The notes under the pieces: model-generated | Databases searched by the model: none | What the model saw: only the letters and a program-made list of their open reading frames with translations | What the model was told of the DNA's origin: nothing | Part shown: in pieces, positions 1 through 64,000 of the stretch | How the letters are laid out: each line of letters begins with the position of its first letter | Position numbering within the stretch: the stretch's first letter is position 1 | Translations under genes and position numbers: made by a program | Virus record (IMG/VR): IMGVR_UViG_3300020122_000238 | Span: 1 to 64,000 of that record | Reading direction: 5' to 3' (one strand) | DNA length: 64,000 nucleotides

Positions 1-1914
1 AGCAAGTACGCTCGGTATCTCCCGGAGCAACGACGGCGAGAAGTCTACGCTGAGACGGTGGCCCGGGTGGAAGGCATGCACTGCCAACAGCACCCTGCTT
101 TCGCCGAGGAGATCAAGGAGGCCTTCGACATCGTCCGGGAGAAGCGCGTGCTCCCGTCGATGCGTTCGATGCAGTTTGGGGGTGACGCCATTCTGGCCAA
201 CCACAACCGCATCTACAATTGCAGCTTCTCCCTCGTGGATCGGCTTGATGTCTTTTCCGAAGCTCTCTTCCTACTCCTCTCGGGGTGTGGCGTGGGCTAT
301 TCGGTCCAGTTCGATCACGTCGAGAAGCTCCCGACGATCCCGTACATCGACCCCACCAAGATCCGGCATCACGTCGTCGAGGATACCATCGAGGGCTGGG
401 CCGATGCGCTCAAGGCTCTGCTTCGGAGCTACATCGATGGGGTCTACCTCGAACTCAGCTACTACAAGATCCGGCCGGCTGGGACGCCTCTCCGGACCTC
501 TGGGGGACGTGCTCCCGGCCATGTGAAGCTCAAGGCATCCCTGGAGTACATCCGGGGGGTCATGAACTCCGTACAGGGGCGGAAGCTGCGTCCTGTCGAG
601 TGCCACAGGATCATGTGTCACGCCGCGGATGCTGTCCTCTCGGGGGGCATCCGTCGTTCGGCGATGATCTGTCTCTTCTCCTTGGACGACTCGGAGATGA
701 TCAACGTCAAGACGGGGGACTGGTATGTCCGTGAGCCCTGGCTCGCGAACTCCAACAACTCGGTCGTCCTCAAGCGTGATGACGTGCGGAAGAAGAGCTT
801 CAAGCGCATCTTCCAGATGACGAAGCAGTGGGGCGAGCCCGGCTTCTACTTCACGAGCGACTATGACTACGGGACCAACCCCTGTTGTGAGATTGGTCTC
901 AATCCAAACCTCAAAGTTACTCCTGAAATTCAAGCATTTCTTGCTCGGGAGTTTATCTTTACGGAAGTGGGCGATACCCTCACGGGGTGGGCCTTCTGCA
1001 ACCTCTGTGAACTCAATGCAGCCCAGTTCACGAGTCTCGAAGACTTCCTGGCAGCGGCAAAGGCAGCCACTCTCATCGGGACGCTTCAGGCCACCTACAC
1101 GGACATGCCCTACCTTGGGATCGTGTCCGAGCTGATCGCCAAGAGGGACGCGCTTCTGGGCATCGGGATGACGGGGATGCTCGATGCTCCCCACATCGCC
1201 TGCAATCCGGAATATCAGCGGGAAGTGGCGCTGAAGGTCGTCCAGTGGAACGCCGAGTACGCGGCCCGTCTGGGGATCGAGCCCGCAGCCCGAACGACGT
1301 GCGTCAAGCCCTCGGGGACGACCTCTCTGGAGCTGGGTTGCGTTGCCTCGGGGCATCATGCCCACCACGCCCGACGCTACATCCGCCGGGTGACTGCGGA
1401 CGAGATGGAGTACGTCTTCCAGGCCTTCCGGGCTATCAACCCACACATGTGTGTGCGTAAGCCTGATGGGAAGTGGGTGATCGAGTTCCCCGTCGAGGCG
1501 CCCGCTCTGGCAACGGTGAAGGACGACATTACGGCCCTACCCTTCCTCGACATGATCCGGTCGACGCAACAAAACTGGGTCATCCCCGGAACGGCGCGTC
1601 CCGAGTATTCTCCTGGTCTTACCCACAACGTCTCCAACACGGTGACGGTTCTCCCCGAGGAGTGGGACAAGGTTGCGGACTACCTGTGGGAGAATCGGGA
1701 GTTCTTCACGGGGGTCTCGATGCTTGCGGCCACGGGAGACAAGGACTACGCGTTCGCCCCCAACGAGGCGGTCACGACGCCTGTTGATGAGGCGAGGTGG
1801 AACGCCATCTTGGCCGGCTACAAGCCCGTCGACTACACGATGATCGTCGAGAACACGGACGACACCAACCTCAGCAATGAACTCGCTTGTGCTGCGGGTG
1901 CCTGTCTGATCTAG
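1..1914 (+). CDS. nrdJ: Class II (B12-dependent) ribonucleotide reductase, 5'-truncated by window edge
   Basis: Frame open from base 1 (SKYARYL...); GGIRRSA, TNPCCEI active-site loop, VKPSGT, C-terminal CAAGAC redox pair. Confidence 0.92.
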   Translation, partial: SKYARYLPEQRRREVYAETVARVEGMHCQQHPAFAEEIKEAFDIVREKRVLPSMRSMQFGGDAILANHNRIYNCSFSLVDRLDVFSEALFLLLSGCGVGYSVQFDHVEKLPTIPYIDPTKIRHHVVEDTIEGWADALKALLRSYIDGVYLELSYYKIRPAGTPLRTSGGRAPGHVKLKASLEYIRGVMNSVQGRKLRPVECHRIMCHAADAVLSGGIRRSAMICLFSLDDSEMINVKTGDWYVREPWLANSNNSVVLKRDDVRKKSFKRIFQMTKQWGEPGFYFTSDYDYGTNPCCEIGLNPNLKVTPEIQAFLAREFIFTEVGDTLTGWAFCNLCELNAAQFTSLEDFLAAAKAATLIGTLQATYTDMPYLGIVSELIAKRDALLGIGMTGMLDAPHIACNPEYQREVALKVVQWNAEYAARLGIEPAARTTCVKPSGTTSLELGCVASGHHAHHARRYIRRVTADEMEYVFQAFRAINPHMCVRKPDGKWVIEFPVEAPALATVKDDITALPFLDMIRSTQQNWVIPGTARPEYSPGLTHNVSNTVTVLPEEWDKVADYLWENREFFTGVSMLAATGDKDYAFAPNEAVTTPVDEARWNAILAGYKPVDYTMIVENTDDTNLSNELACAAGACLI

Positions 1915-1932
1915 GTGGTGTAGCGTGTCGGT

Positions 1933-2265
1933 ATGCTCCGTTATACTGACACAAATAAGATGTTGAAGGGTATCCGTGAATTCTCCCTTCAACATTCCGG
2001 TACGATTGTGTCGTCGAATGACGACGAAGCCAATATGTTGGTTGGCTTCGTCGCGATTGCTCCGGGGGTACTTCCTGAAGTTTTCACCATTCGAGCCCAA
2101 GACTTGAAACAGACCCTTCCGTTGAATGTCTACCAACGAGAAGCCATCCTGCATGCAGTGGGGAGAGTCGATTTGGCGAGTTCCTTGAGCAATTTGCGAT
2201 CGAACCAAGAGGTCGAACCGAGGGTTGACCCTCGGACATCTTGGGAGGTCCTCCTGGACGACTGA
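1933..2265 (+). CDS. Hypothetical protein
   Basis: 110-aa ORF filling the gap between nrdJ and ligA, preceded by the GGTGTA-N10-ATG motif. Confidence 0.65.
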   Translation: MLRYTDTNKMLKGIREFSLQHSGTIVSSNDDEANMLVGFVAIAPGVLPEVFTIRAQDLKQTLPLNVYQREAILHAVGRVDLASSLSNLRSNQEVEPRVDPRTSWEVLLDD

Positions 2266-2282
2266 CGGTGTACTCGTTGAGG

Positions 2283-4268
2283 ATGGATTTCGACGAGATG
2301 ATGGACCAGGCGAAGAACCAAATGGTTGACGTTCTGGAGAAGAAGATCAACCAGGCCCGCCTCGACTACTTCAACGGAACCCCCACGGTCCTCGACGCCG
2401 TCTTCGATGGCTGGATTGCCGAGCTTCGGGAAATCAAGCCCGATAGCACGGCGATCACGGCCATCGGAGCCCCCGTGCCGGTCGTCTCGGAGTGGAAGAA
2501 GGCTTCCCACGGGTACGTGATGGGAAGCCTCGACAAGGTGAACACGCCGGTTGAGATGAACCTCTGGGCTGCCACTACAGCCGGCAAGAACGAAGCTCTC
2601 TTCATCACGGAGAAGCTTGACGGGATCAGCATCGACCTTAAGTACGAGGACGGAATGCTGATCCAGGCGATCACCCGCGGGGATGGGATCGAGGGCGAGG
2701 ACATCACATCCAACGTTCAGCGCATGAAGGGCGTCTCGAAGTCGGCCGTGTATCGCTCCATCATGGGGTCTGAGCGTCCCTTCACGGGGGCAATTCGGGC
2801 GGAGATCGTCCTCCTGAAGAGCGACCTCAAGAAGCACTTCCCCACCTACGCCAACCCCAGGAACGCTGCCTCGGGGATCTCGAAGCGGTTCGATGGGACC
2901 GGCTCCGAGCACCTCTCGGTCATGGCCTACGAGATCGTCGAGGGCAACGTTCAGCCTGTGACCGAAGACGAGCAGTTCAAAATGCTCCGGATGATGGGGT
3001 TCGTGACGCCCCCCTACAACACCTACACCCCCGGGTCTGACGCTCGGGGCCCGGTCGAGTACTGGAAGGTCTACCAGGAGACGGAGCGGGCTCGTCTCGA
3101 CTACGAGATCGACGGGCTCGTGATCCGCATCAACAACCTCACCAAGCAACACGAGCTGGGGGAGAAGGATGGCCGTCCCAAGGGAGCCGTTGCTTTCAAG
3201 TTCGAGGCGGAAGGCAAGCTCACGACGATCACCAAGATCGAGTGGCAGGTTGGGGGGACGGGTCGAGTGACGCCCGTGGCCATCTTCAACCCTGTCCACG
3301 TCATGGGTGCGACGATCACCAACGCGAGCGTCTACAACCTCAAGTACATCCGTGACCTGGGGATCGGCGTCGGAGCCGAGGTCATGATCGTCAGGGCCAA
3401 CGACGTCATCCCGCGGGTCGCTGCGGTCCACCAGAAGCCTGAAGAGGTCGAGGAAGGCCCTCTCAACTGTCCTGTCTGCGGGACCAGCACGGAGATGGAG
3501 GGCGAGTACCTCATCTGCCCGAACACCCTTGAATGCTCCGCTCAGTCGGCGGGCCGGATCAAGCGCTACGTCCAGGTCCTCGACATCAAGGAATGGGGCG
3601 ATGGCCTCATCGAGAAGCTCGTGGATGGGGGCCACGTCAAGACGGTCATGGACCTCTACAAGCTCACGGTCGAGAAGCTCTCCAGCATCGATCGCATGGG
3701 GGACAAGAGCGCGTCCAAGGTCCACAAGCTCCTCTGGGCCAAGAACCCGATCCCCCTGGAGGAGTTCTTGGGAGCCATGTCGATCTCTGGTTGTGGGTCT
3801 TCGACCTTCCTCCTCTTGATGGACGCGGGCTACGACACGATGTCTGCGATCCAGGCGGGGAGCTTGGAGACGTCGAAGGCCATCGCGGGGAACCGTACGG
3901 GCCCCTTCCACTCCATCGCGGGCATCGGCCCGGTGAAGGCAGGCGACCTCGCCAAGTGGTTCACCAACCCCACGAACGAAGCCATGCTCCAGGAGATTCT
4001 GACCCTCGGGATCGAGATTCGGGGTCGGGTCAAGGGAACTCTCACGGGGCAGTCTTTCTGCTTCACGGGCAAGAGCACTCTCCCTCGGAAAGAGCTGGAA
4101 ACCCTCGTTTCCGACAACGGCGGTGTGGTAAAGTCTTCGGCTGGCAAGGGGGTCACATACCTCGTCATCGCCGACCCGGACTCGACGAGCACCAAGGCCG
4201 TCGCAGCTCGAAAGGCGGGGGTCTCGTGTATCTCTGAAGAGGCCTTCCTCAAGATGGCCGGTCGATGA
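2283..4268 (+). CDS. ligA: NAD-dependent DNA ligase
   Basis: EKLDG adenylation motif, TRGDG, NPRNAA, YEIDG, Cys zinc finger (CPVC...C...C), C-terminal BRCT (FCFTG); start placed at ATG 2283. Confidence 0.95.
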   Translation: MDFDEMMDQAKNQMVDVLEKKINQARLDYFNGTPTVLDAVFDGWIAELREIKPDSTAITAIGAPVPVVSEWKKASHGYVMGSLDKVNTPVEMNLWAATTAGKNEALFITEKLDGISIDLKYEDGMLIQAITRGDGIEGEDITSNVQRMKGVSKSAVYRSIMGSERPFTGAIRAEIVLLKSDLKKHFPTYANPRNAASGISKRFDGTGSEHLSVMAYEIVEGNVQPVTEDEQFKMLRMMGFVTPPYNTYTPGSDARGPVEYWKVYQETERARLDYEIDGLVIRINNLTKQHELGEKDGRPKGAVAFKFEAEGKLTTITKIEWQVGGTGRVTPVAIFNPVHVMGATITNASVYNLKYIRDLGIGVGAEVMIVRANDVIPRVAAVHQKPEEVEEGPLNCPVCGTSTEMEGEYLICPNTLECSAQSAGRIKRYVQVLDIKEWGDGLIEKLVDGGHVKTVMDLYKLTVEKLSSIDRMGDKSASKVHKLLWAKNPIPLEEFLGAMSISGCGSSTFLLLMDAGYDTMSAIQAGSLETSKAIAGNRTGPFHSIAGIGPVKAGDLAKWFTNPTNEAMLQEILTLGIEIRGRVKGTLTGQSFCFTGKSTLPRKELETLVSDNGGVVKSSAGKGVTYLVIADPDSTSTKAVAARKAGVSCISEEAFLKMAGR

Positions 4269-4432
4269 GCGACCGCGATCTCTGGTGCCTTTTCTACACG
4301 GCGGCCCTGACGAGGGAGCACCTTTCTGCAAAAGGTGCTGCCAATCGGGCGGATGAAGCTCTTGCCGAATTGAGGGCAAGGGACGCAAAGAAAGCCTTCG
4401 ATAAACCCGAGGGTAGTTACCGACAAGGGTGA
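4265..4432 (+). CDS. Small hypothetical protein (55 aa, MSDRDLWCLFY...)
   Basis: ATGA overlap with the ligA stop; fills the gap to recD2. Confidence 0.55.
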   Translation: MSDRDLWCLFYTAALTREHLSAKGAANRADEALAELRARDAKKAFDKPEGSYRQG

Positions 4433-4437
4433 GCTGA

Positions 4438-6720
4438 ATGGCGACTATCAGTGGCGTGGTTCTCTCCATGCGATGCAGGGGAGAGAACGGATTCTGGGTC
4501 TTCAAGATGGTGGTGGACGACGCTTCGCCCAGTATCCCTGAGACCACGGCAACGGTTGCTGGTCGTCTGTTCGGTCTTGTCCAGGTGCGCCCTGGAACGA
4601 CGGTCGGGTTTCAAGGTGAGTGGAAGTCTCATCAGAAGCACGGCCGTCAGTTCGTTCCTTCGGGGTGGCTCCCTTACACGAGACAGACACAGGATGTGGA
4701 GAGGTTCCTCTCCGATTGCATCGAGGGCTTCGCTGAGCCGGGCCTTGCGAAGCTCGTCGCGGATCGCTTCGGGATGGAGACCTACCAGGTCCTCTCGAAC
4801 GAACCGGACAGGGTTCGCCTACTCGCGGGGGAAGACGACCCCCTACGAGAGAAGCTCGACCGAGCCCTACTCTTGTGGGCGCAGTCAAGGTCGTTGAGCG
4901 GGCTCGCGGCCTTCCTCAAGGACTACGATCTTCCTTCCCAGCTCGTGGAGCAGATTTCGCGAGCCTTCGGGGTTGGGGCGCTGGAGACGATTCTACAGGA
5001 CCCCTACCGGCTCCTCGAAATCGCGGGCTTTGACTTCGCGAAAGCGGATCGTTTCGCCCTTCGCCTGGGGATCTCGATGGGGGACCCTCGCCGTATCGAG
5101 GGGGCCATCCTGTGGGTTCTTCGCAAGGCTCTGAACCAGGGCCATCTCTTTCTTCGCCGGGGAGACCTCCCCCAGAGCATTCACGAGATGCTCCAGGAAG
5201 AGCACGCTGAGCCTTTTGAGGGGCAGGACCTACCCACGACGGTGGCGGAGGGTCTCCTTCGCCTGGAGGCCCGCAAGACGGTTCGCGTGGACCCGGGCGT
5301 TGGGGTCTACCTTCCTCAGTCGTTCCTCTACGAGCGGGAGGCGGCGAACAAGCTCGCTCGCTTCAAGACGCCCGTCGACCTCCAGATCGATCTTGGGGGG
5401 TTCCTCGAAACGTACGAGAAGAATCAGCGGATTGGGTTGTCGGAGGCGCAGAGGGCTGGCGTTCTCCAGCTCATTCAGAATCGGGTCTTGGTTCTCACGG
5501 GACTCCCTGGTACGGGCAAGACGACCTTGGTTCGCTCGTTCGTCCACCTTTTCAAGGCGGCCGGGATCTCGCACATGCTCATGGCCCCCACGGGGATTGC
5601 TGCGAAGCGTCTGGCAGCCGTCACGGGAACGGATGCGATGACCATTCATCGGTCGCTCCGGTACGATGGAGATGGTTGGGGGTACAACAGCTACAACAAG
5701 CTCCTCGTCGGGGCTGTGGTTGTCGACGAGATGAGCATGGTGGATCAAGAGCTGTTCTATCGGCTCCTGGATGCCCTTGACCCGAGTGCCATGCTCGTTC
5801 TTGTGGGTGACGATGCACAGCTTCCTTCGGTGGGAGCGGGCAACGTTCTACGCGAGCTTCTCTCGTGTTCGGCGATCCCTCATGTGCGGCTCACACAGAT
5901 CCATCGTCAGGCTTTGACGAGTGAGATTGTGCAGGCGGCCCACAAGGTCAACCGGGGAGAGACCCCGACCCTCAACAGCACTCCGTCAGAGTTCCAGTTC
6001 GTGAACTGCTCCGATGAGAGCACGATCGCGGACCTCATCGTGAGGATGGCGGTCAAGCTCAAGGAACGAGACGCCAATTTTCAGGTGCTGTCCCCCAAGT
6101 ACGCTGGTCCTGTGGGGGTCGACAACTTGAACTCTTGCTTGAGGGAGGCGCTCAACCCAGCGGACGACAACAAGAAGGAGTACAAGCTCTTCGATACCCA
6201 TTTCAGGGTTGGGGATCGACTCATGGTCATTCGGAACAACTACGACCTGAGTGTCTACAACGGCGACATGGGCAAGCTCCATGATGTTCGCAAAGACGAA
6301 CTGGTTGTTCGGATCCACGGGGTGGGAGCTGGCAGCGTGGATATGTATGTCGACATCCCGAAGGAGAAGGCTCCCGAGATGCTCCGGCTTGCCTATGCAA
6401 CCACGGTCCACAAGAGCCAGGGCTCGGAGTACGACACGGTGATTCTACCTGTGGTGAAGAGCCAGGGGAGGATGCTGCAACGCGAGCTGTTCTATACGGC
6501 CATCACGCGAGCGAAGCGGAAGGTGTGGCTCATCGGGGAAGCTAATGCCGTTGAGCGGGCTGTGGCGAACGATCGCGTGGTTTTCCGGAACACGGTTTTC
6601 GGTAACGCCGTGTCGGAGGCTGTTCGAGCTTTCCTTGGTGTAGCTGTGGGCCATGAACGAAACGAAGACGGAACCGGACTCGCAGAAGCAGAGAAGCCCC
6701 CTGGACAGTCTCAATCCTGA
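4438..6720 (+). CDS. recD2: RecD2-like SF1B helicase
   Basis: GLPGTGKT, APTGIAAK, DEMSM, GDDAQL, YATTVHKSQGSEY, YTAITRAK; N-terminal OB/HhH region. Confidence 0.93.
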   Translation: MATISGVVLSMRCRGENGFWVFKMVVDDASPSIPETTATVAGRLFGLVQVRPGTTVGFQGEWKSHQKHGRQFVPSGWLPYTRQTQDVERFLSDCIEGFAEPGLAKLVADRFGMETYQVLSNEPDRVRLLAGEDDPLREKLDRALLLWAQSRSLSGLAAFLKDYDLPSQLVEQISRAFGVGALETILQDPYRLLEIAGFDFAKADRFALRLGISMGDPRRIEGAILWVLRKALNQGHLFLRRGDLPQSIHEMLQEEHAEPFEGQDLPTTVAEGLLRLEARKTVRVDPGVGVYLPQSFLYEREAANKLARFKTPVDLQIDLGGFLETYEKNQRIGLSEAQRAGVLQLIQNRVLVLTGLPGTGKTTLVRSFVHLFKAAGISHMLMAPTGIAAKRLAAVTGTDAMTIHRSLRYDGDGWGYNSYNKLLVGAVVVDEMSMVDQELFYRLLDALDPSAMLVLVGDDAQLPSVGAGNVLRELLSCSAIPHVRLTQIHRQALTSEIVQAAHKVNRGETPTLNSTPSEFQFVNCSDESTIADLIVRMAVKLKERDANFQVLSPKYAGPVGVDNLNSCLREALNPADDNKKEYKLFDTHFRVGDRLMVIRNNYDLSVYNGDMGKLHDVRKDELVVRIHGVGAGSVDMYVDIPKEKAPEMLRLAYATTVHKSQGSEYDTVILPVVKSQGRMLQRELFYTAITRAKRKVWLIGEANAVERAVANDRVVFRNTVFGNAVSEAVRAFLGVAVGHERNEDGTGLAEAEKPPGQSQS

Positions 6721-7087
6721 GCTGAGGGCAAAACTGACGAAGCTCCAGTCCGAAGTCTCTCTCAACAAGCTCACGACTTCATTTTCGATCGAGGAACGTA
6801 CGCAAGGCGGAAAGAAGAGCACCTTCTACTCCGCCACGGCCAGTCGGGGACACGGGGCTGAGGTAACCCAGTTCCACGCTGACGCCCCTTCGATTGGCTT
6901 CAACCCCGAAGAGGTCCGGGTGGTTCGGTGCCTTCTCGCCAAGCACGTTGTGGGGGCCACCTACGACGACGCGGCCAAGCGGGGGATTCTTGGTCGTAAG
7001 CAGGCGGCGGAGGAAGCCAAAGCCATCCTCAACGCCTACGATGAGGCCATCGTCAAGATCCTCACCCCCAACGAGACCAAGGCATGA
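6653..7087 (+). CDS. Hypothetical protein
   Basis: 144-aa ORF with GGTGTA-N10-ATG upstream and ATGA coupling to the next gene. Confidence 0.7.
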   Translation: MNETKTEPDSQKQRSPLDSLNPELRAKLTKLQSEVSLNKLTTSFSIEERTQGGKKSTFYSATASRGHGAEVTQFHADAPSIGFNPEEVRVVRCLLAKHVVGATYDDAAKRGILGRKQAAEEAKAILNAYDEAIVKILTPNETKA

Positions 7088-7857
7088 CCCCCGAGCAAAT
7101 CAAGGTCATTTACAGTACCATCACCAGGTTGACGATCGATCTCCACTCGGACCCTTCGTCGTTGGGTCCGAAGTACCTACAGGACGTCACGGCGACCTGC
7201 AACAACTACAAGAACGAGGTCTCGGGGATCCTCATTCAGTTGATGCAACAGAAGCACCTCGTCACCCGAGAGCTTCAGACTCGGATGTCCGCCTACCAGG
7301 TCTCCTTCGATGACCTTCTGGCGAACAACCAGCACGTCAGCCGGCTCCCGAACATCGAGGATCGCAAGGCAACGGCCAACGTGATGCTCCGGGAAGATCG
7401 TCAGGCCATCGCTCGGCTCGAAGCGGAGCAGAAGGACCTGGAGTCGATGGAGAAGGTCGTCCGACATCGCCACAAGGAGCTGTCGGACACCATGGCTGCC
7501 ATCAAGGTTCAACGATCGCTTATCAGGGATGAGCTTGACACGAAGTCCTTCTATGGGGACGAGCGGATCAACAAGCTGCCTGGAAGCGGTGGTGGATCGT
7601 CCTCTCCTCTCGGAGGGGATGACGTCAACGAAGAGGAGCTGCTTCTTCTCTTGGAGGGGGACACTGCAAAGGCTGTGGAGCCTGATGCAGCCGAGCCTGA
7701 GCCCGTGGTCGTGGTTCCCACCACGAATCGGTCTCCTGTTCTCCCCTCGGTCACGGCCGCAGAGACCTCCGACGAGCAAGCCATTCAGAACTTCCTCGGA
7801 GCCTCGCCGGCAATCGTCACTGAAGACGATTACGAGGACGTATTTTCAGGACTTTGA
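7084..7857 (+). CDS. Coiled-coil protein, possibly a UvsY-like recombination mediator
   Basis: Helical N-terminal half, acidic tail, located beside the SSB-like and RecA genes; function inferred from context only. Confidence 0.5.
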   Translation: MTPEQIKVIYSTITRLTIDLHSDPSSLGPKYLQDVTATCNNYKNEVSGILIQLMQQKHLVTRELQTRMSAYQVSFDDLLANNQHVSRLPNIEDRKATANVMLREDRQAIARLEAEQKDLESMEKVVRHRHKELSDTMAAIKVQRSLIRDELDTKSFYGDERINKLPGSGGGSSSPLGGDDVNEEELLLLLEGDTAKAVEPDAAEPEPVVVVPTTNRSPVLPSVTAAETSDEQAIQNFLGASPAIVTEDDYEDVFSGL

Positions 7858-8009
7858 TACGTCCGTAGGGTACAATCGGCGACCGGCAAAAACTGAGTCC
7901 TCTCAGTCGGAGTCGGTCGCAACAAGGGTTCAAACGTCGTCCTTCGCTACCCGTCGTAACCGACACATGTAGCAGTGAAGGCGATTTCACACCGAAAGAG
8001 TGCAGAGCG

Positions 8010-8900
8010 ATGAGCATCGATCCGTTCACTTACGATTCCTTCGACGATGACGTGGGTCTGGGCGAGGAGGACAAGAGCAACTTCAAGCAGCGCGAAGAGT
8101 GGCTGAAGATGACGAAGGGCCAGATCCTTCGCGGCTCCTTCGTGTACTTCCACTCTGCGGACGTGGTCGGGGTCCAGCGGGCCAACAAGGCTGCCAAGGA
8201 CAAGGGGGAGAAGAACACCCCCGAGCAGATGAGGGCGATCGGCCAGAAGATCCTGGCGGAGCGTGCCGAGTCTCTGGGCAAGAGCGTCGACCAGCTCACG
8301 CAGGTCGACAAGCTCTACCTCGACGAGTGCAAGTTCAAGCGCATGAGCTTCCACTACCAGCAGGGCATGGGCTACGTGCTGAGCCGTCTCGGCCTCGATG
8401 GGGCAGAGGCGGACTTGGTGTGGAAGCGGCTGGAGGCGCCGAAGACGGCGTACACCACCCTCCTGATTCTCTACCCCACCGACCGGAAGGGCGAGATCAA
8501 CAAGGCCGCTCTCGCGACCGACTGGCAGATCATCCCGTGGCGCTTCGGCCAGAAGGGGTACGAGACGATCTGGAAGCTGAACGAGGGCCTACGTCAGAAC
8601 AACATGGGCTTGCACACCCAGGATCTCAAGCTGGAGTGCAAGGACGCGCAGTACCAGAACATCGACGTGTCGTTCGTCGGTCAGGCCATCTGGCGGAAGG
8701 TCCCCAAGTTCCAGGCGGCGGTCCTGGACAAGGCTGTCAGCATGTACGACAAGCTGATGCCGTTCCGGGATATGACCACGGACGCGGTCCGTGCGAAGCT
8801 TGGGATGGGCGGGTCCTCGGTGTCGGACATCGGGGCTGGGGCTCTCGGCGCGGCAAACGCCAGCGTCGGGGACTTCACCGACCTTCTGGATCAGGTCTGA
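8010..8900 (+). CDS. Putative single-stranded DNA-binding protein
   Basis: About 300 aa, strongly biased codon use, acidic/hydrophobic C-terminus (GDFTDLLDQV), own terminator, replication context. Confidence 0.55.
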   Translation: MSIDPFTYDSFDDDVGLGEEDKSNFKQREEWLKMTKGQILRGSFVYFHSADVVGVQRANKAAKDKGEKNTPEQMRAIGQKILAERAESLGKSVDQLTQVDKLYLDECKFKRMSFHYQQGMGYVLSRLGLDGAEADLVWKRLEAPKTAYTTLLILYPTDRKGEINKAALATDWQIIPWRFGQKGYETIWKLNEGLRQNNMGLHTQDLKLECKDAQYQNIDVSFVGQAIWRKVPKFQAAVLDKAVSMYDKLMPFRDMTTDAVRAKLGMGGSSVSDIGAGALGAANASVGDFTDLLDQV

Positions 8901-8913
8901 TACCCTGGTAGGA

Positions 8914-8952
8914 GACGGGGGAGGAGCTTCGGTTCCTCCCCCGTCCTCTTTG
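8914..8952 (+). terminator. Rho-independent terminator
   Basis: Stem GACGGGGGAGGAGC, loop TTCG, stem GTTCCTCCCCCGTC, followed by CTCTTT. Confidence 0.8.
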
Positions 8953-9004
8953 GGTGCAACCATGCTGAAATGGCCCAACATTGGGGCACTCTAGGTTCCG
9001 AATC

Positions 9005-9658
9005 GTGATTGTTTTGGGCTTGGATCCGTCTTTGACTGCCCTGGGATGGTGTGTACACGACTCTGAGGCTGAAGGTCCTGAACGCATTGTTGGTCGAGGC
9101 TTGATCTCGACCGTCGCGAAGGACATCTTCGTTCAACGCTACATGACGCTTCGTGAGGGCGTGGGTGATCTGCTCGACAGATACTCCGCGATTGAAGCCG
9201 TGGGCGTGGAATCCCCTGCATTCGGAGAGCAGTGGTCTCCAGGGGCTTATGCCCTTTTCATCATGGTGAACGAGGCGATCTACACTCGACGCAAGGATGT
9301 GGTGTATTTCGATCCGGGCACTTTGAAAATGCTTACGAAGGTCGACCCCAAAATCAGATTGGGGAAGATGTTCAAAGCAGATATGGTGGACGCTGCCAAA
9401 GCGGACACTGGTCTCAAAGGGCGTATCACACATGATGAAGCAGATGCCTATCATGTGGCTCGGTTTGCCGCTCGTTTCTGGCTATTTCTCAAAGGGGCCA
9501 TCCTCGAAGACAGCCTATCTCCCGCAGAATATCAAGCATTCGCCAAGATACACACCTTCACAAAAGGGGATCGGGCGGGTCAGACGGTGATGCAGGGGGC
9601 GGCATTCAAAGAGAATCGTCGTTTCTTCCGCTTCTCTCAACTTGATACACCCAAGTAA
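9005..9658 (+). CDS. ruvC: RuvC-like Holliday junction resolvase
   Basis: VLGLDPSLTALGW, VGVES, HDEADA acidic motifs. Confidence 0.85.
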   Translation: MIVLGLDPSLTALGWCVHDSEAEGPERIVGRGLISTVAKDIFVQRYMTLREGVGDLLDRYSAIEAVGVESPAFGEQWSPGAYALFIMVNEAIYTRRKDVVYFDPGTLKMLTKVDPKIRLGKMFKADMVDAAKADTGLKGRITHDEADAYHVARFAARFWLFLKGAILEDSLSPAEYQAFAKIHTFTKGDRAGQTVMQGAAFKENRRFFRFSQLDTPK

Positions 9659-9681
9659 AAACATGTAAGTCTTGTGGGAAG

Positions 9682-10116
9682 GTGAAGCCTCTGGCGTCTT
9701 TCTACGATCACCCTCGTACGAAATTGGGGGTGGGAGTCAACTGCAAGCAGTGCATCAGTGAGAAAGGCCGAGGAACATACGATCCTCAAAAAGGACGCGA
9801 TAGTTACCAGAGGCGCCGGACGAGTATTCTTCTTCGGGTGAAGAATACTCGTGATACTCGTAAACACGAGTACATAACTCTCCTCGGAGGGCGGTGTAGA
9901 GATTGTGGGATTGCCCCTGGTAGTGAGTGGCCTATTGACGTGTTCGATTTCCATCATCTTGGAGTAGAAGACAAGGATATGGAGATAGGTCACATGCTTT
10001 CAAAAAAGAACCAAGAACAAGTTCGAGCTGAAGTTCTGAAGTGTGTTTTGCTGTGTGCAACCTGTCATCGACGCAGACACGCATGGCCAAATTTCTCCCA
10101 ACTGGAGTCTAAATGA
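9682..10116 (+). CDS. HNH endonuclease (homing-type); start uncertain
   Basis: CRDC...FDFHH...CVLLCATCHRRRH; N-terminal KPLASFY...CKQC knuckle; lower GC than its neighbours. Confidence 0.8.
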   Translation: MKPLASFYDHPRTKLGVGVNCKQCISEKGRGTYDPQKGRDSYQRRRTSILLRVKNTRDTRKHEYITLLGGRCRDCGIAPGSEWPIDVFDFHHLGVEDKDMEIGHMLSKKNQEQVRAEVLKCVLLCATCHRRRHAWPNFSQLESK

Positions 10117-11429
10117 CGACTGCGACGACCACGAAAGACAAGAAGGCCAAGGCTCCTGTTTCCTCTGCATCGGCAGTGGCGACCCTTGCCAGGGCCATGA
10201 TCCTCAAGACCACCAAGCAGCGGCCGATGACGGCCCAGCAAACGACTCTACCTCACGTTCCTTCGGGTTCGGTCATTCTCGACACGAGCATCGGGGGTTC
10301 GCGAACGGCAGATGGGAAGGGCTTCGTTTGCCCCGGTTACCCCCGGCGTCGCATCACGGAAATCTACGGTCCGGAGTCGAGTGGCAAGACGACGGTGGCT
10401 CTCACGGCCATCGCGAACGTCCAGAAGAATGGGGGGACGGCGATGTTTCTGGACTTCGAGCACGCCCTTCACCACGGCTACGCGAAGCAGATTGGGGTCC
10501 AGTTCGAAGACCTCCTTCTCTACGCTCCCGACACGATGGAAGATGGCTTCAAGATGATTCTTGTCGGCATCATGGCTGGCGTGGATATCATCGTCGTCGA
10601 CTCGGTCGCCTCGATGGTTCCTGCTCTGGAGTTGGAGAAGAAGATCGAGGACACCGCCAAGATCGGTGCGGTGGCGAAGAAGATGAGTGAGACCCTACCC
10701 AAGCTTGTCTTGTGGCTTGCCAAGTACCCGACGAAGGGGGCAGGGGAGAGCAAGATCTCTGACCCCGAGCGTCTCGGGACGGCCCTTATCCTGCTCAACC
10801 AGGAGCGAGCCACCATCAGCACGGGTGGTGGTCATGGTGCTCCTGAAGCCAACACGGCTGGAGGAAAGGCTCTCAAGTACTTCGCCTACGTTCGGCTGCG
10901 TCTCGCTCGGATTCTCTCCGAGCGTGTCGAGCGGAAGGACCCCGCCACGGGGAAGATCAAGAAGTATCCCTTTGGCAACCTCACCTCCGTGAAGGTCATC
11001 AAGGCAAAGGCCGACGCAAAGCAGGGACACGAAGCTACGATCTTCATTCGCTACGGCTTCGGGATCGACGACCTCTACAGCATCATCATGGCGGCTGAGG
11101 CCAACGGGATCATCAAGCGTGAGGGCTCGAAGTACACCTGTGCAGGCGAGTCCTTCATGGGGAAGGACAAGCTGCGCGCACACTTGATCGCCAACCCCAA
11201 GCTCGCAGCGGAGATCAAGGGGAAGGTTGTCGAGGCCATCTCTTCGGCAATCCCGACGGCGATCCCGGACGAGGATATCTCGGATGAGGACGCGATGCAG
11301 GCGGACCTCAGTGGCGAGCTGGGGGACGACGATGATGATGCGTCTGGGGGTGGGACGCAGGAAATCACGATCGACACTGACGATCCGATCATGGAAGATT
11401 CGGCCGAGGACGAGTCCGGCGGCGAATGA
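10113..11429 (+). CDS. recA: RecA recombinase
   Basis: EIYGPESSGKTT, DFEHAL, VVDSVA, LLNQER, GGKALKYFA; acidic tail. Confidence 0.95.
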   Translation: MTTATTTKDKKAKAPVSSASAVATLARAMILKTTKQRPMTAQQTTLPHVPSGSVILDTSIGGSRTADGKGFVCPGYPRRRITEIYGPESSGKTTVALTAIANVQKNGGTAMFLDFEHALHHGYAKQIGVQFEDLLLYAPDTMEDGFKMILVGIMAGVDIIVVDSVASMVPALELEKKIEDTAKIGAVAKKMSETLPKLVLWLAKYPTKGAGESKISDPERLGTALILLNQERATISTGGGHGAPEANTAGGKALKYFAYVRLRLARILSERVERKDPATGKIKKYPFGNLTSVKVIKAKADAKQGHEATIFIRYGFGIDDLYSIIMAAEANGIIKREGSKYTCAGESFMGKDKLRAHLIANPKLAAEIKGKVVEAISSAIPTAIPDEDISDEDAMQADLSGELGDDDDDASGGGTQEITIDTDDPIMEDSAEDESGGE

Positions 11430-12649
11430 TCTCGGTCGAGGTCTGCAACTTTCAATCGATTGAGCGTGTTTCATTCCAGATTGACGGCTTCACAGCTCTT
11501 GTGGGCCGGTCGAACATCGGGAAGAGCGCGCTCATTCGAGCGATTCGTTGTGCTCTCACTGGAGCGCCCGTGGCGGCATTCGTCCGTCACGGGCGCTCTT
11601 GCGCCCGCAAGCTGAAGAAGCAGAAGACGTGCAAGTGCCATGTTTCTGTGCATCTCCAGTCTGTGGACTTCGATCTCCTTTGGGAGAAGGGCGATTCGAT
11701 CAATCGTTACGTCTTCAATGGAGCGGAGTATCCCGCCGCCGAACGAGGGATGCCGGACTTCCTGATTGCGACCTTCAACGAGGTCAAAGTGGGGGACAAG
11801 AACGTCCTCCTTCAGGTCTCCGATCAATTCAACCCCATCTTCCTTCTCGACCAATCCCCTGGTGTGGTCGCGGATGTCCTCTCGGACATGGCCAAGCTCG
11901 ATCAGGTCAATCTCGCCATGCGGATGGTCGAGAAGGACAGGAGGGAGGCTACGGCTACACGGAAGGTCAGGGAGAAGGACGTTATCGAGGCTACGGCCCA
12001 GCTTGCGTCGTATGACGGGCTCGACACAGCTCTTCGAGACGTCAAGACCGTCAAGACGAAGCTGGGGGTTGTCCAGGCGACTCAAGCCAAGGTCACACAG
12101 CTCGACTACTTCATTGACGGGCGAGCTGCTCTCGAATCGCGGGTGGCGAGTCTTGAGGGTGTGGTTGCTCAGGCACCCCCAAATCCAACGGAGCTACAGG
12201 AAGGTCAGAAGACCTTCTCTCTTCTCCAGAGGCTATGTCTCCAGAACGCCACCCGAAGGGCATCCCTGGCTTCTCTCGATGGGGTGAGCAAGATCGAGAT
12301 CCCGAGTGTGACGGATCTTCGGACCTTCGCGGAGGTCACCTTTCAGCTCCTCGAAGGGTGGATCACCCGCCTTCGAGGGTTCAAGGAGAGCATGGGTCGT
12401 CTCAAGGATGTAAAAACCCTTGAGATGCCTTCCCTTGCTTCGGTTCATGCCGCGCACAAAAAACACGAAAACCTGATCGACTTCGCGGGGGATTACGAGG
12501 TGACTCTTCGTAATATCGCCACTTTGGAACGGGGGTGCAGCCTCGTCTATCTGGAAGAAGAGGTCCTCAATCGGGAGTGGGCTGAGCTGGGTGTTTGTTC
12601 GACCTGTTCCCGTCCTTTTCATTCCGATTCTCATCTCGAACAGGTGTAG
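11426..12649 (+). CDS. sbcC: Rad50/SbcC-like ATPase, N-terminal half
   Basis: NFQS, Walker A GRSNIGKS, Q-loop-like SDQF, coiled coil, C-terminal CSTC zinc hook; no Walker B. Confidence 0.85.
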   Translation: MISVEVCNFQSIERVSFQIDGFTALVGRSNIGKSALIRAIRCALTGAPVAAFVRHGRSCARKLKKQKTCKCHVSVHLQSVDFDLLWEKGDSINRYVFNGAEYPAAERGMPDFLIATFNEVKVGDKNVLLQVSDQFNPIFLLDQSPGVVADVLSDMAKLDQVNLAMRMVEKDRREATATRKVREKDVIEATAQLASYDGLDTALRDVKTVKTKLGVVQATQAKVTQLDYFIDGRAALESRVASLEGVVAQAPPNPTELQEGQKTFSLLQRLCLQNATRRASLASLDGVSKIEIPSVTDLRTFAEVTFQLLEGWITRLRGFKESMGRLKDVKTLEMPSLASVHAAHKKHENLIDFAGDYEVTLRNIATLERGCSLVYLEEEVLNREWAELGVCSTCSRPFHSDSHLEQV

Positions 12650-12660
12650 AGTGAGTGTGG

Positions 12661-13641
12661 ATGCCTCGACTATCCTTCCTTTTTAGGACCGACACCCACG
12701 TAGCGGATCGGAGCCCCGCGTCTTGGAAAGCAGACTACCCGTCGGAGATTTGGTCGAATCTCGAACAAATCGGGCAATTCGCGAAGAAGTTCGAGGTGAC
12801 GGCTGTACTCGACGGGGGGGACTTCTTTCACGTCAAGGCCGCAAGTCGGAATCCACATGGCCTGGTTGAGCGAGCTGCTCGGATCCATCAGGCCTACCCA
12901 TGCCCTGTGTGGTCCGTCGAGGGGAATCACGACATTGCCTACAACAACCTGGACACCCTGGCGAAGCAACCTCTCGGTGTGCTCCTAGCAACGGGGGTCT
13001 TCCACCATCTTCGAGAGCAGGTCTTTGAGGATGGTGGGGTTCGAGTACGGGTGGTGGGGGTTCCCTACAGCCCCCATCGAACCGTGGCGGAGCTGAAGAG
13101 GATCAAGAAGAAGCCGGGGGACGACTTCCTCATCGCTGTCGTTCACGCCCTCGCAGCTCAGGAACCACCCCCCAACGTCGAGGGCTTCTTCGGTGAGCCT
13201 GTCTTCCGGTACGGCGACCTCGTGACCGAGGATGGCCCGGATTCTTGGTGCTTCGGGCACTGGCACAAGGACCAGGGGATCGTGACCGTGGGGGGCAAGC
13301 AGTTCGTCAACCAAGGGGCTGTGAGCCGAGGGGCTCTCGTTAGAGAGAACACCTTGAGGACCCCCCAGGTGTCTCACATCGTGATCGAAAACGGTGTGCT
13401 TCGGATCTGGCCTGTCCCGCTGATCGTTGCCCCGGCGGAGGATGTCTTTGACATCGAACGCAAGGAACGAGAAGAGGCCGAAGACACGGCGATCGATGCC
13501 TTTGCAGCTCGTATCAAGGCCGACGCGATGTTCGATCCCTCCTTGGGGATCGAAGAATCACTGAATAGTCTTGACTATGCCCGTGATGTGCGTGATCTCG
13601 CACAGGGCTACTTGGAACGAGCGCGGGCGGAGGTTGGCTGA
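12661..13641 (+). CDS. sbcD: Mre11/SbcD-like metallophosphoesterase nuclease
   Basis: DTH, GGDFF, GNHD, GHWH motifs; adjacent to sbcC. Confidence 0.88.
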   Translation: MPRLSFLFRTDTHVADRSPASWKADYPSEIWSNLEQIGQFAKKFEVTAVLDGGDFFHVKAASRNPHGLVERAARIHQAYPCPVWSVEGNHDIAYNNLDTLAKQPLGVLLATGVFHHLREQVFEDGGVRVRVVGVPYSPHRTVAELKRIKKKPGDDFLIAVVHALAAQEPPPNVEGFFGEPVFRYGDLVTEDGPDSWCFGHWHKDQGIVTVGGKQFVNQGAVSRGALVRENTLRTPQVSHIVIENGVLRIWPVPLIVAPAEDVFDIERKEREEAEDTAIDAFAARIKADAMFDPSLGIEESLNSLDYARDVRDLAQGYLERARAEVG

Positions 13642-14546
13642 TGTATCTGTCGTATTCTGGGTTCAAATCGTACGACTCCTGTCCCAAGGCGTACTGGTAT
13701 CGCTACGTGGGCAAGACACCTCTCTCCGAACCGGAGAACAAGGTCAACTCCATCTACGGCAGCACGGTGGGCCGGCTCTTCGAGCTGTTCTACGCCAACC
13801 AGATCTGGAAGCAGTCGAACACAATCGAGACTCTTTTGGGGATGGTCGAGCCCGAGCTAGACGACACCATTCAGAAAGAGCGCCGGAACGGGGTCATCGA
13901 CTACACGGACAAGAGGTCGAACTACGCATCTCGGGATGCCCTGGTTGCGGACATCCGAGCGGCTATTCCCCGAGGGATTGCCATCATCAGGCACCACCGG
14001 CTGATCGGTGCTGATGCAGCGGCGGAGGTCAAGTACGACACGATGATCGAGGGGCACACGATTGGGGGTCGTGCTGATTTCGTTCTTCGTAGGGTTGCCC
14101 CCCACCGGGACCGAGTTCTACTCGATGGGAAGGGATCCCGGCATCGGGAGAAATACGTCGATGATCGCCAGCTCGTGTGGTACGCGATGCTTCATCGAAT
14201 TCGTCATGGATCTCCCCCCGATCGTTTGGGGTTCGTCTTCTGGCGGTATGAACCGGAGGAGAGTCTGGATTGGATCAACTTCACCGCGGCGGACCTCGAC
14301 GGGCTCCTTGCCCATGTCCTCAGCACGGTGCGGAAGATTGATGGGGGTATCAACACCCTCATCTCGGGGAGCAAGGAAGTCCAGAAACAAGTGATGGGGG
14401 ATGTGTTCCAGGCTCAACCTGGACAGGGCAAGTGCAAGCTCTGCTCCTATCTCGCAATCTGCCCTGAAGGCCAGAGCTTCACAGCGAAACATCAGATCCC
14501 CGTCTACGCTGGAGAGGGTGTAGAAGACGTGGGCATCGGGGATTGA
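13641..14546 (+). CDS. PD-(D/E)xK Cas4/RecB-like exonuclease
   Basis: LSYS...CPK, GRAD, LDGK, QLxWY, C-terminal CxxC-x5-C (Fe-S-type Cys set). Confidence 0.85.
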   Translation: MYLSYSGFKSYDSCPKAYWYRYVGKTPLSEPENKVNSIYGSTVGRLFELFYANQIWKQSNTIETLLGMVEPELDDTIQKERRNGVIDYTDKRSNYASRDALVADIRAAIPRGIAIIRHHRLIGADAAAEVKYDTMIEGHTIGGRADFVLRRVAPHRDRVLLDGKGSRHREKYVDDRQLVWYAMLHRIRHGSPPDRLGFVFWRYEPEESLDWINFTAADLDGLLAHVLSTVRKIDGGINTLISGSKEVQKQVMGDVFQAQPGQGKCKLCSYLAICPEGQSFTAKHQIPVYAGEGVEDVGIGD

Positions 14547-14556
14547 AAGGACACGT

Positions 14557-14829
14557 ATGACTCCTGACGAGATCAAGAAGAAGATCGAGGACCTATCGAG
14601 GCGAACCGAAGTCGTCTCGAAGAAGAAGTCGCAGTACGAGGGGCAGCTCCAGAAGGTCAAGGAAGACCTCGCGGATCTGGTCACCGAGGTGAAGGCTGCG
14701 GGCTACGACCCCAAGACTCTCTCCGCCGAGAGGGACAAGGCGGAGGCAAGTCTCCTTCAGGAGATTGCCGAGTACGAGACCAAGTTGCTGGCCGTGGAGA
14801 CTTCCTTGGCCGGCTACGACAAGAAGTAA
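14557..14829 (+). CDS. Small coiled-coil protein
   Basis: 90 aa heptad-rich, AGGA RBS. Confidence 0.75.
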   Translation: MTPDEIKKKIEDLSRRTEVVSKKKSQYEGQLQKVKEDLADLVTEVKAAGYDPKTLSAERDKAEASLLQEIAEYETKLLAVETSLAGYDKK

Positions 14830-14851
14830 CGACTCCCAAAATGAGGATGGA

Positions 14852-16132
14852 ATGAAAATCACGCTCAAGCTCGCCGACCTGATCAAGGCCCTCGCCATCG
14901 TTTCGATCGTCCCCCCGCGTCCCCTGACCCCGGCGGGCGGGGCCGGCTACCTCTTCGTCATCCGAATGGGAGGCCTCTGCTCGATCTACTCCCGCGACGC
15001 TCTTCACGTTGCTCGCGCCACGATCTCCTGTGATGAGAAGGAGACCGAGGGGTCCTTCATCTTCCCCTCGGAGTTCACGAGTGGTTTCCGTTTCCTTCGG
15101 GATGACGACATCACGATCGAGTCCAAGGTGGACTCGGACAACTTCACGGTTTCCTGGAGCACGAACTCGGGAGCTGGGGCGGATCGCGCGAGCTTCGATC
15201 CGAAGCTCATGGCCTCGTGTGATCGGGATCTCGCCGGAGCCAAGGATGAACGCTCCTTCCCCGTGGGCCTATTCAAGGAGGCGATGACGCTGGCCAAGCC
15301 CTTCCTTGGGAAGGCCGACGACACGCGGATCCCGGAGCACTTCAAGACGCTCCAGCTCTTCGACAAGTCCAAGCCCGAGTGGGAGAAGGGTTCCGGGCAT
15401 CTCTTCGCTGCGAACACCTTCCAGGCGTTCTGGTTCTACAGCGCTGCCTTTGTCGACAAGGGGTTCTCGATCCACGTCCAGCACATGTCCTTCTTCACAA
15501 GCTTCCTCGCGAAGTCGGATGGAGAGGTGAAGCTCCTGACGGGCGACAACATGATCTTCGCCGTCGACTCCAAGGGGAACGCGCTCGGGTGGGCGAAGCA
15601 CGAGTCCGTTCACGGGAAGTTCTCCTACTACTCGAAGGCGATGGACAAGCTCATCCTCGGGCTCCCCAAGTCGCTGACGGTGGACGCGCTCCGCTTCATG
15701 CGCTCAGAGCTGGATTCCAAGGAAGACAAGATCACTCTGGTCGTCAACGAGTTCCGTGACGTCGAGGTGGGCGAGAAGGTGCAACGCCAAGCAACGATGC
15801 TCTTCCGAGTGGCCGAGACGAAGGGCAAGGCTCGGAGCTTCCCGCTCCCGGCTGTCGTCATCGACGGCTCCGAGGAGCAAGAGATCACCTTCAACGTCAA
15901 CATCGACCGGCTCATCGACCTCATCGACGGCGTGAAGGGCATGGACGTCCAGCTTCGGATCGCGGTCATCAAGGCCGACGACAAGTCCCCCAAGGAACGG
16001 GCCATGTTCCGCACTATCGACGAGTTCCTCATGGACGACAACGGCAAGGTGGTCGGGGACATCACGGCGGAAAACCGGCCGGAAGGGTCGCACGAGTGCC
16101 GCGTAACCAGGTACATGCCCTCGAAGGACTGA
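14852..16132 (+). CDS. dnaN: DNA polymerase sliding clamp (beta-clamp-like)
   Basis: N-terminus MKITLKLADLIKALAIV resembles DnaN; about 430 aa; ends RYMP; dnaX nearby. Confidence 0.6.
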   Translation: MKITLKLADLIKALAIVSIVPPRPLTPAGGAGYLFVIRMGGLCSIYSRDALHVARATISCDEKETEGSFIFPSEFTSGFRFLRDDDITIESKVDSDNFTVSWSTNSGAGADRASFDPKLMASCDRDLAGAKDERSFPVGLFKEAMTLAKPFLGKADDTRIPEHFKTLQLFDKSKPEWEKGSGHLFAANTFQAFWFYSAAFVDKGFSIHVQHMSFFTSFLAKSDGEVKLLTGDNMIFAVDSKGNALGWAKHESVHGKFSYYSKAMDKLILGLPKSLTVDALRFMRSELDSKEDKITLVVNEFRDVEVGEKVQRQATMLFRVAETKGKARSFPLPAVVIDGSEEQEITFNVNIDRLIDLIDGVKGMDVQLRIAVIKADDKSPKERAMFRTIDEFLMDDNGKVVGDITAENRPEGSHECRVTRYMPSKD

Positions 16133-16134
16133 CC

Positions 16135-16371
16135 ATGCTTGTACGACCTAAATTGTGGCTTGAGGCGGAACGCATTACGACTGCGAAACAAGCGTCAAAA
16201 GTCACGATTCTTCCCCAAGTCATTGGCCCGCGGGGTTGGTCTGGTTTTGTTGGGGACTGGATCATCACGGCTCCGAATGGGGATACTTTCATTCGCCCAG
16301 ATGCCACTTTTGCAAAGGACTACGAGGTCAAGCATTGGTGGGATTTGTTGACCAAGGTGTGGGGGTTCTAG
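16135..16371 (+). CDS. Small phage protein (GDWII...F..DYE family)
   Basis: Motif VGDWIITAPNGDTFIRPDATFAKDYE is typical of a common small phage protein family. Confidence 0.65.
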   Translation: MLVRPKLWLEAERITTAKQASKVTILPQVIGPRGWSGFVGDWIITAPNGDTFIRPDATFAKDYEVKHWWDLLTKVWGF

Positions 16372-16375
16372 AAGC

Positions 16376-17035
16376 ATGAAAGACTGGGCTGCGAGGACTG
16401 AAGCTCTCGCATTGAAAGCAGCTCGTCTCCAGGCCCTCCGCGATCAAAAGCGGGCGGATCTGGAGTCGAAAAGCGCGGAAGTGACGGCTCTCTCGGCCCA
16501 GATCGAGAAGCTCTTCAAGGTGGGGGAGCTTCTCCGCATCCTTTTGGACAAGCTCGTCACGGACAGGGTTCGGACCCTGGAGGCTCTTGTCTCTGAGGGT
16601 CTGAAGACCATCTTCTTCGATCAGAAGCTCTCGTTCGAGGCAGCGATCGGACAGGCTCGGAACAGGGTCTCCATCGACTTCTTCATTCGTCAGGGAGACG
16701 AAGAGGCCGGCGTTCGTGGGCATCCCCTTGATTCTTTTGGGGGTGGTCCTGCGAGTATCGTTTCCTTGATTCTCCGTCTCCTTCTACTCCTCCGCTTGAA
16801 GCGGTTCCCCGTGCTCCTACTCGACGAGACGCTTGCGGCAGTCTCGGATGAGTACGTGGATGCAGCCGGACGTTTCCTTCAACGTCTCGCGGAATCGACC
16901 AACATCGACATTTTGTTTGTCACCCATAAGCAAGCCTTCCTCGAACACGCGAACATCGCGTACCAAGGATCTGAAGAGCTGGGTGCGGATGAGACGACGT
17001 GGCTAGACATTCGCCGCCTTCGGAGTCATCGGTGA
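16376..17035 (+). CDS. Rad50/SbcC-like ATPase, C-terminal half
   Basis: Short coiled coil, signature SFGGG, Walker B/D-loop LLLDETLAAVS, H-loop FVTH; no Walker A. Confidence 0.85.
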   Translation: MKDWAARTEALALKAARLQALRDQKRADLESKSAEVTALSAQIEKLFKVGELLRILLDKLVTDRVRTLEALVSEGLKTIFFDQKLSFEAAIGQARNRVSIDFFIRQGDEEAGVRGHPLDSFGGGPASIVSLILRLLLLLRLKRFPVLLLDETLAAVSDEYVDAAGRFLQRLAESTNIDILFVTHKQAFLEHANIAYQGSEELGADETTWLDIRRLRSHR

Positions 17036-17589
17036 GAACGCAATCTGAAATCATCGGTCGCATTCGTTTCCTGCTTGTGAAGGAGCTGGAGGATCGTGTG
17101 ACGGCTGCCAGGGAGAGGTTGCCCCACCGCTGCATGTACAACTACAGGCAACCCCTCGATGTTCGTCGAACTATCGACGACGAGCCCAACCCGAACTACA
17201 ACCGAATCACGATGGGGTCTGGGCTTGGGGGGCGCCACCTTCCCGTCCTTCAGACCATCGGTCTCTGCATGTACGGGGTCGAGGACATCATCTCCGCCGA
17301 GATCCGGATCTGTGAGGATCCCTCGGATGCACAGCAGTGTCCCTTGTTCGAGCCCACCCTCAACAAGCACCAGTTGTGGACGGAGTACGCGGAACAGATC
17401 GATAGTCCTGATTGGTTGCGAGAGAACATGCCCGAGGTTCACGGCCTCGCGTGGGCCCTGGGAGATGGAATGCCTCGGATCCCTTGGTGGGCACGTCTGT
17501 GGTTCCGCCTGACTCAGATTCGACCGGAGCCCATTCGAATCCCTACCGATCTCGTGAAGTACCTCCCGGACCCCAGCTCCCTGCAATGA
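17032..17589 (+). CDS. Hypothetical Cys-containing protein
   Basis: GTGA and ATGA overlaps at both ends. Confidence 0.65.
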   Translation: MRTQSEIIGRIRFLLVKELEDRVTAARERLPHRCMYNYRQPLDVRRTIDDEPNPNYNRITMGSGLGGRHLPVLQTIGLCMYGVEDIISAEIRICEDPSDAQQCPLFEPTLNKHQLWTEYAEQIDSPDWLRENMPEVHGLAWALGDGMPRIPWWARLWFRLTQIRPEPIRIPTDLVKYLPDPSSLQ

Positions 17590-18185
17590 GCTTCTCAATC
17601 CTGGAGCAAGTGCTGGTTGTCGACCGGCATCGACAGAGGGCTTCAGGTAAGCAGGGGTTCTCTACCCCCTACCTGTGCACTGCGAAGGTGATCCCCAGCT
17701 CGGTCCCATTGGTGGTCACCAATGCCCGGGGTGGCTTTGTTGGCACAAGGCCTTCCAAGGATGGGGACGCGAGGTATGGCTTCTCCCTCCTCTCAGAGGA
17801 AGGCGATCCTGATGTGCTCGTCCTTGCACTCTATCGGGATGTCCGGGGTCTTTCGACTCAGGGCAACTGGGGGAATCGGTGTAGCTCGGTCCTCGTGGCC
17901 ATGGAGCGTCTCCGAAAATCAGGACTCGAACCGAAGTCCCTCATTCTCTCCTCGGCCCTCCTCAAGGAGGTCTGCGGGGAGAAGGCGGCGTCGGTGAAGG
18001 GTGGATTCGTGACGACCCTGGAGGGCGGTCTCCAGGTCTTCGTTGCAGCTCTTCCGGATGGAGCAGCTCTTGTGCTTCCTTCGCCTGAAAAACTAGGGTT
18101 CTACACGCGAGTGCGTGATTACGTGGGGGTCATGATTCGGCGAGCTGACCAGACGATCATGGTGGTCGGCCGTGACCTGGCTTGA
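17586..18185 (+). CDS. Hypothetical protein with a weak MCP-like C-terminus
   Basis: ATGA overlap; C-terminal half aligns by eye with the MCP at 45652. Confidence 0.55.
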   Translation: MSFSILEQVLVVDRHRQRASGKQGFSTPYLCTAKVIPSSVPLVVTNARGGFVGTRPSKDGDARYGFSLLSEEGDPDVLVLALYRDVRGLSTQGNWGNRCSSVLVAMERLRKSGLEPKSLILSSALLKEVCGEKAASVKGGFVTTLEGGLQVFVAALPDGAALVLPSPEKLGFYTRVRDYVGVMIRRADQTIMVVGRDLA

Positions 18186-18897
18186 CGATTTTGTCGTTGA
18201 ATCTGGAGCTGAACTACCCGACCGTGTCAGGGAATCCTTGTGGGGTCGGGGAGTTACAGACGAGCAGATCAAGCAATTTCAAATTGGGTACATCGACCGG
18301 GTTTTACCAGCGATCAACTACCCCCAAGACTTCGTGTCTTGGTCGGGGGATGGGGGGAAGCTTGACGACTGCTACGTTCTTCCGATTACGAACACCATCG
18401 GTGAGCTTCGAGGCCTCCAATTTCGGCACGTCGAGAGGGAGCGTGGGGGCTACATGGACTTCATTCTCGCTCAGGATGAAGCTGTGGGGTTCGGGCTCGC
18501 TCAGGCAATGCCTACAGTGTGGGAGTCTGGGGAGATCCTTCTGGTAGAAGGCGGGTTCGACCTTCTACCCCTCCAGCGGTTCCTTCCCGGGATTGCTTCA
18601 ACGCTGACTGCTCGGGTCACCGAGGGATTTGTTCGGATCCTACGACGTCTTGTACGCCGCGTGTGGATCGGATATGATATGGATTCGGCCGGAAATAGGG
18701 CGTACGACAGGTTTCGCCAACAGTACGGCCGGGAATTCGATGTTCGTCGGGTAGTTTACCCCCGGGTCACTATGGTCGGCGGTAAGCTGGTCAAGGATCC
18801 TGGAGACCTCTGGGAGGCCTGGGGAGATGCCCGACTTGGTGAGTACCTCCGATCTCATGTGAGGTCGGGTAGCCTGATGGAGTTTCCCTATGGGTAA
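18172..18897 (+). CDS. dnaG: DnaG-type primase (catalytic core/TOPRIM, no zinc-binding domain)
   Basis: RG...FQIGY, VLPI, LVEGGFD, GYDMDSAG, KDPGD. Confidence 0.8.
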   Translation: MTWLDDFVVESGAELPDRVRESLWGRGVTDEQIKQFQIGYIDRVLPAINYPQDFVSWSGDGGKLDDCYVLPITNTIGELRGLQFRHVERERGGYMDFILAQDEAVGFGLAQAMPTVWESGEILLVEGGFDLLPLQRFLPGIASTLTARVTEGFVRILRRLVRRVWIGYDMDSAGNRAYDRFRQQYGREFDVRRVVYPRVTMVGGKLVKDPGDLWEAWGDARLGEYLRSHVRSGSLMEFPYG

Positions 18898-19381
18898 GAT
18901 TTACAGTGTGAGTGAGACGGTCGCAACCATTGCGAAGAACCTGATCCCCGGGTATCACCCGGAGCTGGCCACCGCACGGCTAAAGTACGCCTTCGTGGAC
19001 AAGGGTTCGACGAAGTCTGGCCGTCCCGTCCTCGGCAAGGCACGGAAGCTATCGGGCATCTCGCAGTTCTTCATCGACTGCGACTTCATCATCGAGGTCG
19101 CCGAGGACACCTGGAACGAGCTGACGGAGAACAAGCGAACGGCTCTCATCGATCACCTCCTGGAGCACTGTACGGGGGAGGAAGACGACAAGACCGGGGA
19201 CATGGTCTGGGTTCTCCGTACGCCGGACGTCGAGGAGTTCACCTCGATTCTCCGTCGGCACGGTGCCTGGAACGAGACCCTCACGGCGTTCGCGAGCGTC
19301 GCCAAGGCTATCGAGATCGAAGACATGGTGGACGACATCGTGATGTCGTCCTCCGAAGGGGAGTCCGCTCCGGCGCACTGA
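18890..19381 (+). CDS. Phage putative metallopeptidase-family protein
   Basis: LGKA, DFIIE...W...ALIDHLLEHC, PDVEEF..I.RRHG pattern. Confidence 0.7.
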   Translation: MGKIYSVSETVATIAKNLIPGYHPELATARLKYAFVDKGSTKSGRPVLGKARKLSGISQFFIDCDFIIEVAEDTWNELTENKRTALIDHLLEHCTGEEDDKTGDMVWVLRTPDVEEFTSILRRHGAWNETLTAFASVAKAIEIEDMVDDIVMSSSEGESAPAH

Positions 19382-19387
19382 AAACCT

Positions 19388-19618
19388 GTGTGGGACACCA
19401 ACATCATGAACATCACCCGTGCCGGACGGAAGCTGCCGTCCGGCAGCTCTCTCTTGGCGCGAGCCCCTCATTTGACTCAGGAGTGGAGTCCTGAGAAGAA
19501 CCGAGGGATCCAGCCGGAAGACGTTCATGGTGGTTCCCCATTCGAGGTGCGGTGGGACTGTACGGACATTCCTGGTTGTTTTCGAGAATGTCTCCGTTCA
19601 ATCTCAAGGGAAGTCTAA
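19388..19618 (+). pseudogene. Truncated treble-clef/zinc-ribbon domain (homing-endonuclease remnant)
   Basis: SLL..P.L..EWSPEKN..I.P.DV..GS...V.W.C repeat unit, then the frame degenerates. Confidence 0.6.
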
Positions 19619-19619
19619 C

Positions 19620-21080
19620 GTGTGGGATATTCGTTATCGTCCTCAAAAATTCTCGGACGTCCTCGGCCAGCGAGGCACTGTTCAGATCCTCCAGACGCGA
19701 CTTCGTGATGGGACGGCCCTCAGCAAGAACTACATCTTCGCTGGGGGTCATGGTCAGGGGAAGACGACGCTTGCTCGGATCATGGCCAGGGCCATGTTGT
19801 GCCAAGACCTCGACTTGACCAATCCCGAACCTTGTAACGAGTGCGACAACTGCCTGGAGATTCTCGCCGAAACTTCGCTCGCATTCGTTGAGCGGGATGC
19901 GGCGAGCTGCGGGACTGTCGACCACATGCGAGCCCTTGTCGAGGAGCTGCCCTTCGCGGTCTACGGGGCCTCGAAGCGGATCCACCTCTTCGATGAGGCG
20001 CATCGCATGACCCGGGATGCACAGGATGTTCTCCTCAAGCCGTTGGAGGAGAACAAGCTCGTCGGGATCTTCTGCACTACGGAGGTGGAGAAGATCCGAG
20101 CGACGATTCGGTCCCGGTGCGAAGACTACGTCATTCGAAAGGTGACCCGCGAAGACATCCTCGTGAGGATGAAGTCCATCCTCACAGCGGAAGGTGTCTC
20201 CTTCGAGGATGACGCTGTGCTTACCGTCATTGACTATTCGGGGGGACACGTTCGGGATGTCCTCAACCGGCTGGAGATGATCGGGCAAATGGGGGATGTC
20301 AATCTCGCCAACGTGCGGGAGTACCTTCGCCTCCCGCTCGTCTCGACGTACTACGAGATCATGCTCTCGCTTGGGAACCCCCAACGTGCGATCGAGTTGG
20401 TGGGACAGGCTTGTGAGCAGGTCTCTCCTCAAGATGTGGCTGATGGCATCGCCGAAGCGGCGATGAATTCCTACCGGATGGCGAACAACATGTTCGCCGA
20501 CTTCGTCTACGTTGACCGAGCGCTCGGTCAGAAGGTCTACGAAGCGTTCGGCGTGAGCACCCTCAAGCTCTCGGAGTACTTCCTTCAGCGGCGGAACACC
20601 ACAAGGGTGAACCTCTTCTGCGACATCCTCAATCTGGCCGGAGGTATCCCTGCTCCTTCGGCTGTTGGGGTTCCCATGGCACCTCCCATTCAGGTGGTAA
20701 CGGCAGCTCCGGTTCAGGCCACGGCTCCTGTTCAAGCTCCGGTGATCAGCTTGATCGACGCAGTGTCCGCACACCCCGGTTTGGCGGTCCCGGTTGGAAG
20801 CGTTTCGCCGGCTGTCCAGGTCTTGCCTGAAGTGAAGAAGCCGGAGAAGAAGCCCGACGGGACTCGGTTCGATGGGGTGGGCCCCATCGGTTCTGGCGAC
20901 GTCTGCGCCCTGACTGAGCTGGATCACAAGGGCGTCCCTGTGAACAAAGCTCGGGGCCGCAATCACGTCCATGTCCCGGTTTCTTTCCCCCGACGTGGGG
21001 ATCCGGCAGACGACCTTCGTATGTTGACTCCGGATGAATGGCGGCGAGAGTTCGAGCGAACTTGGCCCAGCCGAGGATAG
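19620..21080 (+). CDS. dnaX: DNA polymerase III gamma/tau clamp loader
   Basis: RYRPQKFSDVLGQ, GGHGQGKTT, C..EPCNEC..C, FDEAH, TIRSRC, GHVRD. Confidence 0.92.
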   Translation: MWDIRYRPQKFSDVLGQRGTVQILQTRLRDGTALSKNYIFAGGHGQGKTTLARIMARAMLCQDLDLTNPEPCNECDNCLEILAETSLAFVERDAASCGTVDHMRALVEELPFAVYGASKRIHLFDEAHRMTRDAQDVLLKPLEENKLVGIFCTTEVEKIRATIRSRCEDYVIRKVTREDILVRMKSILTAEGVSFEDDAVLTVIDYSGGHVRDVLNRLEMIGQMGDVNLANVREYLRLPLVSTYYEIMLSLGNPQRAIELVGQACEQVSPQDVADGIAEAAMNSYRMANNMFADFVYVDRALGQKVYEAFGVSTLKLSEYFLQRRNTTRVNLFCDILNLAGGIPAPSAVGVPMAPPIQVVTAAPVQATAPVQAPVISLIDAVSAHPGLAVPVGSVSPAVQVLPEVKKPEKKPDGTRFDGVGPIGSGDVCALTELDHKGVPVNKARGRNHVHVPVSFPRRGDPADDLRMLTPDEWRREFERTWPSRG

Positions 21081-21083
21081 TCC

Positions 21084-23060
21084 ATGGCATCACGCCAAAT
21101 CAAACCTGTCATTGACCTCACAAAGCCTTCGGAGTGGGTTGCTCTTGAGCTTGGGCCCAAGGCGGATGGTGAAGACCCGGATCTCATTAAGCAGTCCATT
21201 CGTCACCACCTCCGAGACGCGGACGTGTTCATTCCAGCGTCCGTCACTCAGGTGGGCGGGGACAGGGTCATTCAGTACCTCCTCGAAGGGTATGCTTTCA
21301 TTCGGCGGGCTCATGCTGAGGAGAAGTACTACCGGCTCGAAGGGAGCAAGTACGTTCAGGGGGTCATCAGCCACGTCGACCGAAGTCGCTTTCGGTCGAC
21401 ACGCCGGATTGCGTACGTCCCGGATCATGAGGTCTCCAGGCTACGACGGCAGATCGAGGCACAGGAGAACCAGGGGATCGAGGTGGGGGACCTCGTGCTC
21501 ATCCTATCGGGGCCTTACCGGCTGATCAAGGCGAAGGTCATCGAGGACATTCCAGAAAAGGACGAGGTCCAAGTTTACATTCAGCTCCGCTCCAAGGAGT
21601 CTCTCATCACCTTCCCCCGAGCTGGGCTCAGGCTTGTCGCGAAGGGGGAGAAGAATTTTCTGACCTACCAGACCCGATGGATGACCCTTCAGCAATGGGG
21701 AGAGGCTGCTTTCCCTGTCATGCAGTGGTCCTCGGATGGTTTTGATGGGATCCTTGATGGGCTGGCGTCCTACACAATGCTCGATGTGTGGACCACCAAA
21801 GAGCGGACTCTTCTCGATCAAGACTTGGTCGCTGGTTACGCGCTCGATTTCGACCCCCTTCGGTTGGAGCTACTCTGGGGGGAGCACGCCAAGCTATCGA
21901 CGTGGATTTCGGCGGGGCAGAAGCAGGTGAACTTCCTTCGAGCGATGTCTTCGACTCCTTCCACGGAGCATTTGCTTCAGCTTGGTGAAGAGGTCCAACG
22001 TCTCTCTAGATGGACTACGGCCGTCAACCAGTTGGTGACGGCCGTCCGAGCCTTCAACATAACCCCCTCTCTCACTCCCATCGAATCGCGGTATCTCGAA
22101 TTGGAGTGGCTCCAGGACATTCAGCTCCGGTTGAAGGCCTTGAGCGACAAGTTGACGGACATAGAAGACGATGTGGAAGACCCTGCAATGACCCAAAATC
22201 TCATCATCGACGGCAACAATCTCGCGGTTCGCTGTGGGCGGGCTCCTGGACTCGATCAGCTCAAGGATAAGCAGGGGCGTCCTTCTGGAGTGGTGACGGG
22301 GTTCCTTCGGAGCCTGGGGGCTCTTCGCAAGAGGTTCCCCAAGGCCACCATCTACGTTTGCTGGGACTACTCCTCGCAGCGTCGTATGAGCACCTTCCCC
22401 GGGTACAAGGCGGGGAGGACTCCCTTCGAGGGACGCGACCAGATCGAGTGGCTGAAGGCAGCCCTACCGTCTTTTGGGGTCGTCCAGGCCTACAACGAGG
22501 TGGAAGAGGCCGACGATGCCATCGCGACTCTCGTCTCGGGTCGCCTCAAGGAGGATGTGAACGTCATCCTCTCGAACGACCGGGATCTTCTCCAGCTCGT
22601 GACTGCAACGACGACTGTCCTCGCTCCTTCGAGTGGTCTCCGCCCCGAGAAGCTCTTCGATGTCGATGCCGTGAAGGAGGAATACGGGGTTCCTCCGGGC
22701 AAGATGGTCTACTTCCGGGCCATGTCGGGAGACAGCTCGGACAAGATTCCTGGTGTTTTCAGGCTCCAGGAGAAGACCATCGTGCATTTGATCCGTACAT
22801 ACGGATCCATTGATGGCGTTTTTTCATCTTCTCTGCCAGAGTTGACGAAATCTCAGCAAGAGAAGATTCGTGCCTCTGAGGCACAGGTCAGGAAGAACGT
22901 GGGGCTCATGGCCCTCGTCTCGAACCTGGACCTTACTTTCGTCCACCCGATGACGAACCCGGAGGCAGCCTCGAAGCACCTCCAAGATGTTGATGTGAAG
23001 GTCGAGCCGATGTTGACGGCGTTCTTCCGTCTGGCGGAGTCCCCTACGAATACAACGTAG
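21084..23060 (+). CDS. NusG-like (NGN+KOW) domain fused to a PolA-type 5'-3' exonuclease
   Basis: VFIP, EGYAFI, VGDLVLILSGPY (KOW); from 22188 IIDGNN, YKAGR, EADD, SNDRDLLQL, GDSSDKIPGV. Confidence 0.85.
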   Translation: MASRQIKPVIDLTKPSEWVALELGPKADGEDPDLIKQSIRHHLRDADVFIPASVTQVGGDRVIQYLLEGYAFIRRAHAEEKYYRLEGSKYVQGVISHVDRSRFRSTRRIAYVPDHEVSRLRRQIEAQENQGIEVGDLVLILSGPYRLIKAKVIEDIPEKDEVQVYIQLRSKESLITFPRAGLRLVAKGEKNFLTYQTRWMTLQQWGEAAFPVMQWSSDGFDGILDGLASYTMLDVWTTKERTLLDQDLVAGYALDFDPLRLELLWGEHAKLSTWISAGQKQVNFLRAMSSTPSTEHLLQLGEEVQRLSRWTTAVNQLVTAVRAFNITPSLTPIESRYLELEWLQDIQLRLKALSDKLTDIEDDVEDPAMTQNLIIDGNNLAVRCGRAPGLDQLKDKQGRPSGVVTGFLRSLGALRKRFPKATIYVCWDYSSQRRMSTFPGYKAGRTPFEGRDQIEWLKAALPSFGVVQAYNEVEEADDAIATLVSGRLKEDVNVILSNDRDLLQLVTATTTVLAPSSGLRPEKLFDVDAVKEEYGVPPGKMVYFRAMSGDSSDKIPGVFRLQEKTIVHLIRTYGSIDGVFSSSLPELTKSQQEKIRASEAQVRKNVGLMALVSNLDLTFVHPMTNPEAASKHLQDVDVKVEPMLTAFFRLAESPTNTT

Positions 23061-23071
23061 GCGGAAGGAAA

Positions 23072-23782
23072 ATGATGTCGACTGGATACGTGATTTCGGT
23101 AGACCCGGCTACTTTGGCCAACCGCTTTCCTTCTGGTCGAGGGAACGAGGAGGAAGACCTCCTCCTCGATCGTCTCCAGATTCTTGAGGACACGGCTGCG
23201 GGCCTCATTCAAGAAGAGGATGACGATGATCCCATTGCAGAGTTCCTCTACTCGGGGGACTACGAAGATCGTCTGGCTCCGCTTCTAGATCGCATCCCCA
23301 AAAGGGAAGCCGATCTCATCTACCTCTACTACATTCAGAAGAAGCGTCAGGCGGATATCGCCGAGATCTTCGACGTCACCCAAGCCGCCATCTCCTATCG
23401 TCTCGATCGGGGTCTTCAGAGGATCAAGTTCCTCCTGTCGATCCCCCAAGTCACTGAGACCGAGCTTCGGCGCGACCTTCCCCTCATTCAAGATGGTCAT
23501 CTCAAGCCTGCGTTCAAGGCCATCGATGTGGACATCTTGGTGGGGATGTGGTCGACGACCTGTCAGAGCGAAGTGGCGATGCGACTCGGCTTGACTCAGG
23601 GTCGAGTCCGGCATCGGTTCTTCAAGGCGGTGAAGCTTCTTGGTGAGGCCTCGGGGAAGGATGGTCGCTTCCTTCGCTATCACAAGGTCTTCGCTGCCAT
23701 TTCGAACAAGAAGTTCAACATCCTCCGTGAGGTGAAGCTCCCCCAGTGGGCGGACCGGGGAGGCGATGCTCTTGACGGGTAG
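23072..23782 (+). CDS. Sigma-70 region-4-like protein with two HTH motifs
   Basis: READLIYLYY...QADIAEIFDVTQAAISYR and QSEVAMRLGLTQGRVRHR. Confidence 0.75.
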   Translation: MMSTGYVISVDPATLANRFPSGRGNEEEDLLLDRLQILEDTAAGLIQEEDDDDPIAEFLYSGDYEDRLAPLLDRIPKREADLIYLYYIQKKRQADIAEIFDVTQAAISYRLDRGLQRIKFLLSIPQVTETELRRDLPLIQDGHLKPAFKAIDVDILVGMWSTTCQSEVAMRLGLTQGRVRHRFFKAVKLLGEASGKDGRFLRYHKVFAAISNKKFNILREVKLPQWADRGGDALDG

Positions 23783-24030
23783 GTAGCCCCTGAGAGGGCG
23801 GAAGGTACGCATCGGAACATCGCCTCCGTGATCCATGCCCTTTCCAAAGCAGACCCTATGCCAGGTCCAGAGACATCGGGGTAGCCTGGCATTTTCGTAT
23901 TTCGCTTCGTCTGAAGGGTGCTCTTGTCGCGGCACCCTGCCCCACTGGGGCATGAAATCTCGAAACACGGCTGTTTTCCAGCCAACATCAGTGTTTTCTT
24001 TTATCGTTTACGCAGAGATGAGGCCGAGCC

Positions 24031-24933
24031 TTGCCTATCTCTGCGTCCAATCTCCAAACCCAAGAATACCAGTTCAAAGTCCAGACCCCCTCCGGTCTGT
24101 GGCGGTGGACGACTCGCGTCGATCTTTCGCAGGCAACCCCTGCCTACCAGATCCGTGACATCACCACCCCCTACGGTCTTCTTCGAGACTCGGTCCCCCT
24201 TCCCGGCGCTGTGGTCCAGGAGATGGGCAATTCGATTACGCTGCTCCAGCAACAGTTCGCCCCGTCGATTCTGTTGGGGTTGTCGAGCCTGACTTTTGTG
24301 GTCGATGAGGGTCGAGGCTTCAGTCTCCCCCAAGATATACAGATCACCAACAACGGAGTCTTCGGGTCTCTCCTCGGAACGGTGCTTACAACCTCCGCTT
24401 CCTGGGTGACGGTGGACCCCCAACGGGTGGGTGGGCTTGCCTCGGGTTCTGCGGGAGCCTCAAGCGTTGCTGTGGACTCTACGACGCTCGTGTCTGCGAA
24501 CAGCCCCTATGCAGCCACGATCCTGATTCAGGACCCGTCTGCGGTGAACACTCCGCAGACGGTCTCTATCGCGATTGTGGTTCGGCCGTTGGCCATCATC
24601 AGCCTCAACCCCACTGCTCTCAACTTCGCTGTTGTGAAGCCGATCAGCGGTCCGTTTTCTGGGGTTCTGACCCAAACCTTCCAGATCACCAACACAGGTC
24701 CGACGGGATCTCTTCTCGACTACCAGATCCAAAAACTCTGTGGGTGTACGGATTGGTTGTTTTCCTTCAACCCCCCGTACAACACCCTTGCCTCTGGGGC
24801 CTCGCAAACGACAACGGTCAGGGTTCAGCCCCCGGACACGATGTGTCCGGGGACCTATACAGAGACCCTACGCGTGAGCGGGTACAGTCAGAACTACACT
24901 CAAGACGTCGTTGTGACTCTTGTCATTTCATGA
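24031..24933 (+). CDS. BACON/Ig-like domain virion protein
   Basis: Two beta-rich repeats (ITNxG...W...P....LASG.S...V......G.Y...I). Confidence 0.7.
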   Translation: MPISASNLQTQEYQFKVQTPSGLWRWTTRVDLSQATPAYQIRDITTPYGLLRDSVPLPGAVVQEMGNSITLLQQQFAPSILLGLSSLTFVVDEGRGFSLPQDIQITNNGVFGSLLGTVLTTSASWVTVDPQRVGGLASGSAGASSVAVDSTTLVSANSPYAATILIQDPSAVNTPQTVSIAIVVRPLAIISLNPTALNFAVVKPISGPFSGVLTQTFQITNTGPTGSLLDYQIQKLCGCTDWLFSFNPPYNTLASGASQTTTVRVQPPDTMCPGTYTETLRVSGYSQNYTQDVVVTLVIS

Positions 24934-24939
24934 GGATCC

Positions 24940-25206
24940 ATGGCCAACTTTGATCTCAGCCAAATTCAGATCTCCGGGGCATCTGGCTTCGATTCTCTGT
25001 TCGATCGGGAACCGCAGATCGTGAAGCCCCTCAAGACCACTCGGCGACGAGTGGCGTCCCTTCAGGACCTTAAGGGGTTCCAGAGGGTTTCTGAGGACAC
25101 GCTGGTCCGAAAGAGCGACAACGACCTCTGGGCGATCCGCAAGGAATCGAACGGGTCCTTCTTCATCGAGCGCTTGTTTGATGATGTCGAGCCTGTGAAG
25201 GGGTGA
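24940..25206 (+). CDS. Hypothetical head-region protein
   Basis: GAGG RBS; 88 aa. Confidence 0.75.
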   Translation: MANFDLSQIQISGASGFDSLFDREPQIVKPLKTTRRRVASLQDLKGFQRVSEDTLVRKSDNDLWAIRKESNGSFFIERLFDDVEPVKG

Positions 25207-26255
25207 GCGGATCCATGGTGGCGTACAAGAAGACGTTGGCGGCTCTCGCAAAGAACGAGCGTATGAGGCTCGCAGCGGGTCCTGTATTGCCTCCTGACCC
25301 CTCTGGGGCACCTGGCGGGGCACCTCCTGGCGGGATGGCTCCTTCTCCTTTCGCGGACAATGCGAAGCGGACCATCCCGGCGAACTTCAAGTTCGACCCC
25401 CATTCGCTCAAGCCTCTTGCGCAGACCCTCTGGGCCTTGTCGATCTCCCTTGGCCACACACTGACGGCACACCGTCAGTTCGCCCGGGTGAAGTCTGCGA
25501 CGGTATCTCCGGATGGGATGCTGGGTGGACGTGGGTACGTCATGGGGGTCAAGGACATTCGGCAGCGTCTCTACGAGGCGTCCGAAGCTCTTTCGGCCAT
25601 CTGCGACACGATTCACGACGAGATCAACGCGCCCCATTGGAAGCCCCGGCTTGCCGAGCTGGAGAAGGATGAGGCGGATGACCTGAAGCGCCTTCTCACC
25701 GACGCCGAAGACAATCTCCAGAATCCTGAAGAGGAAGCTGAAGAGGACATGGAGGCTGTTGAAAACGGTGAGAAGGACAAGGGGCCTGGGGGAGGCAAGG
25801 ACGTCTCTTGGAAGCCTGGAGGGGATGAGCGTTTCGACAAGCAGGAACCTGCCTCTTCGGTCCCTTCGGGAGGCGACCAGGAGACTCTGCATCGAGGCGG
25901 GCCCAAGCCTCCGAGCAAGAAGCAGGCGTCTTCACGCTACTCCTACGACTACACAGGCGGTCCTGTGGCGGAGTCGGGTCTCCCGAACGATGGCGAAGAC
26001 GCTGTTGATCGGGCCGATTACTACCGGGGGCCGAAGGGCAACGGAGTCGCAATGGGGCCCGTGTCTGAGTCCGAGCTTCCTTCGGCGGATGGTGGTCCGC
26101 CGAAGGAGGACATCGACCTCCCCAATACCAGCCTTCGTGGGAAAGACCCCAGCAACCAACGTCCGAACTGGGATTCTCCGGTACACGAAACGTACATTCG
26201 CGACCCTTATCAGAGGCTCGACGATGCGATGATGAGGAGGGTTCCCCGTGGGTGA
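25203..26255 (+). CDS. Hypothetical acidic/Pro-rich protein
   Basis: Overlap-coupled 350-aa ORF. Confidence 0.75.
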   Translation: MSGSMVAYKKTLAALAKNERMRLAAGPVLPPDPSGAPGGAPPGGMAPSPFADNAKRTIPANFKFDPHSLKPLAQTLWALSISLGHTLTAHRQFARVKSATVSPDGMLGGRGYVMGVKDIRQRLYEASEALSAICDTIHDEINAPHWKPRLAELEKDEADDLKRLLTDAEDNLQNPEEEAEEDMEAVENGEKDKGPGGGKDVSWKPGGDERFDKQEPASSVPSGGDQETLHRGGPKPPSKKQASSRYSYDYTGGPVAESGLPNDGEDAVDRADYYRGPKGNGVAMGPVSESELPSADGGPPKEDIDLPNTSLRGKDPSNQRPNWDSPVHETYIRDPYQRLDDAMMRRVPRG

Positions 26256-28503
26256 TCTTGGCGATCTCGGTTCGTTCCTGAAGGATGGTTCTCTCGCAAA
26301 TCTCGACTGGCTCAACGTGAATGAGTCGGACTACCGGGATCTCGACAACCTCCCCAAGCAGAACCTCGATGTGTCTCCTGACCTGGAGGCCCTCTGGGGG
26401 CATGACGGGTCGAACCCGACGAGTTTCGTACCCAACCGGGGAGATGCTCCTCGAACGGTGGGTGATCTCAGCGAGCAAGGGAACTTGCGAGCGGGGCCGG
26501 AGGATGTCGTGAAGGTTGCTCGGCTTGCGTTGATGCAGTCGAGCGACACACAGAAATTCCGAGCGGCTCTTGTGGGACGCTTTGACCAGAACACGCTTCG
26601 AGCGAATCGTGCGGTCATTGCTGGAGTTCTCGCCGAACGCGGGCTTCTGGGCAAGCTCTACATCTCTGCCGAGGACTTTCCTGGTTGCCATCGCGGCTCC
26701 AAGAAGCCCATCGAATTCGTCCGCAAATTCGCAGGGGATGCCAGGTTCGTCCTCGCGAAGCCGGCGTGCTCGGGCTGCATTCATTCCCAGAAGAGCCCTG
26801 TGGGATCCACACAGACTTGCTCTGTCTTCCACAAGGAGATCCAGATCGAGGTCCCGTACTCGGATGCTCTCGCGGCGGAAGTCGAGCAGATGCAGCGAGT
26901 AAAGGGGAAGGATATTCAGCACTTGGCCTCCGTCCCTCGGGAACGGGTGCGCCTCGCCATGCTGGCTCCGAACGTTCGTCTCGAAGGCCCGGCACCTCAG
27001 CCGAAGCCTGTAGAGGCAACGGACCGACTTCTTCGTCCGATCGAAGAGACGCCTCAGCTACAGCTCCCGGTGGACCTCACCTACATCCGGGCAACAGCTC
27101 GGGAGACGGCGGCAAAGGCCTTCACCAAGGGCGGGCTCACGGTCGCACAAGCACAGGACACCTTCTTCGCAATTGCTCATTCTCAGGACGAGAGCTTCCT
27201 CCTCAAGATGGCCGAACGCATGGCCGACCTCGCAGATGTCGAGCTGGCTCCTCGTGTCTACCAGGGGATGGGGGAGCAGGCGAAACCTCAGCTCATTGAC
27301 AGGACCGAAGCGGAAGCTCAGCTCATTTCCGTCGCCAACCTCACGAAGAAGAAGGAGGCGGCCACCAAGATGATGCTGTCCGCCGACCGAGCCAGGCCGG
27401 TTGTGGAGCTGCTTCGTCGGGAGATGCTCAAGGGCCGAACTGCTGAAGATGTGGCGAGCATCTTGAAGCAGTCGTTTCAGTCGACGGACCTCCAGGCAAC
27501 CAAGGACCACTGGGCACCCATCTTCCGTGAGGCGGGTGTTTTCGGCGTGCTCTACTCCACACAGGAGAGCTTCGACGATTGCCGGACCGGGCATGACTTC
27601 CTCGCGAAGCACAACCCCGGCATCAAGGTGATGGTCGCCGGCTCCAAGTGTGGCGGGTGCATCTACAACAAGATCGGCCGATGCCTCCTGTACGGGAGGC
27701 CCTTGGTGGCGTCCGCTGAAGCGGTTCTCACCTGGGATACGGCAGAGCGCCAGCTTCAGGAGCACAAGGCATCGGGGCGTATACAGCCCTGGGGTCCCAC
27801 GGCTTCGGAATGGGGTGCTTCTCCTCGGGAGGCTCTCCAGAAGATGCATCGGTCGGCTTCTCTGAAGAGCGGGGCCACCTCGGCACCTACTCGAATGGAG
27901 GTCGTCAAGGCCTACCACAGCAGGTCTCAGGCGGTTCGAACCAGTGCGCTTGTCCGTCGAGACATCGTGAAGGTGGCCTCCCGCTTCATGAATGAGGGGC
28001 TCTACGGCAAGGACCTCCTCATGGCTCTCAAGGGGCGGTTCGACTCGCGGGACTTGGCGGCATCGGCGGAGGACTTGAGGCCGGTCATTGCGGAGCAGGG
28101 TCTCCAGGGGATCTACTTCGTCGATCCGAGCATCTACGACGATTACGGCAAGGGCTGTGAGGAGGCCTCCCGGCTGCATCGGGCTCGCCTGGTCGAGTAC
28201 GTGAAGATCGGCTCACGCTGTGGGTCGTGCGTTCTTCAGACTCGTACGGGCTTCTGCTCGAAGCTCAACAAGCCTCTGGTCAACGAGCCTCCCTACTACG
28301 ACAAGCTTGCCCAGCAACGGGAGATCATGGCTTCGGGAGCGGCTACCGAGATCCCGTTTAGCCAGATCATGAACAACGGTCAGTCGATGATGGTCGAGTA
28401 CGAGATGCAGCACAGCCCGATGGACATCGACCTCAACCCTGTCACGACGGCGGCTGATGTCGATGTCGAGCTGGGGACGGCCAACCAGGGGTTCAGGCTG
28501 TGA
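26248..28503 (+). CDS. Hypothetical protein with three Cys4 repeats
   Basis: Three E.G..G.[LY][YF]...C...CxxC...C units. Confidence 0.8.
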   Translation: MGDLGDLGSFLKDGSLANLDWLNVNESDYRDLDNLPKQNLDVSPDLEALWGHDGSNPTSFVPNRGDAPRTVGDLSEQGNLRAGPEDVVKVARLALMQSSDTQKFRAALVGRFDQNTLRANRAVIAGVLAERGLLGKLYISAEDFPGCHRGSKKPIEFVRKFAGDARFVLAKPACSGCIHSQKSPVGSTQTCSVFHKEIQIEVPYSDALAAEVEQMQRVKGKDIQHLASVPRERVRLAMLAPNVRLEGPAPQPKPVEATDRLLRPIEETPQLQLPVDLTYIRATARETAAKAFTKGGLTVAQAQDTFFAIAHSQDESFLLKMAERMADLADVELAPRVYQGMGEQAKPQLIDRTEAEAQLISVANLTKKKEAATKMMLSADRARPVVELLRREMLKGRTAEDVASILKQSFQSTDLQATKDHWAPIFREAGVFGVLYSTQESFDDCRTGHDFLAKHNPGIKVMVAGSKCGGCIYNKIGRCLLYGRPLVASAEAVLTWDTAERQLQEHKASGRIQPWGPTASEWGASPREALQKMHRSASLKSGATSAPTRMEVVKAYHSRSQAVRTSALVRRDIVKVASRFMNEGLYGKDLLMALKGRFDSRDLAASAEDLRPVIAEQGLQGIYFVDPSIYDDYGKGCEEASRLHRARLVEYVKIGSRCGSCVLQTRTGFCSKLNKPLVNEPPYYDKLAQQREIMASGAATEIPFSQIMNNGQSMMVEYEMQHSPMDIDLNPVTTAADVDVELGTANQGFRL

Positions 28504-28988
28504 TACACCTTGCTCGTCGTGTCCTATCTCGATATCTGAAGCAGATTCGAGGGACAATGCCTGTTGAGGACTATTACGATGTGGTGCATTCGGAAGATAT
28601 AGGCCAACAGGAAGGTTTCGTATTCCGTTTTCTACTCGCGGATCAACCCGTTGGACAACGGAAGCGAGATCGCGAGCTTGCGACCCCCATCAACCGTACA
28701 CGGGGGATTGACGAGAAAATTCAAAAGGACAACGCGAGGACGGATGATAGCCACGATGATGCTGTGGAGCCGGATCGACGGGACATCTTGCCTTCGGATG
28801 TCTTCTCTCCTTCGCCTCGCAGCATGAGCGTTCGCAACTTCGCCGAGACAGGCGAAGACCAAGACAAGGTGCTTCGTACCCAGGTCCACAAGGACAAGGG
28901 GTGGGACACCGTCAAAAATCTCTCTCAGTACCTCATTCGGACCGAAGGCGGAGGGGACACCCCTCCAGCCGGGAAGAACCTGAAGTAA
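28500..28988 (+). CDS. Hypothetical protein
   Basis: GTGA overlap; 162 aa. Confidence 0.7.
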   Translation: MIHLARRVLSRYLKQIRGTMPVEDYYDVVHSEDIGQQEGFVFRFLLADQPVGQRKRDRELATPINRTRGIDEKIQKDNARTDDSHDDAVEPDRRDILPSDVFSPSPRSMSVRNFAETGEDQDKVLRTQVHKDKGWDTVKNLSQYLIRTEGGGDTPPAGKNLK

Positions 28989-28989
28989 A

Positions 28990-29676
28990 ATGGCAACTGC
29001 AACCGACGAAACCATCAAGGACGCGACACTCGAAGACGCTGCCGAGGATGCCTATGACGAGACGGATCCGGGGGCGGATCCGATCGAGCCGGATGATGTG
29101 GAAGAAGAGACCGAGGTCCTCCCGGACAACGTGCGGAAGCTCCCTCTGCACTCGCTCGCGGACAAGGACGGCATCATCAAGGTCAAGAGGAGTCGAGGTC
29201 GCCCGCGCACCGTTAACCGGAAGCCGGACATCTCGGACCTCGAATACCATGCCGAGATGAGCGAGGAGAAGCGGAAGTACATCGCCACGGATCCCGTCGT
29301 CATTGCTGCCAGTGGCCATGGCGAAGCGATGGTCATGCTCCGTGTCATTCGTTCCGAGATCGCGAAGGAGCAGGCTGCGCTGGCCTTCCAGCGAGGTGAA
29401 ACCGAGAAGTACGGCAAGGACACCGCACAGGTCTCCAGCCGTCGGATCGAGGCTCTCACCAAGATCGCCAACATCGAGCTGGAGATGAAGAAGCTTGGCG
29501 GGGACGTCGTCGACTTCCGCGGGGAGCGATTCCAGAAGGTCTTCCAACTGTGGGTTTCGACCCTTCAGGAAATCGCCGAGGAAATCCTCTCTCCGGAGCA
29601 GATCGACCTCTTCTTCAACCGCTTCGCAACGAAGATGGATGGTTGGGAGGACCGCGCTTCGAGCGTGGCACGGTGA
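28990..29676 (+). CDS. Putative terminase small subunit / DNA-binding protein
   Basis: AT-hook-like RGRPR, helical C-terminus, immediately upstream of terL. Confidence 0.5.
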   Translation: MATATDETIKDATLEDAAEDAYDETDPGADPIEPDDVEEETEVLPDNVRKLPLHSLADKDGIIKVKRSRGRPRTVNRKPDISDLEYHAEMSEEKRKYIATDPVVIAASGHGEAMVMLRVIRSEIAKEQAALAFQRGETEKYGKDTAQVSSRRIEALTKIANIELEMKKLGGDVVDFRGERFQKVFQLWVSTLQEIAEEILSPEQIDLFFNRFATKMDGWEDRASSVAR

Positions 29677-29679
29677 TCC

Positions 29680-32600
29680 ATGGCATCCCCCAAAACCAAA
29701 GCTGAGAATGCTGGGACGAGCCTTGCAGCGCTCGTTCGAACAGCAGGGCAGCAGGCAAAGACAACGGTTGTTGAGAACCTCGAAAAGGAGGCCCTCTCCC
29801 AAATCGAGGTCGTCGATGGGGACCCCCCGGCTCAAGTACGGCCCGCGACGGCTCGTATTTTCAGCATCCTCGACTACATCGAACAGCCTTGGGGGTTGAA
29901 TCTCACCCTCTATCCTGTCCAGAAATTCATCGTCAAGCTCTACTACCACCTACCGTTGGAAAGCAAGGTCAAGACCATTGAGGTCAAGGACATGTTCAAT
30001 ACGGTTCTGTTGCACCATTTCACCGAAGTGGAGTACCTCAAGTTCTTGTACGAAGATGGCCGTTGCAACATCGGCGTACAGGATCATATACGCCGAGAAC
30101 TCCTACTTTCCATAGGTCGTCGTGGGGGAAAATGTGTTACAGGTGACACATTGGTCCTCACCGACCATGGTATCATTCCTATTGAAGAGCTGGGTACAGC
30201 TTCGAAAGAGGACTTCTCTGAATTGAAAGTTGGTGTTGCTCAGGAAGGATCTACCTTGTCTGAGTCCTCCCACTTCTACAATGGTGGGGTGAAGCCGACA
30301 TACCGTCTTCGTACGAAGGCTGGGTATTCGATCTGCGGTACGGGAAATCACCGCGTTCGAGTCATGACTTCCTCAGGCAAAGTCGACTGGCGGTATCTCG
30401 ATGAGCTACGTCAAGGAGACTTCGTCGCGATCCATCGTGGGACGGACTTGTGGGCTTCCGAGAATCTCGACCTTGAGCCTTTCCACAACGGAGATGGTCA
30501 CAAGGATGTCAAGCTTCCTGGTGTTCTGGATGAGAAGCTTGGAAACCTGCTCGGGTATCTAGTCGGGGATGGTACTTGGGGGGACGGGCACGCTATCTCT
30601 CTCACGGTCGAGCACCACGAGACGTGGCGTCATCTTCGATCTCTCATTTCAGAAGTGTTCGGGGCTCCCCGCGTCCAGATGGACAAGCGGACGAAGAATA
30701 CAGGGCGGATCGAGTTCTGTAGCGTCCGAGCCCGAAGGTTCCTTGACGCATTGGGGTGGTCTCTCGATTGTACCCGAGACACCAAGATGATCCCTTGGGC
30801 CATCCTACGGTCTCCCAAGACGGTCGTCTGTGCCTTCCTCAGGGGTCTTTTTGAGACGGACGGCTGCGCTGAGTCTGGTGGGAGGAAGGTTACTTTCTCC
30901 ACCGCCAGCTTCCAGTTGGCTCATGAGGTTCAGGTAGTTCTCTTGAACCTTGGGATTGTGTCTAGTGTTCACCGTAAATGGAACACCAAGACTGAGCGTT
31001 ATTACGCTTATCTGAATTTGCTTGGGGTTCGATCTCGACGTCGGTTCGCAGAACTCGTCGGATTTGATTCGCTTAAAAAGCAACGCCCCCTGCTTGCATC
31101 TCTTCTCGTTGCTGAGGAAGGGAAGTCGGATACAGAGAGCATTCCTCATCAGTACCGAAGGGTGCGAGATCTTCTTGAGTCTATTCCCAAGCGGAACCCG
31201 AGTCGTGGCGAGATGGGCTGGGGTCGATCGAAGCTCCGCCAGGCTATTGGTAATACCTGCAAGCCTGGTTCTGGGGAAGACTTGACGTATCATCGTCTAG
31301 CCAAAGCAATCAAAATCGCAGATGAGCTGGCGGCGAGGCATACCGAGATTGCTCATTTCGAAGAGCTTCTTCGTCTCGATTACTTTTACGATCCAGTGAC
31401 TTCTGTGGAAGAAGGGGAGGATCAGGTCTACGATCTCTCTGTCCCTGTGGGTACATCCTTTGTTGCCAACGGGATGACGAACCACAACACAACATTATCG
31501 GGAATTTTCGCGAGCTATGAGGTCTACCGACTTCTGAATTTGGGGAACCCCCAAGGATACTACGGTCTTCCGAACGGTAACCGTATTCAGATCGTCAGCA
31601 TCGCGACGGACAAGGATCAGGCAGGTCTTCTCTTCAACGAGGTGACCTCACACTTGAGTCGTTGCGAGTACTTCAAGCCCTACATCGCCAACAACACCCT
31701 GAGCCACATTCAGTTCAGGACCCCCCACGACATCGAGAAGTACGGGGCGACAAGCCGGCACGAGAACGGCAAGTTCACCTCGTTCAACGGCAAGGCGACC
31801 ATGAGGGTCACCTTCAAGTCCTGTATCGCGAAGGGGCTTCGTGGCGCGGGTAATGCTGTCGTCATCATGGACGAGATGGCCCACTTCAAGGACACGGGGC
31901 AGTCGAGTGCGAAGGACATCTACGACGCCGTCACTCCTTCTACCGCCGCTTTCTCCCCGAAGGACCCCAACGACACGACGAAGCCAATTGGTGACGTCGA
32001 GGCTCGGGTTATCGCTATTTCGTCGCCTCTCAACAAGCAGGGGAAGTTCTACGAGCTGTATCACCAAGCAATGAGCGGAGGTGAGCCGGCCAAGAATATG
32101 ATCGCGATTCAAGCTCCGACATGGGAAATCAATCCCACGGTTCCTGCCGACTACTACCGGCAGAAGTACCACGCCGATCCTCTGGTCTTCATGACCGAGC
32201 ACGGGGCGCAATTCTCTGATCGTGTCCGTGGTTGGATCGAACGAGAGGTGGATCTCCTGGACTGCATTGATGCAAACCTACGTCCCAAGGAGGCGGGGCG
32301 TCCTCGTGAACCACACCAGATGGGGATCGACATCGGGCTCATGGGGGACGGGACGTCGATTTTCATCACTCATGTCGAGAACAACGAGATCGTTCTGGAC
32401 TACCATGAGTCGTGGTATGCTGGTGTGGACTGGCGTGAGACGAATTCCCATCTTGGGGGTTCCCCCTCGATGGCCTATGCCCGCGGCCTGAAGGACGTCG
32501 AGCGCCTGGACTTCGAGGAGATCGGGAACTGGATCGAGAACCTGACCAAGAGGTTCTTCATCACCGCCGGGATCTTCGACCGTTGGAACGGTATCCCGCT

Positions 32601-33072
32601 GGAGCAGGCTCTCAACAAGAAGGGGCTCAAGCAGTTCAAGTCGGAACACTTCAAGCGCGACTTGTCGAGCCAGATATACCAGAACACGAAGCTCATGATG
32701 TTCGACCGGAAGCTCCGTCTCTATGACTGGCCCAAGGCCACGGTCGGGAACCGGCACTCTCCTTTCATTCAGGAGTTGCTGGGCCTTCAGGCTGAACAGG
32801 TCTCTCGGAACTTGGTCATCGTCTCGGCTTCTGAGACGGTTGGCCAGCATGACGACATGGCTGACGCCTTCGTTCGAGCCGTGTGGCTGTCTGCTCAGCG
32901 CATGACGAATACCCGGCTCGCTCTTGGTCCTTCGGACAGTCGCGGTCAGACGGGGATGGGCATGTCGCTCGCTCGCTACCAGATGGCTCGAGCCCGCAAC
33001 CACGGTGGGTTCTCACAGCGGGTCGTGCCGAGGGGCAGCGGCATGGGGCTTCGGTCGCGAGGAGGCCGGTAG
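29680..33072 (+). CDS. terL: Terminase large subunit, intein-containing
   Basis: Walker A GRRGGK|TT interrupted by the intein, Walker B VIMDEMAH, ISSP, nuclease GIDIG...HDDMADA. Confidence 0.92.
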   Translation: MASPKTKAENAGTSLAALVRTAGQQAKTTVVENLEKEALSQIEVVDGDPPAQVRPATARIFSILDYIEQPWGLNLTLYPVQKFIVKLYYHLPLESKVKTIEVKDMFNTVLLHHFTEVEYLKFLYEDGRCNIGVQDHIRRELLLSIGRRGGKCVTGDTLVLTDHGIIPIEELGTASKEDFSELKVGVAQEGSTLSESSHFYNGGVKPTYRLRTKAGYSICGTGNHRVRVMTSSGKVDWRYLDELRQGDFVAIHRGTDLWASENLDLEPFHNGDGHKDVKLPGVLDEKLGNLLGYLVGDGTWGDGHAISLTVEHHETWRHLRSLISEVFGAPRVQMDKRTKNTGRIEFCSVRARRFLDALGWSLDCTRDTKMIPWAILRSPKTVVCAFLRGLFETDGCAESGGRKVTFSTASFQLAHEVQVVLLNLGIVSSVHRKWNTKTERYYAYLNLLGVRSRRRFAELVGFDSLKKQRPLLASLLVAEEGKSDTESIPHQYRRVRDLLESIPKRNPSRGEMGWGRSKLRQAIGNTCKPGSGEDLTYHRLAKAIKIADELAARHTEIAHFEELLRLDYFYDPVTSVEEGEDQVYDLSVPVGTSFVANGMTNHNTTLSGIFASYEVYRLLNLGNPQGYYGLPNGNRIQIVSIATDKDQAGLLFNEVTSHLSRCEYFKPYIANNTLSHIQFRTPHDIEKYGATSRHENGKFTSFNGKATMRVTFKSCIAKGLRGAGNAVVIMDEMAHFKDTGQSSAKDIYDAVTPSTAAFSPKDPNDTTKPIGDVEARVIAISSPLNKQGKFYELYHQAMSGGEPAKNMIAIQAPTWEINPTVPADYYRQKYHADPLVFMTEHGAQFSDRVRGWIEREVDLLDCIDANLRPKEAGRPREPHQMGIDIGLMGDGTSIFITHVENNEIVLDYHESWYAGVDWRETNSHLGGSPSMAYARGLKDVERLDFEEIGNWIENLTKRFFITAGIFDRWNGIPLEQALNKKGLKQFKSEHFKRDLSSQIYQNTKLMMFDRKLRLYDWPKATVGNRHSPFIQELLGLQAEQVSRNLVIVSASETVGQHDDMADAFVRAVWLSAQRMTNTRLALGPSDSRGQTGMGMSLARYQMARARNHGGFSQRVVPRGSGMGLRSRGGR
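30133..31488 (+). mobile_element. Intein with LAGLIDADG homing endonuclease (452 aa)
   Basis: Starts CVTGDT, block B TGNH, LLGYLVGDG and FLRGLFETDG, ends VYDLSV...ANGMTNHN followed by Thr+1. Confidence 0.95.
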
Positions 33073-33327
33073 GTGAACGATCGGCCCGACCCTCCTCGTG
33101 TCTTTGCGAATCGTGTCATCAGGCAGATGATTGATCACATGCTGGCGGAGGACATGATCGCAGAGCCCAAGGACTATCTCACCATGCGGACGGCCTTCCG
33201 AGCCAAAGGAGGGTCGTGGAGTGCGATTGGTGAAGGGTCGACGAAGGACCTGGAAACCCTCAAGGACATCGTCATTGAATGGGGGCAGATGCCCGACCGT
33301 GAGAAGGAATCGGACAGGGAAATCTGA
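33073..33327 (+). CDS. Hypothetical protein
   Basis: 84-aa ORF tightly packed after terL. Confidence 0.65.
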   Translation: MNDRPDPPRVFANRVIRQMIDHMLAEDMIAEPKDYLTMRTAFRAKGGSWSAIGEGSTKDLETLKDIVIEWGQMPDREKESDREI

Positions 33328-33848
33328 TGCCTGAGCTACCTCGTACCAGGGACTCCTATACCCTCTCGAAGGGGGATACATTCACCGTCACGATCACGGA
33401 CCGTATGGCTGTGGGTGGCTGGAAGGGTGGGCAGGGGGTTCAGTACACCTCCTCGGCCAAGGATGAGGTGACGGTCGATTACTCGGATGGGCTCTACGCG
33501 GGGTTCATGCTTTGGGGGTCCGACGAATCTTCGGACAAATTTACGGCGATGACGCAGAATCAGCCTGCGTACAAGTTCGTCGTTGTCGGGGCTGGGGGCT
33601 GGGTCATCATGACGACAACCTACGAGAAGTACACATACGCTTCTCGCATGGCAGGTCCTCCGTACGTGCCCATCGAATACCACGCCAGCGACCGGATGGT
33701 GTTCTCGCTTCGGGGGTACTGGACGAACGAGGATGAGTGGACTCTCTCGGGGGACCCGCGGGGAGCCAACAACTACTACATCGGCTTCCTGATCCAACGC
33801 CCTACTCCAGCTCGAAACGAGTATATGACACTCCAGGTCAGCATTTAG
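33327..33848 (+). CDS. Decoration-like virion protein, paralogue 1
   Basis: Shares GWxGGQ, WGSxE, TAMT, EKYTY, SLRGYWTxEDE with the next two genes. Confidence 0.75.
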   Translation: MPELPRTRDSYTLSKGDTFTVTITDRMAVGGWKGGQGVQYTSSAKDEVTVDYSDGLYAGFMLWGSDESSDKFTAMTQNQPAYKFVVVGAGGWVIMTTTYEKYTYASRMAGPPYVPIEYHASDRMVFSLRGYWTNEDEWTLSGDPRGANNYYIGFLIQRPTPARNEYMTLQVSI

Positions 33849-34364
33849 ATGGAAATCGAACGAACCCGTGACGTCATCGTACTCGTTTCAGGCACGGCCA
33901 ATCCCGTTGTCGTTGATGCCCTGATGGCCTCTCAAGGCTGGCCTGGGGGGCAAGCCGTAACGTGGAAAGACAGCCCTGACGACACCTTCATGGTCACGTT
34001 TTCGGACGGGACCTACGGGGGCTTCTTGCTGTGGGGGTCGAACGAGGCGGCCGACCAGCTCACGGCGATGACGGGGCAACAGTCGATCTACAGATACGCG
34101 ACCCTGTGCTCGGGGACCTGGATCATCTCGACTTCGACCTTCGAGAAGTACACATACACGAGTCGAATGGCTGGCCCTCTTGTCGAGAACCTGTACGTTG
34201 AAGGGGGGCGGTTGACCTTCTCGCTTCGAGGGTACTGGACTGTTGAGGATGAATGGACGCTTTCGGGGGACCCTCGCGCTCCCAACGACTACTTCATCGG
34301 GTATGTTGCTCAGGCTCCGAGCCTAATCACCAAAAACTACTTGACGGTTCAAACCTCGATCTGA
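33849..34364 (+). CDS. Decoration-like virion protein, paralogue 2
   Basis: Same motif set. Confidence 0.75.
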   Translation: MEIERTRDVIVLVSGTANPVVVDALMASQGWPGGQAVTWKDSPDDTFMVTFSDGTYGGFLLWGSNEAADQLTAMTGQQSIYRYATLCSGTWIISTSTFEKYTYTSRMAGPLVENLYVEGGRLTFSLRGYWTVEDEWTLSGDPRAPNDYFIGYVAQAPSLITKNYLTVQTSI

Positions 34365-34366
34365 CC

Positions 34367-34900
34367 ATGGACATCAACTTCCGAGGGATCGATATCATCC
34401 GGGGTCGTGACTGCACGATCTTCATCAAGGGGGATACCTACGCTGTGACTGTGGACTCTGCCCTGCTCGCGAATGGGTGGGTTGGGGGTCAAGGTGTGCA
34501 GTGGGTGGACTCGGATACGGATGAGCGAGTCGTTACGTATTCCAAGGGGTTGTACGGAGGGATTCTCATTTGGGGGTCCGACGAGCAGGGGGATCGCTAC
34601 ACAGCAATGACCCAACAACAGCTCGTCTACTCGACGGCTGTGATGATGGTGGGCCGGGGGCTCATCTCGACTCTTGCTTATGAGAAGTACACGTATGCAA
34701 GTCGACTGATGGGGCCTCTCGTCCCCATCGTCTACATGCCGCACGACATCTTGTACTTGTCCCTCCGAGGGTACTGGACGAACGAGGATGAGCTGACGCT
34801 GTCTTCCGATCCTCTGGCCCCCTGCTTCTTCACGGGATTCGTGGCTCAAGTTCCGAAGGTCAACAACCAATTCCAGCTCGGCATTCAGACTTCGATGTGA
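34367..34900 (+). CDS. Decoration-like virion protein, paralogue 3
   Basis: Same motif set; start at ATG 34367. Confidence 0.75.
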   Translation: MDINFRGIDIIRGRDCTIFIKGDTYAVTVDSALLANGWVGGQGVQWVDSDTDERVVTYSKGLYGGILIWGSDEQGDRYTAMTQQQLVYSTAVMMVGRGLISTLAYEKYTYASRLMGPLVPIVYMPHDILYLSLRGYWTNEDELTLSSDPLAPCFFTGFVAQVPKVNNQFQLGIQTSM

Positions 34901-34933
34901 GGCTGTTTGTCGCCCGAGAGCATGTGAGTTTCG

Positions 34934-35359
34934 ATGCCGCACCAAAATCCCGCTCGTATGGCTCCCGAGGAGATTGTTCGCGAGATCCGGACCCTACAGA
35001 GTGGGATCGAGCAGAACACCTTGCGAATCTCGGAGTTGTCCTTGTCCCTCTACAGCAGGGCTCGCCGTCGGAAGCTGGCTCTACCTGGGCAAGAGGAGCC
35101 GAAAGACACGGTCCCCTACATCGTGTTCGCGAACTCGTGGGCGAGGATGTCCAGCTCTCTTCGTAACGGCGTGCAGAGGATGGCACGCACCGATAGGGTC
35201 TTCACTCGGCATACCATCCCCGACCTGGAAGAGACCCCCAAAAAGGAACGCCCCGCTGTTCTCCCGGTCTTGGCCCCGGAGTTCGAGGACGACGATCCGA
35301 TGGAAGACCTTGTGTCCCTCTATGGTGGGGAGATCGTAAACGATGCCCGCCCGCGGTAG
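34934..35359 (+). CDS. Hypothetical protein
   Basis: 141-aa ORF before the portal gene. Confidence 0.65.
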   Translation: MPHQNPARMAPEEIVREIRTLQSGIEQNTLRISELSLSLYSRARRRKLALPGQEEPKDTVPYIVFANSWARMSSSLRNGVQRMARTDRVFTRHTIPDLEETPKKERPAVLPVLAPEFEDDDPMEDLVSLYGGEIVNDARPR

Positions 35360-37181
35360 AATTTCCAACGCCACCACGCGATTCACTTCGATGCCGTCGC
35401 AAAACCGTCGGCATACAACTCCACATATTGCGCAGGGGGAAGGTGGGGGTCGTACCCCGCTCACCCCCAACGAGCGTGAAGCCCGGCGGCAGCAACGTGC
35501 CATACGTCAAAACAACCGCACCGCGGCGATGAATGGCGCGTTCTCGGTGGACAACATCGGGGGCTCCAACACGGTTCAGGCTGGAGCACAGCAGACGTTC
35601 TCCGTCCAGATGTCCACGGACTTTCTGGAGCTTCCGCAGTCGATTCAAGAGAAGCGGGAGATTTACAAGCACTTTTACAACTCGGATCCGATCGTTGGGC
35701 AGGCTATCGACCTGCACACGGAGCTGCCTCTCTCGAAGGTTCGTCTGGCTACTCCGAAGCCCACCACAACTCCGAAGGGTTTCAAGAGCCCCGAGGACTA
35801 CGGCAAGTACATCCTCTCTCGCTTCGAGAAGATGTGTAGGAAGGTGAAGCTGTTCCAGCGACTCATCACGGCTGTCCACCACTACTGGCTCGACGGGACA
35901 TGCTGCATCTTCGCTGAGGACTCGGATGTCCAGGTTCCGTCTGAAATTGGGTATGACCGTCAAGTTGAGCTTCGAAGCTCGATCGATGACGAAGGCAACC
36001 CGATTGAAACGAAGGAAGACATCTGGGTTGAGCGTCCTGATCGAGAAGAGCAGGAACTCGCGCATTACCAGAAGAACTACAAGGGGTGGGACCGGCTGAT
36101 CGTTGTCCCTGTCGACCAGATCCGAGTCACGGCGTGGTCGTTCTCCGACCGCTTTCGTGTGGAGCTGATTCCCTCGGACCGTGATCGGGCAATCGTCGAG
36201 CAGGCTCGCATGGGAGACCCGGATGCCGAAGAGATGGCCTCCGACATCCCTGATGAGGTTCGCGAGCACATCGAGGATGGGCGGCTCATCCCTCTTGGAA
36301 CGGACCCCGACGAGGGGAGCTTTGCGTTCATCCTGACAGGACGCAAACAAGCAGGGGAAGAGCTGGGGGCGAGCATCCTCGATCGTTGTTTGAGAACTTT
36401 ATTTTACCGAGAGAAGCTCCGCCAGGCGCAGACGCAGATCGCCAGCCGGGCCATGACTCCGAAGCGCATCGTGTGGGCCGAAGACATCTCGGACGACGAT
36501 TGCGAGCAGCTTCGAGAGCAGGTCGACCTTTCGTTGGTCGACCCCGACTACTCGATCGTGGCCAACTACGAGATCCACTGGGAAGAGATGGGGTCGAAGG
36601 ACCGCCTCTTGGACCTCTCGGGGGAGTACGAGATCACGGATCGCCAGCTCCACGCGGGGCTTGGCGTCACGGAATCGCTTCTCTCGGGGGAGTCTCTCTA
36701 CTCGGGAGACCGGCTCAAGCTGGAGGTCATCAACACCCGCTACTTGTTCCTCCGGGAGATCCTTCAGGAGTACGTCGAGGAGTACCTGTTCAAGCCGGTT
36801 GCCCGTCGCATGGGCTTCGTCGAGAAGGATGAATGGGGCGAAGAGGTCGTGCTTTTTCCCAAGCTGTCGTTCACCCGGCTACCTCTTCGAGACAGCCAAG
36901 ACACGTACGACGCGCTCTTCAACCTCTATCAAAAGGGCTCAATCTCGATCGATGTCATCCTGGAAATGTTCAACATCGACCCGAACGACACCAAGCTCAA
37001 GATCGAAAAGGATATGTTTACCACCAACGACGCGACCTTCAACGAGGTCATGCGTGGCATCTATGGTGCGGTGGGGCAAAAGCTGGCTGACTCGACGGAC
37101 GTCACTGAGAAGATCGCTGCCTACCTCAAGCTCAAGATGACGGCACAGCCTGAAGGCGAGGGTGAGGATCGATTTGGTTGA
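35343..37181 (+). CDS. Portal protein
   Basis: FYNSDPIVGQAIDLHTELPLS, GASIL, LGV.ESLLSGE; size and position between terL and the head genes. Confidence 0.8.
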   Translation: MPARGRISNATTRFTSMPSQNRRHTTPHIAQGEGGGRTPLTPNEREARRQQRAIRQNNRTAAMNGAFSVDNIGGSNTVQAGAQQTFSVQMSTDFLELPQSIQEKREIYKHFYNSDPIVGQAIDLHTELPLSKVRLATPKPTTTPKGFKSPEDYGKYILSRFEKMCRKVKLFQRLITAVHHYWLDGTCCIFAEDSDVQVPSEIGYDRQVELRSSIDDEGNPIETKEDIWVERPDREEQELAHYQKNYKGWDRLIVVPVDQIRVTAWSFSDRFRVELIPSDRDRAIVEQARMGDPDAEEMASDIPDEVREHIEDGRLIPLGTDPDEGSFAFILTGRKQAGEELGASILDRCLRTLFYREKLRQAQTQIASRAMTPKRIVWAEDISDDDCEQLREQVDLSLVDPDYSIVANYEIHWEEMGSKDRLLDLSGEYEITDRQLHAGLGVTESLLSGESLYSGDRLKLEVINTRYLFLREILQEYVEEYLFKPVARRMGFVEKDEWGEEVVLFPKLSFTRLPLRDSQDTYDALFNLYQKGSISIDVILEMFNIDPNDTKLKIEKDMFTTNDATFNEVMRGIYGAVGQKLADSTDVTEKIAAYLKLKMTAQPEGEGEDRFG

Positions 37182-37208
37182 TGTGTATCCTTCTATCAGG
37201 CGTGTCTG

Positions 37209-40181
37209 GTGATGTTGCATTGGGCGACGAAGGATACGCATGAGCGGGAAGAGGAAGAGGCCGAGCGCCTTGTCCGTCCCGCCCCGAAGATCAAGCCTCC
37301 TCGGCGGGATCGTCGGCGGGAACAGGTGCGTCCTGAATCTGATCCGGACCTGAAGAACGAGTCCTCCAAAGACTTTTCCCTCAACTACAAGGGTTCTTTG
37401 AAGGGTCGTATCGTCGATCGCTTCCTCGAAGCCGCGAAGGACAACGGGAAGGTCAAGGTCGTCCGCAAGGAGACCGGAGAGACCACCTACATCAAGCCGG
37501 AGACGTTGAAGCAACGCTCCGACGAGTACTCCTTGCCCGAGGATGGGGACTCGGGTCCGGCATGGGCGCCCGAGGATCACGAAGCCCACATGCAGGGCAA
37601 GAAGCTCTGGGATGCTTCGAAGGCTGATCCCGAGCTGGCGTCGGTCTTCAAAGATCTGCTCAACCCGACCTCGCAAGGTGGCGGGTATGTGGCGAAGAGC
37701 ACCCCCAATCTGCCCGCAGAGATCATGATGCGGGGGCGTCCTCTCCCCGAAGGCGTCAAGACTCTTGGGCAGCTCGTCAAGGTCTTGAACCAGGGGAAGA
37801 AGAACCCCCCCAAGGCTCAAGAAGCACCCAAAGCTCCGGAGCCCCCCAAGGCGGAAGCTCCGGAAGCAGAGAAGGGTCCTGAAGAGGCTCCGAAGGGTCT
37901 TCCCCCTTCGGAGCCTCTTCAGGACCCTGATGAAGCTTCCGAGAAGCCCAAGGAAGACGCGAAGAAGCCCGAGAAGGCTCCTGAAGAGCCTCCGAAGGGC
38001 AAGGGGAAGACTCCAGAGCCGAAGAGGCGTCAGGCGGAAGAGTGGGAGCACATGGCCGCGAAGTCGGCCATTCTCGAAAACCTACCCCGTGGCGCCATGC
38101 GGGAGGGCTTGCTCGATGCGAACCTCCATCCGGATGATGTGGCGGATATCCTCGCGACCTACCATGCGGCCCGCTCGGGGGACATGGGGGCAAAGGCGGC
38201 GGAGAAGCTGCTCGGGAAGGCTCGGCATTGGTTTCAGCCGGACCCCACGAAGGTGTCTCTACCGAAGACGGGGAAGGACCAGGCTGGGAATGAGGTCCCG
38301 TTCGCCGAGCTTTCGCCTGATGAGCAGGCTGAGGCTGGGGCTCAACACCGAAATCGAACGGTGGCTTTGAGTCTTGCTGCGCATGACCAGGTGACTCGGT
38401 CGCTCACCCGTACGTTGGGGGCTCCCCCGGCGTTGGCTGACTTACTTTCCGCCTTCCTTCTACAGCAGAAGCCGCCGAAGGAAGGCGAGAAGGTCGACCC
38501 CGAGAAGGATGCTGCTCAGTCGAAAGATCTTGCCTCGAAGGTCTTCCAGAAGGTTCTGATGGAGGGCAAGGATGAGAAGATCGCCCCGGGGACGATCAAG
38601 AACGTCCTGGAGTTCACCCAGAGCAACCCGGCAGCTGAGCGTCTCGCGGTCTCCTACTTCCAAGCTCGTGACTACCAGACAGCTCGGTCTCGATTTCTAG
38701 ACCCATCGTCTCCCGAGCACATCTCGGAGCACCAAGGACCTACGGACATTGCTCGTGGGGTGGTCGATGGCAGCCGGTTCCTCATGGATCGCTCTCGGCT
38801 TTACCCGCCCATGGCTATCACACAGGACCCTGCGGGAGCTTTCCGGAACCGAGTGCTGAAGCATGTTCAGACGCTCAACCCGGAGAAGTACCCCTTCGTT
38901 CGGAATCATGTCGACAAGTACGAACGTCAGCTCTTCGATTCGGAGACTGCCCGTCACGAGAAGCTCGTGACGCGGACCATGGATCGGTACGAGAAGGTTG
39001 TTCAGAAGGTTCTCGACAAGCACGACAAGAGTATTGAAAAGCTCCGCTCGAAACATGAGGGGACCCTCGACGAGTACAAGGAGAAGGCCAAGGTCTTCGA
39101 CAAGGACTACCGAAAATACGTCAAAGAGAAGGTCAAGTTCCAGAAGTTCGTGCAAGAAGCCATGCGCAAGGGGAAGGACTATCGCGAGTCTCCTACCCAG
39201 GGGATGGAGCCGCCGAAGCCCCCTGAGCCGCCGAAGCCCCCGCCGGATCTGGACTTGCCTGACGTCCCTGAACTGCCTCCGGAACCGGAACTCCCCGAGC
39301 CTCCGGCGAAGCCGGTCCGGTATGGGTTGGGGGATGAAGACCAGGAAGAGGAGCGGGAACGACTCTGGGACGAGCAAAATCGCCAGATGACGGCCTCGTT
39401 TTCTTCTTATTCAGGGAGCAAGTCGATGGGTCTTCAGAACCGCCAGGCTGTCTATTGGGGGGTTGCCCCCTACCCGAAGGGGCATGAGGGCTTCGCCCCC
39501 TATACGAAGTGGAATCAAGTCCACGATCGTGATCTTGGGGAGAAGGATTTCACGAAGGTCCTCAAGTCGGCAAGGGAGTGGCTCAAAGCCCCTGTGTTGT
39601 CGAAGTCTGTGGAAGGGATTGAGCGGGACACCCAGCTACGGGCCGCTCTTGACCTCGCCATTCAAACGCTCGAAGACGGGAGGTACTCTGCGGGTTTCGA
39701 CCCCAAGACGTACAACTCTCTTCTCGCTCGGTTGGTTGGGAAGTCCGAAGACGAAACGCTGTTGACGGTCCATGCAGCCGCTGCTCACGGATCCGTTTAT
39801 GTTGCTACAGGAGAAGAACCCATGAGCGCATCCGCCGTAATCCGCAAGCAGGCCGCCGAAATGGCATCCACCAACCCCTCCGCCGCGTACGATCTCATCG
39901 TCCTCGCGGACAAGGTCGCTCAGGAAGAGCAACAGGAGAAGGCTCAGCAGTCCCAGGAACAGCAGAAGCAGGGTGGACAGGTGCCTCCCCAGTTCCTTGA
40001 GCACATGAAGGGCAAGGGGGACAAGAAGGACGACCAGAAGGACGACCAGGGTCAGGAACAGCAGAAGCAGGCTGCCTCCTACCGTGCCTTGAAGGCGTCG
40101 GTCATCGACTTCGCCACGAAGAACCCGGCGATGCGTCCCCACATCCGGCCGATTCTCCAGACCATCAAGAACCTCGGCTGA
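37209..40181 (+). CDS. Large Pro/Lys/Glu-rich putative internal head protein
   Basis: 990 aa with low-complexity linkers and multiple KxA motifs. Confidence 0.75.
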   Translation: MMLHWATKDTHEREEEEAERLVRPAPKIKPPRRDRRREQVRPESDPDLKNESSKDFSLNYKGSLKGRIVDRFLEAAKDNGKVKVVRKETGETTYIKPETLKQRSDEYSLPEDGDSGPAWAPEDHEAHMQGKKLWDASKADPELASVFKDLLNPTSQGGGYVAKSTPNLPAEIMMRGRPLPEGVKTLGQLVKVLNQGKKNPPKAQEAPKAPEPPKAEAPEAEKGPEEAPKGLPPSEPLQDPDEASEKPKEDAKKPEKAPEEPPKGKGKTPEPKRRQAEEWEHMAAKSAILENLPRGAMREGLLDANLHPDDVADILATYHAARSGDMGAKAAEKLLGKARHWFQPDPTKVSLPKTGKDQAGNEVPFAELSPDEQAEAGAQHRNRTVALSLAAHDQVTRSLTRTLGAPPALADLLSAFLLQQKPPKEGEKVDPEKDAAQSKDLASKVFQKVLMEGKDEKIAPGTIKNVLEFTQSNPAAERLAVSYFQARDYQTARSRFLDPSSPEHISEHQGPTDIARGVVDGSRFLMDRSRLYPPMAITQDPAGAFRNRVLKHVQTLNPEKYPFVRNHVDKYERQLFDSETARHEKLVTRTMDRYEKVVQKVLDKHDKSIEKLRSKHEGTLDEYKEKAKVFDKDYRKYVKEKVKFQKFVQEAMRKGKDYRESPTQGMEPPKPPEPPKPPPDLDLPDVPELPPEPELPEPPAKPVRYGLGDEDQEEERERLWDEQNRQMTASFSSYSGSKSMGLQNRQAVYWGVAPYPKGHEGFAPYTKWNQVHDRDLGEKDFTKVLKSAREWLKAPVLSKSVEGIERDTQLRAALDLAIQTLEDGRYSAGFDPKTYNSLLARLVGKSEDETLLTVHAAAAHGSVYVATGEEPMSASAVIRKQAAEMASTNPSAAYDLIVLADKVAQEEQQEKAQQSQEQQKQGGQVPPQFLEHMKGKGDKKDDQKDDQGQEQQKQAASYRALKASVIDFATKNPAMRPHIRPILQTIKNLG

Positions 40182-40238
40182 GGGCCTGAGTCGCTCAGGG
40201 ATCCTGAGCGACCCCCTTCCACCCCCGGAGAATTCTCA

Positions 40239-40616
40239 ATGAGCAACATGAAGTTCGCGTCCAAGGACGCCAGCCGTATCCTCGGGCGTCTCGACGTCCT
40301 CGCCAAGACCATCCAGGAGAAGTACGCCGACTTCGGTTTCTCCTTCGATGATGCCAAGGGGATGGTCAACGATCTCGACACCGTGGCCGATCGTGTCGAG
40401 ATCGACTCCTTCGGCAAGGAGTCGTTCACCTCTCGTCAGGCGGAGGTGCTCCAGAAGGAGTCCGACGAGCCGTACATGGGAACGTACAAGAACCCCATGC
40501 AGCCCATTCAGACGGAGTCCGACGAGCCGTACATGAAGGCTTACGGGGATGACCAGTCGTCGGCTGTGATTCACGGCAAGGCGGAGAACGGTCGGCCTCT
40601 CGCACAGGGCCACTGA
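40239..40616 (+). CDS. Hypothetical head-region protein with ESDEPYM repeat
   Basis: GGAG RBS; strong codon bias. Confidence 0.8.
   Translation: MSNMKFASKDASRILGRLDVLAKTIQEKYADFGFSFDDAKGMVNDLDTVADRVEIDSFGKESFTSRQAEVLQKESDEPYMGTYKNPMQPIQTESDEPYMKAYGDDQSSAVIHGKAENGRPLAQGH
40457..40535 (+). repeat. 22-bp direct repeat GGAGTCCGACGAGCCGTACATG x2 (coding)
   Basis: Copies at 40457-40478 and 40514-40535. Confidence 0.85.
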
Positions 40617-40710
40617 TCCGGCTCTGTCCCGAAATGAACTCCGACGAGAAGTCTTCAATGGGGTCGTCCCACGAAATGACCATCCTGGTGAAGTGGCGGG
40701 AAGGGCTGAC

Positions 40711-41424
40711 GTGAGTATCGATTATTGGGCATTGGCAGCCGACTTCAAGACTGGGGATACCGTGCAACGGTTCGCTCCCGGTCTTGGGGGTCTATCGCTA
40801 TCGCCCTTCATGGGGAGGGTGACGGCGGTCCACAAGGGCTTGGGAGTCCTCGATGTCCAGTGGCCCTATGGTGTGGAACGCATGTTTCCAGACGACATCG
40901 TTCGGGTCGACCCTCGTCTGTCCGTGTATCTTCCTCCGACGCTCGACCAGTCGTACTCCTCGTACGACACCCAAAAGCAAGCCTCCGCTGGGACCTGGCG
41001 CACGCTGGAGGTCCCTCCTGACTTCCACAGGCACCTCGCTCAGCTTTGGGCCCGCAAGGCGAGCGACGTTTTGGCTTACGACGAGCTGTGGAAGAAGTAC
41101 GGCTCTTCGGTCTCGGATGCCATTCTACAGAGTGAGGTGCAGAAGTTCTACACCGTTGCCTCAACTCTTGTGGATCTGCGGATTCAGCAACACGCCATCA
41201 AGACGGCGGCATACTGGGTTTCGCAGAATCGGCAGTATCGGGTGACGAGCGAGGAGCACAACAGCCAGAAGCCTCTCTGCCCTCGGTGCGGCAGCATGAT
41301 GAGGAAGACCACCTACAAGATGGACAAGGGGGCACGGATGCGCCTCTTCGCCTGCCCCAAGGACCTCTTCCTTGTCAAGCAAACGGACCTTCTCGGACCT
41401 GGTGGAGAACCCATCGAATGGTGA
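40711..41424 (+). CDS. Hypothetical protein with C-terminal zinc ribbon
   Basis: CPRC...CPKD. Confidence 0.7.
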   Translation: MSIDYWALAADFKTGDTVQRFAPGLGGLSLSPFMGRVTAVHKGLGVLDVQWPYGVERMFPDDIVRVDPRLSVYLPPTLDQSYSSYDTQKQASAGTWRTLEVPPDFHRHLAQLWARKASDVLAYDELWKKYGSSVSDAILQSEVQKFYTVASTLVDLRIQQHAIKTAAYWVSQNRQYRVTSEEHNSQKPLCPRCGSMMRKTTYKMDKGARMRLFACPKDLFLVKQTDLLGPGGEPIEW

Positions 41425-41690
41425 CAGGTGCTCGTGTTATCCAGCGCTTCTACCAAGAGAAGGCAGCCACCGAATCTGCTCAACTCGCTCAGCAGATCAA
41501 GGATCTGTTGGGTGCTATTGAGAAGGCTCAAAGCCAGGCTTCAAAAGCTGAGGCTGCGGGACAACTCGGTAGGGCAGATGGCCTTCGATCCAAGATCCGG
41601 GACTTCCGCCAGAAGCTCGAACGTGCTGAGCATGACCATGTGATGGCCTTGGACCGTGAGGCGCCCTTTGAGGCGGAGGAATCCAAGTGA
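41418..41690 (+). CDS. Hypothetical coiled-coil protein
   Basis: Overlap-coupled; N-terminal ARVIQRF. Confidence 0.65.
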   Translation: MVTGARVIQRFYQEKAATESAQLAQQIKDLLGAIEKAQSQASKAEAAGQLGRADGLRSKIRDFRQKLERAEHDHVMALDREAPFEAEESK

Positions 41691-42022
41691 GTACCGTTGA
41701 TGCGGGATGGTTCCACAAGGACCTGAAGGACTTGGGGGATGGGGAGGGGAACTCTTACAACCTCGTGGGTCGTAATGGTATTCGCTACCCCTTCGACCAT
41801 GGGATCGTGATCGAAGGGGTAGCGAAGGACGGTCTGTTCCATGTCCAACAGGCTGGAGACAAGCTGGGGGTGAAGAACTCCCTCGCGGAAGCCAAAGCTC
41901 TGGCTCTCTCCAAGGCGGACTTCATGAAGTACGAGTACATGACAGGGATCCTGGCGACTCGTGTCCTTGCTCGTTTTCAAGCTGAATCGAAGGACGGCAA
42001 GCACCTTCCCACTCAGAAATGA
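41687..42022 (+). CDS. Hypothetical protein
   Basis: GGAGG RBS, GTGA overlap; C-terminal TRVLARF. Confidence 0.7.
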   Translation: MSTVDAGWFHKDLKDLGDGEGNSYNLVGRNGIRYPFDHGIVIEGVAKDGLFHVQQAGDKLGVKNSLAEAKALALSKADFMKYEYMTGILATRVLARFQAESKDGKHLPTQK

Positions 42023-42030
42023 GCCACTAA

Positions 42031-43518
42031 ATGGCCTTCCTACGATACGCAAACGCAGCCATCGTCAAGCCGGACATCAAGTTCGCCGGCTGGGATGAGG
42101 TCAAGAGCAAGAGTCAGACGAAGGGGAACCCCTTTGCTGATCGTGCCGCTGCCAAGGTCGTCTTCCAGAAGTACGACCCTTCGAGCTTCATGCTCTCCCA
42201 CTGCACGATCATCGCCTCGGTCGACACAGAGGAGAGCCCGGCAGAGCTTGGGGATCAGGTTGTTGCGGGCTTCCCGATCAACCGCAAGTACAAAGATTGG
42301 CTGATCGCCCCCAAGACGTCGAAGTATATCAACAACAACCACGACGCCTGGGAGCGGAAGCTCCTCTTGTCGTGCTTCCGTACGTTCATCGGCGGGGAGA
42401 ACTACGTCGAACACATTCAGATCCCGGAGATGTCTCGCGGGAAGATCATCGATGCAGCGGCTCGGGACATCGGGGACTCCATATATGTGGACATTCTCGT
42501 GGCCACCGATAGGAAGCACCGCCCCCTCATCTCGGCCATCACGAGCGGGCAGCTTCAGACCCTCTCGATGGGGTGCCAGGTTGAGTTCACCGTCTGTACG
42601 AAGTGCGGCAACGTCGCCTACGACGAGACGCAGCTCTGCCCCGACATTCGTTACGCCAAGGGCAATGAATGGGTCGACGACTTCGGCAACAAGCGTCGAA
42701 TTGCAGAGCTGTGCGGGCACATCGCAGACGAACCCGGGAGCGTCAAGTTCATCGAGGCGAGCTGGGTTGCAAACCCAGCTTTCACTGGTGCCGTCCTCCG
42801 CAGCATCCTATCTCCCGAAGAGATTGCTTCTTATGGGGGTCAGATTCAGGCGGCATTCGCTGGGGGCACCCGGGTGGCAAATCCGGATCTCTTCCAGAAG
42901 GCTGCCTACAGCCTCATCCGGCAAGCTCAATTTGGGGGTGACGATACTCAGGAAAAGGAAGATGTCACCAAGCCGCCTACTCCCGCCCCCAAGGCACCGG
43001 AGAAGGCTCCCTTTGACAAGGCCGTTGATGACCTCGCAGCTACCCTCCAGGAGAAAGCTCTGGAGAAGGTGCGTGGGGACATGGCCAAGAGCGATTCCCC
43101 GATTGGGGACGCGAACAACAACGACAACCTCATCAAGTCCGCTCTCCGGAATCCTATTTGGAAAGAGGTGGCTCGTTCCTTGGTGGCGACTGTTGGGGGT
43201 GGTAGGTCTGCACGGCAAACCCTTTTGGGTCTCATCCTCCTCAAGACGGGTGGTTGGGGTGCCGTGCAAGCTTCGAAGATGCTCAGCGGACGTGAAATCC
43301 TGGCTGTTTCTCGTATTGTGGACCTTGCAAGCAAGCGAACCATGATGGCGGGAGAGGGTCGGATCTATCGAGCCGTGGTCGCGGTTGGGGGGACGTCCCG
43401 CTATCGTGATGTCACGCAATACATGACGGCTTGCTGTCATGCCCTCGGACGTGAGCCCTCCGAGGACGAGAAGAAGGCACTCTTGGTCAAGGGTCAACTC
43501 TTCTCGCTGGGTGCGTGA
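42031..43518 (+). CDS. Prohead (capsid maturation) protease
   Basis: NNNHD, NYVEH, GKIIDA, LSMGC (catalytic Ser candidate), EASWVANPA; directly upstream of scaffold and MCP. Confidence 0.75.
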   Translation: MAFLRYANAAIVKPDIKFAGWDEVKSKSQTKGNPFADRAAAKVVFQKYDPSSFMLSHCTIIASVDTEESPAELGDQVVAGFPINRKYKDWLIAPKTSKYINNNHDAWERKLLLSCFRTFIGGENYVEHIQIPEMSRGKIIDAAARDIGDSIYVDILVATDRKHRPLISAITSGQLQTLSMGCQVEFTVCTKCGNVAYDETQLCPDIRYAKGNEWVDDFGNKRRIAELCGHIADEPGSVKFIEASWVANPAFTGAVLRSILSPEEIASYGGQIQAAFAGGTRVANPDLFQKAAYSLIRQAQFGGDDTQEKEDVTKPPTPAPKAPEKAPFDKAVDDLAATLQEKALEKVRGDMAKSDSPIGDANNNDNLIKSALRNPIWKEVARSLVATVGGGRSARQTLLGLILLKTGGWGAVQASKMLSGREILAVSRIVDLASKRTMMAGEGRIYRAVVAVGGTSRYRDVTQYMTACCHALGREPSEDEKKALLVKGQLFSLGA

Positions 43519-43607
43519 TTCTGTTTATAATTCGTCAGCCTACGTAAAACACGGTCGAGAACTTCTTCTCATCGTCTTCGGAGGCTGTCCCGATAGGGAG
43601 TCAAGAC

Positions 43608-44885
43608 ATGCGTACACGCACCACCTGGAACCGAGATCAGATCAAGCAGGGGTCGTCGCGGACGGCAGAGGATCCCCGGTCCATGAATCAGGACCACCTC
43701 AGCCAACAGCCTTCGGCGGACAAGTACACCAACGGAGATCCGTCTTCATGGGCGGAGGACATTCACTCCCCCAATGAGTGGGAGAAGGAGTACTCGGGTG
43801 GGCAGACCAAGCGTGACGAGATCGGCATGCCGGAGAAGCGCCCCGAAACCTACAACCATCCTGAGAAGACGGCTGCGGCCGGGAACGAAGAGTTCTACAT
43901 GAAGAAGGCCGATTTCACCGTCAAGCTCGCAAGGATGATGCTCGGCAACACGGCACCTGAGTCGGCCATCGAGGATCAGGCGGTCAATCTGATGCATGTG
44001 CCGGATACGGCCCTCATCGCGACCTACGCCAGCCTCTCCGAGCGTCTCGCTCAGCAGGGTCAGTCACAGGAAGAGAAGGATCAGGAGCAGACTCAGCAGA
44101 AGCAGGCTGCCCTCCAGCTCCGCGCTCAGAAAGCCTTCCAAGCTGGTGATCTCGCCGGAGCCAAGCTGGCTCTCGATGAGGCCCTCGCCATGCCGGCCCC
44201 CACTGCGACGACTCCTGTCGACACCTCGACGGCCCCCTCGACCAGTGTCGCTGCGCCCGCGGCCATGCAGAGCACCCAGGCCCCCGCGGTGTCTGCGGAC
44301 ATCATGCAGGTTGTCCAGGCGGCTGTCACCGCTGCTCTCAAGCAGGCGGGTGTCCTTCGCGCGAACGATCAGCAGATGCCGCAACAGCAGCAGGTCTCGC
44401 AGCAGCAGATGCCCCAGATGCAGCAGTCGCAGCAGCAGATGCCGCAACAGCAGGTCTCACAGCAGGCTCCTCCGATGCAACAGCAGTCGGATGACGCTCT
44501 CCTCGACGACCTCATGGGCGGGATGGGCGGCGGCGACATGTCCGAGTCGGACATCGAGCTGGACGCCCCTCCGATGGACCTCGGCGATGGTGGGGAGATG
44601 CAGCTCGGTCCGGAGGACGACGTCCTCCGGACCCTCTTCGCAACCCAGGAGTCGCAGGACGCGGAGCAGGCACAGCAGGATCAGCAGGGCGCGCAACAGC
44701 AGAAGCAGGCTGGCATGGGCCGCACGGCTTCGACTCGCACGGTCGGGACTCGTCCCACGGGCGGCGTCTCGCGGGTCGGTGGCGGAGTGGCTGGCTCGGG
44801 CAATCGCTCAGGCAATGACATCGACAAGCTCTCGGCCCTCTGGCCCTCGGCTCCCGATGTTCGCGACGCCTTCAACATGAAGTGA
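43608..44885 (+). CDS. Putative scaffolding protein (Gln-rich)
   Basis: Low-complexity Q/A/D-rich protein between the protease and capsid genes. Confidence 0.6.
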   Translation: MRTRTTWNRDQIKQGSSRTAEDPRSMNQDHLSQQPSADKYTNGDPSSWAEDIHSPNEWEKEYSGGQTKRDEIGMPEKRPETYNHPEKTAAAGNEEFYMKKADFTVKLARMMLGNTAPESAIEDQAVNLMHVPDTALIATYASLSERLAQQGQSQEEKDQEQTQQKQAALQLRAQKAFQAGDLAGAKLALDEALAMPAPTATTPVDTSTAPSTSVAAPAAMQSTQAPAVSADIMQVVQAAVTAALKQAGVLRANDQQMPQQQQVSQQQMPQMQQSQQQMPQQQVSQQAPPMQQQSDDALLDDLMGGMGGGDMSESDIELDAPPMDLGDGGEMQLGPEDDVLRTLFATQESQDAEQAQQDQQGAQQQKQAGMGRTASTRTVGTRPTGGVSRVGGGVAGSGNRSGNDIDKLSALWPSAPDVRDAFNMK

Positions 44886-44981
44886 ACCAGCCGTCTGAAA
44901 GGACCTCTGGTGCGCCCTCACGGGCGGGATCGAATCGAATTAACACCCGAAATCACGCCACGCTAAGGGAGTAGATACAAA

Positions 44982-45614
44982 ATGAGTTCCTTCGCCATCG
45001 GCGGACAGTCTTCGGGTGACTTCAAGGAGACCGCAGCTCGGGTCCAGCTTCTCAACATCGTCACACGCAACAGCGTGGGTGTTCTGACGCCGGATTCGTT
45101 CACGCAGGCCAATCCCCCCGTCGTCACCACGCAGAAGTCCACCACCCTTTCGAACATCAGCAAACTCGGAGTGCTTGGAGGCAGCATCGCCTTCACTCGC
45201 TACGACTACGGCAATGGGTTCCACGGTGGACCTGTCAAGGTCTCGGGTGCCTACGACGCCAAGATCAAGCCGCTGGGCATCTACCTGAACGACAGCCTCG
45301 GGAACGCCTTCGAGAACACCCCTGGTGTCGCCTCGAACCGTGGTCCCTACGCCTGTGGCTCGGGGACGACTGTGGGCCTCTCGGTCTACGAGACCAAGAA
45401 GCAGCTCGCGACCACACCGGGTGATGTCATCACCTACGCGGCTGGCGATGCGGTCTACGCCTCGGTCAACGGACTCGTCACGAACGTCCTCGCGGACGCC
45501 TACGAGTACAACGTCTCTGGTCAGGGCTTCGTGTACTTCGTGACCCTGATCGGCATCGTGAAGGTGGCTCCGGACGCCAACTCGTCGCTCCTCGTGATCG
45601 ACCTGCGGGTCTGA
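44982..45614 (+). CDS. Capsid decoration/cement protein
   Basis: Immediately upstream of MCP; PLGIY.ND, YAAGDAVYAS.NG, IGIV..AP pattern. Confidence 0.7.
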   Translation: MSSFAIGGQSSGDFKETAARVQLLNIVTRNSVGVLTPDSFTQANPPVVTTQKSTTLSNISKLGVLGGSIAFTRYDYGNGFHGGPVKVSGAYDAKIKPLGIYLNDSLGNAFENTPGVASNRGPYACGSGTTVGLSVYETKKQLATTPGDVITYAAGDAVYASVNGLVTNVLADAYEYNVSGQGFVYFVTLIGIVKVAPDANSSLLVIDLRV

Positions 45615-45651
45615 TCCAACACCGGATTTCTGAGGAGCAAAAGAGGACGAC

Positions 45652-46533
45652 ATGAACAACCAGGTTTCCAACGAGCTGAAGCAGCAAATCATCAGCGAGT
45701 ACATCAAGACGGCCGCCGGCCGTGCAAAGCTCGCTGCGTCGATGATCCAGCCCCTTCGGCTGCGTCGTGACTACACCGCGGTCGGTCGCAAGACCTTCCT
45801 CGTCGAGCAGCTACCGGATGGAGCGTTGCCGATCTATGACAAGGACCCCGACGTCACGGCCTTCGTGGTCGGCGAGGAGGGTCAGAACATCCTCGCGATC
45901 CAGAAGCCGCGTCGGGTCATCTTCCCGCTGTTTGAGATCGCCTCGAACCCCGAGATCCCGCTCACGCAGATCAAGGAGCGTCGCTTCGACCTCATCGAGC
46001 GTTCGCAGGACCTCGCGAAGGCCCAGATCCAGGCCGCCGAAGATGAGCGCGTCTTCACGGTTCTCGACTCGATCGCCGTTTCCGGCTTCGACACCCTCCC
46101 CGGGCAGTCGAACCCTGACGTCGCGGTGGTGGCCCCCATCTCTCCGGCCGTCCTCGCGGACGCGTTCGCCGAGATCGAGCGTCACGACCTTCGGGTTGCC
46201 CGGATCTACATGAACGCGGTCGACTACGCGGACATCCGCAAGTTCGGCCGTGACATCCTGGACATCGAGAGCCAGGCCACCCTCCTCAAGACTGGCCTCC
46301 AGGCCGTCCTCTGGGGTGCGCAGATCATCACGTCGAGGCTCGTCCCCGTCGGGTTCGTCTACATCTGCGCGGAGCCCGAGAACTTCGGTCGCTTCCCGGT
46401 CCGCACGGAGCTGACGGTCCTCTCGGCCGACGATCCCAAGGCCCGCACGATCGGCTTCTCGTGTTTTGAGAACGTCGGCATTGGTGCCTTCAACCCCAAG
46501 GCACTCACTCGGGTGGTTGTGCAGCGTTTCTAG
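45652..46533 (+). CDS. Major capsid protein (HK97 fold)
   Basis: GAGG RBS, strong codon bias, follows protease-scaffold-decoration; IYMN...LWGAQI A-domain pattern, ends ENVGIGAFNPKA; followed by a terminator. Confidence 0.85.
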   Translation: MNNQVSNELKQQIISEYIKTAAGRAKLAASMIQPLRLRRDYTAVGRKTFLVEQLPDGALPIYDKDPDVTAFVVGEEGQNILAIQKPRRVIFPLFEIASNPEIPLTQIKERRFDLIERSQDLAKAQIQAAEDERVFTVLDSIAVSGFDTLPGQSNPDVAVVAPISPAVLADAFAEIERHDLRVARIYMNAVDYADIRKFGRDILDIESQATLLKTGLQAVLWGAQIITSRLVPVGFVYICAEPENFGRFPVRTELTVLSADDPKARTIGFSCFENVGIGAFNPKALTRVVVQRF

Positions 46534-46565
46534 TCGCTGAGCTGGCCTGAAAAGGCCAGAAAAGA

Positions 46566-46605
46566 AAAGGCCCTGCTCGGGAAACCGGGTGGGGCCTTTC
46601 TCTTT
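46566..46605 (+). terminator. Rho-independent terminator, probably bidirectional
   Basis: AAAGGCCCTGCTCGG-GAAA-CCGGGTGGGGCCTTT then CTCTTT; A-tract on the 5' side. Confidence 0.85.
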
Positions 46606-46693
46606 GGTGTATATTCGGGCGATGACGAAAGAAGAACTAGCCGCTCTCAAAGAGCAAATCTTTCAGGTGTGCACTTGCAGACTTGGGGTTGAG

Positions 46694-46969
46694 CTACTCC
46701 AAGAGTTCGAGCTGCTCCGGGCCGTCATCGACGACGTCCTTCTTCGAGCCCTTGCCCTTCTTGAACTTCACGGGTTTCTGACGCTGCTCTTCGATGAAGG
46801 AGCGGATCACCGTGATGCAGTCTTCCTTCGCAATCCCAGATCGCATACACGCATAGAGTGTGATCTTCCAGTTACCGGGGACCACCTTGGCAACTGCTCG
46901 TCCCAGCTCGCGAAGATCCTCGATCCCCTCGGCTCGCTTCTTCTGCATGATGGTGAGGAGGCTGTCCAT
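46694..46969 (-). CDS. Hypothetical protein with C-terminal QLELL motif
   Basis: One of three consecutive minus-strand ORFs with genome-typical codons. Confidence 0.6.
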   Translation of the reverse strand: MDSLLTIMQKKRAEGIEDLRELGRAVAKVVPGNWKITLYACMRSGIAKEDCITVIRSFIEEQRQKPVKFKKGKGSKKDVVDDGPEQLELLE

Positions 46970-46979
46970 GAGGTGCTCA

Positions 46980-47183
46980 CTACGCTGTCTTGAGGACAGC
47001 CTGAAAGTTTCTCTCCAGCTCGATGGTGTTGATCGGTCCCGTCGAGGTCTTGATGTACTTCAGACAGATGAGCAGGAGTTCGAGGGTGGTGGCCACGCCG
47101 TCGATCGCAGGAGCTTGGTCTCCTTGCTCCAGGCTATCGAGTTGAGCTTGAGCAACTTCTTGAACTGTATCGAGAGCGTCCAT
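46980..47183 (-). CDS. Hypothetical protein
   Basis: GAGGGG RBS. Confidence 0.6.
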   Translation of the reverse strand: MDALDTVQEVAQAQLDSLEQGDQAPAIDGVATTLELLLICLKYIKTSTGPINTIELERNFQAVLKTA

Positions 47184-47213
47184 TTCCCCTCTACAGGTCG
47201 CAGGCGTTGACGA

Positions 47214-47531
47214 TCAACCGACCGCTTCCGGGATGTCGTTCATGTCGGCCCACGTCCAGTAGCCTCCAGCCCCGACCCATTGCACGGTGGGGTTCCTCAC
47301 CTGCCTCAGAACGTCGTCAGGTCCGGCGTCAGGGTGTCCAGGGCGGACCTGATCTTGGCTGTAGCCGTTGGTGATGGAGTGGATCCGGACCTTGTAGGTC
47401 CGACCAGCCGGCGGGCGATCTGGGCCGGTCGATCCCAGTTTGGTGCCCTTGGGGATGGTCACCCATTGCCCCTTGCTCACCTGGAACTTGGTGGGGTCGC
47501 AAAAACCGACGAATTTTTTGGGGGTAGTCAC
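47214..47531 (-). CDS. Hypothetical protein
   Basis: In-frame GTG at 47531 preceded by GGTGTA-N9. Confidence 0.6.
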   Translation of the reverse strand: MTTPKKFVGFCDPTKFQVSKGQWVTIPKGTKLGSTGPDRPPAGRTYKVRIHSITNGYSQDQVRPGHPDAGPDDVLRQVRNPTVQWVGAGGYWTWADMNDIPEAVG

Positions 47532-47640
47532 GCCTCTACCTACACCTCTACCAGCTCCAAGATCAACCCCTCGGATGCGGTAGTACACTTATCCGTTTGC
47601 TCTTGATGGGGACCTACATCTTCTTCAGGAGAGCGGACAC

Positions 47641-48870
47641 ATGGCATCGGAACAGATTGCATTTCGACACGGCGAACTCCAGCACTTCATCACGACCCGG
47701 GGCTTCACGCTTGGCAACATCGGCAACGGGCAACCCTTGACTCTCTCGAAGGGGACGGATGTCATGTTTGATGGGACCACAGCCGAAGTGAATGGGGGTC
47801 GCTACCCGATGCCGCAGCTTCGGGGGGCGTTCAAGGCTGGCTGGCTCATCCGCGCACAGAACTACGACGAGTTCGATACGACGTCGGAGCGTCCGCGTTC
47901 GGCGAACATCCAGGTCAAGCATGCAGCGGATGGTGGCAACCCACTCCGACCGAACCAGTCGAACTTTGCACGGGCTACGAGCGAAGATGTCGACGAGCGT
48001 GAGGTGGGAAACGTCACGGTTCATGCGAACTCGATTCGGGATCGCAACAACGGGTATGTCCCCGGCCAGCGGGTGACGGGGCAGGTCATCATCGAGCCGC
48101 AAGACGGCGTCGAGGTTCGAGCTGGTTTTCAGACTCCTTCGGGAGATGAGGCGAACCGGCACGCCCTCAACAGGTCGCAGCTTCGTGGGGACAATGTTGG
48201 GGGTCTTCTGCATCACGCGAACAACGTGGGTCAGATTGCTCCTGGGGAAGGCATCTCCGAAGAGGAGTACCTGGCTCGCATGAGTCCTCGCCAGAGGGAT
48301 GAGTATCTCGCGCAGATCGAGATGCGCCGTTCGCAGTACGTCTCGGAGCCCCGTCAGTCCCAGCCGACGATGCTGGACAACAGTGGTTCTCGGGTGGTGG
48401 GTCGGGTTCAGAACCGCGGGTCGGAGACTCGGGAGGGGATCACTGCTAGCCTCTACACGGGCGGCGGGACCGAGACGGCCGACATGTCGGGGTATGACCA
48501 GGCTCCGGCTCGTTTGTCGACCATCACCCAGGATGGGATGACCTTCAGGACCACCAATGGTCCCCGAAGGGACGTCAACAACGTGGCCGAAGCCTCGGGA
48601 GCACCCACTCGGGTGGTCGCTTCGCTCAACCCTTCGCCGGCTGTGTCGGTCAAGGAAGCTCCGGCGAACGTTCGCCGGATGGTCGCCAAGCAGTTCTGTG
48701 CTGACTTCCCCGACAACTACGACTTCACGGTGTCCCCCCGGAAGAAGCTCGCTCGTCTCCAGGCCGACTACGAGGATCGTCACGATGTCCTCAAGGCCGT
48801 CTTCGCAGCCGAGGGCGACGACATGAAGGAGATGCTTCTTTCGGAGTTCCCCCAGGCTTTTGAGAGCTGA
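47641..48870 (+). CDS. Hypothetical protein
   Basis: 409 aa, AGGAG upstream. Confidence 0.8.
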   Translation: MASEQIAFRHGELQHFITTRGFTLGNIGNGQPLTLSKGTDVMFDGTTAEVNGGRYPMPQLRGAFKAGWLIRAQNYDEFDTTSERPRSANIQVKHAADGGNPLRPNQSNFARATSEDVDEREVGNVTVHANSIRDRNNGYVPGQRVTGQVIIEPQDGVEVRAGFQTPSGDEANRHALNRSQLRGDNVGGLLHHANNVGQIAPGEGISEEEYLARMSPRQRDEYLAQIEMRRSQYVSEPRQSQPTMLDNSGSRVVGRVQNRGSETREGITASLYTGGGTETADMSGYDQAPARLSTITQDGMTFRTTNGPRRDVNNVAEASGAPTRVVASLNPSPAVSVKEAPANVRRMVAKQFCADFPDNYDFTVSPRKKLARLQADYEDRHDVLKAVFAAEGDDMKEMLLSEFPQAFES

Positions 48871-48916
48871 ATCCCTAGTCCTCTTGTGAGCCGTCTCCCG
48901 GTGATGGAGATGGCTC

Positions 48917-49762
48917 ATGACAGAATCTAGCGGCGGTTGTTTGAGTCGCGCTGGACACGAAAAGAACGCTTCCGGCGTCGTCGTGTACCTCATTGAAGAG
49001 CTGGGAGACGCTCGTCTCCGTACAGCACAACTCAAGAAATACGTTCAAGAAGCTGTCGATCTCATCGACAAGGCCGAAAATCGGGACCAGCTCTTCGAGG
49101 TGGCGGGGCATTTGATCCACGGGATCCCCGACATGCTGTTCAAGCTTGACAAGGCTTTGGACGCATCGGCCATGGCTGCCGCTCGTCTCGACTACGAAGA
49201 AATCAAGCAAAACCTCAAGCCTGAGAAGGCGGAGGAACTTGAGGATGTCCTTCAAGACATCCGTCTACCATACTTGAAGCGTCGATCTGAGGATGCAACC
49301 CCCAAGTCGACTCAGATTGACAACGTGCAGAGGACTACTCCCATGAAGAACACGAAAGAAGCGGCTGCGGAACTGATCAAGATGGCAGAGATTGCCGATG
49401 CAACGGGCAAGGTCCCGGTGGCTCGTCTCGTCTCGCTCATCGCCCACCTGGAAGGGAATCAGCGCCAGGCTGGGGACATCTCGAAGAAGGCTTCACGCTT
49501 CTTCCAACAGGCGGCAACGACCCTGTCGACGCAGAAGAACCCGAGCCGGACGCAGCTCGCTTCCGTCCTTCGGAAGGTGCTCGCCGACTCGATGCAGATG
49601 GATGCGGCGACCATGCAGTCCGCCATCTTCCAACAGGCCAACTCTCGCGAGGAGGTCATGAAGGGCTTCCAGAAGGCCAACCCCAGCATGTCGGATGCTG
49701 ATGCCGAGAAGGCTGCCGATCAGTGGGAAAAGAACAAGAACGTCGTCAAGGACAAGCACTGA
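48917..49762 (+). CDS. Hypothetical helical head-region protein
   Basis: 281-aa ORF. Confidence 0.75.
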   Translation: MTESSGGCLSRAGHEKNASGVVVYLIEELGDARLRTAQLKKYVQEAVDLIDKAENRDQLFEVAGHLIHGIPDMLFKLDKALDASAMAAARLDYEEIKQNLKPEKAEELEDVLQDIRLPYLKRRSEDATPKSTQIDNVQRTTPMKNTKEAAAELIKMAEIADATGKVPVARLVSLIAHLEGNQRQAGDISKKASRFFQQAATTLSTQKNPSRTQLASVLRKVLADSMQMDAATMQSAIFQQANSREEVMKGFQKANPSMSDADAEKAADQWEKNKNVVKDKH

Positions 49763-49763
49763 C

Positions 49764-50330
49764 GTGTTCGGATGGGACCCTTCTGTGGCGGAGTACAAGC
49801 TCCCTGGAGGGGGTCCTTCTCCCCGTGGGATGTCTCTTGACAAAGACACCCCTTACCGAGAAGGTCTGACTGCCTTTTTCGTTGCCCACATGTTCTATAT
49901 GGAGCGGGCTCCCGAACGTCGGCTGACTGCCGCTCGTGTCGAGCATATAGAGCAGGGGTTGTCGCGTCAAATTCGAGATCGAGCGAAGAAGTGCCAGGTG
50001 ACTCTCAAAAGGGTGGACGCTGGCAATCTGCGTTGGATCTTCGCAGTCGATTCAGGCAAGGGTCCAAAGGTCGTTCGGCTCAAGGCAACCAGGCTTGGGA
50101 AAGTCGTCCGGTTGACCAAAATGGACCTTCATTTCGCGTGCTCGTGTCCTTCCTGGCAGTGGCAGGGTCCTGAATATCATGCGAAGCAAGAAGGATACAT
50201 TGATGGAAAGCCCAGAGGTACAGCCTCAGCTCCAAATGTCGCAGATCCAGAGCACGAAAACCGTGTGTGCAAACACGTAGCTGCCGTGCTCGATTTCGTT
50301 CGCAAATGGGAGGTCCCACCTCCGAAATGA
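49764..50330 (+). CDS. SWIM zinc-finger protein
   Basis: CSC...CKH motif. Confidence 0.75.
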   Translation: MFGWDPSVAEYKLPGGGPSPRGMSLDKDTPYREGLTAFFVAHMFYMERAPERRLTAARVEHIEQGLSRQIRDRAKKCQVTLKRVDAGNLRWIFAVDSGKGPKVVRLKATRLGKVVRLTKMDLHFACSCPSWQWQGPEYHAKQEGYIDGKPRGTASAPNVADPEHENRVCKHVAAVLDFVRKWEVPPPK

Positions 50331-50342
50331 AAAGGAATCAGA

Positions 50343-50753
50343 ATGCCTACCTACACGTCTCGTTGTCTTGGGTGCCAGGCCACCAACAACCTTCGTCTCT
50401 CTTTTTCGGATTACGAGGGGGTGAAGCTCGGGGTGAAGCTTCTGGAGTGTTCCTCTTGCCAAGGGAAAGTGGAGATCGTTTTCAGCCCGGGGGAGATCAG
50501 CTTTGTCCTGAAGGATGGTGAGAGTGGGGGTTGGCCTGGGAAGGCTCTCATCGAGAACAAGCTGAGGGCCCGGCGGCGAGAGATTCTCGCCAAGAAGGAA
50601 CAGGATCATGTCTTCAAGTCGCGGCTCATCCCGAACTACAAGGGGATGGATACTGGGACTTGGAAGGAAGCACAGGAGGTCGCTCGTTCCGAGAACGGTA
50701 ACCACCTCGCGGCAACGTATGATCCTCTTGTCCAGAAGGAGAAGGCAGGATGA
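50343..50753 (+). CDS. FmdB-type zinc-ribbon protein
   Basis: MPTYTSRCLGC...CSSC...F.LK...GW. Confidence 0.75.
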   Translation: MPTYTSRCLGCQATNNLRLSFSDYEGVKLGVKLLECSSCQGKVEIVFSPGEISFVLKDGESGGWPGKALIENKLRARRREILAKKEQDHVFKSRLIPNYKGMDTGTWKEAQEVARSENGNHLAATYDPLVQKEKAG

Positions 50754-51379
50754 ACAGAACGTTTTCAGTCATCAGGCGGCGAGCCCATATCGTCGATCTG
50801 GTCACTCCCTTGGTCGATGGGACTCAGACTTACCGTCTCAAGTGGGCGGCGAATTTCGATGGGTCCTTCACCACGTTCTTGGACTCGACGAACGTAGGCT
50901 TCCTGGACACGGCGATCGACATCGCCGTTGTGGGTGCTCAGCCGACTTCTGGACGTCAAGTTCGGATTGTCTTTGACCCTACGACCTACAGCATTCCGGA
51001 TGGTAAGTCATTTTGGCTTCAGCTTTGGCGAGTGCCTTTTGGGGGTAGTGAAGTCCAGGTGTCGGCTGCTGGTCTTATCTTGGCGGATTCTGCTCAGCAT
51101 GGTACGGGAGCAGTGGTAATTCAAGGTAATGCTCCTTCAGGTGTTGACAGCACGGACGCTCTTCAGCTCGATTTCCCTAGGCGTATGCAGGATTTTCGTA
51201 TTCAGCATACAGGTCCTTCTGGTACACTCTACGTGTCTACAGAGCAAGATGGGGATGAAGTTAACTTCTCTCCCAGTTCTGATACAGCATTTGGCTTAAA
51301 TGTGATGCAGGGGAGTTTGTGGGTACGAGGTGGGGGGGGACTAGTACCATTTTCCATCATCTGTACTTCTTCTCGTTAA
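50750..51379 (+). CDS. Hypothetical beta-rich virion protein
   Basis: ATGA overlap; 209 aa. Confidence 0.7.
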   Translation: MNRTFSVIRRRAHIVDLVTPLVDGTQTYRLKWAANFDGSFTTFLDSTNVGFLDTAIDIAVVGAQPTSGRQVRIVFDPTTYSIPDGKSFWLQLWRVPFGGSEVQVSAAGLILADSAQHGTGAVVIQGNAPSGVDSTDALQLDFPRRMQDFRIQHTGPSGTLYVSTEQDGDEVNFSPSSDTAFGLNVMQGSLWVRGGGGLVPFSIICTSSR

Positions 51380-51440
51380 CGATTGAGCTTCTTTTTATGA
51401 TTTCAGATCGACGATCCCACTTCAGAGGGGCAGGAGCACC

Positions 51441-52403
51441 ATGATTCGACTCATTCACGCACAGACTGTCTCTGGTGCCATCCTCGTCGATGATCTCGAC
51501 GATGGACTGCCCAACAAGCAAGTCCACCGGCTCGGGAGCACGGCAGACCCCAAAGCGTACAAGCGCGATGGGTACGCGAATGAGCCGAAGCAGCCTTGCT
51601 ACGTCCCTCGCACCAAGCCGGGCGATGCAACCCTCCCGGGCTATATCGACTTGCAGGAAACGGCTCGGGTCGTCCTCTCGGCCGGCAAGGGGAAGATCTC
51701 CAAGCTCGTCACGGCGGGGCTGATCACGTCGGTCTCGCTGGTTGCGTCGAGCCTTGCGACGCCCGTCATCACCAACGCTCAGGCGAACACCCCGACGGCT
51801 GGCGATGTGACCCTCACGGGTACTGGCTTCCTCTCGACGGCCCCCAACATCTCGTCGGTCATCCTCACGGGAAGCGGTGCGGTCACCCTCACGCAGGCTC
51901 AGATCCTCGCGGGTGGTGGGACCATCTCGAACACCTCGATCGTTATCCCCTCCGCCCTCATCCCGGCCGCAGTGGCGGCCACGGGCTCGATCACGGTGGT
52001 GGCTGGAGCCAGCTTGGTGGCCGCGCAAACGTTCACCCTCAACGACGGCGTCAACGCGGCCACGGTCTTCGAGTTCGATTCCGGTGGTGGTGTGACGGGT
52101 GCCCATGTCGCCGTGCCCTTCACCTCGGGTGATTCTCTTGCCACGGTGAAGGCGGCTGTCATCGCTGCGATCAACGGTGTCGGAGCTGGGCTCGCCATCA
52201 CGGCTTCGAGCGGAGCAACGGGAGTCGTCAACCTCGTGAACGACGCTCTCGGCGTGATCGGTAACGTGACGATCACGGAGACGGTCGTCAACGCTGGCTT
52301 CATCGTCTCGGGGATGTCTGGTGGTGGTGGTGCGGCGGCTACCTCGTCATCGGCGCAGGTCAAGTCGGACGACCACCTCTCGAACGTCTTCGTGCTGGTC
52401 TGA
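51441..52403 (+). CDS. Virion structural protein with IPT/Ig-like domain
   Basis: A/T/G/V-rich; PVIT...GDVTLTGTGF shared with 52818. Confidence 0.75.
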   Translation: MIRLIHAQTVSGAILVDDLDDGLPNKQVHRLGSTADPKAYKRDGYANEPKQPCYVPRTKPGDATLPGYIDLQETARVVLSAGKGKISKLVTAGLITSVSLVASSLATPVITNAQANTPTAGDVTLTGTGFLSTAPNISSVILTGSGAVTLTQAQILAGGGTISNTSIVIPSALIPAAVAATGSITVVAGASLVAAQTFTLNDGVNAATVFEFDSGGGVTGAHVAVPFTSGDSLATVKAAVIAAINGVGAGLAITASSGATGVVNLVNDALGVIGNVTITETVVNAGFIVSGMSGGGGAAATSSSAQVKSDDHLSNVFVLV

Positions 52404-52410
52404 TCGTGAC

Positions 52411-52779
52411 GTGCAGTACCGCCTTCTACGCGAAATCCTGGATCTGGAGGGGTCATCCTTTCAGCGGATTGAACGTCGTTGGCGGCCTACGGACCTGTTC
52501 TACCAACAGCAGGTCCGTGCTCTCCTCAACGACATCCGCTCACGGTACGATCGGATGTCGTTTGCGGAGGAAGAGCTTCGGACGTTGGATCGGTCGGACC
52601 TCTACATCCGTGCCATTCGGAGAATGCGGCTATTCACACGAGCGGCAAACTTCACTTGGAAGTCGGACCAGCTCATCTTTCTCCGGTCGATCTCTGGGTT
52701 CTACGAAAGTTACGGCGTCATTTTACGCCTTCTCAAAATCGACCAGGCGAGGGGACGACTCGCCGATAGCACAACGTAG
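52411..52779 (+). CDS. Hypothetical Arg-rich protein
   Basis: Fills the gap between the two structural paralogues; start uncertain. Confidence 0.5.
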   Translation: MQYRLLREILDLEGSSFQRIERRWRPTDLFYQQQVRALLNDIRSRYDRMSFAEEELRTLDRSDLYIRAIRRMRLFTRAANFTWKSDQLIFLRSISGFYESYGVILRLLKIDQARGRLADSTT

Positions 52780-52817
52780 GGGGTCCTCGAACCTCCGTAG
52801 ATTGGGAGTCTGAGACA

Positions 52818-53930
52818 ATGCGTATTGGTGTCATTCGCGGGGACCTTTCGGGGCCCATCTTCTTGGCCGATCTGGAGCCCACGTCCCAGACCGACTTCCC
52901 GGTCGAGCCCGCAGGCTCGACCCGGTACCTCTCGCGTCCGGATTCCACGGTTGGAGCATCAGCTCTGGCATTGGTTCCGGCGACTATCGCCAGCACGGGA
53001 GACATCACGTTCCCGTTGACGGTGAACGGGTCGAACAACGTCCTGAAGCTTCGTATTCTCAGCACGGGTCTTTACACCACGGTCACGATTGCCAGCGCGA
53101 CCTACGCCAACATCACGACGCTGCTCGCGGCGATCAATGCGGCTCTGGTGACGGCTGCTATCTCGGCTCACGCCTCGACGTCGATCGGTCTCAGCTCGAC
53201 CCTTCGGATTGCTCTCAGCACGACGGCTTCCTTCGGGCCCGGGGCAACCATCGGAATCGACTCGACCGGCAACGGCTCGATCGCCAACGCTTCTCTTGGA
53301 CTTGGCACCGCTGCCCGTGCGGTCACGGTGCCCACCGTGGCATCCATGGTCGCGGCTTTCCTCCCGGTGGGTGGGCCCCTCGACGTCTCGCAGGCAACGA
53401 TCCTCTCGACGGTCGGGTACGGTCTCTCCCTGGTTCAGGTCAAGGCCATCGCAGACGCCATCGCTCCGCAGTTCGTCGAGAGCAACGTCGCCATTCAGAG
53501 CCTCAAGAAGGGCAACCTGGCGGGGTTCCTGTCGGCGAGCTTCAATCCTGACGTGTACCGGCTCCCGGCCATCTCCGCTGGGGCGGCAATCACGGTCGTC
53601 CACGATGATGGGAGCACGGTCTTCTCGACGGGCCTTCCGGTTATCACGAGTGCAGCCATCAACACCCCGAATACGGGTGACGTGACCATCACGGGGACCA
53701 ACCTCGGCAACGCGGAGCAGGAACTCGTGACCGTCAAGTTCACGGGCCTGGTTCATAAGTCGATCGTTCAGAAGGTCCTGGAGACGACCAACACGGGTGG
53801 AACCCAGGGCTCCGTCTCGGCGACCTCGATTGTGATCCCGGCTTCTCTCATCCCTGGGGCGGCTGCGGCCACCACGAGCGTGCAGGTCAAGTACGACAGC
53901 TTCGCATCGGGGATCACGCTTCTCACCTGA
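52818..53930 (+). CDS. Virion structural protein with IPT/Ig-like domain
   Basis: PVIT...GDVTITGTNL and SIVIPASLIP shared with 51441. Confidence 0.75.
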   Translation: MRIGVIRGDLSGPIFLADLEPTSQTDFPVEPAGSTRYLSRPDSTVGASALALVPATIASTGDITFPLTVNGSNNVLKLRILSTGLYTTVTIASATYANITTLLAAINAALVTAAISAHASTSIGLSSTLRIALSTTASFGPGATIGIDSTGNGSIANASLGLGTAARAVTVPTVASMVAAFLPVGGPLDVSQATILSTVGYGLSLVQVKAIADAIAPQFVESNVAIQSLKKGNLAGFLSASFNPDVYRLPAISAGAAITVVHDDGSTVFSTGLPVITSAAINTPNTGDVTITGTNLGNAEQELVTVKFTGLVHKSIVQKVLETTNTGGTQGSVSATSIVIPASLIPGAAAATTSVQVKYDSFASGITLLT

Positions 53931-53964
53931 TCACGCCACGCTACAAAGATGAAATGAGGATGTA

Positions 53965-54213
53965 ATGCCTGTTGGAAACGCTCCCGAATTCCGTACGTCA
54001 GATCTCTACTTCGCGGCCTACTTGAAGACTGCGGGTGTCGAGATGAGGCGTGCGGAACGCTCTACAAACGGCAAGGTGCAATTCGTGTTCGACACGAGCA
54101 TCGCGAACATTGACGAATTGCAATCGGGTTGGATCAACAACTCGGGGAAGGTGCCTGCCAACACCTACGCCTTCAACATCAAGAGCTTGAAATCGATCTG
54201 TCACATGCAGTAG
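53965..54213 (+). CDS. DUF5659-like small protein
   Basis: TSDLYFAAYL...G motif. Confidence 0.65.
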   Translation: MPVGNAPEFRTSDLYFAAYLKTAGVEMRRAERSTNGKVQFVFDTSIANIDELQSGWINNSGKVPANTYAFNIKSLKSICHMQ

Positions 54214-54226
54214 GGCTCGGAGCACC

Positions 54227-54400
54227 ATGTCCGTCATCGAGTTGAATGCCGTCGTTCAGGGGGTGTCCGAAGTGAAGGCTGGCGTGGGGGTGTCGTTGTC
54301 CCTATATGCGTTTCTTCGCACTTTGAGTGTCCTCGGGGTGGGTCGTCCCAAACAAGCCGTTGAGAGCCACCCGAAGGCTCATGAGGAATCCTCAACGTGA
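54227..54400 (+). CDS. Small hypothetical protein (57 aa)
   Basis: GGAG RBS; stop overlaps the next GTG (GTGA). Confidence 0.5.
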   Translation: MSVIELNAVVQGVSEVKAGVGVSLSLYAFLRTLSVLGVGRPKQAVESHPKAHEESST

Positions 54401-54780
54401 ATCTTCGCTGGAGGCTCATTCCTACGAATCAGCCAGCTCTCGATCTGGCTGATATCTTCCAGGTGGACGGGTTCACCCGGATCACGGGCCTTTCTGCGTC
54501 GCAAGTCAGCGTCCAAGTCTTCTGCAACAATATCCCCCAGCCCTGGACGACCCTCAGTGGAGCCGGTTTCACTGATGCACAGCTTCTCACGGGACATGTC
54601 TATTGGCATGAGGTGGGGGCTGGAACGGGGTACTACAGCGTTCGTTGGCGGCCGAATGGGGTGGGTTTCTGGCGGGTACTCATCACCTATGCTGTGGTCC
54701 CCCAAGTCACAGCTCTGGACTACGACGTCGTGGCATTTCCCCCTGATAGCCAGGGGCTCAAGGTTTCATTTGTACCTTAA
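54397..54780 (+). CDS. Ig-like virion protein
   Basis: GYYSVRW.P...G.WRV pattern. Confidence 0.65.
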   Translation: MNLRWRLIPTNQPALDLADIFQVDGFTRITGLSASQVSVQVFCNNIPQPWTTLSGAGFTDAQLLTGHVYWHEVGAGTGYYSVRWRPNGVGFWRVLITYAVVPQVTALDYDVVAFPPDSQGLKVSFVP

Positions 54781-54800
54781 CGAGGGGAGGAGCCAGCGAC

Positions 54801-55184
54801 ATGCCCAAGAGCATATACCTCATCAATGAAGTTCTGAATTCGGTTCTACGGAACACCGCGTTCGTTGTCCCGACAACGTCCTACGTTGCTCTGTACACGG
54901 TAGCCCCGGGCATTGGTGGTGGTGGGACTGAGGTGACTGGCGGATCCTATGTGCGTCAGGCGGCCACGTTCGCCGCCCCTTCAGGGGGTGCGTCGGCAAC
55001 ATCTGCCGACGTGGTGTACCCCATCGCCACAGCAGACTGGGGTACGGTGGTGGCGTTCGCCCTCTTTGATGCGTCGACCGCGGGCAACCTCCTCTACTTC
55101 GCGAATCTTACGGTTTCCAGGTCCATTCTCACGAATGACCAAGTGAAGTTCCCCTCTGGGCAGCTCATCGTCACCGAGTCCTGA
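54801..55184 (+). CDS. Conserved phage tail/virion structural protein
   Basis: YVALYT..P...GTEVTGGSYVRQ...DWGTV....LFDA.TAGNLL family motif. Confidence 0.8.
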   Translation: MPKSIYLINEVLNSVLRNTAFVVPTTSYVALYTVAPGIGGGGTEVTGGSYVRQAATFAAPSGGASATSADVVYPIATADWGTVVAFALFDASTAGNLLYFANLTVSRSILTNDQVKFPSGQLIVTES

Positions 55185-55227
55185 TCGATGGTCTCCGGCC
55201 AAACTGTCTTCCAAGGTATTTGTCAAC

Positions 55228-55911
55228 GTGCATACAGTGTCGGGCACCTCGGATGGAGTGGGAGACTTTACTGGGACGCTGATTGATGTTGGCATGACTG
55301 GGGTTGTGTTCGGAGTGGGGGCTCTGCAAAGTTCACTCAGCATCGAGATCAACCCGACGGCTCATGTTTTTGGGGGTGTCGATCTGCAAGGTGACGGGGC
55401 CCTCCTTCGCTCGCTGATTGGGGACGTCTTCGGTCATGGTGGGCTCCAGCTATCCGAGCTTGAAGCTCTCGCGGGGATTGGGATCTTGGCGGGCTACCTG
55501 GATCTCGTACATGTCCCGAGGCCTATCCGTTGTCCCTGGAGGTCCAGGGATTTCCGGCTCGGTCATGTCTTCGGCCGTGGCGATTTGAGCTTCTTGTTGC
55601 GACGCGACGGGGCATACAGTTCGCCGTATCGAGTGACCTACAGTTTGTTCCAGGTGCATCCTGGGGGATCCCAACAGCTTGTGGGATCTCCTGAACGCTA
55701 CCCTGTTATGGCGGCGGTCGGGGAATACTACGCCACATTCCGGTCCGATGATGTGGGCCAGCCGGGGGATTGGTTGATCCGATGGCGGTATCAACTAAGT
55801 TCTTCTACTCAACAAGAGGTTGAGGACTACAGGTTCCGTATCCTCGATGCGGTTCTTGCGAAAGATCCAAACGATGGCACTCCCCGAAAGACACGACGCG
55901 GCTGGTTCTGA
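55228..55911 (+). CDS. Virion protein; C-terminal domain paralogous to the 56325 N-terminus
   Basis: GRGDL...VTYSL...VG.P.R.P....VGEYYA...G...IRW. Confidence 0.65.
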   Translation: MHTVSGTSDGVGDFTGTLIDVGMTGVVFGVGALQSSLSIEINPTAHVFGGVDLQGDGALLRSLIGDVFGHGGLQLSELEALAGIGILAGYLDLVHVPRPIRCPWRSRDFRLGHVFGRGDLSFLLRRDGAYSSPYRVTYSLFQVHPGGSQQLVGSPERYPVMAAVGEYYATFRSDDVGQPGDWLIRWRYQLSSSTQQEVEDYRFRILDAVLAKDPNDGTPRKTRRGWF

Positions 55912-56323
55912 TCTGACCTCCCGGGTGGCTCATCGCTACTCGGGGTCAAAGAAGGTCGCCCTCAACCAGGACTTCTGGTTGAACTCCGACGATGTTGCCG
56001 AGGTGTGCCCTCCTTGTGGGAAGCGCATGGCTTCGTTGGGGATCCGTCGCATCCGAGCATCAGTCATCTACGGGCAGGACATGCTCAAGCTCGCAGCCAC
56101 AGTTCATCTGGCTTCGGAGTGGAAAGACCTCCCTGAAGGTTGGACTGATGACTCCAGGAAGAAGTTCTGGGAGAGCATTGGGGGATCCGTTGCAAGGTGC
56201 ATCGCGAAGGTTCAGGGGCATGTGACTGACCCCCAGGCTTTCGCTGAGGCCCTCAAAGATCGCATCGAAGGCAAGTCGGGGTGGTCTGAGCCAAGGGCGT
56301 CAGAGTCTCCCTTGGAGGACTGA
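55874..56323 (+). CDS. Hypothetical head-region protein
   Basis: SRVAHRY motif, CPPC; start uncertain. Confidence 0.65.
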   Translation: MALPERHDAAGSDLTSRVAHRYSGSKKVALNQDFWLNSDDVAEVCPPCGKRMASLGIRRIRASVIYGQDMLKLAATVHLASEWKDLPEGWTDDSRKKFWESIGGSVARCIAKVQGHVTDPQAFAEALKDRIEGKSGWSEPRASESPLED

Positions 56324-56324
56324 C

Positions 56325-57224
56325 ATGGGCACAGCATTCTTCCGAGGACAACAGCTCGGGCGTAGCGATCTCAACATCTTCCTGGTCAACGCCTCGGGCA
56401 CGCCCACCAACGCCGCGGAGATCACGTACGCCCTCCTCGACTTCACGACGGGAGGGGAAGTCGTTGTGGGGCCTCCTCGAAGGAACCCCGCGAACCCTTC
56501 GGTTGGGGAGTACTACGCCAGCATCGTCATCCCCCTCGACGCCAATATCGGTTCTTATCGGATTCGTTGGACGATACGCGAGATAGTGGGGGCTCCCATT
56601 CAGCAGGTCGTCCAGGAGTTCGAGGTGGTGGACAAGACGACCGTGGGGGAGTGGGGCCCAGCGACGTACACCCTCATCGAGAGGGACCTCATGCGCCGGC
56701 TGCGCATGCTCCTTCGCGACAACAACCCGGATCGGAACTACCACTTCAGGCCGCCGTCACGGGAGACCACCGTGAAGCAGTACAACCGGGTCTTCGGGTA
56801 CATCTGGGAGGACGAAGAGCTGCAAGAGTTCATCGAGCGTTCGATGGACATGGTCATCGCCTCGCCTCCGAGGACCCCATTCGCGAACATCGACCAGATG
56901 TGCCGGGCTCGCCCCGAGTGGCGAACGCTGCTCCTCACGGGAGGAATGATCCATGCCCTCCAGGCCGTTCGCATCAACTGGATTGCCGACGAGTTCGATT
57001 ACTCGATTGGCGGGGTATCCCTTAACCTCGACAAGGCCAGCAAGTATGAGGGGGCTCTTCAGTCCTCTACCGAGCAGTTCGACAAGCAGCTCGAAAAGGC
57101 CAAGGCCACGGTCAACTACGTTCGAGGTCTCCAACAACCCAAATTCGGGGTTGGTATTCGGTCGGCCTTCGGCCCCTATACCGGAGCTGGCGTCCTGACC
57201 CCCAGGAAGTTCACGGGATTCTGA
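56325..57224 (+). CDS. Putative head-tail adaptor/neck protein
   Basis: Ig-like N-terminus; LRMLLRD...WEDEEL...FDYSIGGVSL pattern seen in head-completion proteins. Confidence 0.6.
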   Translation: MGTAFFRGQQLGRSDLNIFLVNASGTPTNAAEITYALLDFTTGGEVVVGPPRRNPANPSVGEYYASIVIPLDANIGSYRIRWTIREIVGAPIQQVVQEFEVVDKTTVGEWGPATYTLIERDLMRRLRMLLRDNNPDRNYHFRPPSRETTVKQYNRVFGYIWEDEELQEFIERSMDMVIASPPRTPFANIDQMCRARPEWRTLLLTGGMIHALQAVRINWIADEFDYSIGGVSLNLDKASKYEGALQSSTEQFDKQLEKAKATVNYVRGLQQPKFGVGIRSAFGPYTGAGVLTPRKFTGF

Positions 57225-57240
57225 TCCCAGGAGAAATCAC

Positions 57241-58149
57241 ATGGCATACGATCTAAATCACATCTTCACGTACCACCGTCCCACTGCGGATCAGCTCCCG
57301 AAGTACGAGATGATCCGAGATGCAGCGAAGACTTTCGCCTCGGTCGTTCTCGCGTGTACTCCCGCTGGGGAGGACCAGACGACGGCCATTCGGCACATCA
57401 GGGATGCGGTCATGACCGCCAACGCGGCCATCGCTTTGAAGGGCGTCCTGACCAAGGGTGAGACCTTGCTGAAGGCTCTGTCTAGCAAGGTCTATGCGTC
57501 CATCGAGCGGGATGATGTCCGTGTTGCTCGGCTCTACATCAACAACGAAGAGTACGTGACTCTCCGAACGGAGTGCTTGGCATCGTTCGATAGGACGTCC
57601 AACCGAGCAATCATTGAGGCAGGCATCATGGGGAGTCTGTTGGGCGCTCAGGTATACATCTCCGAAGCTGTTCCTCCGGGCTTCGCTTGTGGATTTGCGG
57701 ACGACGCCGACTTTCCCACCCTTGTGATCACTCCGGAGCTGATCCAGACGAAGCTCGTGAACCTCTGCGACTATGGGGATGCGGTTTCGGTATACCCCCG
57801 GCCGGATGCTGTGGCCCGAAAAGCGGCTGTGATGAAGGCCTACGCGGAGAGGGTCTTCGCTTCCCATGGGGCTGCGGGCAATAAGGTCGAGCACATCTAC
57901 ATGAACGCGTACGAGTATGCGGACATCCGCAAGTTCGGACACGATGTCCTGGAGATCGAAAGCCAAGCTATCATCCTCCGCAAGGGGATCATGGGGGTCT
58001 TCCACGGCGCACAGGTCCACGTCTCGCGGGAGGTTCCTCGCGGACAGGTGGCTGTTTTCGCGACGGGGGACGTGATCCCTGAGAAGGTCTCGGAGATGAA
58101 GTTCTTCACGCTGATGTACCCCGAGGAGCAGGGGTCGGCAGCGGTGTAG
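57241..58149 (+). CDS. Acb2/Tad1-like domain fused to two MCP-derived domains
   Basis: N-terminal FTYHxP...Q...Y..IR...AVMTANAAIA hairpin; two repeats similar to the MCP (20/25 identical in the best block); AGGAG RBS. Confidence 0.8.
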   Translation: MAYDLNHIFTYHRPTADQLPKYEMIRDAAKTFASVVLACTPAGEDQTTAIRHIRDAVMTANAAIALKGVLTKGETLLKALSSKVYASIERDDVRVARLYINNEEYVTLRTECLASFDRTSNRAIIEAGIMGSLLGAQVYISEAVPPGFACGFADDADFPTLVITPELIQTKLVNLCDYGDAVSVYPRPDAVARKAAVMKAYAERVFASHGAAGNKVEHIYMNAYEYADIRKFGHDVLEIESQAIILRKGIMGVFHGAQVHVSREVPRGQVAVFATGDVIPEKVSEMKFFTLMYPEEQGSAAV

Positions 58150-58158
58150 GGACGGAGC

Positions 58159-58536
58159 ATGCCCGCCTTTGTTCACCCCTGTATTTGCGGTTTTCTAGGG
58201 CGGGGCCTGAATCTGATGAAGCGGCATCGAGCCCGGTGCCGCTTGTGGAAGGACCGCCCGGACCCGCGGGGATTGTCGATCCAGCGCCGGAAGGCGGCTC
58301 TTCTTCGGGGTGGTGAGCCCAAATGCGCGGAGTGCCATAACCGGGTTGATGGCCATCTCTCGACATGCTCCCAGTCGTTGTCGGAGAAAGCACGCAAGGA
58401 TGCGCTTCTCCGCAACGGGATCAACCCGGCACAGTTCGAGGTGTTCCTTCGTCTCCTGGCGAAGAGGTACGAGGACGGGGGTCAGTTCAGCGACAGGGGA
58501 ACGGCCGGCGGCTTGAGCACCGCGCTGTCGAAGTAG
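58159..58536 (+). CDS. Hypothetical Cys/His zinc-finger protein
   Basis: CxC...H...C and CxxC...H...C; GGTGTA-N10-ATG upstream. Confidence 0.6.
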   Translation: MPAFVHPCICGFLGRGLNLMKRHRARCRLWKDRPDPRGLSIQRRKAALLRGGEPKCAECHNRVDGHLSTCSQSLSEKARKDALLRNGINPAQFEVFLRLLAKRYEDGGQFSDRGTAGGLSTALSK

Positions 58537-58739
58537 CAGGTCTTGTCCTTCGCGTCCGTGGCCATGAAGATCATGCGGAGGCCTCCAACTTCGGGGACGT
58601 TCACGACGTGCGGCGTCCACCCGGTCTGCTTGCAGATGTGGAAAAGGGCGTGAAGAGCCCCATCCGTGGCGAGGTTGATGGCCATTTCCACGTCCATCGG
58701 CATGGACAGAGGGACTTCGGTGCTTTGGTTCGTAGACAT
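58482..58739 (-). CDS. Hypothetical protein
   Basis: 85-aa ORF with genome-typical codons filling a gap. Confidence 0.5.
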   Translation of the reverse strand: MSTNQSTEVPLSMPMDVEMAINLATDGALHALFHICKQTGWTPHVVNVPEVGGLRMIFMATDAKDKTCYFDSAVLKPPAVPLSLN

Positions 58740-58780
58740 ACACGTCGTACAGGCTTCGAGCCTCGGCGATCAACAACGAG

Positions 58781-59068
58781 ATGGAAATGAGTAACGAAAC
58801 CGAGAAGAAGCTCACCGTGAACGACCCGGTCGATGCTGCCACCCTCAAGCACCTCGAAGAAGTGGACGGGGCTCGCAAGATGCTCGCGGCCCAGCTCCTC
58901 GAACTGGAGGAAGAGAAGATCCGCCTCCTCGTCGCCGCTCGCCCACTTCGAGATGAGCGGGACAAGGTCTTCCAGAAGATCCTCATGGATCGGGGTCTAC
59001 CCCCGGACTTCCCTGTGGATGTTGACGAGACGGGGAAGCTCTTTCCTTTGAAGCCCCTTCCGAAGTAG
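58781..59068 (+). CDS. Hypothetical coiled-coil protein
   Basis: 95 aa, strong codon bias. Confidence 0.7.
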   Translation: MEMSNETEKKLTVNDPVDAATLKHLEEVDGARKMLAAQLLELEEEKIRLLVAARPLRDERDKVFQKILMDRGLPPDFPVDVDETGKLFPLKPLPK

Positions 59069-59076
59069 GAGTAAAC

Positions 59077-59421
59077 ATGGAACGACGAGATTTCATTTCG
59101 AGTGTTTTGGGAATGGGCGCAGGCCTGACCCTGGGGTGTTCTATGCAGCAGTCGTTGCTGACGGCGGCTGCGTGGAGTCCCAGGTCGGACATCGTCCGGG
59201 GGATTCAAGAGCGAAAGTTATATCTTAACGGACGGAAAGGATTCGTTCGGGTCATGCAACATAACCCGATTTACAGGGACACACATGGGGTATGCTGTTG
59301 GAACATCAGGTGGAATGATCCCCCTCATCTTGAATGGCATGAGAGCAGTGAGACCTTTGAGGGCACCATGGGACTCGTGGACGAGCATCTGAGAAACCTG
59401 GGATTCACCTTGATCTCCTAA
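59077..59421 (+). CDS. Hypothetical protein with twin-arginine-like N-terminus
   Basis: MERRDFI followed by a hydrophobic stretch; AGGAG RBS. Confidence 0.6.
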   Translation: MERRDFISSVLGMGAGLTLGCSMQQSLLTAAAWSPRSDIVRGIQERKLYLNGRKGFVRVMQHNPIYRDTHGVCCWNIRWNDPPHLEWHESSETFEGTMGLVDEHLRNLGFTLIS

Positions 59422-59451
59422 TCCTCTTGTCTCCAGGCCCCTATAAGGGCC

Positions 59452-60792
59452 ATGCCGTACGCAACTCAACGAGATCGACCGATCACCAACCTGGAGATTT
59501 CCAGGGCTCCGTGGCCGGCTCCGCCGTTGAATCTCTTCCTCACCAGTGGGTACGAAGCGGGGATCTTCGACCTGGTGTGGGACGACCCTTCCCAGCTCAG
59601 CCGTAACGGGGACTTCATCCTTTTGGGGGTGAATGTCTACCGTAGTTTCGACAGCGAATTCGGGCCTTTCCAACGGCTGACGAACCTCCCTGTGGGGGCC
59701 ACCTATTGGCGGGACCGCACGGACATCGAGCTGATCGTCGAGGAAGATGTCTCGGCGAACTTCATCTTGAAGGGTCAGGCCAGCGTGAGCCATGATCTCC
59801 GTCGGTACGTATTCAAGACTCTTCACTACCCCATTGTGAAGTCTGGCTCGCAGGGTACGAACGCAGATAGCCCCGAGGATGTCCACGTCTACGTGGATGG
59901 GGTCCAGGCGGTCGTGAAAGCCGTCCGAGGCTTCGTGGGTGAGGTCGAGATCGACGGCTCTGTGCAGGCCGACGTGGCGACGCAGAAGGCGGTGCTTCCT
60001 GTGTACCCGAAGGAGGACAGCCATGTCCTCTGTTCCTATCGGCGGGTGAGGTCGCTGCTTCGTACGGACCTCTCTCAGCGGGTGTTCTACCGGGTAACGA
60101 CGGTCGGTATCTTGGCGAGCGATCCGTCAGGGGAAGTCGTCGAGACGCCTCTTGAGAACGCGATCTCAACGTCGAGCTTCGAGATCGAGAAACTCGACTA
60201 CATCTGGCGAGAAGCTGTCCATCGGAACCGATGGATCCTGGAGCAAGGTGGGGAGCGGGTGAAGGTCTTCCTCCGAAAGAATGTGGGGCTTCCTTGTCCC
60301 TGCATCGAGGATGACTTTCACAACCAGCCCATCAACGATTGCCTCATCTGCTTCGGGACTGGGATCGTCGATGGCTATGAGGGGCCCTACGACATCATCA
60401 TCGCCCCCGACGATGCAGAACGGAAGATCACCCAAAAGGACATCGGCCGTACGATCGAGCACACCTACGAAGCCTGGACGGGGCCTTCTCCGTTGCTCGC
60501 TCATCGTGACTTCTTGGTCAAGATCAACGGGGAACGGTACAGCATCGGGGCGGTTCGTATGCCGACGAACCGAGGCATGATCCTCCAGCAACACTTCAAC
60601 ATTGGGCACTTCGACGAGAAGGACATCAGGTACAAGGTGCCCATGGACGGCCCCCGGAGATTCCCTGCCGCCGGCTTCATTCCTTCGGGGCCCGAGGATG
60701 AGGCTGAAGCCACCCCCACCGATCATCAGGATGTCCCGGCGGAGGTACAGCTTCGCGGCCGTTCTTTGGCGTGGGAGAATACAACCTGGTGA
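59452..60792 (+). CDS. Putative neck/head-closure protein with FN3-like N-terminus
   Basis: GERV.VF.RK...CPC...C..CFGTG...GY motif; W..P...G.NVYRS. Confidence 0.6.
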   Translation: MPYATQRDRPITNLEISRAPWPAPPLNLFLTSGYEAGIFDLVWDDPSQLSRNGDFILLGVNVYRSFDSEFGPFQRLTNLPVGATYWRDRTDIELIVEEDVSANFILKGQASVSHDLRRYVFKTLHYPIVKSGSQGTNADSPEDVHVYVDGVQAVVKAVRGFVGEVEIDGSVQADVATQKAVLPVYPKEDSHVLCSYRRVRSLLRTDLSQRVFYRVTTVGILASDPSGEVVETPLENAISTSSFEIEKLDYIWREAVHRNRWILEQGGERVKVFLRKNVGLPCPCIEDDFHNQPINDCLICFGTGIVDGYEGPYDIIIAPDDAERKITQKDIGRTIEHTYEAWTGPSPLLAHRDFLVKINGERYSIGAVRMPTNRGMILQQHFNIGHFDEKDIRYKVPMDGPRRFPAAGFIPSGPEDEAEATPTDHQDVPAEVQLRGRSLAWENTTW

Positions 60793-61292
60793 GTACCGAC
60801 TTCTTCCGTGTCTCACGGGTCAATCTCAAGCCTATGTTGGGAGATCCTTTCAATGGAATTGACCCCCATCGGGCTTTGAATCTGCTACAGAGGACGCTTC
60901 TGAAGCAGATTCGGGAGAAGCTGATGCAGACGGCTTTCTCCCTTCGGGCTCGGAAGTCGCTATCAAAAGCACTGTCTCTCAAGGTGGGGGATAGCAGCCT
61001 CACGGTGATTGCAAATCACCCCGCTTGGGGACCTCTCGTCAGTGGGCAGAAAAAGGGGCCGATGACTTGGCTACAGAAGGCCAAGGGTCCCATCCCGATT
61101 GTCACGGAAACCGGGGAAGTCATTTTCCGGTCGGCCAACGCCAAGACGATGAAGAACGGGGCCTGGGTTCATCCCGGAAGAGGTCCCACCAACTTCATCG
61201 AAAAGGCGAAGAAAGAAGCCCGAGAGGCTATTCGTACAAGGCTTCTTCGGGATCTCACCAAACAGATTCAAGCAACATGGGCGAGGAAATAA
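60789..61292 (+). CDS. Putative tail-completion/neck protein
   Basis: Basic protein ending WVHPG....FIEKA. Confidence 0.5.
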   Translation: MSTDFFRVSRVNLKPMLGDPFNGIDPHRALNLLQRTLLKQIREKLMQTAFSLRARKSLSKALSLKVGDSSLTVIANHPAWGPLVSGQKKGPMTWLQKAKGPIPIVTETGEVIFRSANAKTMKNGAWVHPGRGPTNFIEKAKKEAREAIRTRLLRDLTKQIQATWARK

Positions 61293-62062
61293 TGTCAGGT
61301 AACGTCGTCGTTTTTGGGATTTCTCCGGACACGGTCATGCTGGAGGACATTCAGATGGATGTTCCTCACTCGACTTCCGTTACGATCCCGGAGGATCTCG
61401 CTCTCAAGTCGAAGGACCTGTGGCGGGCGCTCTCGCAGAGGAGGATCTTCCGTCTGACGAGTGATCTCAACCCCCACAAGGTGTTCACGGCCTCCCCGGC
61501 GCCTCTCCTCGTGAGTCCTCCGCCTTCGGACGACCAGGAGCGCATCACGTCTCTGGCTCATGGGTACAAGAAGCTTCAGGATGAAGTCGAGCGTCTCTTG
61601 CCGTTCGAGGCTGAGGCGGCAAAGCATACCGTCGCACTGGACGTCCTGGAGCACAGGAACAAGTACGCGCTCGATGAGAACGAGGGGCTCCGGCTTTCTG
61701 TGACCAGCCTTCAGGAGGAGAACGTTCGCTTGAAGTCGGGCAACGAGCTGCTCACGAACGACATTGCTCGGCTTCAGGGCCAGCTCGACCTCTACGAGGC
61801 TCAGATTGGTGGACGCGAGAAGCTTGATGAGATCCTCACGCTGCTCAAGGAGCGGCCTGTCGTGATCATGCAGAACACGGGTGGGCTCGGGATCCTGAAG
61901 GCTGTGACGGATGTGGTGGGTGGTGACGCTCCGGCATTCATCCCCTCGACCATCGCATCGAAGGACATGGATGCCCATGTCGAGGTTCAGTCGGAGACTT
62001 CGGAAGGGTCTTCGGTCTCGGAAGCCTCGGCCGCCCTCAAGAAGAAGCGTCAGGGTAACTGA
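61292..62062 (+). CDS. Hypothetical coiled-coil protein
   Basis: TAATG overlap; GAGG RBS. Confidence 0.7.
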   Translation: MSGNVVVFGISPDTVMLEDIQMDVPHSTSVTIPEDLALKSKDLWRALSQRRIFRLTSDLNPHKVFTASPAPLLVSPPPSDDQERITSLAHGYKKLQDEVERLLPFEAEAAKHTVALDVLEHRNKYALDENEGLRLSVTSLQEENVRLKSGNELLTNDIARLQGQLDLYEAQIGGREKLDEILTLLKERPVVIMQNTGGLGILKAVTDVVGGDAPAFIPSTIASKDMDAHVEVQSETSEGSSVSEASAALKKKRQGN

Positions 62063-62098
62063 TAACCTTCTTTCGTAGCATCACAGTGAGGAGTTAGC

Positions 62099-63061
62099 AT
62101 GCACCCCCGACAAGCCAATATTTTGAATGATGCCAACGAGTTGCGCGAAAAGCTCGCGGCCAAAACTGATCCCAAGCCCGGGGGTCCTGCTATCCTTTGG
62201 AAGTACACGGATCCGGAAGGGCGTGTCTTCTACCTGGAGGAACGCCTCACTTCGATCAAGTCTCCCTACAACGGCAAGACCTTCGCGGCCAAGCCGAAGC
62301 GCTTCACGCCGGCTCAGGTCGGACAGGAGATGCGCGAGGAGGGGCAGGAAGCCAAGAAGGCTCCCAAGGCTCCCAAGGCCCCCAAGGGGCCGAAGACCGC
62401 AGCCGATTGGGCTGTGACGGCTCTCGACTCGCGCAGTGAGGGCAAGTTCGATCGCCTGAACCGGGAAGGGGAGAAGATGGCAAAGGCCATCGCCTCATCT
62501 GTGGAAGATTACCAGTACGTCCTGGAGCAGCTCTCCGAGATCCCTGCTCTCCCTCCTGCTGTCATTTCAACGGCCAAAGAAGCCATGAAAGAAGCTGGGA
62601 AGGACCTTTCTCGATGGAAGGGCCTGATGGGGAGTTACTTTCCACTCATGGATCGCCAACTGGAGAAGGGCGAGTCCAAGGATCCTGATCTCAGCCAAAT
62701 GAATCGCAACCATATCATGGTTGCCAAGAAGGACCCTTGGGCCGCCTCGACTACCAAGACGGCTGAGGACTGGGTCTCGGATGGAAGCCCGGAAGAGAAT
62801 GAAAGCGAAGGTCTAGACACCAAGGAGTGGGAGAGCTTCCAGGCCAAGCACGAGCGAATTACGGTTTCTATCAGTCAGGACATCGAACAGTATTACTTCC
62901 TGATGGAGAACGTGCAGGACTACAAGTTCGCCCCCCCAAAGGTGAAGGCGTTCGCCAAGAAGTGCGAGGACATGGGACGGAAGGAAGAGAAGGTGTGGAA
63001 GGACACCTTCGATGATTTCAAGGTCATGGAGAGCCTCTTCGAGGAATCGCACAAGGAGTAG
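62099..63061 (+). CDS. Hypothetical protein with two internal repeats
   Basis: KTAADW... and KTAEDW... modules; GAGGAG RBS. Confidence 0.75.
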   Translation: MHPRQANILNDANELREKLAAKTDPKPGGPAILWKYTDPEGRVFYLEERLTSIKSPYNGKTFAAKPKRFTPAQVGQEMREEGQEAKKAPKAPKAPKGPKTAADWAVTALDSRSEGKFDRLNREGEKMAKAIASSVEDYQYVLEQLSEIPALPPAVISTAKEAMKEAGKDLSRWKGLMGSYFPLMDRQLEKGESKDPDLSQMNRNHIMVAKKDPWAASTTKTAEDWVSDGSPEENESEGLDTKEWESFQAKHERITVSISQDIEQYYFLMENVQDYKFAPPKVKAFAKKCEDMGRKEEKVWKDTFDDFKVMESLFEESHKE

Positions 63062-63070
63062 GGTCCAGAG

Positions 63071-63787
63071 ATGCGTCAAGGAGATCCGGAGCTACCTGAG
63101 CGAGAAGAGAGCGAACATGCGGAGGGGATCTTTGCAATGTGGCACGACCCCACGATGTATGATCCCTTCCAACACGGGCCTCCCTATCTTCCTGAGTCAA
63201 AGTCTCGAACGCCTGTGACCGCGGGGCAGAAGGAGGCGGATGCTCCGCTCATCATTCTGTCCCAGATCCTCCAGAAATTCGCAGCCGATTACGGGGGTGC
63301 GCCTCTTTCGGAGCTGGCGGCGATTCTCGCGTTCCTTCGAGCAGAGGCCATGGTTCACCAGTCTCACCACTGGCAGACCCGAGGGACGACGTTCTATGGG
63401 GATCATCTCCTCTACGACCGGCTTTATGACGACATCCAGAAGCTCATCGATCGCGTGGCAGAGCGGGCCGTTGGAGCTGGGCATCACGTTCTCGCCCACC
63501 CCATGTTGCATGCCTACCATGCGGCGGTTCTCGTTCGAGTCATGTATGAGGGGGCTCCCCTCGACCCTTCTCCGAGCGACTACGCTCTCCTCAGCTTGAG
63601 GATGGTGCATCGGTTTCTCGCTTTTGAGAAGATGGTCTACGCCATCCTCGAAGAACGCGGCCAGCTTTCCCACGGGACCGACAATCTCCTCCAGGAGATC
63701 GCCGACAAGCACGAGGAGCACATCTACGTTCTGAAACAACGAACCCGAACAGCGTCGTACGACCGTCGGGATATGGCAGTCAAATGA
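63071..63787 (+). CDS. Dps/ferritin-like protein
   Basis: HHWQTRGTTFYGDHLLYDRLY...IDRVAERA...HEEHIYVL. Confidence 0.8.
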   Translation: MRQGDPELPEREESEHAEGIFAMWHDPTMYDPFQHGPPYLPESKSRTPVTAGQKEADAPLIILSQILQKFAADYGGAPLSELAAILAFLRAEAMVHQSHHWQTRGTTFYGDHLLYDRLYDDIQKLIDRVAERAVGAGHHVLAHPMLHAYHAAVLVRVMYEGAPLDPSPSDYALLSLRMVHRFLAFEKMVYAILEERGQLSHGTDNLLQEIADKHEEHIYVLKQRTRTASYDRRDMAVK

Positions 63788-64000
63788 GAAAGAAGGATCA
63801 GATGGGACAGGATCGCACGGGATACAAGCCGGGGGTTGGGCTCGACATCGGCACGATGAACATCGTCAGCGCCCGTATGGCTGGCAACGACATCAAGACC
63901 AAGAGGATGCGGGACGCCTTCATCGACCTCGACTTGGAGGCCAAGAAGCAGCTCCGGCTCTCGAAGGTCAACTACGTCGAGAAGGACGGCAACCTGCTCG
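63784..64000 (+). CDS. Actin-like (ASKHA) ATPase, 3'-truncated by window edge
   Basis: ATGA overlap; phosphate-1 motif VGLDIGTMNIVSA. Confidence 0.65.
   Translation, partial: MRKKDQMGQDRTGYKPGVGLDIGTMNIVSARMAGNDIKTKRMRDAFIDLDLEAKKQLRLSKVNYVEKDGNLL

Follow-up and report, generated by a model that had tools for sequence, protein, structure and literature searches.

A peptide of about 12 residues recurs at the ends of approximately 14 unrelated proteins of an uncultivated huge phage, and relatives of these proteins in hundreds of other uncultivated phages also bear it. The DNA that we analysed (the window) is the initial 64 kb of a huge-phage contig of 275 kb that is ~58% complete. The peptide is far more frequent than expected by chance and is under selection at the protein level; orthologues conserve it, it is modular and independent of position, and it is confined to one clade. 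Judged from its sequence, and leaving its destination aside, it behaves like a portable address tag for unrelated proteins. By analogy with known systems, we propose, with a probability of roughly 55%, that the tag would be a capsid-loading signal for internal or ejected proteins that are delivered at injection. We did not find an account of such a tag in the literature searched.

Form, recurrence and placement of the tag

From 89 distinct copies we derived the consensus L-A-x-R-V-[A/V/L]-x-R-[F/Y]-[L/K]-x-A, or in short form L-A-x-R-V-A-A-R-F/Y-L, in which R, V, R and F/Y are nearly invariant. The tag forms an amphipathic helix of three turns. Its hydrophobic face is made up of L, V, F/Y and L, two arginines form a ridge, and a flexible linker connects it to its carrier protein. 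It is used at the N-terminus, at the C-terminus and sometimes at both ends of one protein, with some internal copies. Pfam and PHROG matches and sequence inspection reveal no other similarity among the carriers, such that, as a sequence-only reading of the window had described them, they are dissimilar apart from the tag. Codons vary synonymously among copies at every conserved residue, indicating that selection acts at the level of the protein.

The same reading had proposed that an RVxxR[FY] peptide recurs in unrelated head-region proteins, and its recurrence is well above background. The strict pattern RV..R[FY] occurs 10 times in the called proteins of the 275-kb contig, compared to an expectation of 1.25 +/- 1.1 from 300 within-protein shuffles (maximum 5). 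A 14-column profile, trained on relatives only and used with a match threshold of at least 14 bits, also has 10 matches in these proteins, as against a mean of 0.15 and a maximum of 1 in 20 shuffles, i.e. it recovers the tag at ~70 times the shuffled rate. When all ORFs of the contig are considered, there are 14 profile matches, versus a single match, on the antisense strand, in the relative Tunturi_5 (309 kb, equal GC). Eight of the 14 copies lie no more than 41 codons past the upstream in-frame stop, where only 11% of random coding positions are expected to lie (binomial P=3.8e-5); measuring from the stop made this calculation independent of start-codon choice. The C-terminal copies begin 13-29 residues ahead of the stop codon, and independent gene calls in homologues begin 3-16 residues ahead of the tag core. 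The earlier claim of placement near a terminus is upheld by the bias in these positions. Most copies lie beyond the window, at 136, 162-168 and 178-183 kb of the contig. Within 1-26 kb of the window, none of the genes for replication and recombination (ligase, RecD2, RecA, clamp loader and 5'-3' exonuclease) carries a copy, as the sequence-only reading had noticed; the one strict match in this interval (23603) falls within a sigma-70 region-4 helix-turn-helix and scores only 10.8.

We give almost no credence to chance recurrence, to a paralogous domain or to a translated DNA-level repeat as the origin of the motif. The motif was picked after looking, and when 1.6 million four-residue patterns were scanned without bias, RV.AR came only within the top 25, with low-complexity and zinc-finger patterns outranking it. 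Nonetheless, these explanations are refuted by the recovery of the tag with a profile built from other genomes, by the contrast with GC-matched Tunturi_5, by the codon differences among copies on otherwise unlike carriers, and by conservation of the tag in orthologues across 120 or more sequences.

Carriers in the head module

The head module, on the plus strand like the five tagged genes of the window described in this section, includes genes for a large terminase with an intein (29680-33072; phrog_17415, phrog_2; Pfam Intein_splicing, LAGLIDADG_3), a portal protein (35343-37181; phrog_16240, E=1.4e-21), a prohead protease extended at its C-terminus by a helical region of ~200 aa (42031-43518; phrog_18299), and a 293-aa major capsid protein (MCP; 45652-46533; phrog_2522, E=6e-52) that is 90-100% identical across the clade. 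Between protease and MCP lies the gene for p425 (43608-44885), a Q-rich, low-complexity protein that appears scaffold-like from its sequence and is conserved in 77 loci. All six peptides from which the sequence-only reading inferred a single family are present in the plus-strand translation where it had placed them; five of the six do belong together, with profile scores of 15.0-25.5 bits.

Directly upstream of the putative TerS/TerL genes, the small conserved protein p162 (28500-28988) has the N-terminal peptide ARRVLSRY (28512-28535, residues 5-12), the core of which, RVLSRY (28518-28535, residues 7-12; context IHLARRVLSRYLKQ), scores 17.9. The ORF opens just 20 codons upstream of this core, and GTG 28500 is its sole start. 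p162 has no Pfam or PHROG match; it has 150 homologues, and the tag is N-terminal in at least 92 of 120. In a 60-sequence alignment, R11 is invariant, with R7 and V8 each conserved to 90% or more. The p162 orthologue also precedes TerS in the complete relative G005. After the portal gene, a long, charged, low-complexity protein of 990 aa (p990; 37209-40181) contains GRIVDRF (37404-37424, residues 66-72). Its core, RIVDRF (37407-37424, about residue 67; score 16.5), lies within a conserved N-terminal domain (...LSLNYKxVGGS-x2-4-RVxxR[FYW]) and is retained in most of ~30 orthologues, being degenerate in a few. Orthologues of p990 occur at 43 loci, with a median identity of 37%, and those of L021, L028, L030 and L050 have two or three copies of the tag. 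In position only, the sequences being dissimilar, p990 corresponds to gp328 of Tunturi_5 ("DNA ejection protein"); its features suggest that it is likely an internal or ejection-type protein.

Two small tagged proteins are encoded immediately before the prohead protease. The first, the coiled-coil-like p90 (41418-41690), is encoded between p243 and the protease, and has the N-terminal peptide GARVIQRF (41427-41450, residues 4-11 from ATG 41418; core RVIQRF, 41433-41450, residues 6-11, score 21.5). The second, p111 (41687-42022), is encoded immediately upstream of the protease and has a C-terminal tag: ATRVLARF (41954-41977) begins 22 residues ahead of the stop codon, and its core, RVLARF (41960-41977; score 25.5), 20 residues ahead. 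We found homologues of both proteins only in L004, the closest relative, where the tags read RVLQRF, with a variable position altered and R, V, R and F kept, and RVFARF, respectively. The p90 gene is a variable accessory gene. At the same spot, other relatives have tagged genes without detectable similarity to p90 or p111 (L012 5980, L054 5711, L019 5076). The fifth carrier, the Cys-containing small protein p149 (55874-56323), is encoded in the structural region and has TSRVAHRY (55916-55939, residues 15-22 from ATG 55874) near its N-terminus, with the core RVAHRY (55922-55939, residues 17-22) scoring 15.0; all 13 of its homologues have SDL[AT]xRVAxRYSGSK at residues 7-19.

The sixth peptide, VKVASRF (27967-27987), was rejected as a member of the family. 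It scores -7.5 bits, the best score anywhere in its 751-aa protein is 3.2, and on sequence it is best taken as a chance occurrence.

Tagged enzymes and exchange between termini

The tagged proteins include an ADP-ribosyltransferase (ART), an HExxH (HELGH) metallopeptidase and a type IB topoisomerase (TopoIB); in the relative L028, a GNAT acetyltransferase is also tagged. We assigned the ART because R278, S304/S305 and E350-x-E352 are invariant or near-invariant (R-S-ExE), because its homologues have precomputed Pfam DRAT matches, and because the top rows of a Foldseek search are almost all R-S-E ARTs, although none of these is significant (best E=0.011). In an AlphaFold2 model of the ART (pLDDT 87.4), the tag forms a helix at residues 3-11, and residues 1-22 have pLDDT below 50, as a disordered linker would, indicating that the tag helix is detached from the fold. 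Three ART orthologues (P0165, P0172 and P0173) have lost the N-terminal tag and have a C-terminal tag behind a basic linker, and another (P0158) has two tags in tandem. Similarly, the tag of the zinc peptidase is at the N-terminal end in G003, at the C-terminal end in G005, and at both ends in the protein of our contig. All five TopoIB orthologues are tagged, with additional C-terminal copies in G001 and G002; TopoIB also has a copy at residue 294, and in G005 the tagged TopoIB gene lies between those for terminase and portal. Hence, within one orthologous family, the tag behaves as an exchangeable module that can occupy either terminus. As a separate observation, the peptidase shows hints of similarity to the LPD1-like domains of polyvalent proteins.

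The capsid and other possible destinations

The tag is frequent in genomes with an MCP at least 90% identical to that of our contig, sparse at 82% (LR745208.1, four copies), and absent at 48% and 39%; by this sequence comparison, it follows the capsid lineage. The clade of uncultivated huge phages with MCPs at least 90% identical attaches the tag to either end, and sometimes to both ends, of unrelated proteins. We propose that the tag would dock on a single conserved receptor within the prohead during assembly, and that tagged proteins would become enclosed in the head and enter the host along with the DNA. We infer both the capsid destination and the identity of the receptor, for which the candidates would be the inner face of the capsid protein, the scaffold-like p425, or the C-terminal extension of the protease; this extension aligns in LR745208.1, where tags are present, but fails to align in Tunturi_5 and in phage G, both of which lack tags. 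The cargo types (ART, metallopeptidase, TopoIB and GNAT) fit head-packaged effectors that are already known, such as Alt, a head-packaged ADP-ribosyltransferase of phage T4 (PMC3012670). The sequence-only reading had suggested an amphipathic loading tag for internal head proteins. Of this, the amphipathic, selected, terminus-associated peptide on unrelated carriers stands, with part of the set encoded in the head-morphogenesis module (in L076, L028 and L019, directly after the MCP gene); the membership of VKVASRF does not. About half of the tagged genes of the contig lie outside the head region (162-168 and 178-183 kb), among genes for RNA ligase, CN-hydrolase, ClpX, phosphoesterase and methylase. 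In relatives, the density of genes with an N-terminal tag is ~0.02 per kb at distances of up to 10 kb from the MCP gene, based on the estimated total length of the loci, and is not above the average for our contig.

That half of the tagged genes lie beyond the head module, and that the cargo includes a DNA enzyme, TopoIB, would be expected if the tag docked on some other hub, such as DNA, a replication or assembly compartment, the terminase/portal motor, a host chaperone or a host target protein, and basic-aromatic helices bind partners of many kinds. We consider such a hub possible but unlikely, given that the tag is confined to one capsid lineage, that conserved head-module proteins bear it, and that the ART, peptidase and acetyltransferase resemble co-injected effectors rather than replication factors, the replication genes examined (window 1-26 kb) being untagged. 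Some of the tagged genes outside the head region flank a gene for ClpX, which suggests a different reading, to which we assign a low probability: the tag may be a recognition or tethering signal for phage-encoded ClpX, either a degron by which these proteins would be removed at a set time with the help of host ClpP, or a peptide resembling SspB-XB to which the zinc-binding domain of ClpX would bind. Such a role would be compatible with head loading if ClpX unfolded cargo that is then packaged. Signals recognised by ClpX are short basic-hydrophobic peptides at protein termini, and the peptide of Escherichia coli SspB that binds ClpX is LRVVK; like the XB peptide, the tag sits at protein ends behind flexible linkers. 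The contig encodes a complete ClpX (163376-164623; zf-C4_ClpX, AAA_2 and D2-small domains), as do all five large relatives, and tagged genes directly flank the gene in our contig and in four of the five. In LR745208.1, which lacks a phage ClpX, tags are ~6-fold sparser per kb (4 versus 14 copies per genome). Jumbo-phage ClpX/ClpA have been speculated to translocate unfolded proteins or to assist virion assembly (Iyer et al., 2021; PMC7824862). However, the tag and phage ClpX do not co-vary: phage G encodes a ClpX (47% identical) yet has neither a profile match nor, when Lys is tolerated in the motif, any enrichment at N-termini, whereas the N-terminal tags of LR745208.1 are good (30.6 bits) although this genome lacks a phage ClpX; host ClpX could serve there. 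Moreover, the adjacency of ClpX and tagged genes reflects a single conserved gene order, so the genomes are not independent evidence; the contig, at its ~58% completeness, has no ClpP gene; and C-terminal copies that begin 13-29 residues from the end, together with internal copies, do not fit ClpX degrons, the known C-terminal ones being the last residues of the protein.

Slightly less probable still, in our judgement, is that the motif is a recognition or cleavage site for the prohead protease, marking propeptides, tails or domains of head proteins, an arrangement that may coexist with targeting, as in T4. The protease gene sits among tagged genes, and an acidic residue frequently, though not always, lies within 2-4 residues past the aromatic in the copies inspected. 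Placement near N-termini, C-termini and domain edges (TopoIB residue 294, p990 residue 67) recalls where gp21 sites are found in T4, and gp175/gp245 sites in head proteins of phiKZ/SPN3US (PMC10052503, PMC5694885). Nevertheless, proteases of this class have short known sites with Glu or a small residue at the end, which the tag, an amphipathic helix of 12 residues whose two arginines are invariant and which includes an aromatic, does not resemble; MCP and p425, the usual types of substrate, have no copy; and exchange between termini behind long linkers suits docking more than trimming.

Capsid loading would parallel the capsid targeting sequence (CTS) of T4 internal proteins and Alt, or the cargo-loading peptides of encapsulins. 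The CTS (IPI-III, Alt) is likewise a short N-terminal amphipathic peptide on otherwise unrelated proteins of one phage, just as at least eight tag copies lie within 41 codons of an upstream stop; both sets of cargo include an ADP-ribosyltransferase, both sets of genes are partly inside and partly outside the head cluster, and the two phages share a head-module logic of portal, small core proteins, protease, scaffold and capsid protein. The tag differs in having no sequence similarity to the CTS, a much sharper consensus, and copies at the C-terminus or both ends; unlike the CTS, it is followed by no cleavage motif that we saw shared among the inspected copies of our contig and of homologues, which speaks against the parallel; PHROG and Pfam gave no link between tag carriers and T4 internal proteins. 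Encapsulin peptides are terminal, on flexible linkers, at the N- or C-terminus of unrelated enzymes, which matches the ART model and the N-to-C relocation in ART and peptidase orthologues. In both systems, the presumed docking site would be the inside of an HK97-fold shell, whose protein is highly conserved relative to cargo. By contrast, family 1 encapsulin peptides are Gly/Ser/Leu-rich and extended, whereas the tag is an Arg-rich helix, and in our case the shell is the head of a phage, filled with DNA and equipped with portal and scaffold. We rejected a twin-arginine (Tat) signal peptide: the two arginines are four residues apart rather than adjacent, and the tag is followed by acidic or polar linkers, with no hydrophobic stretch. 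Lastly, MuF-fused toxins and polyvalent proteins resemble the tagged cargo in having ART, metallopeptidase and acetyltransferase domains associated with head genes, and structure-atlas rows contain a MuF-ART cluster for the ART and LPD1 domains for the peptidase. The effectors of those systems are covalently fused to a head protein, whereas the tagged effectors are separate proteins that share only the 12-residue tag.

Occurrence and placement of the tag

The sequence-only reading had grouped six short peptides as a single RVxxR[FY] motif. All six are present where it placed them, and five of them score 15-25.5 bits as copies of one tag; the sixth, VKVASRF at 27967, was rejected, with a profile score of -7.5. 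The consensus from 89 distinct copies is L(-3) A(-2) x R V [A/V/L] [A/...] R [F/Y] [L/K] x A, and when this is projected onto a helix, L, V, F/Y and A, A, L share one face, with a ridge of two arginines beside it. In an AlphaFold2 model of one tagged protein, of 370 aa (pLDDT 87.4), residues 3-11 are helical and residues 1-22 have pLDDT <50, indicating that the tag helix is detached from the body of the protein.

A six-frame scan of the whole 275,300-bp contig (GC content 58%) for RV..R[FY] gave 13 coding-frame matches on the + strand, most of them a few residues past the start codon, and most of them outside the window, at 136, 162, 166, 167, 178.7, 180.9, 181.3 and 182.5 kb. Genes were called with our own codon-usage heuristic, which leaves the start codons of the genes at 136207, 167304 and 180939 uncertain. 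In the called proteins, the strict motif occurs 10 times, versus 1.25 +/- 1.1 times in 300 within-protein shuffles. To avoid circularity, we trained a 14-column profile on relatives only, using 52 copies from the loci around their major capsid protein (MCP) genes. The nine best matches of this profile in the contig are all in the coding frame on the + strand, and called proteins contain 10 matches of at least 14 bits, versus 0.15 in shuffles. When the profile was applied to all ORFs of at least 80 codons, there were 14 matches here versus one, antisense, in Tunturiibacter phage Tunturi_5, a control of equal GC content and similar size; the same scan of the ORFs of Bacillus phage G gave no match. 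Among 1.6 million four-residue patterns scanned without bias, RV.AR was within the top 25, outranked by low-complexity and zinc-finger patterns, indicating that raw over-representation alone is insufficient to single out the tag; what singles it out is its position, the independent profile and its conservation. As the sequence-only reading had proposed, copies tend to lie near protein ends: using a measure that does not require start codons to be chosen, 8 of 14 copies lie no more than 41 codons from the in-frame stop upstream, versus 11% of random coding positions (P=3.8e-5).

Codon choice at the conserved R, V, R and F/Y varies between copies (CGT, CGG, AGG, CGC and so on). This places selection on the peptide rather than on a DNA element, and we rejected a DNA-level repeat because the variation affects every conserved residue. 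Chance, paralogy and a DNA repeat are excluded as explanations of the tag. Three look-alikes were set aside. The strict match at 23603 (RVRHRF) is part of a sigma-70 region-4 helix-turn-helix and is a chance occurrence. The N-terminal SRILGRL of p125 (window 40239-40616) is not a tag; its orthologues keep a different helix, [IV]LxRLD, in which the first arginine is not retained and the aromatic position is always Leu. Lastly, RVVVQRF at the C-terminus of the MCP has the wrong spacing, is unconserved (its counterpart in relative G005 ends in RLVVTRV) and is unrelated to the tag.

Conservation and identity of the tagged proteins

The tag is retained across orthologues, in some families with its place in the protein changed. 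Among homologues of p162 (proteins are named here by their length in residues), at least 92 of 120 have an N-terminal tag; in an alignment of 60 sequences, conservation is at least 90% at R7 and V8 and complete at R11, and the gene calls of others start 3-16 residues ahead of the tag core. All 13 homologues of p149 contain SDL[AT]xRVAxRYSGSK. In most orthologues of p990, the tag lies inside a conserved N-terminal domain, ...LSLNYKxVGGS-x2-4-RVxxR[FYW]; a few have a degenerate version, and some have two or three copies. Homologues of p90 and p111 are limited to the closest relative, where variable tag positions are altered and R, V, R and F are unchanged; at the same spot, other relatives have small tagged genes without detectable similarity to either. 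A type IB topoisomerase (TopoIB) has an N-terminal tag in 5/5 large relatives and an additional C-terminal tag in two of them. In the protein of our contig, this second tag has become internal (residue 294), with an extra domain of 165 aa after it. Most orthologues of the 370-aa protein retain the N-terminal tag and have an acidic linker behind it; three that have lost this tag have a C-terminal one behind a basic linker, and one has a tandem pair. A 626-aa protein with a HELGH motif has tags on both ends here, and its orthologues have one at the N-terminal end plus a second copy (G003), one at the C-terminal end (G005), or copies near both ends (G002). Taken together, the data establish that the peptide is a selected, modular and position-independent terminal tag.

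Most of the proteins that bear the tag had no Pfam or PHROG match in our scans; those that could be identified are enzymes. The 370-aa protein (contig 162090-163202; L002:7090-8202) is an ADP-ribosyltransferase (ART) of the R-S-ExE type, with R278, S304/S305 and E350-x-E352 invariant or nearly so among 23 sequences. Its homologues have precomputed Pfam DRAT matches, its Atlas rows are to DRAT, ADPrib_exo_Tox and a MuF-ART cluster, and the top 50 Foldseek matches in the PDB are almost all R-S-E ADP-ribosyltransferases, none individually significant (best E=0.011). Between its tag and its catalytic domain is a conserved module of ~65 aa (KGGVPxRWxEWLD...PNPNxETR...VSFSTALK...EYxEWAKKNP), also found in P0174, a GNAT protein of another contig, which makes it a second portable module. 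For the 626-aa HELGH protein, the hints of MA-clan, LPD1 and M90 peptidases are weak. TopoIB (contig 181656-183032; L003:6656-8032) has a eukaryotic/poxvirus-type core (Pfam Topoisom_I, E=8e-27); genome searches found it in 5/5 relatives, and a locus search with TopoIB as query gave no match. Tagged proteins in relatives include a GNAT acetyltransferase and a DUF5662 protein. Phages deliver domains of these kinds with their DNA, as in MuF-fused toxins and polyvalent proteins. T4 Alt is likewise an effector delivered by the phage with its DNA (PMC3012670).

One further tagged N-terminus, MYSDLVHRVADRFQ... (contig 136207-137078; L001:6207-7078), reads well for ~60 codons, past which the coding potential moves to the -1 frame, in a gene of 263 aa. 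A frameshift, an error of assembly or a pair of overlapping genes could account for this. The first residues of the tagged N-terminus, SDLVHRVA, agree with the N-terminus of the gene at 166469.

Genomic setting and destination of the tag

The head-morphogenesis module (window 26-57 kb) opens with a 751-aa protein, followed by p162, a putative small terminase (TerS), so assigned solely from its position ahead of the large terminase (TerL), and TerL itself (29680-33072). Three paralogous small proteins, the portal (35343-37181), p990, which is a charged protein, p125, p243 (40693-41424), p90 and p111 come next, and then the prohead protease (42031-43518), the Q-rich, scaffold-like p425, p210 and the 293-aa MCP (45652-46533). 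The earlier description of the tagged genes as head-region genes holds for only part of the set: five of ~14 copies are in this 30-kb module, and the others lie elsewhere, with clusters at 162-168 kb and 178-183 kb. In G005, a complete 407-kb relative with ~10 copies, the p162 orthologue is again ahead of TerS, and the tagged TopoIB gene sits in the terminase-portal interval.

The 162-168 kb cluster surrounds a complete phage ClpX gene (contig 163376-164623; L002:8376-9623) encoding zinc finger, AAA+ and D2-small domains. ClpX was found in 5/5 large relatives, with direct tagged neighbours in four of them; in G005 its ORF is 777 aa long, with an insertion of ~360 aa that may be an intein. Our contig yielded no ClpP; its virus record is ~58% complete by CheckV estimate. 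The genes at contig 160559-166434 form one co-directional block of RNA ligase, a carbon-nitrogen hydrolase that weakly matches an NAD-synthetase PHROG, the tagged ART, ClpX and a metallophosphoesterase.

At least 80 IMG/VR contigs, many with lengths of 100-530 kb, encode an MCP that is 90-100% identical. More distant relatives are LR745208.1 (82%; a curated 485-kb metagenomic phage), Tunturi_5 (48%), phage G (39%) and cluster C-type mycobacteriophages (~28%), and these relationships place our phage in a large clade of uncultivated huge phages. The GenBank phage collection gave no match in nucleotide searches or with the 425-aa protein as query. The tag is frequent where MCP identity is at least 90%. 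In LR745208.1 the tag is sparse, at four copies (one of them N-terminal, 30.6 bits), and phage ClpX is absent. Tunturi_5 lacks both tag and ClpX. Phage G has ClpX (47% identity) and lacks the tag, with no N-terminal enrichment seen even with a Lys-tolerant pattern. This distribution indicates that the tag tracks the capsid lineage, not phage ClpX.

We consider capsid loading, which the sequence-only reading had suggested for internal head proteins, to be the most likely destination, with a probability of roughly 0.55. It is favoured because conserved head-module proteins beside terminase, portal and protease bear the tag, because the range of the tag follows the capsid lineage, because the enzyme cargo resembles known packaged effectors, above all the Alt-like ADP-ribosyltransferase, and because a terminal helix, joined by a linker to either end of a protein, is the architecture of T4 and encapsulin targeting peptides. 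The main specific rival is that the tag is a ClpX signal. The adjacency of the genes and the general character of ClpX signals fit that idea, but tag and phage ClpX do not co-vary, and the placement of C-terminal copies fits poorly, making it improbable. The two could be combined if ClpX readies cargo for loading, a role that has been speculated for ClpX in jumbo phages (Iyer et al., PMC7824862). Docking of the tag on some other hub is unlikely, and its being a protease recognition site is more doubtful than either. A fuller scheme, in which any protein bearing the 12-residue tag is passed to the prohead, possibly after unfolding by ClpX, and is then injected with the DNA, is a long shot.

If capsid loading is correct, the receptor may be among the features common to LR745208.1 and missing from Tunturi_5 and phage G, namely the C-terminus of p243, a C-terminal extension of ~200 aa on the protease, p425 and p210; these, together with the MCP, are suggestive candidates. 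p243 is itself conserved; its C-terminal part, which has a zinc-ribbon-like CxxC...C motif, is the only part of that protein shared with LR745208.1. A complex prediction combining the MCP (with an 89-row alignment), two ClpX zinc-binding domains and ART residues 1-40 gave an ipSAE of 0.00, which counts neither for nor against binding.

We found no prior description of the tag in the searchable literature. Metagenomic huge phages cannot yet be grown, which hides the genes that act first in the host among their hundreds of unknowns. A sharply defined tag marking head-loaded proteins would list the candidate injected enzymes of each phage straight from its genome (~14 proteins in our contig). It would also make the filling of very large capsids with protein open to experiment, and would supply a peptide ready for use in carrying foreign proteins into phage heads. 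Were the fuller delivery scheme true, sequence alone could reveal the complete set of injected effectors, comprising the ADP-ribosyltransferase, metallopeptidase, topoisomerase, acetyltransferase and numerous proteins of unknown function. Even with another destination, such as ClpX, the tag is a short linear motif found across the clade, with a well-defined consensus and numerous clients, which is rare in phages.

Other features of the contig

The window is the first 64 kb of the contig, and nearly all of its genes are on the + strand. Replication and recombination genes occupy window 1-26 kb, encoding an RNR-like protein, NAD-dependent ligase, RecD2 helicase, RecA, an SMC-like ATPase, a clamp loader and a 5'-3' exonuclease. 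Just upstream of the head module, 23072-23782 encodes a sigma-70-like (region-4) protein, possibly a late sigma factor of the phage. A search of intergenic k-mers for a common late promoter found some enriched 8-mers (TTGCTGTAGGAC-like, GGTGTAAG and GGTTGATCC) in a background where our gene calls leave excess "intergenic" DNA. An intein carrying a LAGLIDADG homing-endonuclease domain (Pfam Intein_splicing, LAGLIDADG_3) splits the TerL gene. The three tandem paralogous genes between terminase and portal (33327-34900) encode beta-rich proteins of 171-215 aa that share GGWxGGQGVQ...YTYxSRMAGP...LRGYWTxEDEWTLSGDP. Lastly, the portal, protease, scaffold-like and other head proteins encoded at the same loci as the near-identical MCPs have identities of just 37-66%, such that the MCP is unusually frozen relative to its neighbours.

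Follow-up and report, generated by a model that had tools for sequence, protein, structure and literature searches.

A 302-residue open reading frame lies on the + strand at 57241-58149 of the window, the whole 64,000-nt stretch of DNA analysed here, which derives from a huge (at least 275 kb) uncultured phage. The encoded protein joins a domain of the Acb2/Tad1 hairpin family to two diverged copies of the axial (A) domain of the phage's own HK97-fold major capsid protein (MCP). The features of the locus are as follows.

57229..57233 (+), Shine-Dalgarno AGGAG, 7 nt before the ATG; the upstream 299-aa gene stops at 57224
57241..58149 (+), complete ORF, 302 aa plus stop: hairpin, module 1, linker, module 2, tail
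57241..57438 (+), Acb2/Tad1-type helical hairpin domain (aa 1-66): conserved FxYHxP lead-in, then two long antiparallel helices predicted at aa 19-39 and 44-66
57463..57741 (+), module 1 (aa ~75-167), class II MCP A-domain-derived module, which keeps the core residues and the MCP E176-R184 segment but has lost the D194-E206 charged patch
57742..57801 (+), predicted flexible linker between the modules (the low-confidence stretch in the model spans aa 156-187)
57802..58062 (+), module 2 (aa 188-274), class I MCP A-domain-derived module, which keeps the MCP-invariant charged patch D194/R196/K197/G199/D201/E206
57895..57978 (+), 84-nt block that is 82% identical to the MCP gene at 46204-46287
58063..58146 (+), C-terminal tail (aa 275-302), which aligns with the MCP beta-strand that returns to the P-domain
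45652..46533 (+), HK97-fold MCP gene (293 aa), the homolog of the modules
46114..46413 (+), MCP segment (aa 155-254, A-domain core plus the following strand) to which both modules are homologous

A hairpin domain followed by two capsid-derived modules

We first examined the N-terminal domain. Residues 10-65 match Pfam PF24729 (Acb2_Tad1_hairpin) over profile positions 1-57 of 58 (E=3e-11; 43.8 bits against a cut-off of 27), PHROG 1454 and 31113 also match, and the nearest ESM Atlas clusters are 83-88% PF24729, whereas NCBIfam has no matching sponge model. In the AlphaFold2 (AF2) model, the hairpin has a pLDDT of 92-98. We found 2173 homologs at E<=1e-3, with F9, Y11, H12, P14, Y22, R26, P41, D45, R54, M58 and N61 nearly invariant (Y11 and R26 across 65 hairpin homologs). 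Y11 and R26 keep the 15-residue spacing of the ligand-contacting Y11/K26 of PaMx33 and JBD67 Acb2 (residue roles from PMC10312549), as the earlier note had claimed.

Direct similarity to validated Acb2 is not significant. Alignment of the hairpin profile to JBD67 Acb2 with hhalign gave a probability of 0.16%, although this single local alignment, itself not significant, places the domain in register with I8/Y11/K26. The best hit of the hairpin profile against the PDB was Acb2 homolog 43 (Acb2_43; 9ptq), at a marginal E=0.094; it aligns end to end, with Y11-H12 on T4-H5 and R26 on K19, all of which are ligand contacts in that structure. Single-sequence phmmer of the whole ORF and of aa 1-70 against the PDB returned no Acb2 or Tad1 hit, only the phage G capsid and noise, and no Tad1 chain (7UAV/7UAW) was matched at E<=10 by sequence or profile. 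Foldseek of the full-length model likewise did not return Acb2 or Tad1, although a bare hairpin inside a 302-aa query is a poor target. The hairpin ends at about aa 66 and runs straight into module 1, and no alignable counterpart of the C-terminal helix or of the cyclic-trinucleotide site (R67/T74) of PaMx33 Acb2 was found; these residues also vary among true Acb2 homologs (PMC10312549).

We next compared the remainder of the protein with the window's capsid protein, which is a true HK97-fold MCP (NCBIfam NF042927 equivalog, E=5e-43, above cut-off; phrog_2522, E=6e-52). BLASTP aligned copy 2 (aa 188-274) with MCP 155-240 at 48% identity (E=3e-19) and copy 1 (aa 79-167) with MCP 166-254 at 34% identity (E=2e-12), while the two copies are 33% identical to each other (tblastn E~2e-9). 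The ORF also matched phage G gp27 (6wkk) at E=3.4e-5. Only MCP residues ~155-254 are represented, twice; the N-arm, E-loop, spine helix and most of the P-domain are missing, and Pfam and NCBIfam capsid models do not match the ORF. Mixed MAFFT alignments meant to give both modules MCP rows were unstable, so structure prediction was split in two. Module 1 gave a pLDDT of 83-94, module 2 on its own gave a pLDDT of 78 and a pTM of 0.71, and the intervening stretch fell below 50 at 156-160 and 164-187. Foldseek hits were almost all HK97 capsid proteins, including the top hits for module 2, each individually weak at E of 0.05 or more.

The observation made in the earlier note, a sponge-type hairpin followed by two MCP-derived copies, is therefore confirmed. 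Its 20/25-residue peptide match between copy 2 and the MCP is exact, and the DNA similarity that it reported is real (blastn, 84 nt at 82% identity, 57895-57978 versus 46204-46287, E=3e-20). Only 16/27 third-codon positions are identical within this block (59%, against about 43% outside it), so the similarity reflects amino-acid constraint, and recent gene conversion from the MCP gene is not supported. One correction is required, in that the copies are old and diverged and are not fresh duplicates of the phage's present MCP: the A-domain segment of the MCP is 86-97% identical among its more than 1372 homologs, in more than 120 clusters of this huge-phage clade, while the modules are 34-48% identical to it.

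Distribution, module classes and genomic context

We then investigated how widely this architecture occurs. An 83%-identical 302-aa ortholog (P0001) is present on 8 independent contigs of up to 350 kb from several samples, and the two-module form with a hairpin was found only in this phage and in this relative. A small family of proteins of ~170-180 aa carries the hairpin and a single module (P0005, P0011, P0046 and P0274-P0278), including P0005, the syntenic ortholog in a ~490-kb relative, and two-module proteins without a hairpin also exist (P0071, P0094). P0006, a 4000-aa protein with 25 matching stretches, was rejected as a compositional artefact, as it is a Thr/Ser/Val-rich repeat protein that matches the linker region and not the MCP.

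Column counts separated the modules into two classes. Class I modules, comprising copy 2 and the hairpin-less modules (P0071, P0094 and P0120), keep seven MCP-invariant, mostly charged positions (D194/R196/K197/G199/R200/D201/E206) at 5-7 of 7 rows each, while the rest of the domain is about 50% identical. Class II modules, comprising copy 1 and all eight single fused modules, have lost this patch, although copy 1 keeps a different one (E176-R184). Only the window protein and P0001 combine a hairpin, a class II module and a class I module. Tree and AU tests did not decide between tandem duplication and separate capture of copy 2 (p=0.34 for copy 1 plus copy 2 as one clade; p=0.066 for copy 2 plus the MCPs as one clade).

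The gene is under purifying selection, strongest on the hairpin. Against P0001, NG86 dN/dS is 0.33 for the whole gene and 0.04-0.13 for the hairpin, compared with 0.028 for the neighbouring structural gene, and the last 20 residues are identical in both lineages. A divergence hotspot in module 1 (57495-57675) has high dS as well as high dN (omega 0.34; Fisher's test against the rest of the gene, p=0.26), and positive selection is not supported. Although only two closely related lineages carry the two-module form, an assembly chimaera or decaying pseudogene is effectively refuted by the conservation data: the same frame recurs on independent contigs, dN/dS is below 1 in every domain, the ribosome-binding site is strong, and the hairpin and module 1 give confident AF2 folds.

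In the window, in P0001 contigs and in the ~490-kb relative, the gene lies inside a same-strand structural block, after a conserved 299-aa gene and near the Gp80 fibre and a 446-aa putative virion protein. No promoter-like or terminator-like site lies between this gene and the upstream gene on the + strand. This location is not conserved in the family, whose other members occupy non-structural, accessory contexts in related phages, one of them next to HNH and AbiJ/Abi_C genes. A search of sequencing runs matched only DNA runs, at 4% of the query words, and no RNA run.

Proposed roles of the hairpin and the capsid-derived modules

The interpretation offered in the earlier note is partly supported. 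The architecture that it described, including the absence from the modules of the N-arm, E-loop and most of the P-domain, is fully supported; its sponge reading is supported at the level of Pfam family membership and conserved pocket positions; and its proposal of a capsid decoy or capsid tether is plausible but remains an inference. What the data establish is that the N-terminal 66 residues belong to the hairpin family and keep the aromatic (Y11) and basic (R26) positions that contact ligand in solved Acb2 proteins, that the C-terminal 230 residues are two autonomous folds derived from the A-domain of the clade's MCP and joined by a disordered linker, that the modules have kept complementary MCP-invariant charged segments, and that the gene is under purifying selection and belongs to a small family occupying variable accessory positions. 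Hexamer formation, ligand binding, engagement of a sensor or of MCP, and expression timing are all inferred.

On this basis, we tentatively favour, at less than even confidence, a modular counter-defence protein. In this view, the hairpin would oligomerize, probably as a hexamer like Acb2 and Acb2_43, and sequester an unidentified nucleotide immune signal of CBASS or Thoeris type, while the capsid-derived modules, above all module 2, would mimic the conserved capsomer-forming face of the MCP A-domain and engage a partner that normally binds MCP, most likely a host sensor that recognizes the A-domain. This would either compete with real MCP for the sensor or place the sponge next to the enzyme that makes the signal. 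The gene is probably co-transcribed with late structural genes, so the protein would appear when MCP does. In line with this reading, copy 2 keeps an MCP-invariant charged surface patch, relatives of the gene lie in accessory islands, Avs7/8/10 sensors bind the penton/hexon-forming face of the MCP A-domain, Thoeris cyclases are activated by MCP, and validated acb2 of JBD67 lies in the head module beside the major head gene. However, a trigger mimic could activate a sensor rather than block it, and the one capsid-sensing Thoeris system mapped so far, from staphylococci, uses the E-loop and P-loop, which the modules lack. Moreover, the ancestral single modules fused to the hairpin have lost the MCP-like patch, so mimicry cannot be the original reason for the fusion, and the hairpin is also fused to unrelated domains such as KTSC and an exonuclease-like region.

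These last observations bear on a second, doubtful possibility, in which the modules have no remaining capsid-related role and serve as an exapted scaffold that extends or adds ligand pockets, as the non-hairpin parts of Tad1 and Acb2_43 do, or that tunes solubility or oligomer geometry. Class II modules keep only core residues, the hairpin tolerates many unrelated partners at either end, the added strands of Acb2_43 contribute to its pocket, and Tad1-like architectures (extension plus hairpin) are common among the hits. Nevertheless, this does not explain why class I modules keep the seven MCP-invariant positions, nor why a second module was added in this lineage.

The structural location, the complementary patches, as expected if capsomer-type A-domain contacts are preserved, and the identical tail would also fit a sponge that docks onto the phage's own MCP or capsomers and is thereby concentrated on assembling procapsids or carried in the particle. 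We consider this unlikely, as other family members lie in accessory contexts, a fragment without the N-arm, E-loop and P-domain cannot take a lattice position, binding the capsomer-forming face of free MCP would risk poisoning the phage's own assembly, and dN/dS is ten times that of the neighbouring structural gene. Less likely still, the hairpin may be only an oligomerization module in a capsid-assembly or regulatory factor, for example one that holds MCP subunits or reports on capsid assembly. The structural operon is compatible with this, related two-module proteins without a hairpin carry basic N-termini that could be nucleic-acid-binding (as judged by eye only), and P0120 has a degenerate hairpin that has lost Y11 and H12. 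Against it, the putative ligand-contact positions are nearly invariant across the hairpin family and under strong purifying selection here, the family is mobile between accessory loci, and the gene is absent or single-module in close relatives that have the same, almost identical MCP, so it is not a core assembly factor.

A more far-reaching reading, which we regard as speculative and unlikely although not excluded, is that MCP A-domain modules are a previously unrecognized class of trigger-mimic counter-defence domains. They would occupy, without activating, host sensors that read the capsomer-forming face (Avs7/8/10- or Dsr1-type receptors, or MCP-activated Thoeris/CBASS cyclases), and here the mimic would also hold a hexameric sponge at the site where the alarm molecule is made. 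As the two modules have kept complementary patches, three chains on each face of a D3 hexamer could present six A-domains as a pseudo-capsomer.

Known immune-signal sponges (Acb2, Tad1, Tad2, Acb4) are small, single-purpose proteins, and recent work shows separately that capsid proteins, specifically the A-domain, are major triggers of bacterial immunity; this gene physically joins the two themes. Literature searches for sponge-capsid fusions or free A-domain proteins found nothing. If the modules engage a sensor or the capsid, this would be the first case of a phage recycling a piece of its own trigger as a counter-measure, and would give a direct handle on which capsid surface is sensed. Even if they are only a scaffold, two results stand, namely a family of non-capsid proteins built from HK97 A-domain modules, for which there is no Pfam model and no paper in the searches made here, and its split into interface-retaining and core-only classes. 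Both are useful for annotating huge-phage genomes and for finding anti-defence genes.

Comparison with known sponges, capsid proteins and inhibitors

The protein shares the PF24729 hairpin, with its two long antiparallel helices and in-register positions 11 and 26, with the Acb2 family sponges (PaMx33/JBD67 Acb2, T4 Vs.4 and Acb2_43; PDB 8H2J, 9PTQ), and is encoded among structural genes, as JBD67 acb2 is. Known Acb2 proteins are single-domain and about 76-108 aa, whereas this one carries two extra folded domains. Tad1 (Thoeris anti-defence 1) shares the hairpin by Pfam definition and illustrates the principle of a hairpin plus an additional domain that shapes function; in many Tad1-like hits, however, the hairpin is C-terminal with an N-terminal extension, while here it is N-terminal and the added domains are capsid-derived.

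Compared with HK97-fold MCPs (NF042927/PF05065), the modules share the A-domain core and the predicted fold but cannot form a shell, and are fused to a non-capsid domain. Finally, DSAD1, which inhibits DSR2, a sensor of the tail tube protein, provides a precedent for a phage protein that neutralizes a defence protein whose trigger is a virion structural protein (PMC11087589). DSAD1 is not reported there as a homolog of the trigger, whereas the candidate inhibitor described here is derived from the trigger itself and is joined to a putative sponge domain.

Genomic setting of the putative sponge-capsid fusion gene

The window is the first 64 kb of a 275-kb IMG/VR viral contig and carries replication genes, encoding a RecD2-like helicase, a clamp-loader subunit, a 5'-3' exonuclease and an RNR-like protein, together with an intein-bearing protein followed by a long same-strand structural block. 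No tRNAs and no Rfam matches were found in it. The features referred to here are:

58-1914, RNR-like ORF, followed within about 330 bp by an unidentified 675-aa ORF and then by the RecD2-like helicase
29680-33072 (+), unidentified 1130-aa protein containing an intein splicing domain (aa 159-603) with an embedded LAGLIDADG homing endonuclease (aa 382-461)
43608-44885 (+), 425-aa Gln/Ala-rich protein with no family hit, between a 495-aa ORF and the major capsid protein (MCP) gene; its position and composition, judged by eye only, suggest a scaffolding protein
45652-46533, MCP gene
57241-58149 (+), 302-aa ORF encoding the hairpin and the two capsid-derived modules
59077-59421 (+), 114-aa ORF carried by a 355-bp insertion (59064-59419) that is absent from L001, a contig of the phage encoding P0001, the 83%-identical homologue; by eye, its N terminus (RRDF...GAGLTLGC) looks like a twin-arginine or lipoprotein signal, so that it may be a phage lipoprotein present in only one lineage

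The 302-aa ORF is real. It starts 16 nt after the stop of a conserved 299-aa gene and has an AGGAG Shine-Dalgarno sequence 7 nt upstream of the ATG, with no promoter-like or terminator-like site between the two genes. Co-transcription with the structural block is therefore likely, although this is an inference. Relative to the P0001 phage, the window lacks about 1.77 kb between the Gp80 fibre gene and the 299-aa gene (55206-55221 in the window versus 6193-7964 in L001), which removes a 160-aa gene and the N-terminal part of a 674-aa Laminin_G_3 protein that is intact in locus L002, marking this as a variable, fibre-like region.

Hairpin domain and capsid-derived modules

The earlier note proposed that this ORF joins an Acb2/Tad1-like nucleotide sponge to two copies of part of the phage's own capsid protein, and as regards the architecture this observation is solid. 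Residues 10-65 match Pfam PF24729 (Acb2/Tad1 hairpin) end to end at 43.8 bits, against a cut-off of 27. An exhaustive phmmer search of 1.84 billion cluster representatives returned 2173 hits at E<=1e-3, almost all of which are 70-130-aa phage proteins consisting of this hairpin, with or without short extensions. In an alignment of 65 of them, F9 is invariant, while Y11, H12, P14, Y22, R26, P41, D45, R54, M58 and N61 are nearly invariant. AlphaFold2 predicts two long antiparallel helices (residues 19-39 and 44-66) at pLDDT 92-98.

We next searched the PDB with a profile of the hairpin. The best hit was Acb2 homolog 43 (9ptq), aligned over the whole domain but only at E=0.094; in this alignment, Y11-H12 fall on T4-H5 and R26 falls on K19, all three of which contact 3'cADPR in the crystal structure. 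Using hhalign against validated JBD67 Acb2, the match was not significant (probability 0.16%), although its only local alignment does place I8, Y11 and R26 on I8, Y11 and K26, which is the register of the cGAMP-binding Y11/K26 of PaMx33 Acb2. No Tad1 structure was hit by sequence or profile, and NCBIfam contained no matching model. Membership of the hairpin family is therefore established, while membership of a functionally validated sponge subfamily is not, and nucleotide binding and oligomerization by this domain are inferred.

The MCP of the window is a bona fide HK97-fold capsid protein (NF042927, E=5e-43; phrog_2522), and the ORF matches it twice. Residues 188-274 (copy 2) align with MCP 155-240 at 48% identity (E=3e-19), while residues 79-167 (copy 1) align with MCP 166-254 at 34% identity (E=2e-12); the two copies are 33% identical to each other. 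The similarity that the earlier note had seen in the DNA is also real, spanning 84 nt at 82% identity (57895-57978 versus 46204-46287, E=3e-20). Its third-codon identity is only 59%, so it reflects protein constraint and not a recent conversion.

Both modules are predicted to form the same compact alpha/beta unit, comprising a long helix, strand, helix, strand, short helix, beta-hairpin and strand. Module 1 has a pLDDT of 83-94, whereas module 2 has a pLDDT of 60-82 in the full-length model and 78 when modelled alone, and a predicted disordered linker (aa 156-187) separates them. Foldseek against the PDB returned almost exclusively HK97-fold capsid proteins for both models, although each hit is individually weak (E of 0.05 or more). 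A recurrent hit covering the whole target was PF0899 of Pyrococcus furiosus (2pk8), a 94-aa protein of unknown function (TM-score on the target 0.51-0.63, E of about 0.5-0.7), which may be a free-standing A-domain-like fold. The modules correspond to the A-domain core plus the next strand, while the N-arm, E-loop and spine-helix part of the P-domain are absent, as the earlier note had stated.

Origin, classes and mobility of the modules

The MCP of this clade is extraordinarily conserved. Its A-domain segment is 86-97% identical across more than 120 90%-identity clusters (hits P0154-P0273), on contigs of 200-620 kb from many sources, with 1372 hits in all at E<=1e-3. At 34-48% identity, the modules are far more diverged than any MCP in the clade, so they are old or fast-evolving. 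They still score higher against the clade MCP than against the more distant MCP of Tunturiibacter phage Tunturi_5 (167 versus 109 for copy 2, and 128 versus 112 for copy 1). The accurate statement is thus that the modules derive from the MCP of this clade, as the phage's own present MCP cannot be told apart from its near-identical relatives.

Only one other protein has the full architecture. This is P0001, which is 83% identical, also 302 aa long, and found on 8 contigs of up to 350 kb at the same genomic position. A small family of 169-179-aa proteins with a hairpin and one module also exists (P0005, P0011, P0046 and P0274-P0278), of which P0005 is the syntenic ortholog, lying directly after the 299-aa gene in a 489,743-bp contig. 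The second module therefore distinguishes the window lineage. Two-module proteins without a hairpin exist as well, namely P0071 (locus L014, 2045-2800) and P0094 (locus L012, 8001-8873). These proteins of 251-290 aa have a basic N terminus and lie among small unknown ORFs, one of them near a PhdYeFM antitoxin gene, showing that the capsid-derived module also exists independently of the sponge domain. Finally, P0120 is a degenerate hairpin (hhalign probability 83%; Y11 and H12 lost) joined to one module.

A maximum-likelihood tree placed all hairpin-linked modules in one clade (support 86/91), with copy 2 branching first. AU tests rejected neither copy 1 plus copy 2 as one clade (p=0.34) nor, quite, copy 2 plus the MCPs as one clade (p=0.066), and these analyses do not decide between duplication and recapture as the origin of the second copy.

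Column counts on the alignment of modules and MCPs revealed a sharp split into two classes. Class I (7 rows) comprises copy 2 of the window protein and of P0001, both modules of P0071 and of P0094, and P0120. Class II comprises copy 1 of the window protein and of P0001 and the 8 single fused modules.

Table. Retention of MCP residues in the two module classes (MCP position; class I, 7 rows; class II).
D194; 7/7; 0
R196; 7/7; 2/2 in copy 1, 2/8 in single modules
K197; 7/7; 0
G199; 6/7; 0
R200; 5/7; 0
D201; 7/7; 0
E206; 6/7; 0

This patch lies on and just after the second helix, and class I modules are otherwise only about 50% identical to the MCP. Class II modules keep none of D194, K197, G199, R200, D201 or E206, and the single fused modules also carry a 2-residue deletion there, although class II modules do keep the core residues F172, M187, N188, G215, W221-G222-A223, P232 and G234. 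Copy 1 keeps a different MCP-invariant segment (I175, E176, R177, D179, R181, V182 and R184), of which copy 2 has kept only V182. The two modules of this protein have therefore retained complementary pieces of the conserved charged surface of the capsid protein. Retention of charged, probably exposed residues suggests a retained protein-protein interface, although this is inferred from sequence conservation alone.

We then compared the window gene with that of P0001 (57241-58146 versus 10001-10906 in L001).

Table. dN/dS between the window and P0001 lineages.
Hairpin; 0.13 (0.04-0.13 in 30-codon windows)
Module 1; 0.36
Module 2; 0.51, on very few changes
Whole gene; 0.33
Upstream 299-aa structural gene; 0.028

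A divergence hotspot in module 1 (57495-57675, down to 67% nucleotide identity) has both high dS and high dN (omega 0.34). Synonymous divergence varies about ten-fold along the gene, with dS of about 0.1 in module 2, 0.35-0.5 in the hairpin and up to 1.2 in the middle of module 1. This fits a mosaic history and suggests intragenic recombination between lineages rather than positive selection.

Family members occupy different places in related phages, including the structural block (window, P0001 contigs and P0005), a group of small ORFs with NUDIX, methyltransferase and Cpn60 genes (P0277), a site near an AAA ATPase (P0011), and an HNH, AbiJ/Abi_C island between the RNR and DNA ligase genes (P0120). 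In the last case (locus L030, 6023-8543, in a related huge phage), genes for an HNH endonuclease, an AbiJ_NTD4/Abi_C protein and P0120, a degenerate hairpin plus a class I module, are adjacent. As the RNR-like ORF in the window is instead followed by the 675-aa ORF and the helicase gene, this looks like an inserted accessory island. Such varied placement of the family is the behaviour of an accessory, conflict-related gene and not of a core structural one.

Proposed counter-defence role and relation to known sponges

The best-supported reading, which we put forward tentatively, is a bifunctional counter-defence protein, in which a hairpin core would oligomerize and sequester an immune nucleotide, while the capsid-derived modules, especially module 2, would mimic the conserved face of the MCP A-domain. 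Hairpin-family membership, homology of both modules to the MCP and their split into two classes are shown by our analysis, whereas ligand binding, oligomerization, the retained interface, mimicry and co-transcription are inferred. The literature gives this reading a concrete basis, as the Avs7/8/10 sensors bind the penton/hexon-forming face of the MCP A-domain, Thoeris TIR cyclases are activated by direct MCP binding (PMC12578639), and capsid and assembly proteins are linked to CBASS escape. Against this reading, the contacts in the staphylococcal Thoeris system map to the E-loop and P-loop, which the modules lack, a mimic might activate a sensor rather than block it, and the older single fused modules have lost the MCP-like patch. 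It also counts against this reading that the hairpin is fused to unrelated partners, including a KTSC domain (P0104), a region with weak DNA polymerase exonuclease similarity (P0074), a Cys-rich C-terminal region (P0003) and an N-terminal Cys-rich region (P0002). Tethering to the phage's own capsid, a pure scaffold or pocket extension, and a non-defence assembly role are not excluded on present evidence. The interpretation in the earlier note, of a capsid decoy or a capsid-tethered sponge, is thus only partly supported, in that the architecture holds while the function is a hypothesis, albeit one that is directly testable.

Full-text literature searches found no description of a sponge-capsid fusion or of free A-domain module proteins, and Pfam has no model for the module. 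Multi-domain sponge homologues do exist, however, as one large survey removed proteins carrying PF21825 or PDB 6E3C alongside the sponge domain. A location among head genes does not argue against a sponge, because validated acb2 of Pseudomonas phage JBD67 (22985-23311 in NC_042135.1; region examined 21815-23828, L019) lies one small ORF downstream of the major head gene, between it and the head-tail adaptor gene. Sponge genes embedded in head modules therefore have precedent, and adjacency to the MCP gene offers a route to fusion. Compared with these systems, the protein described here is a putative sponge of the hairpin family that differs in carrying a novel, capsid-derived appendage.
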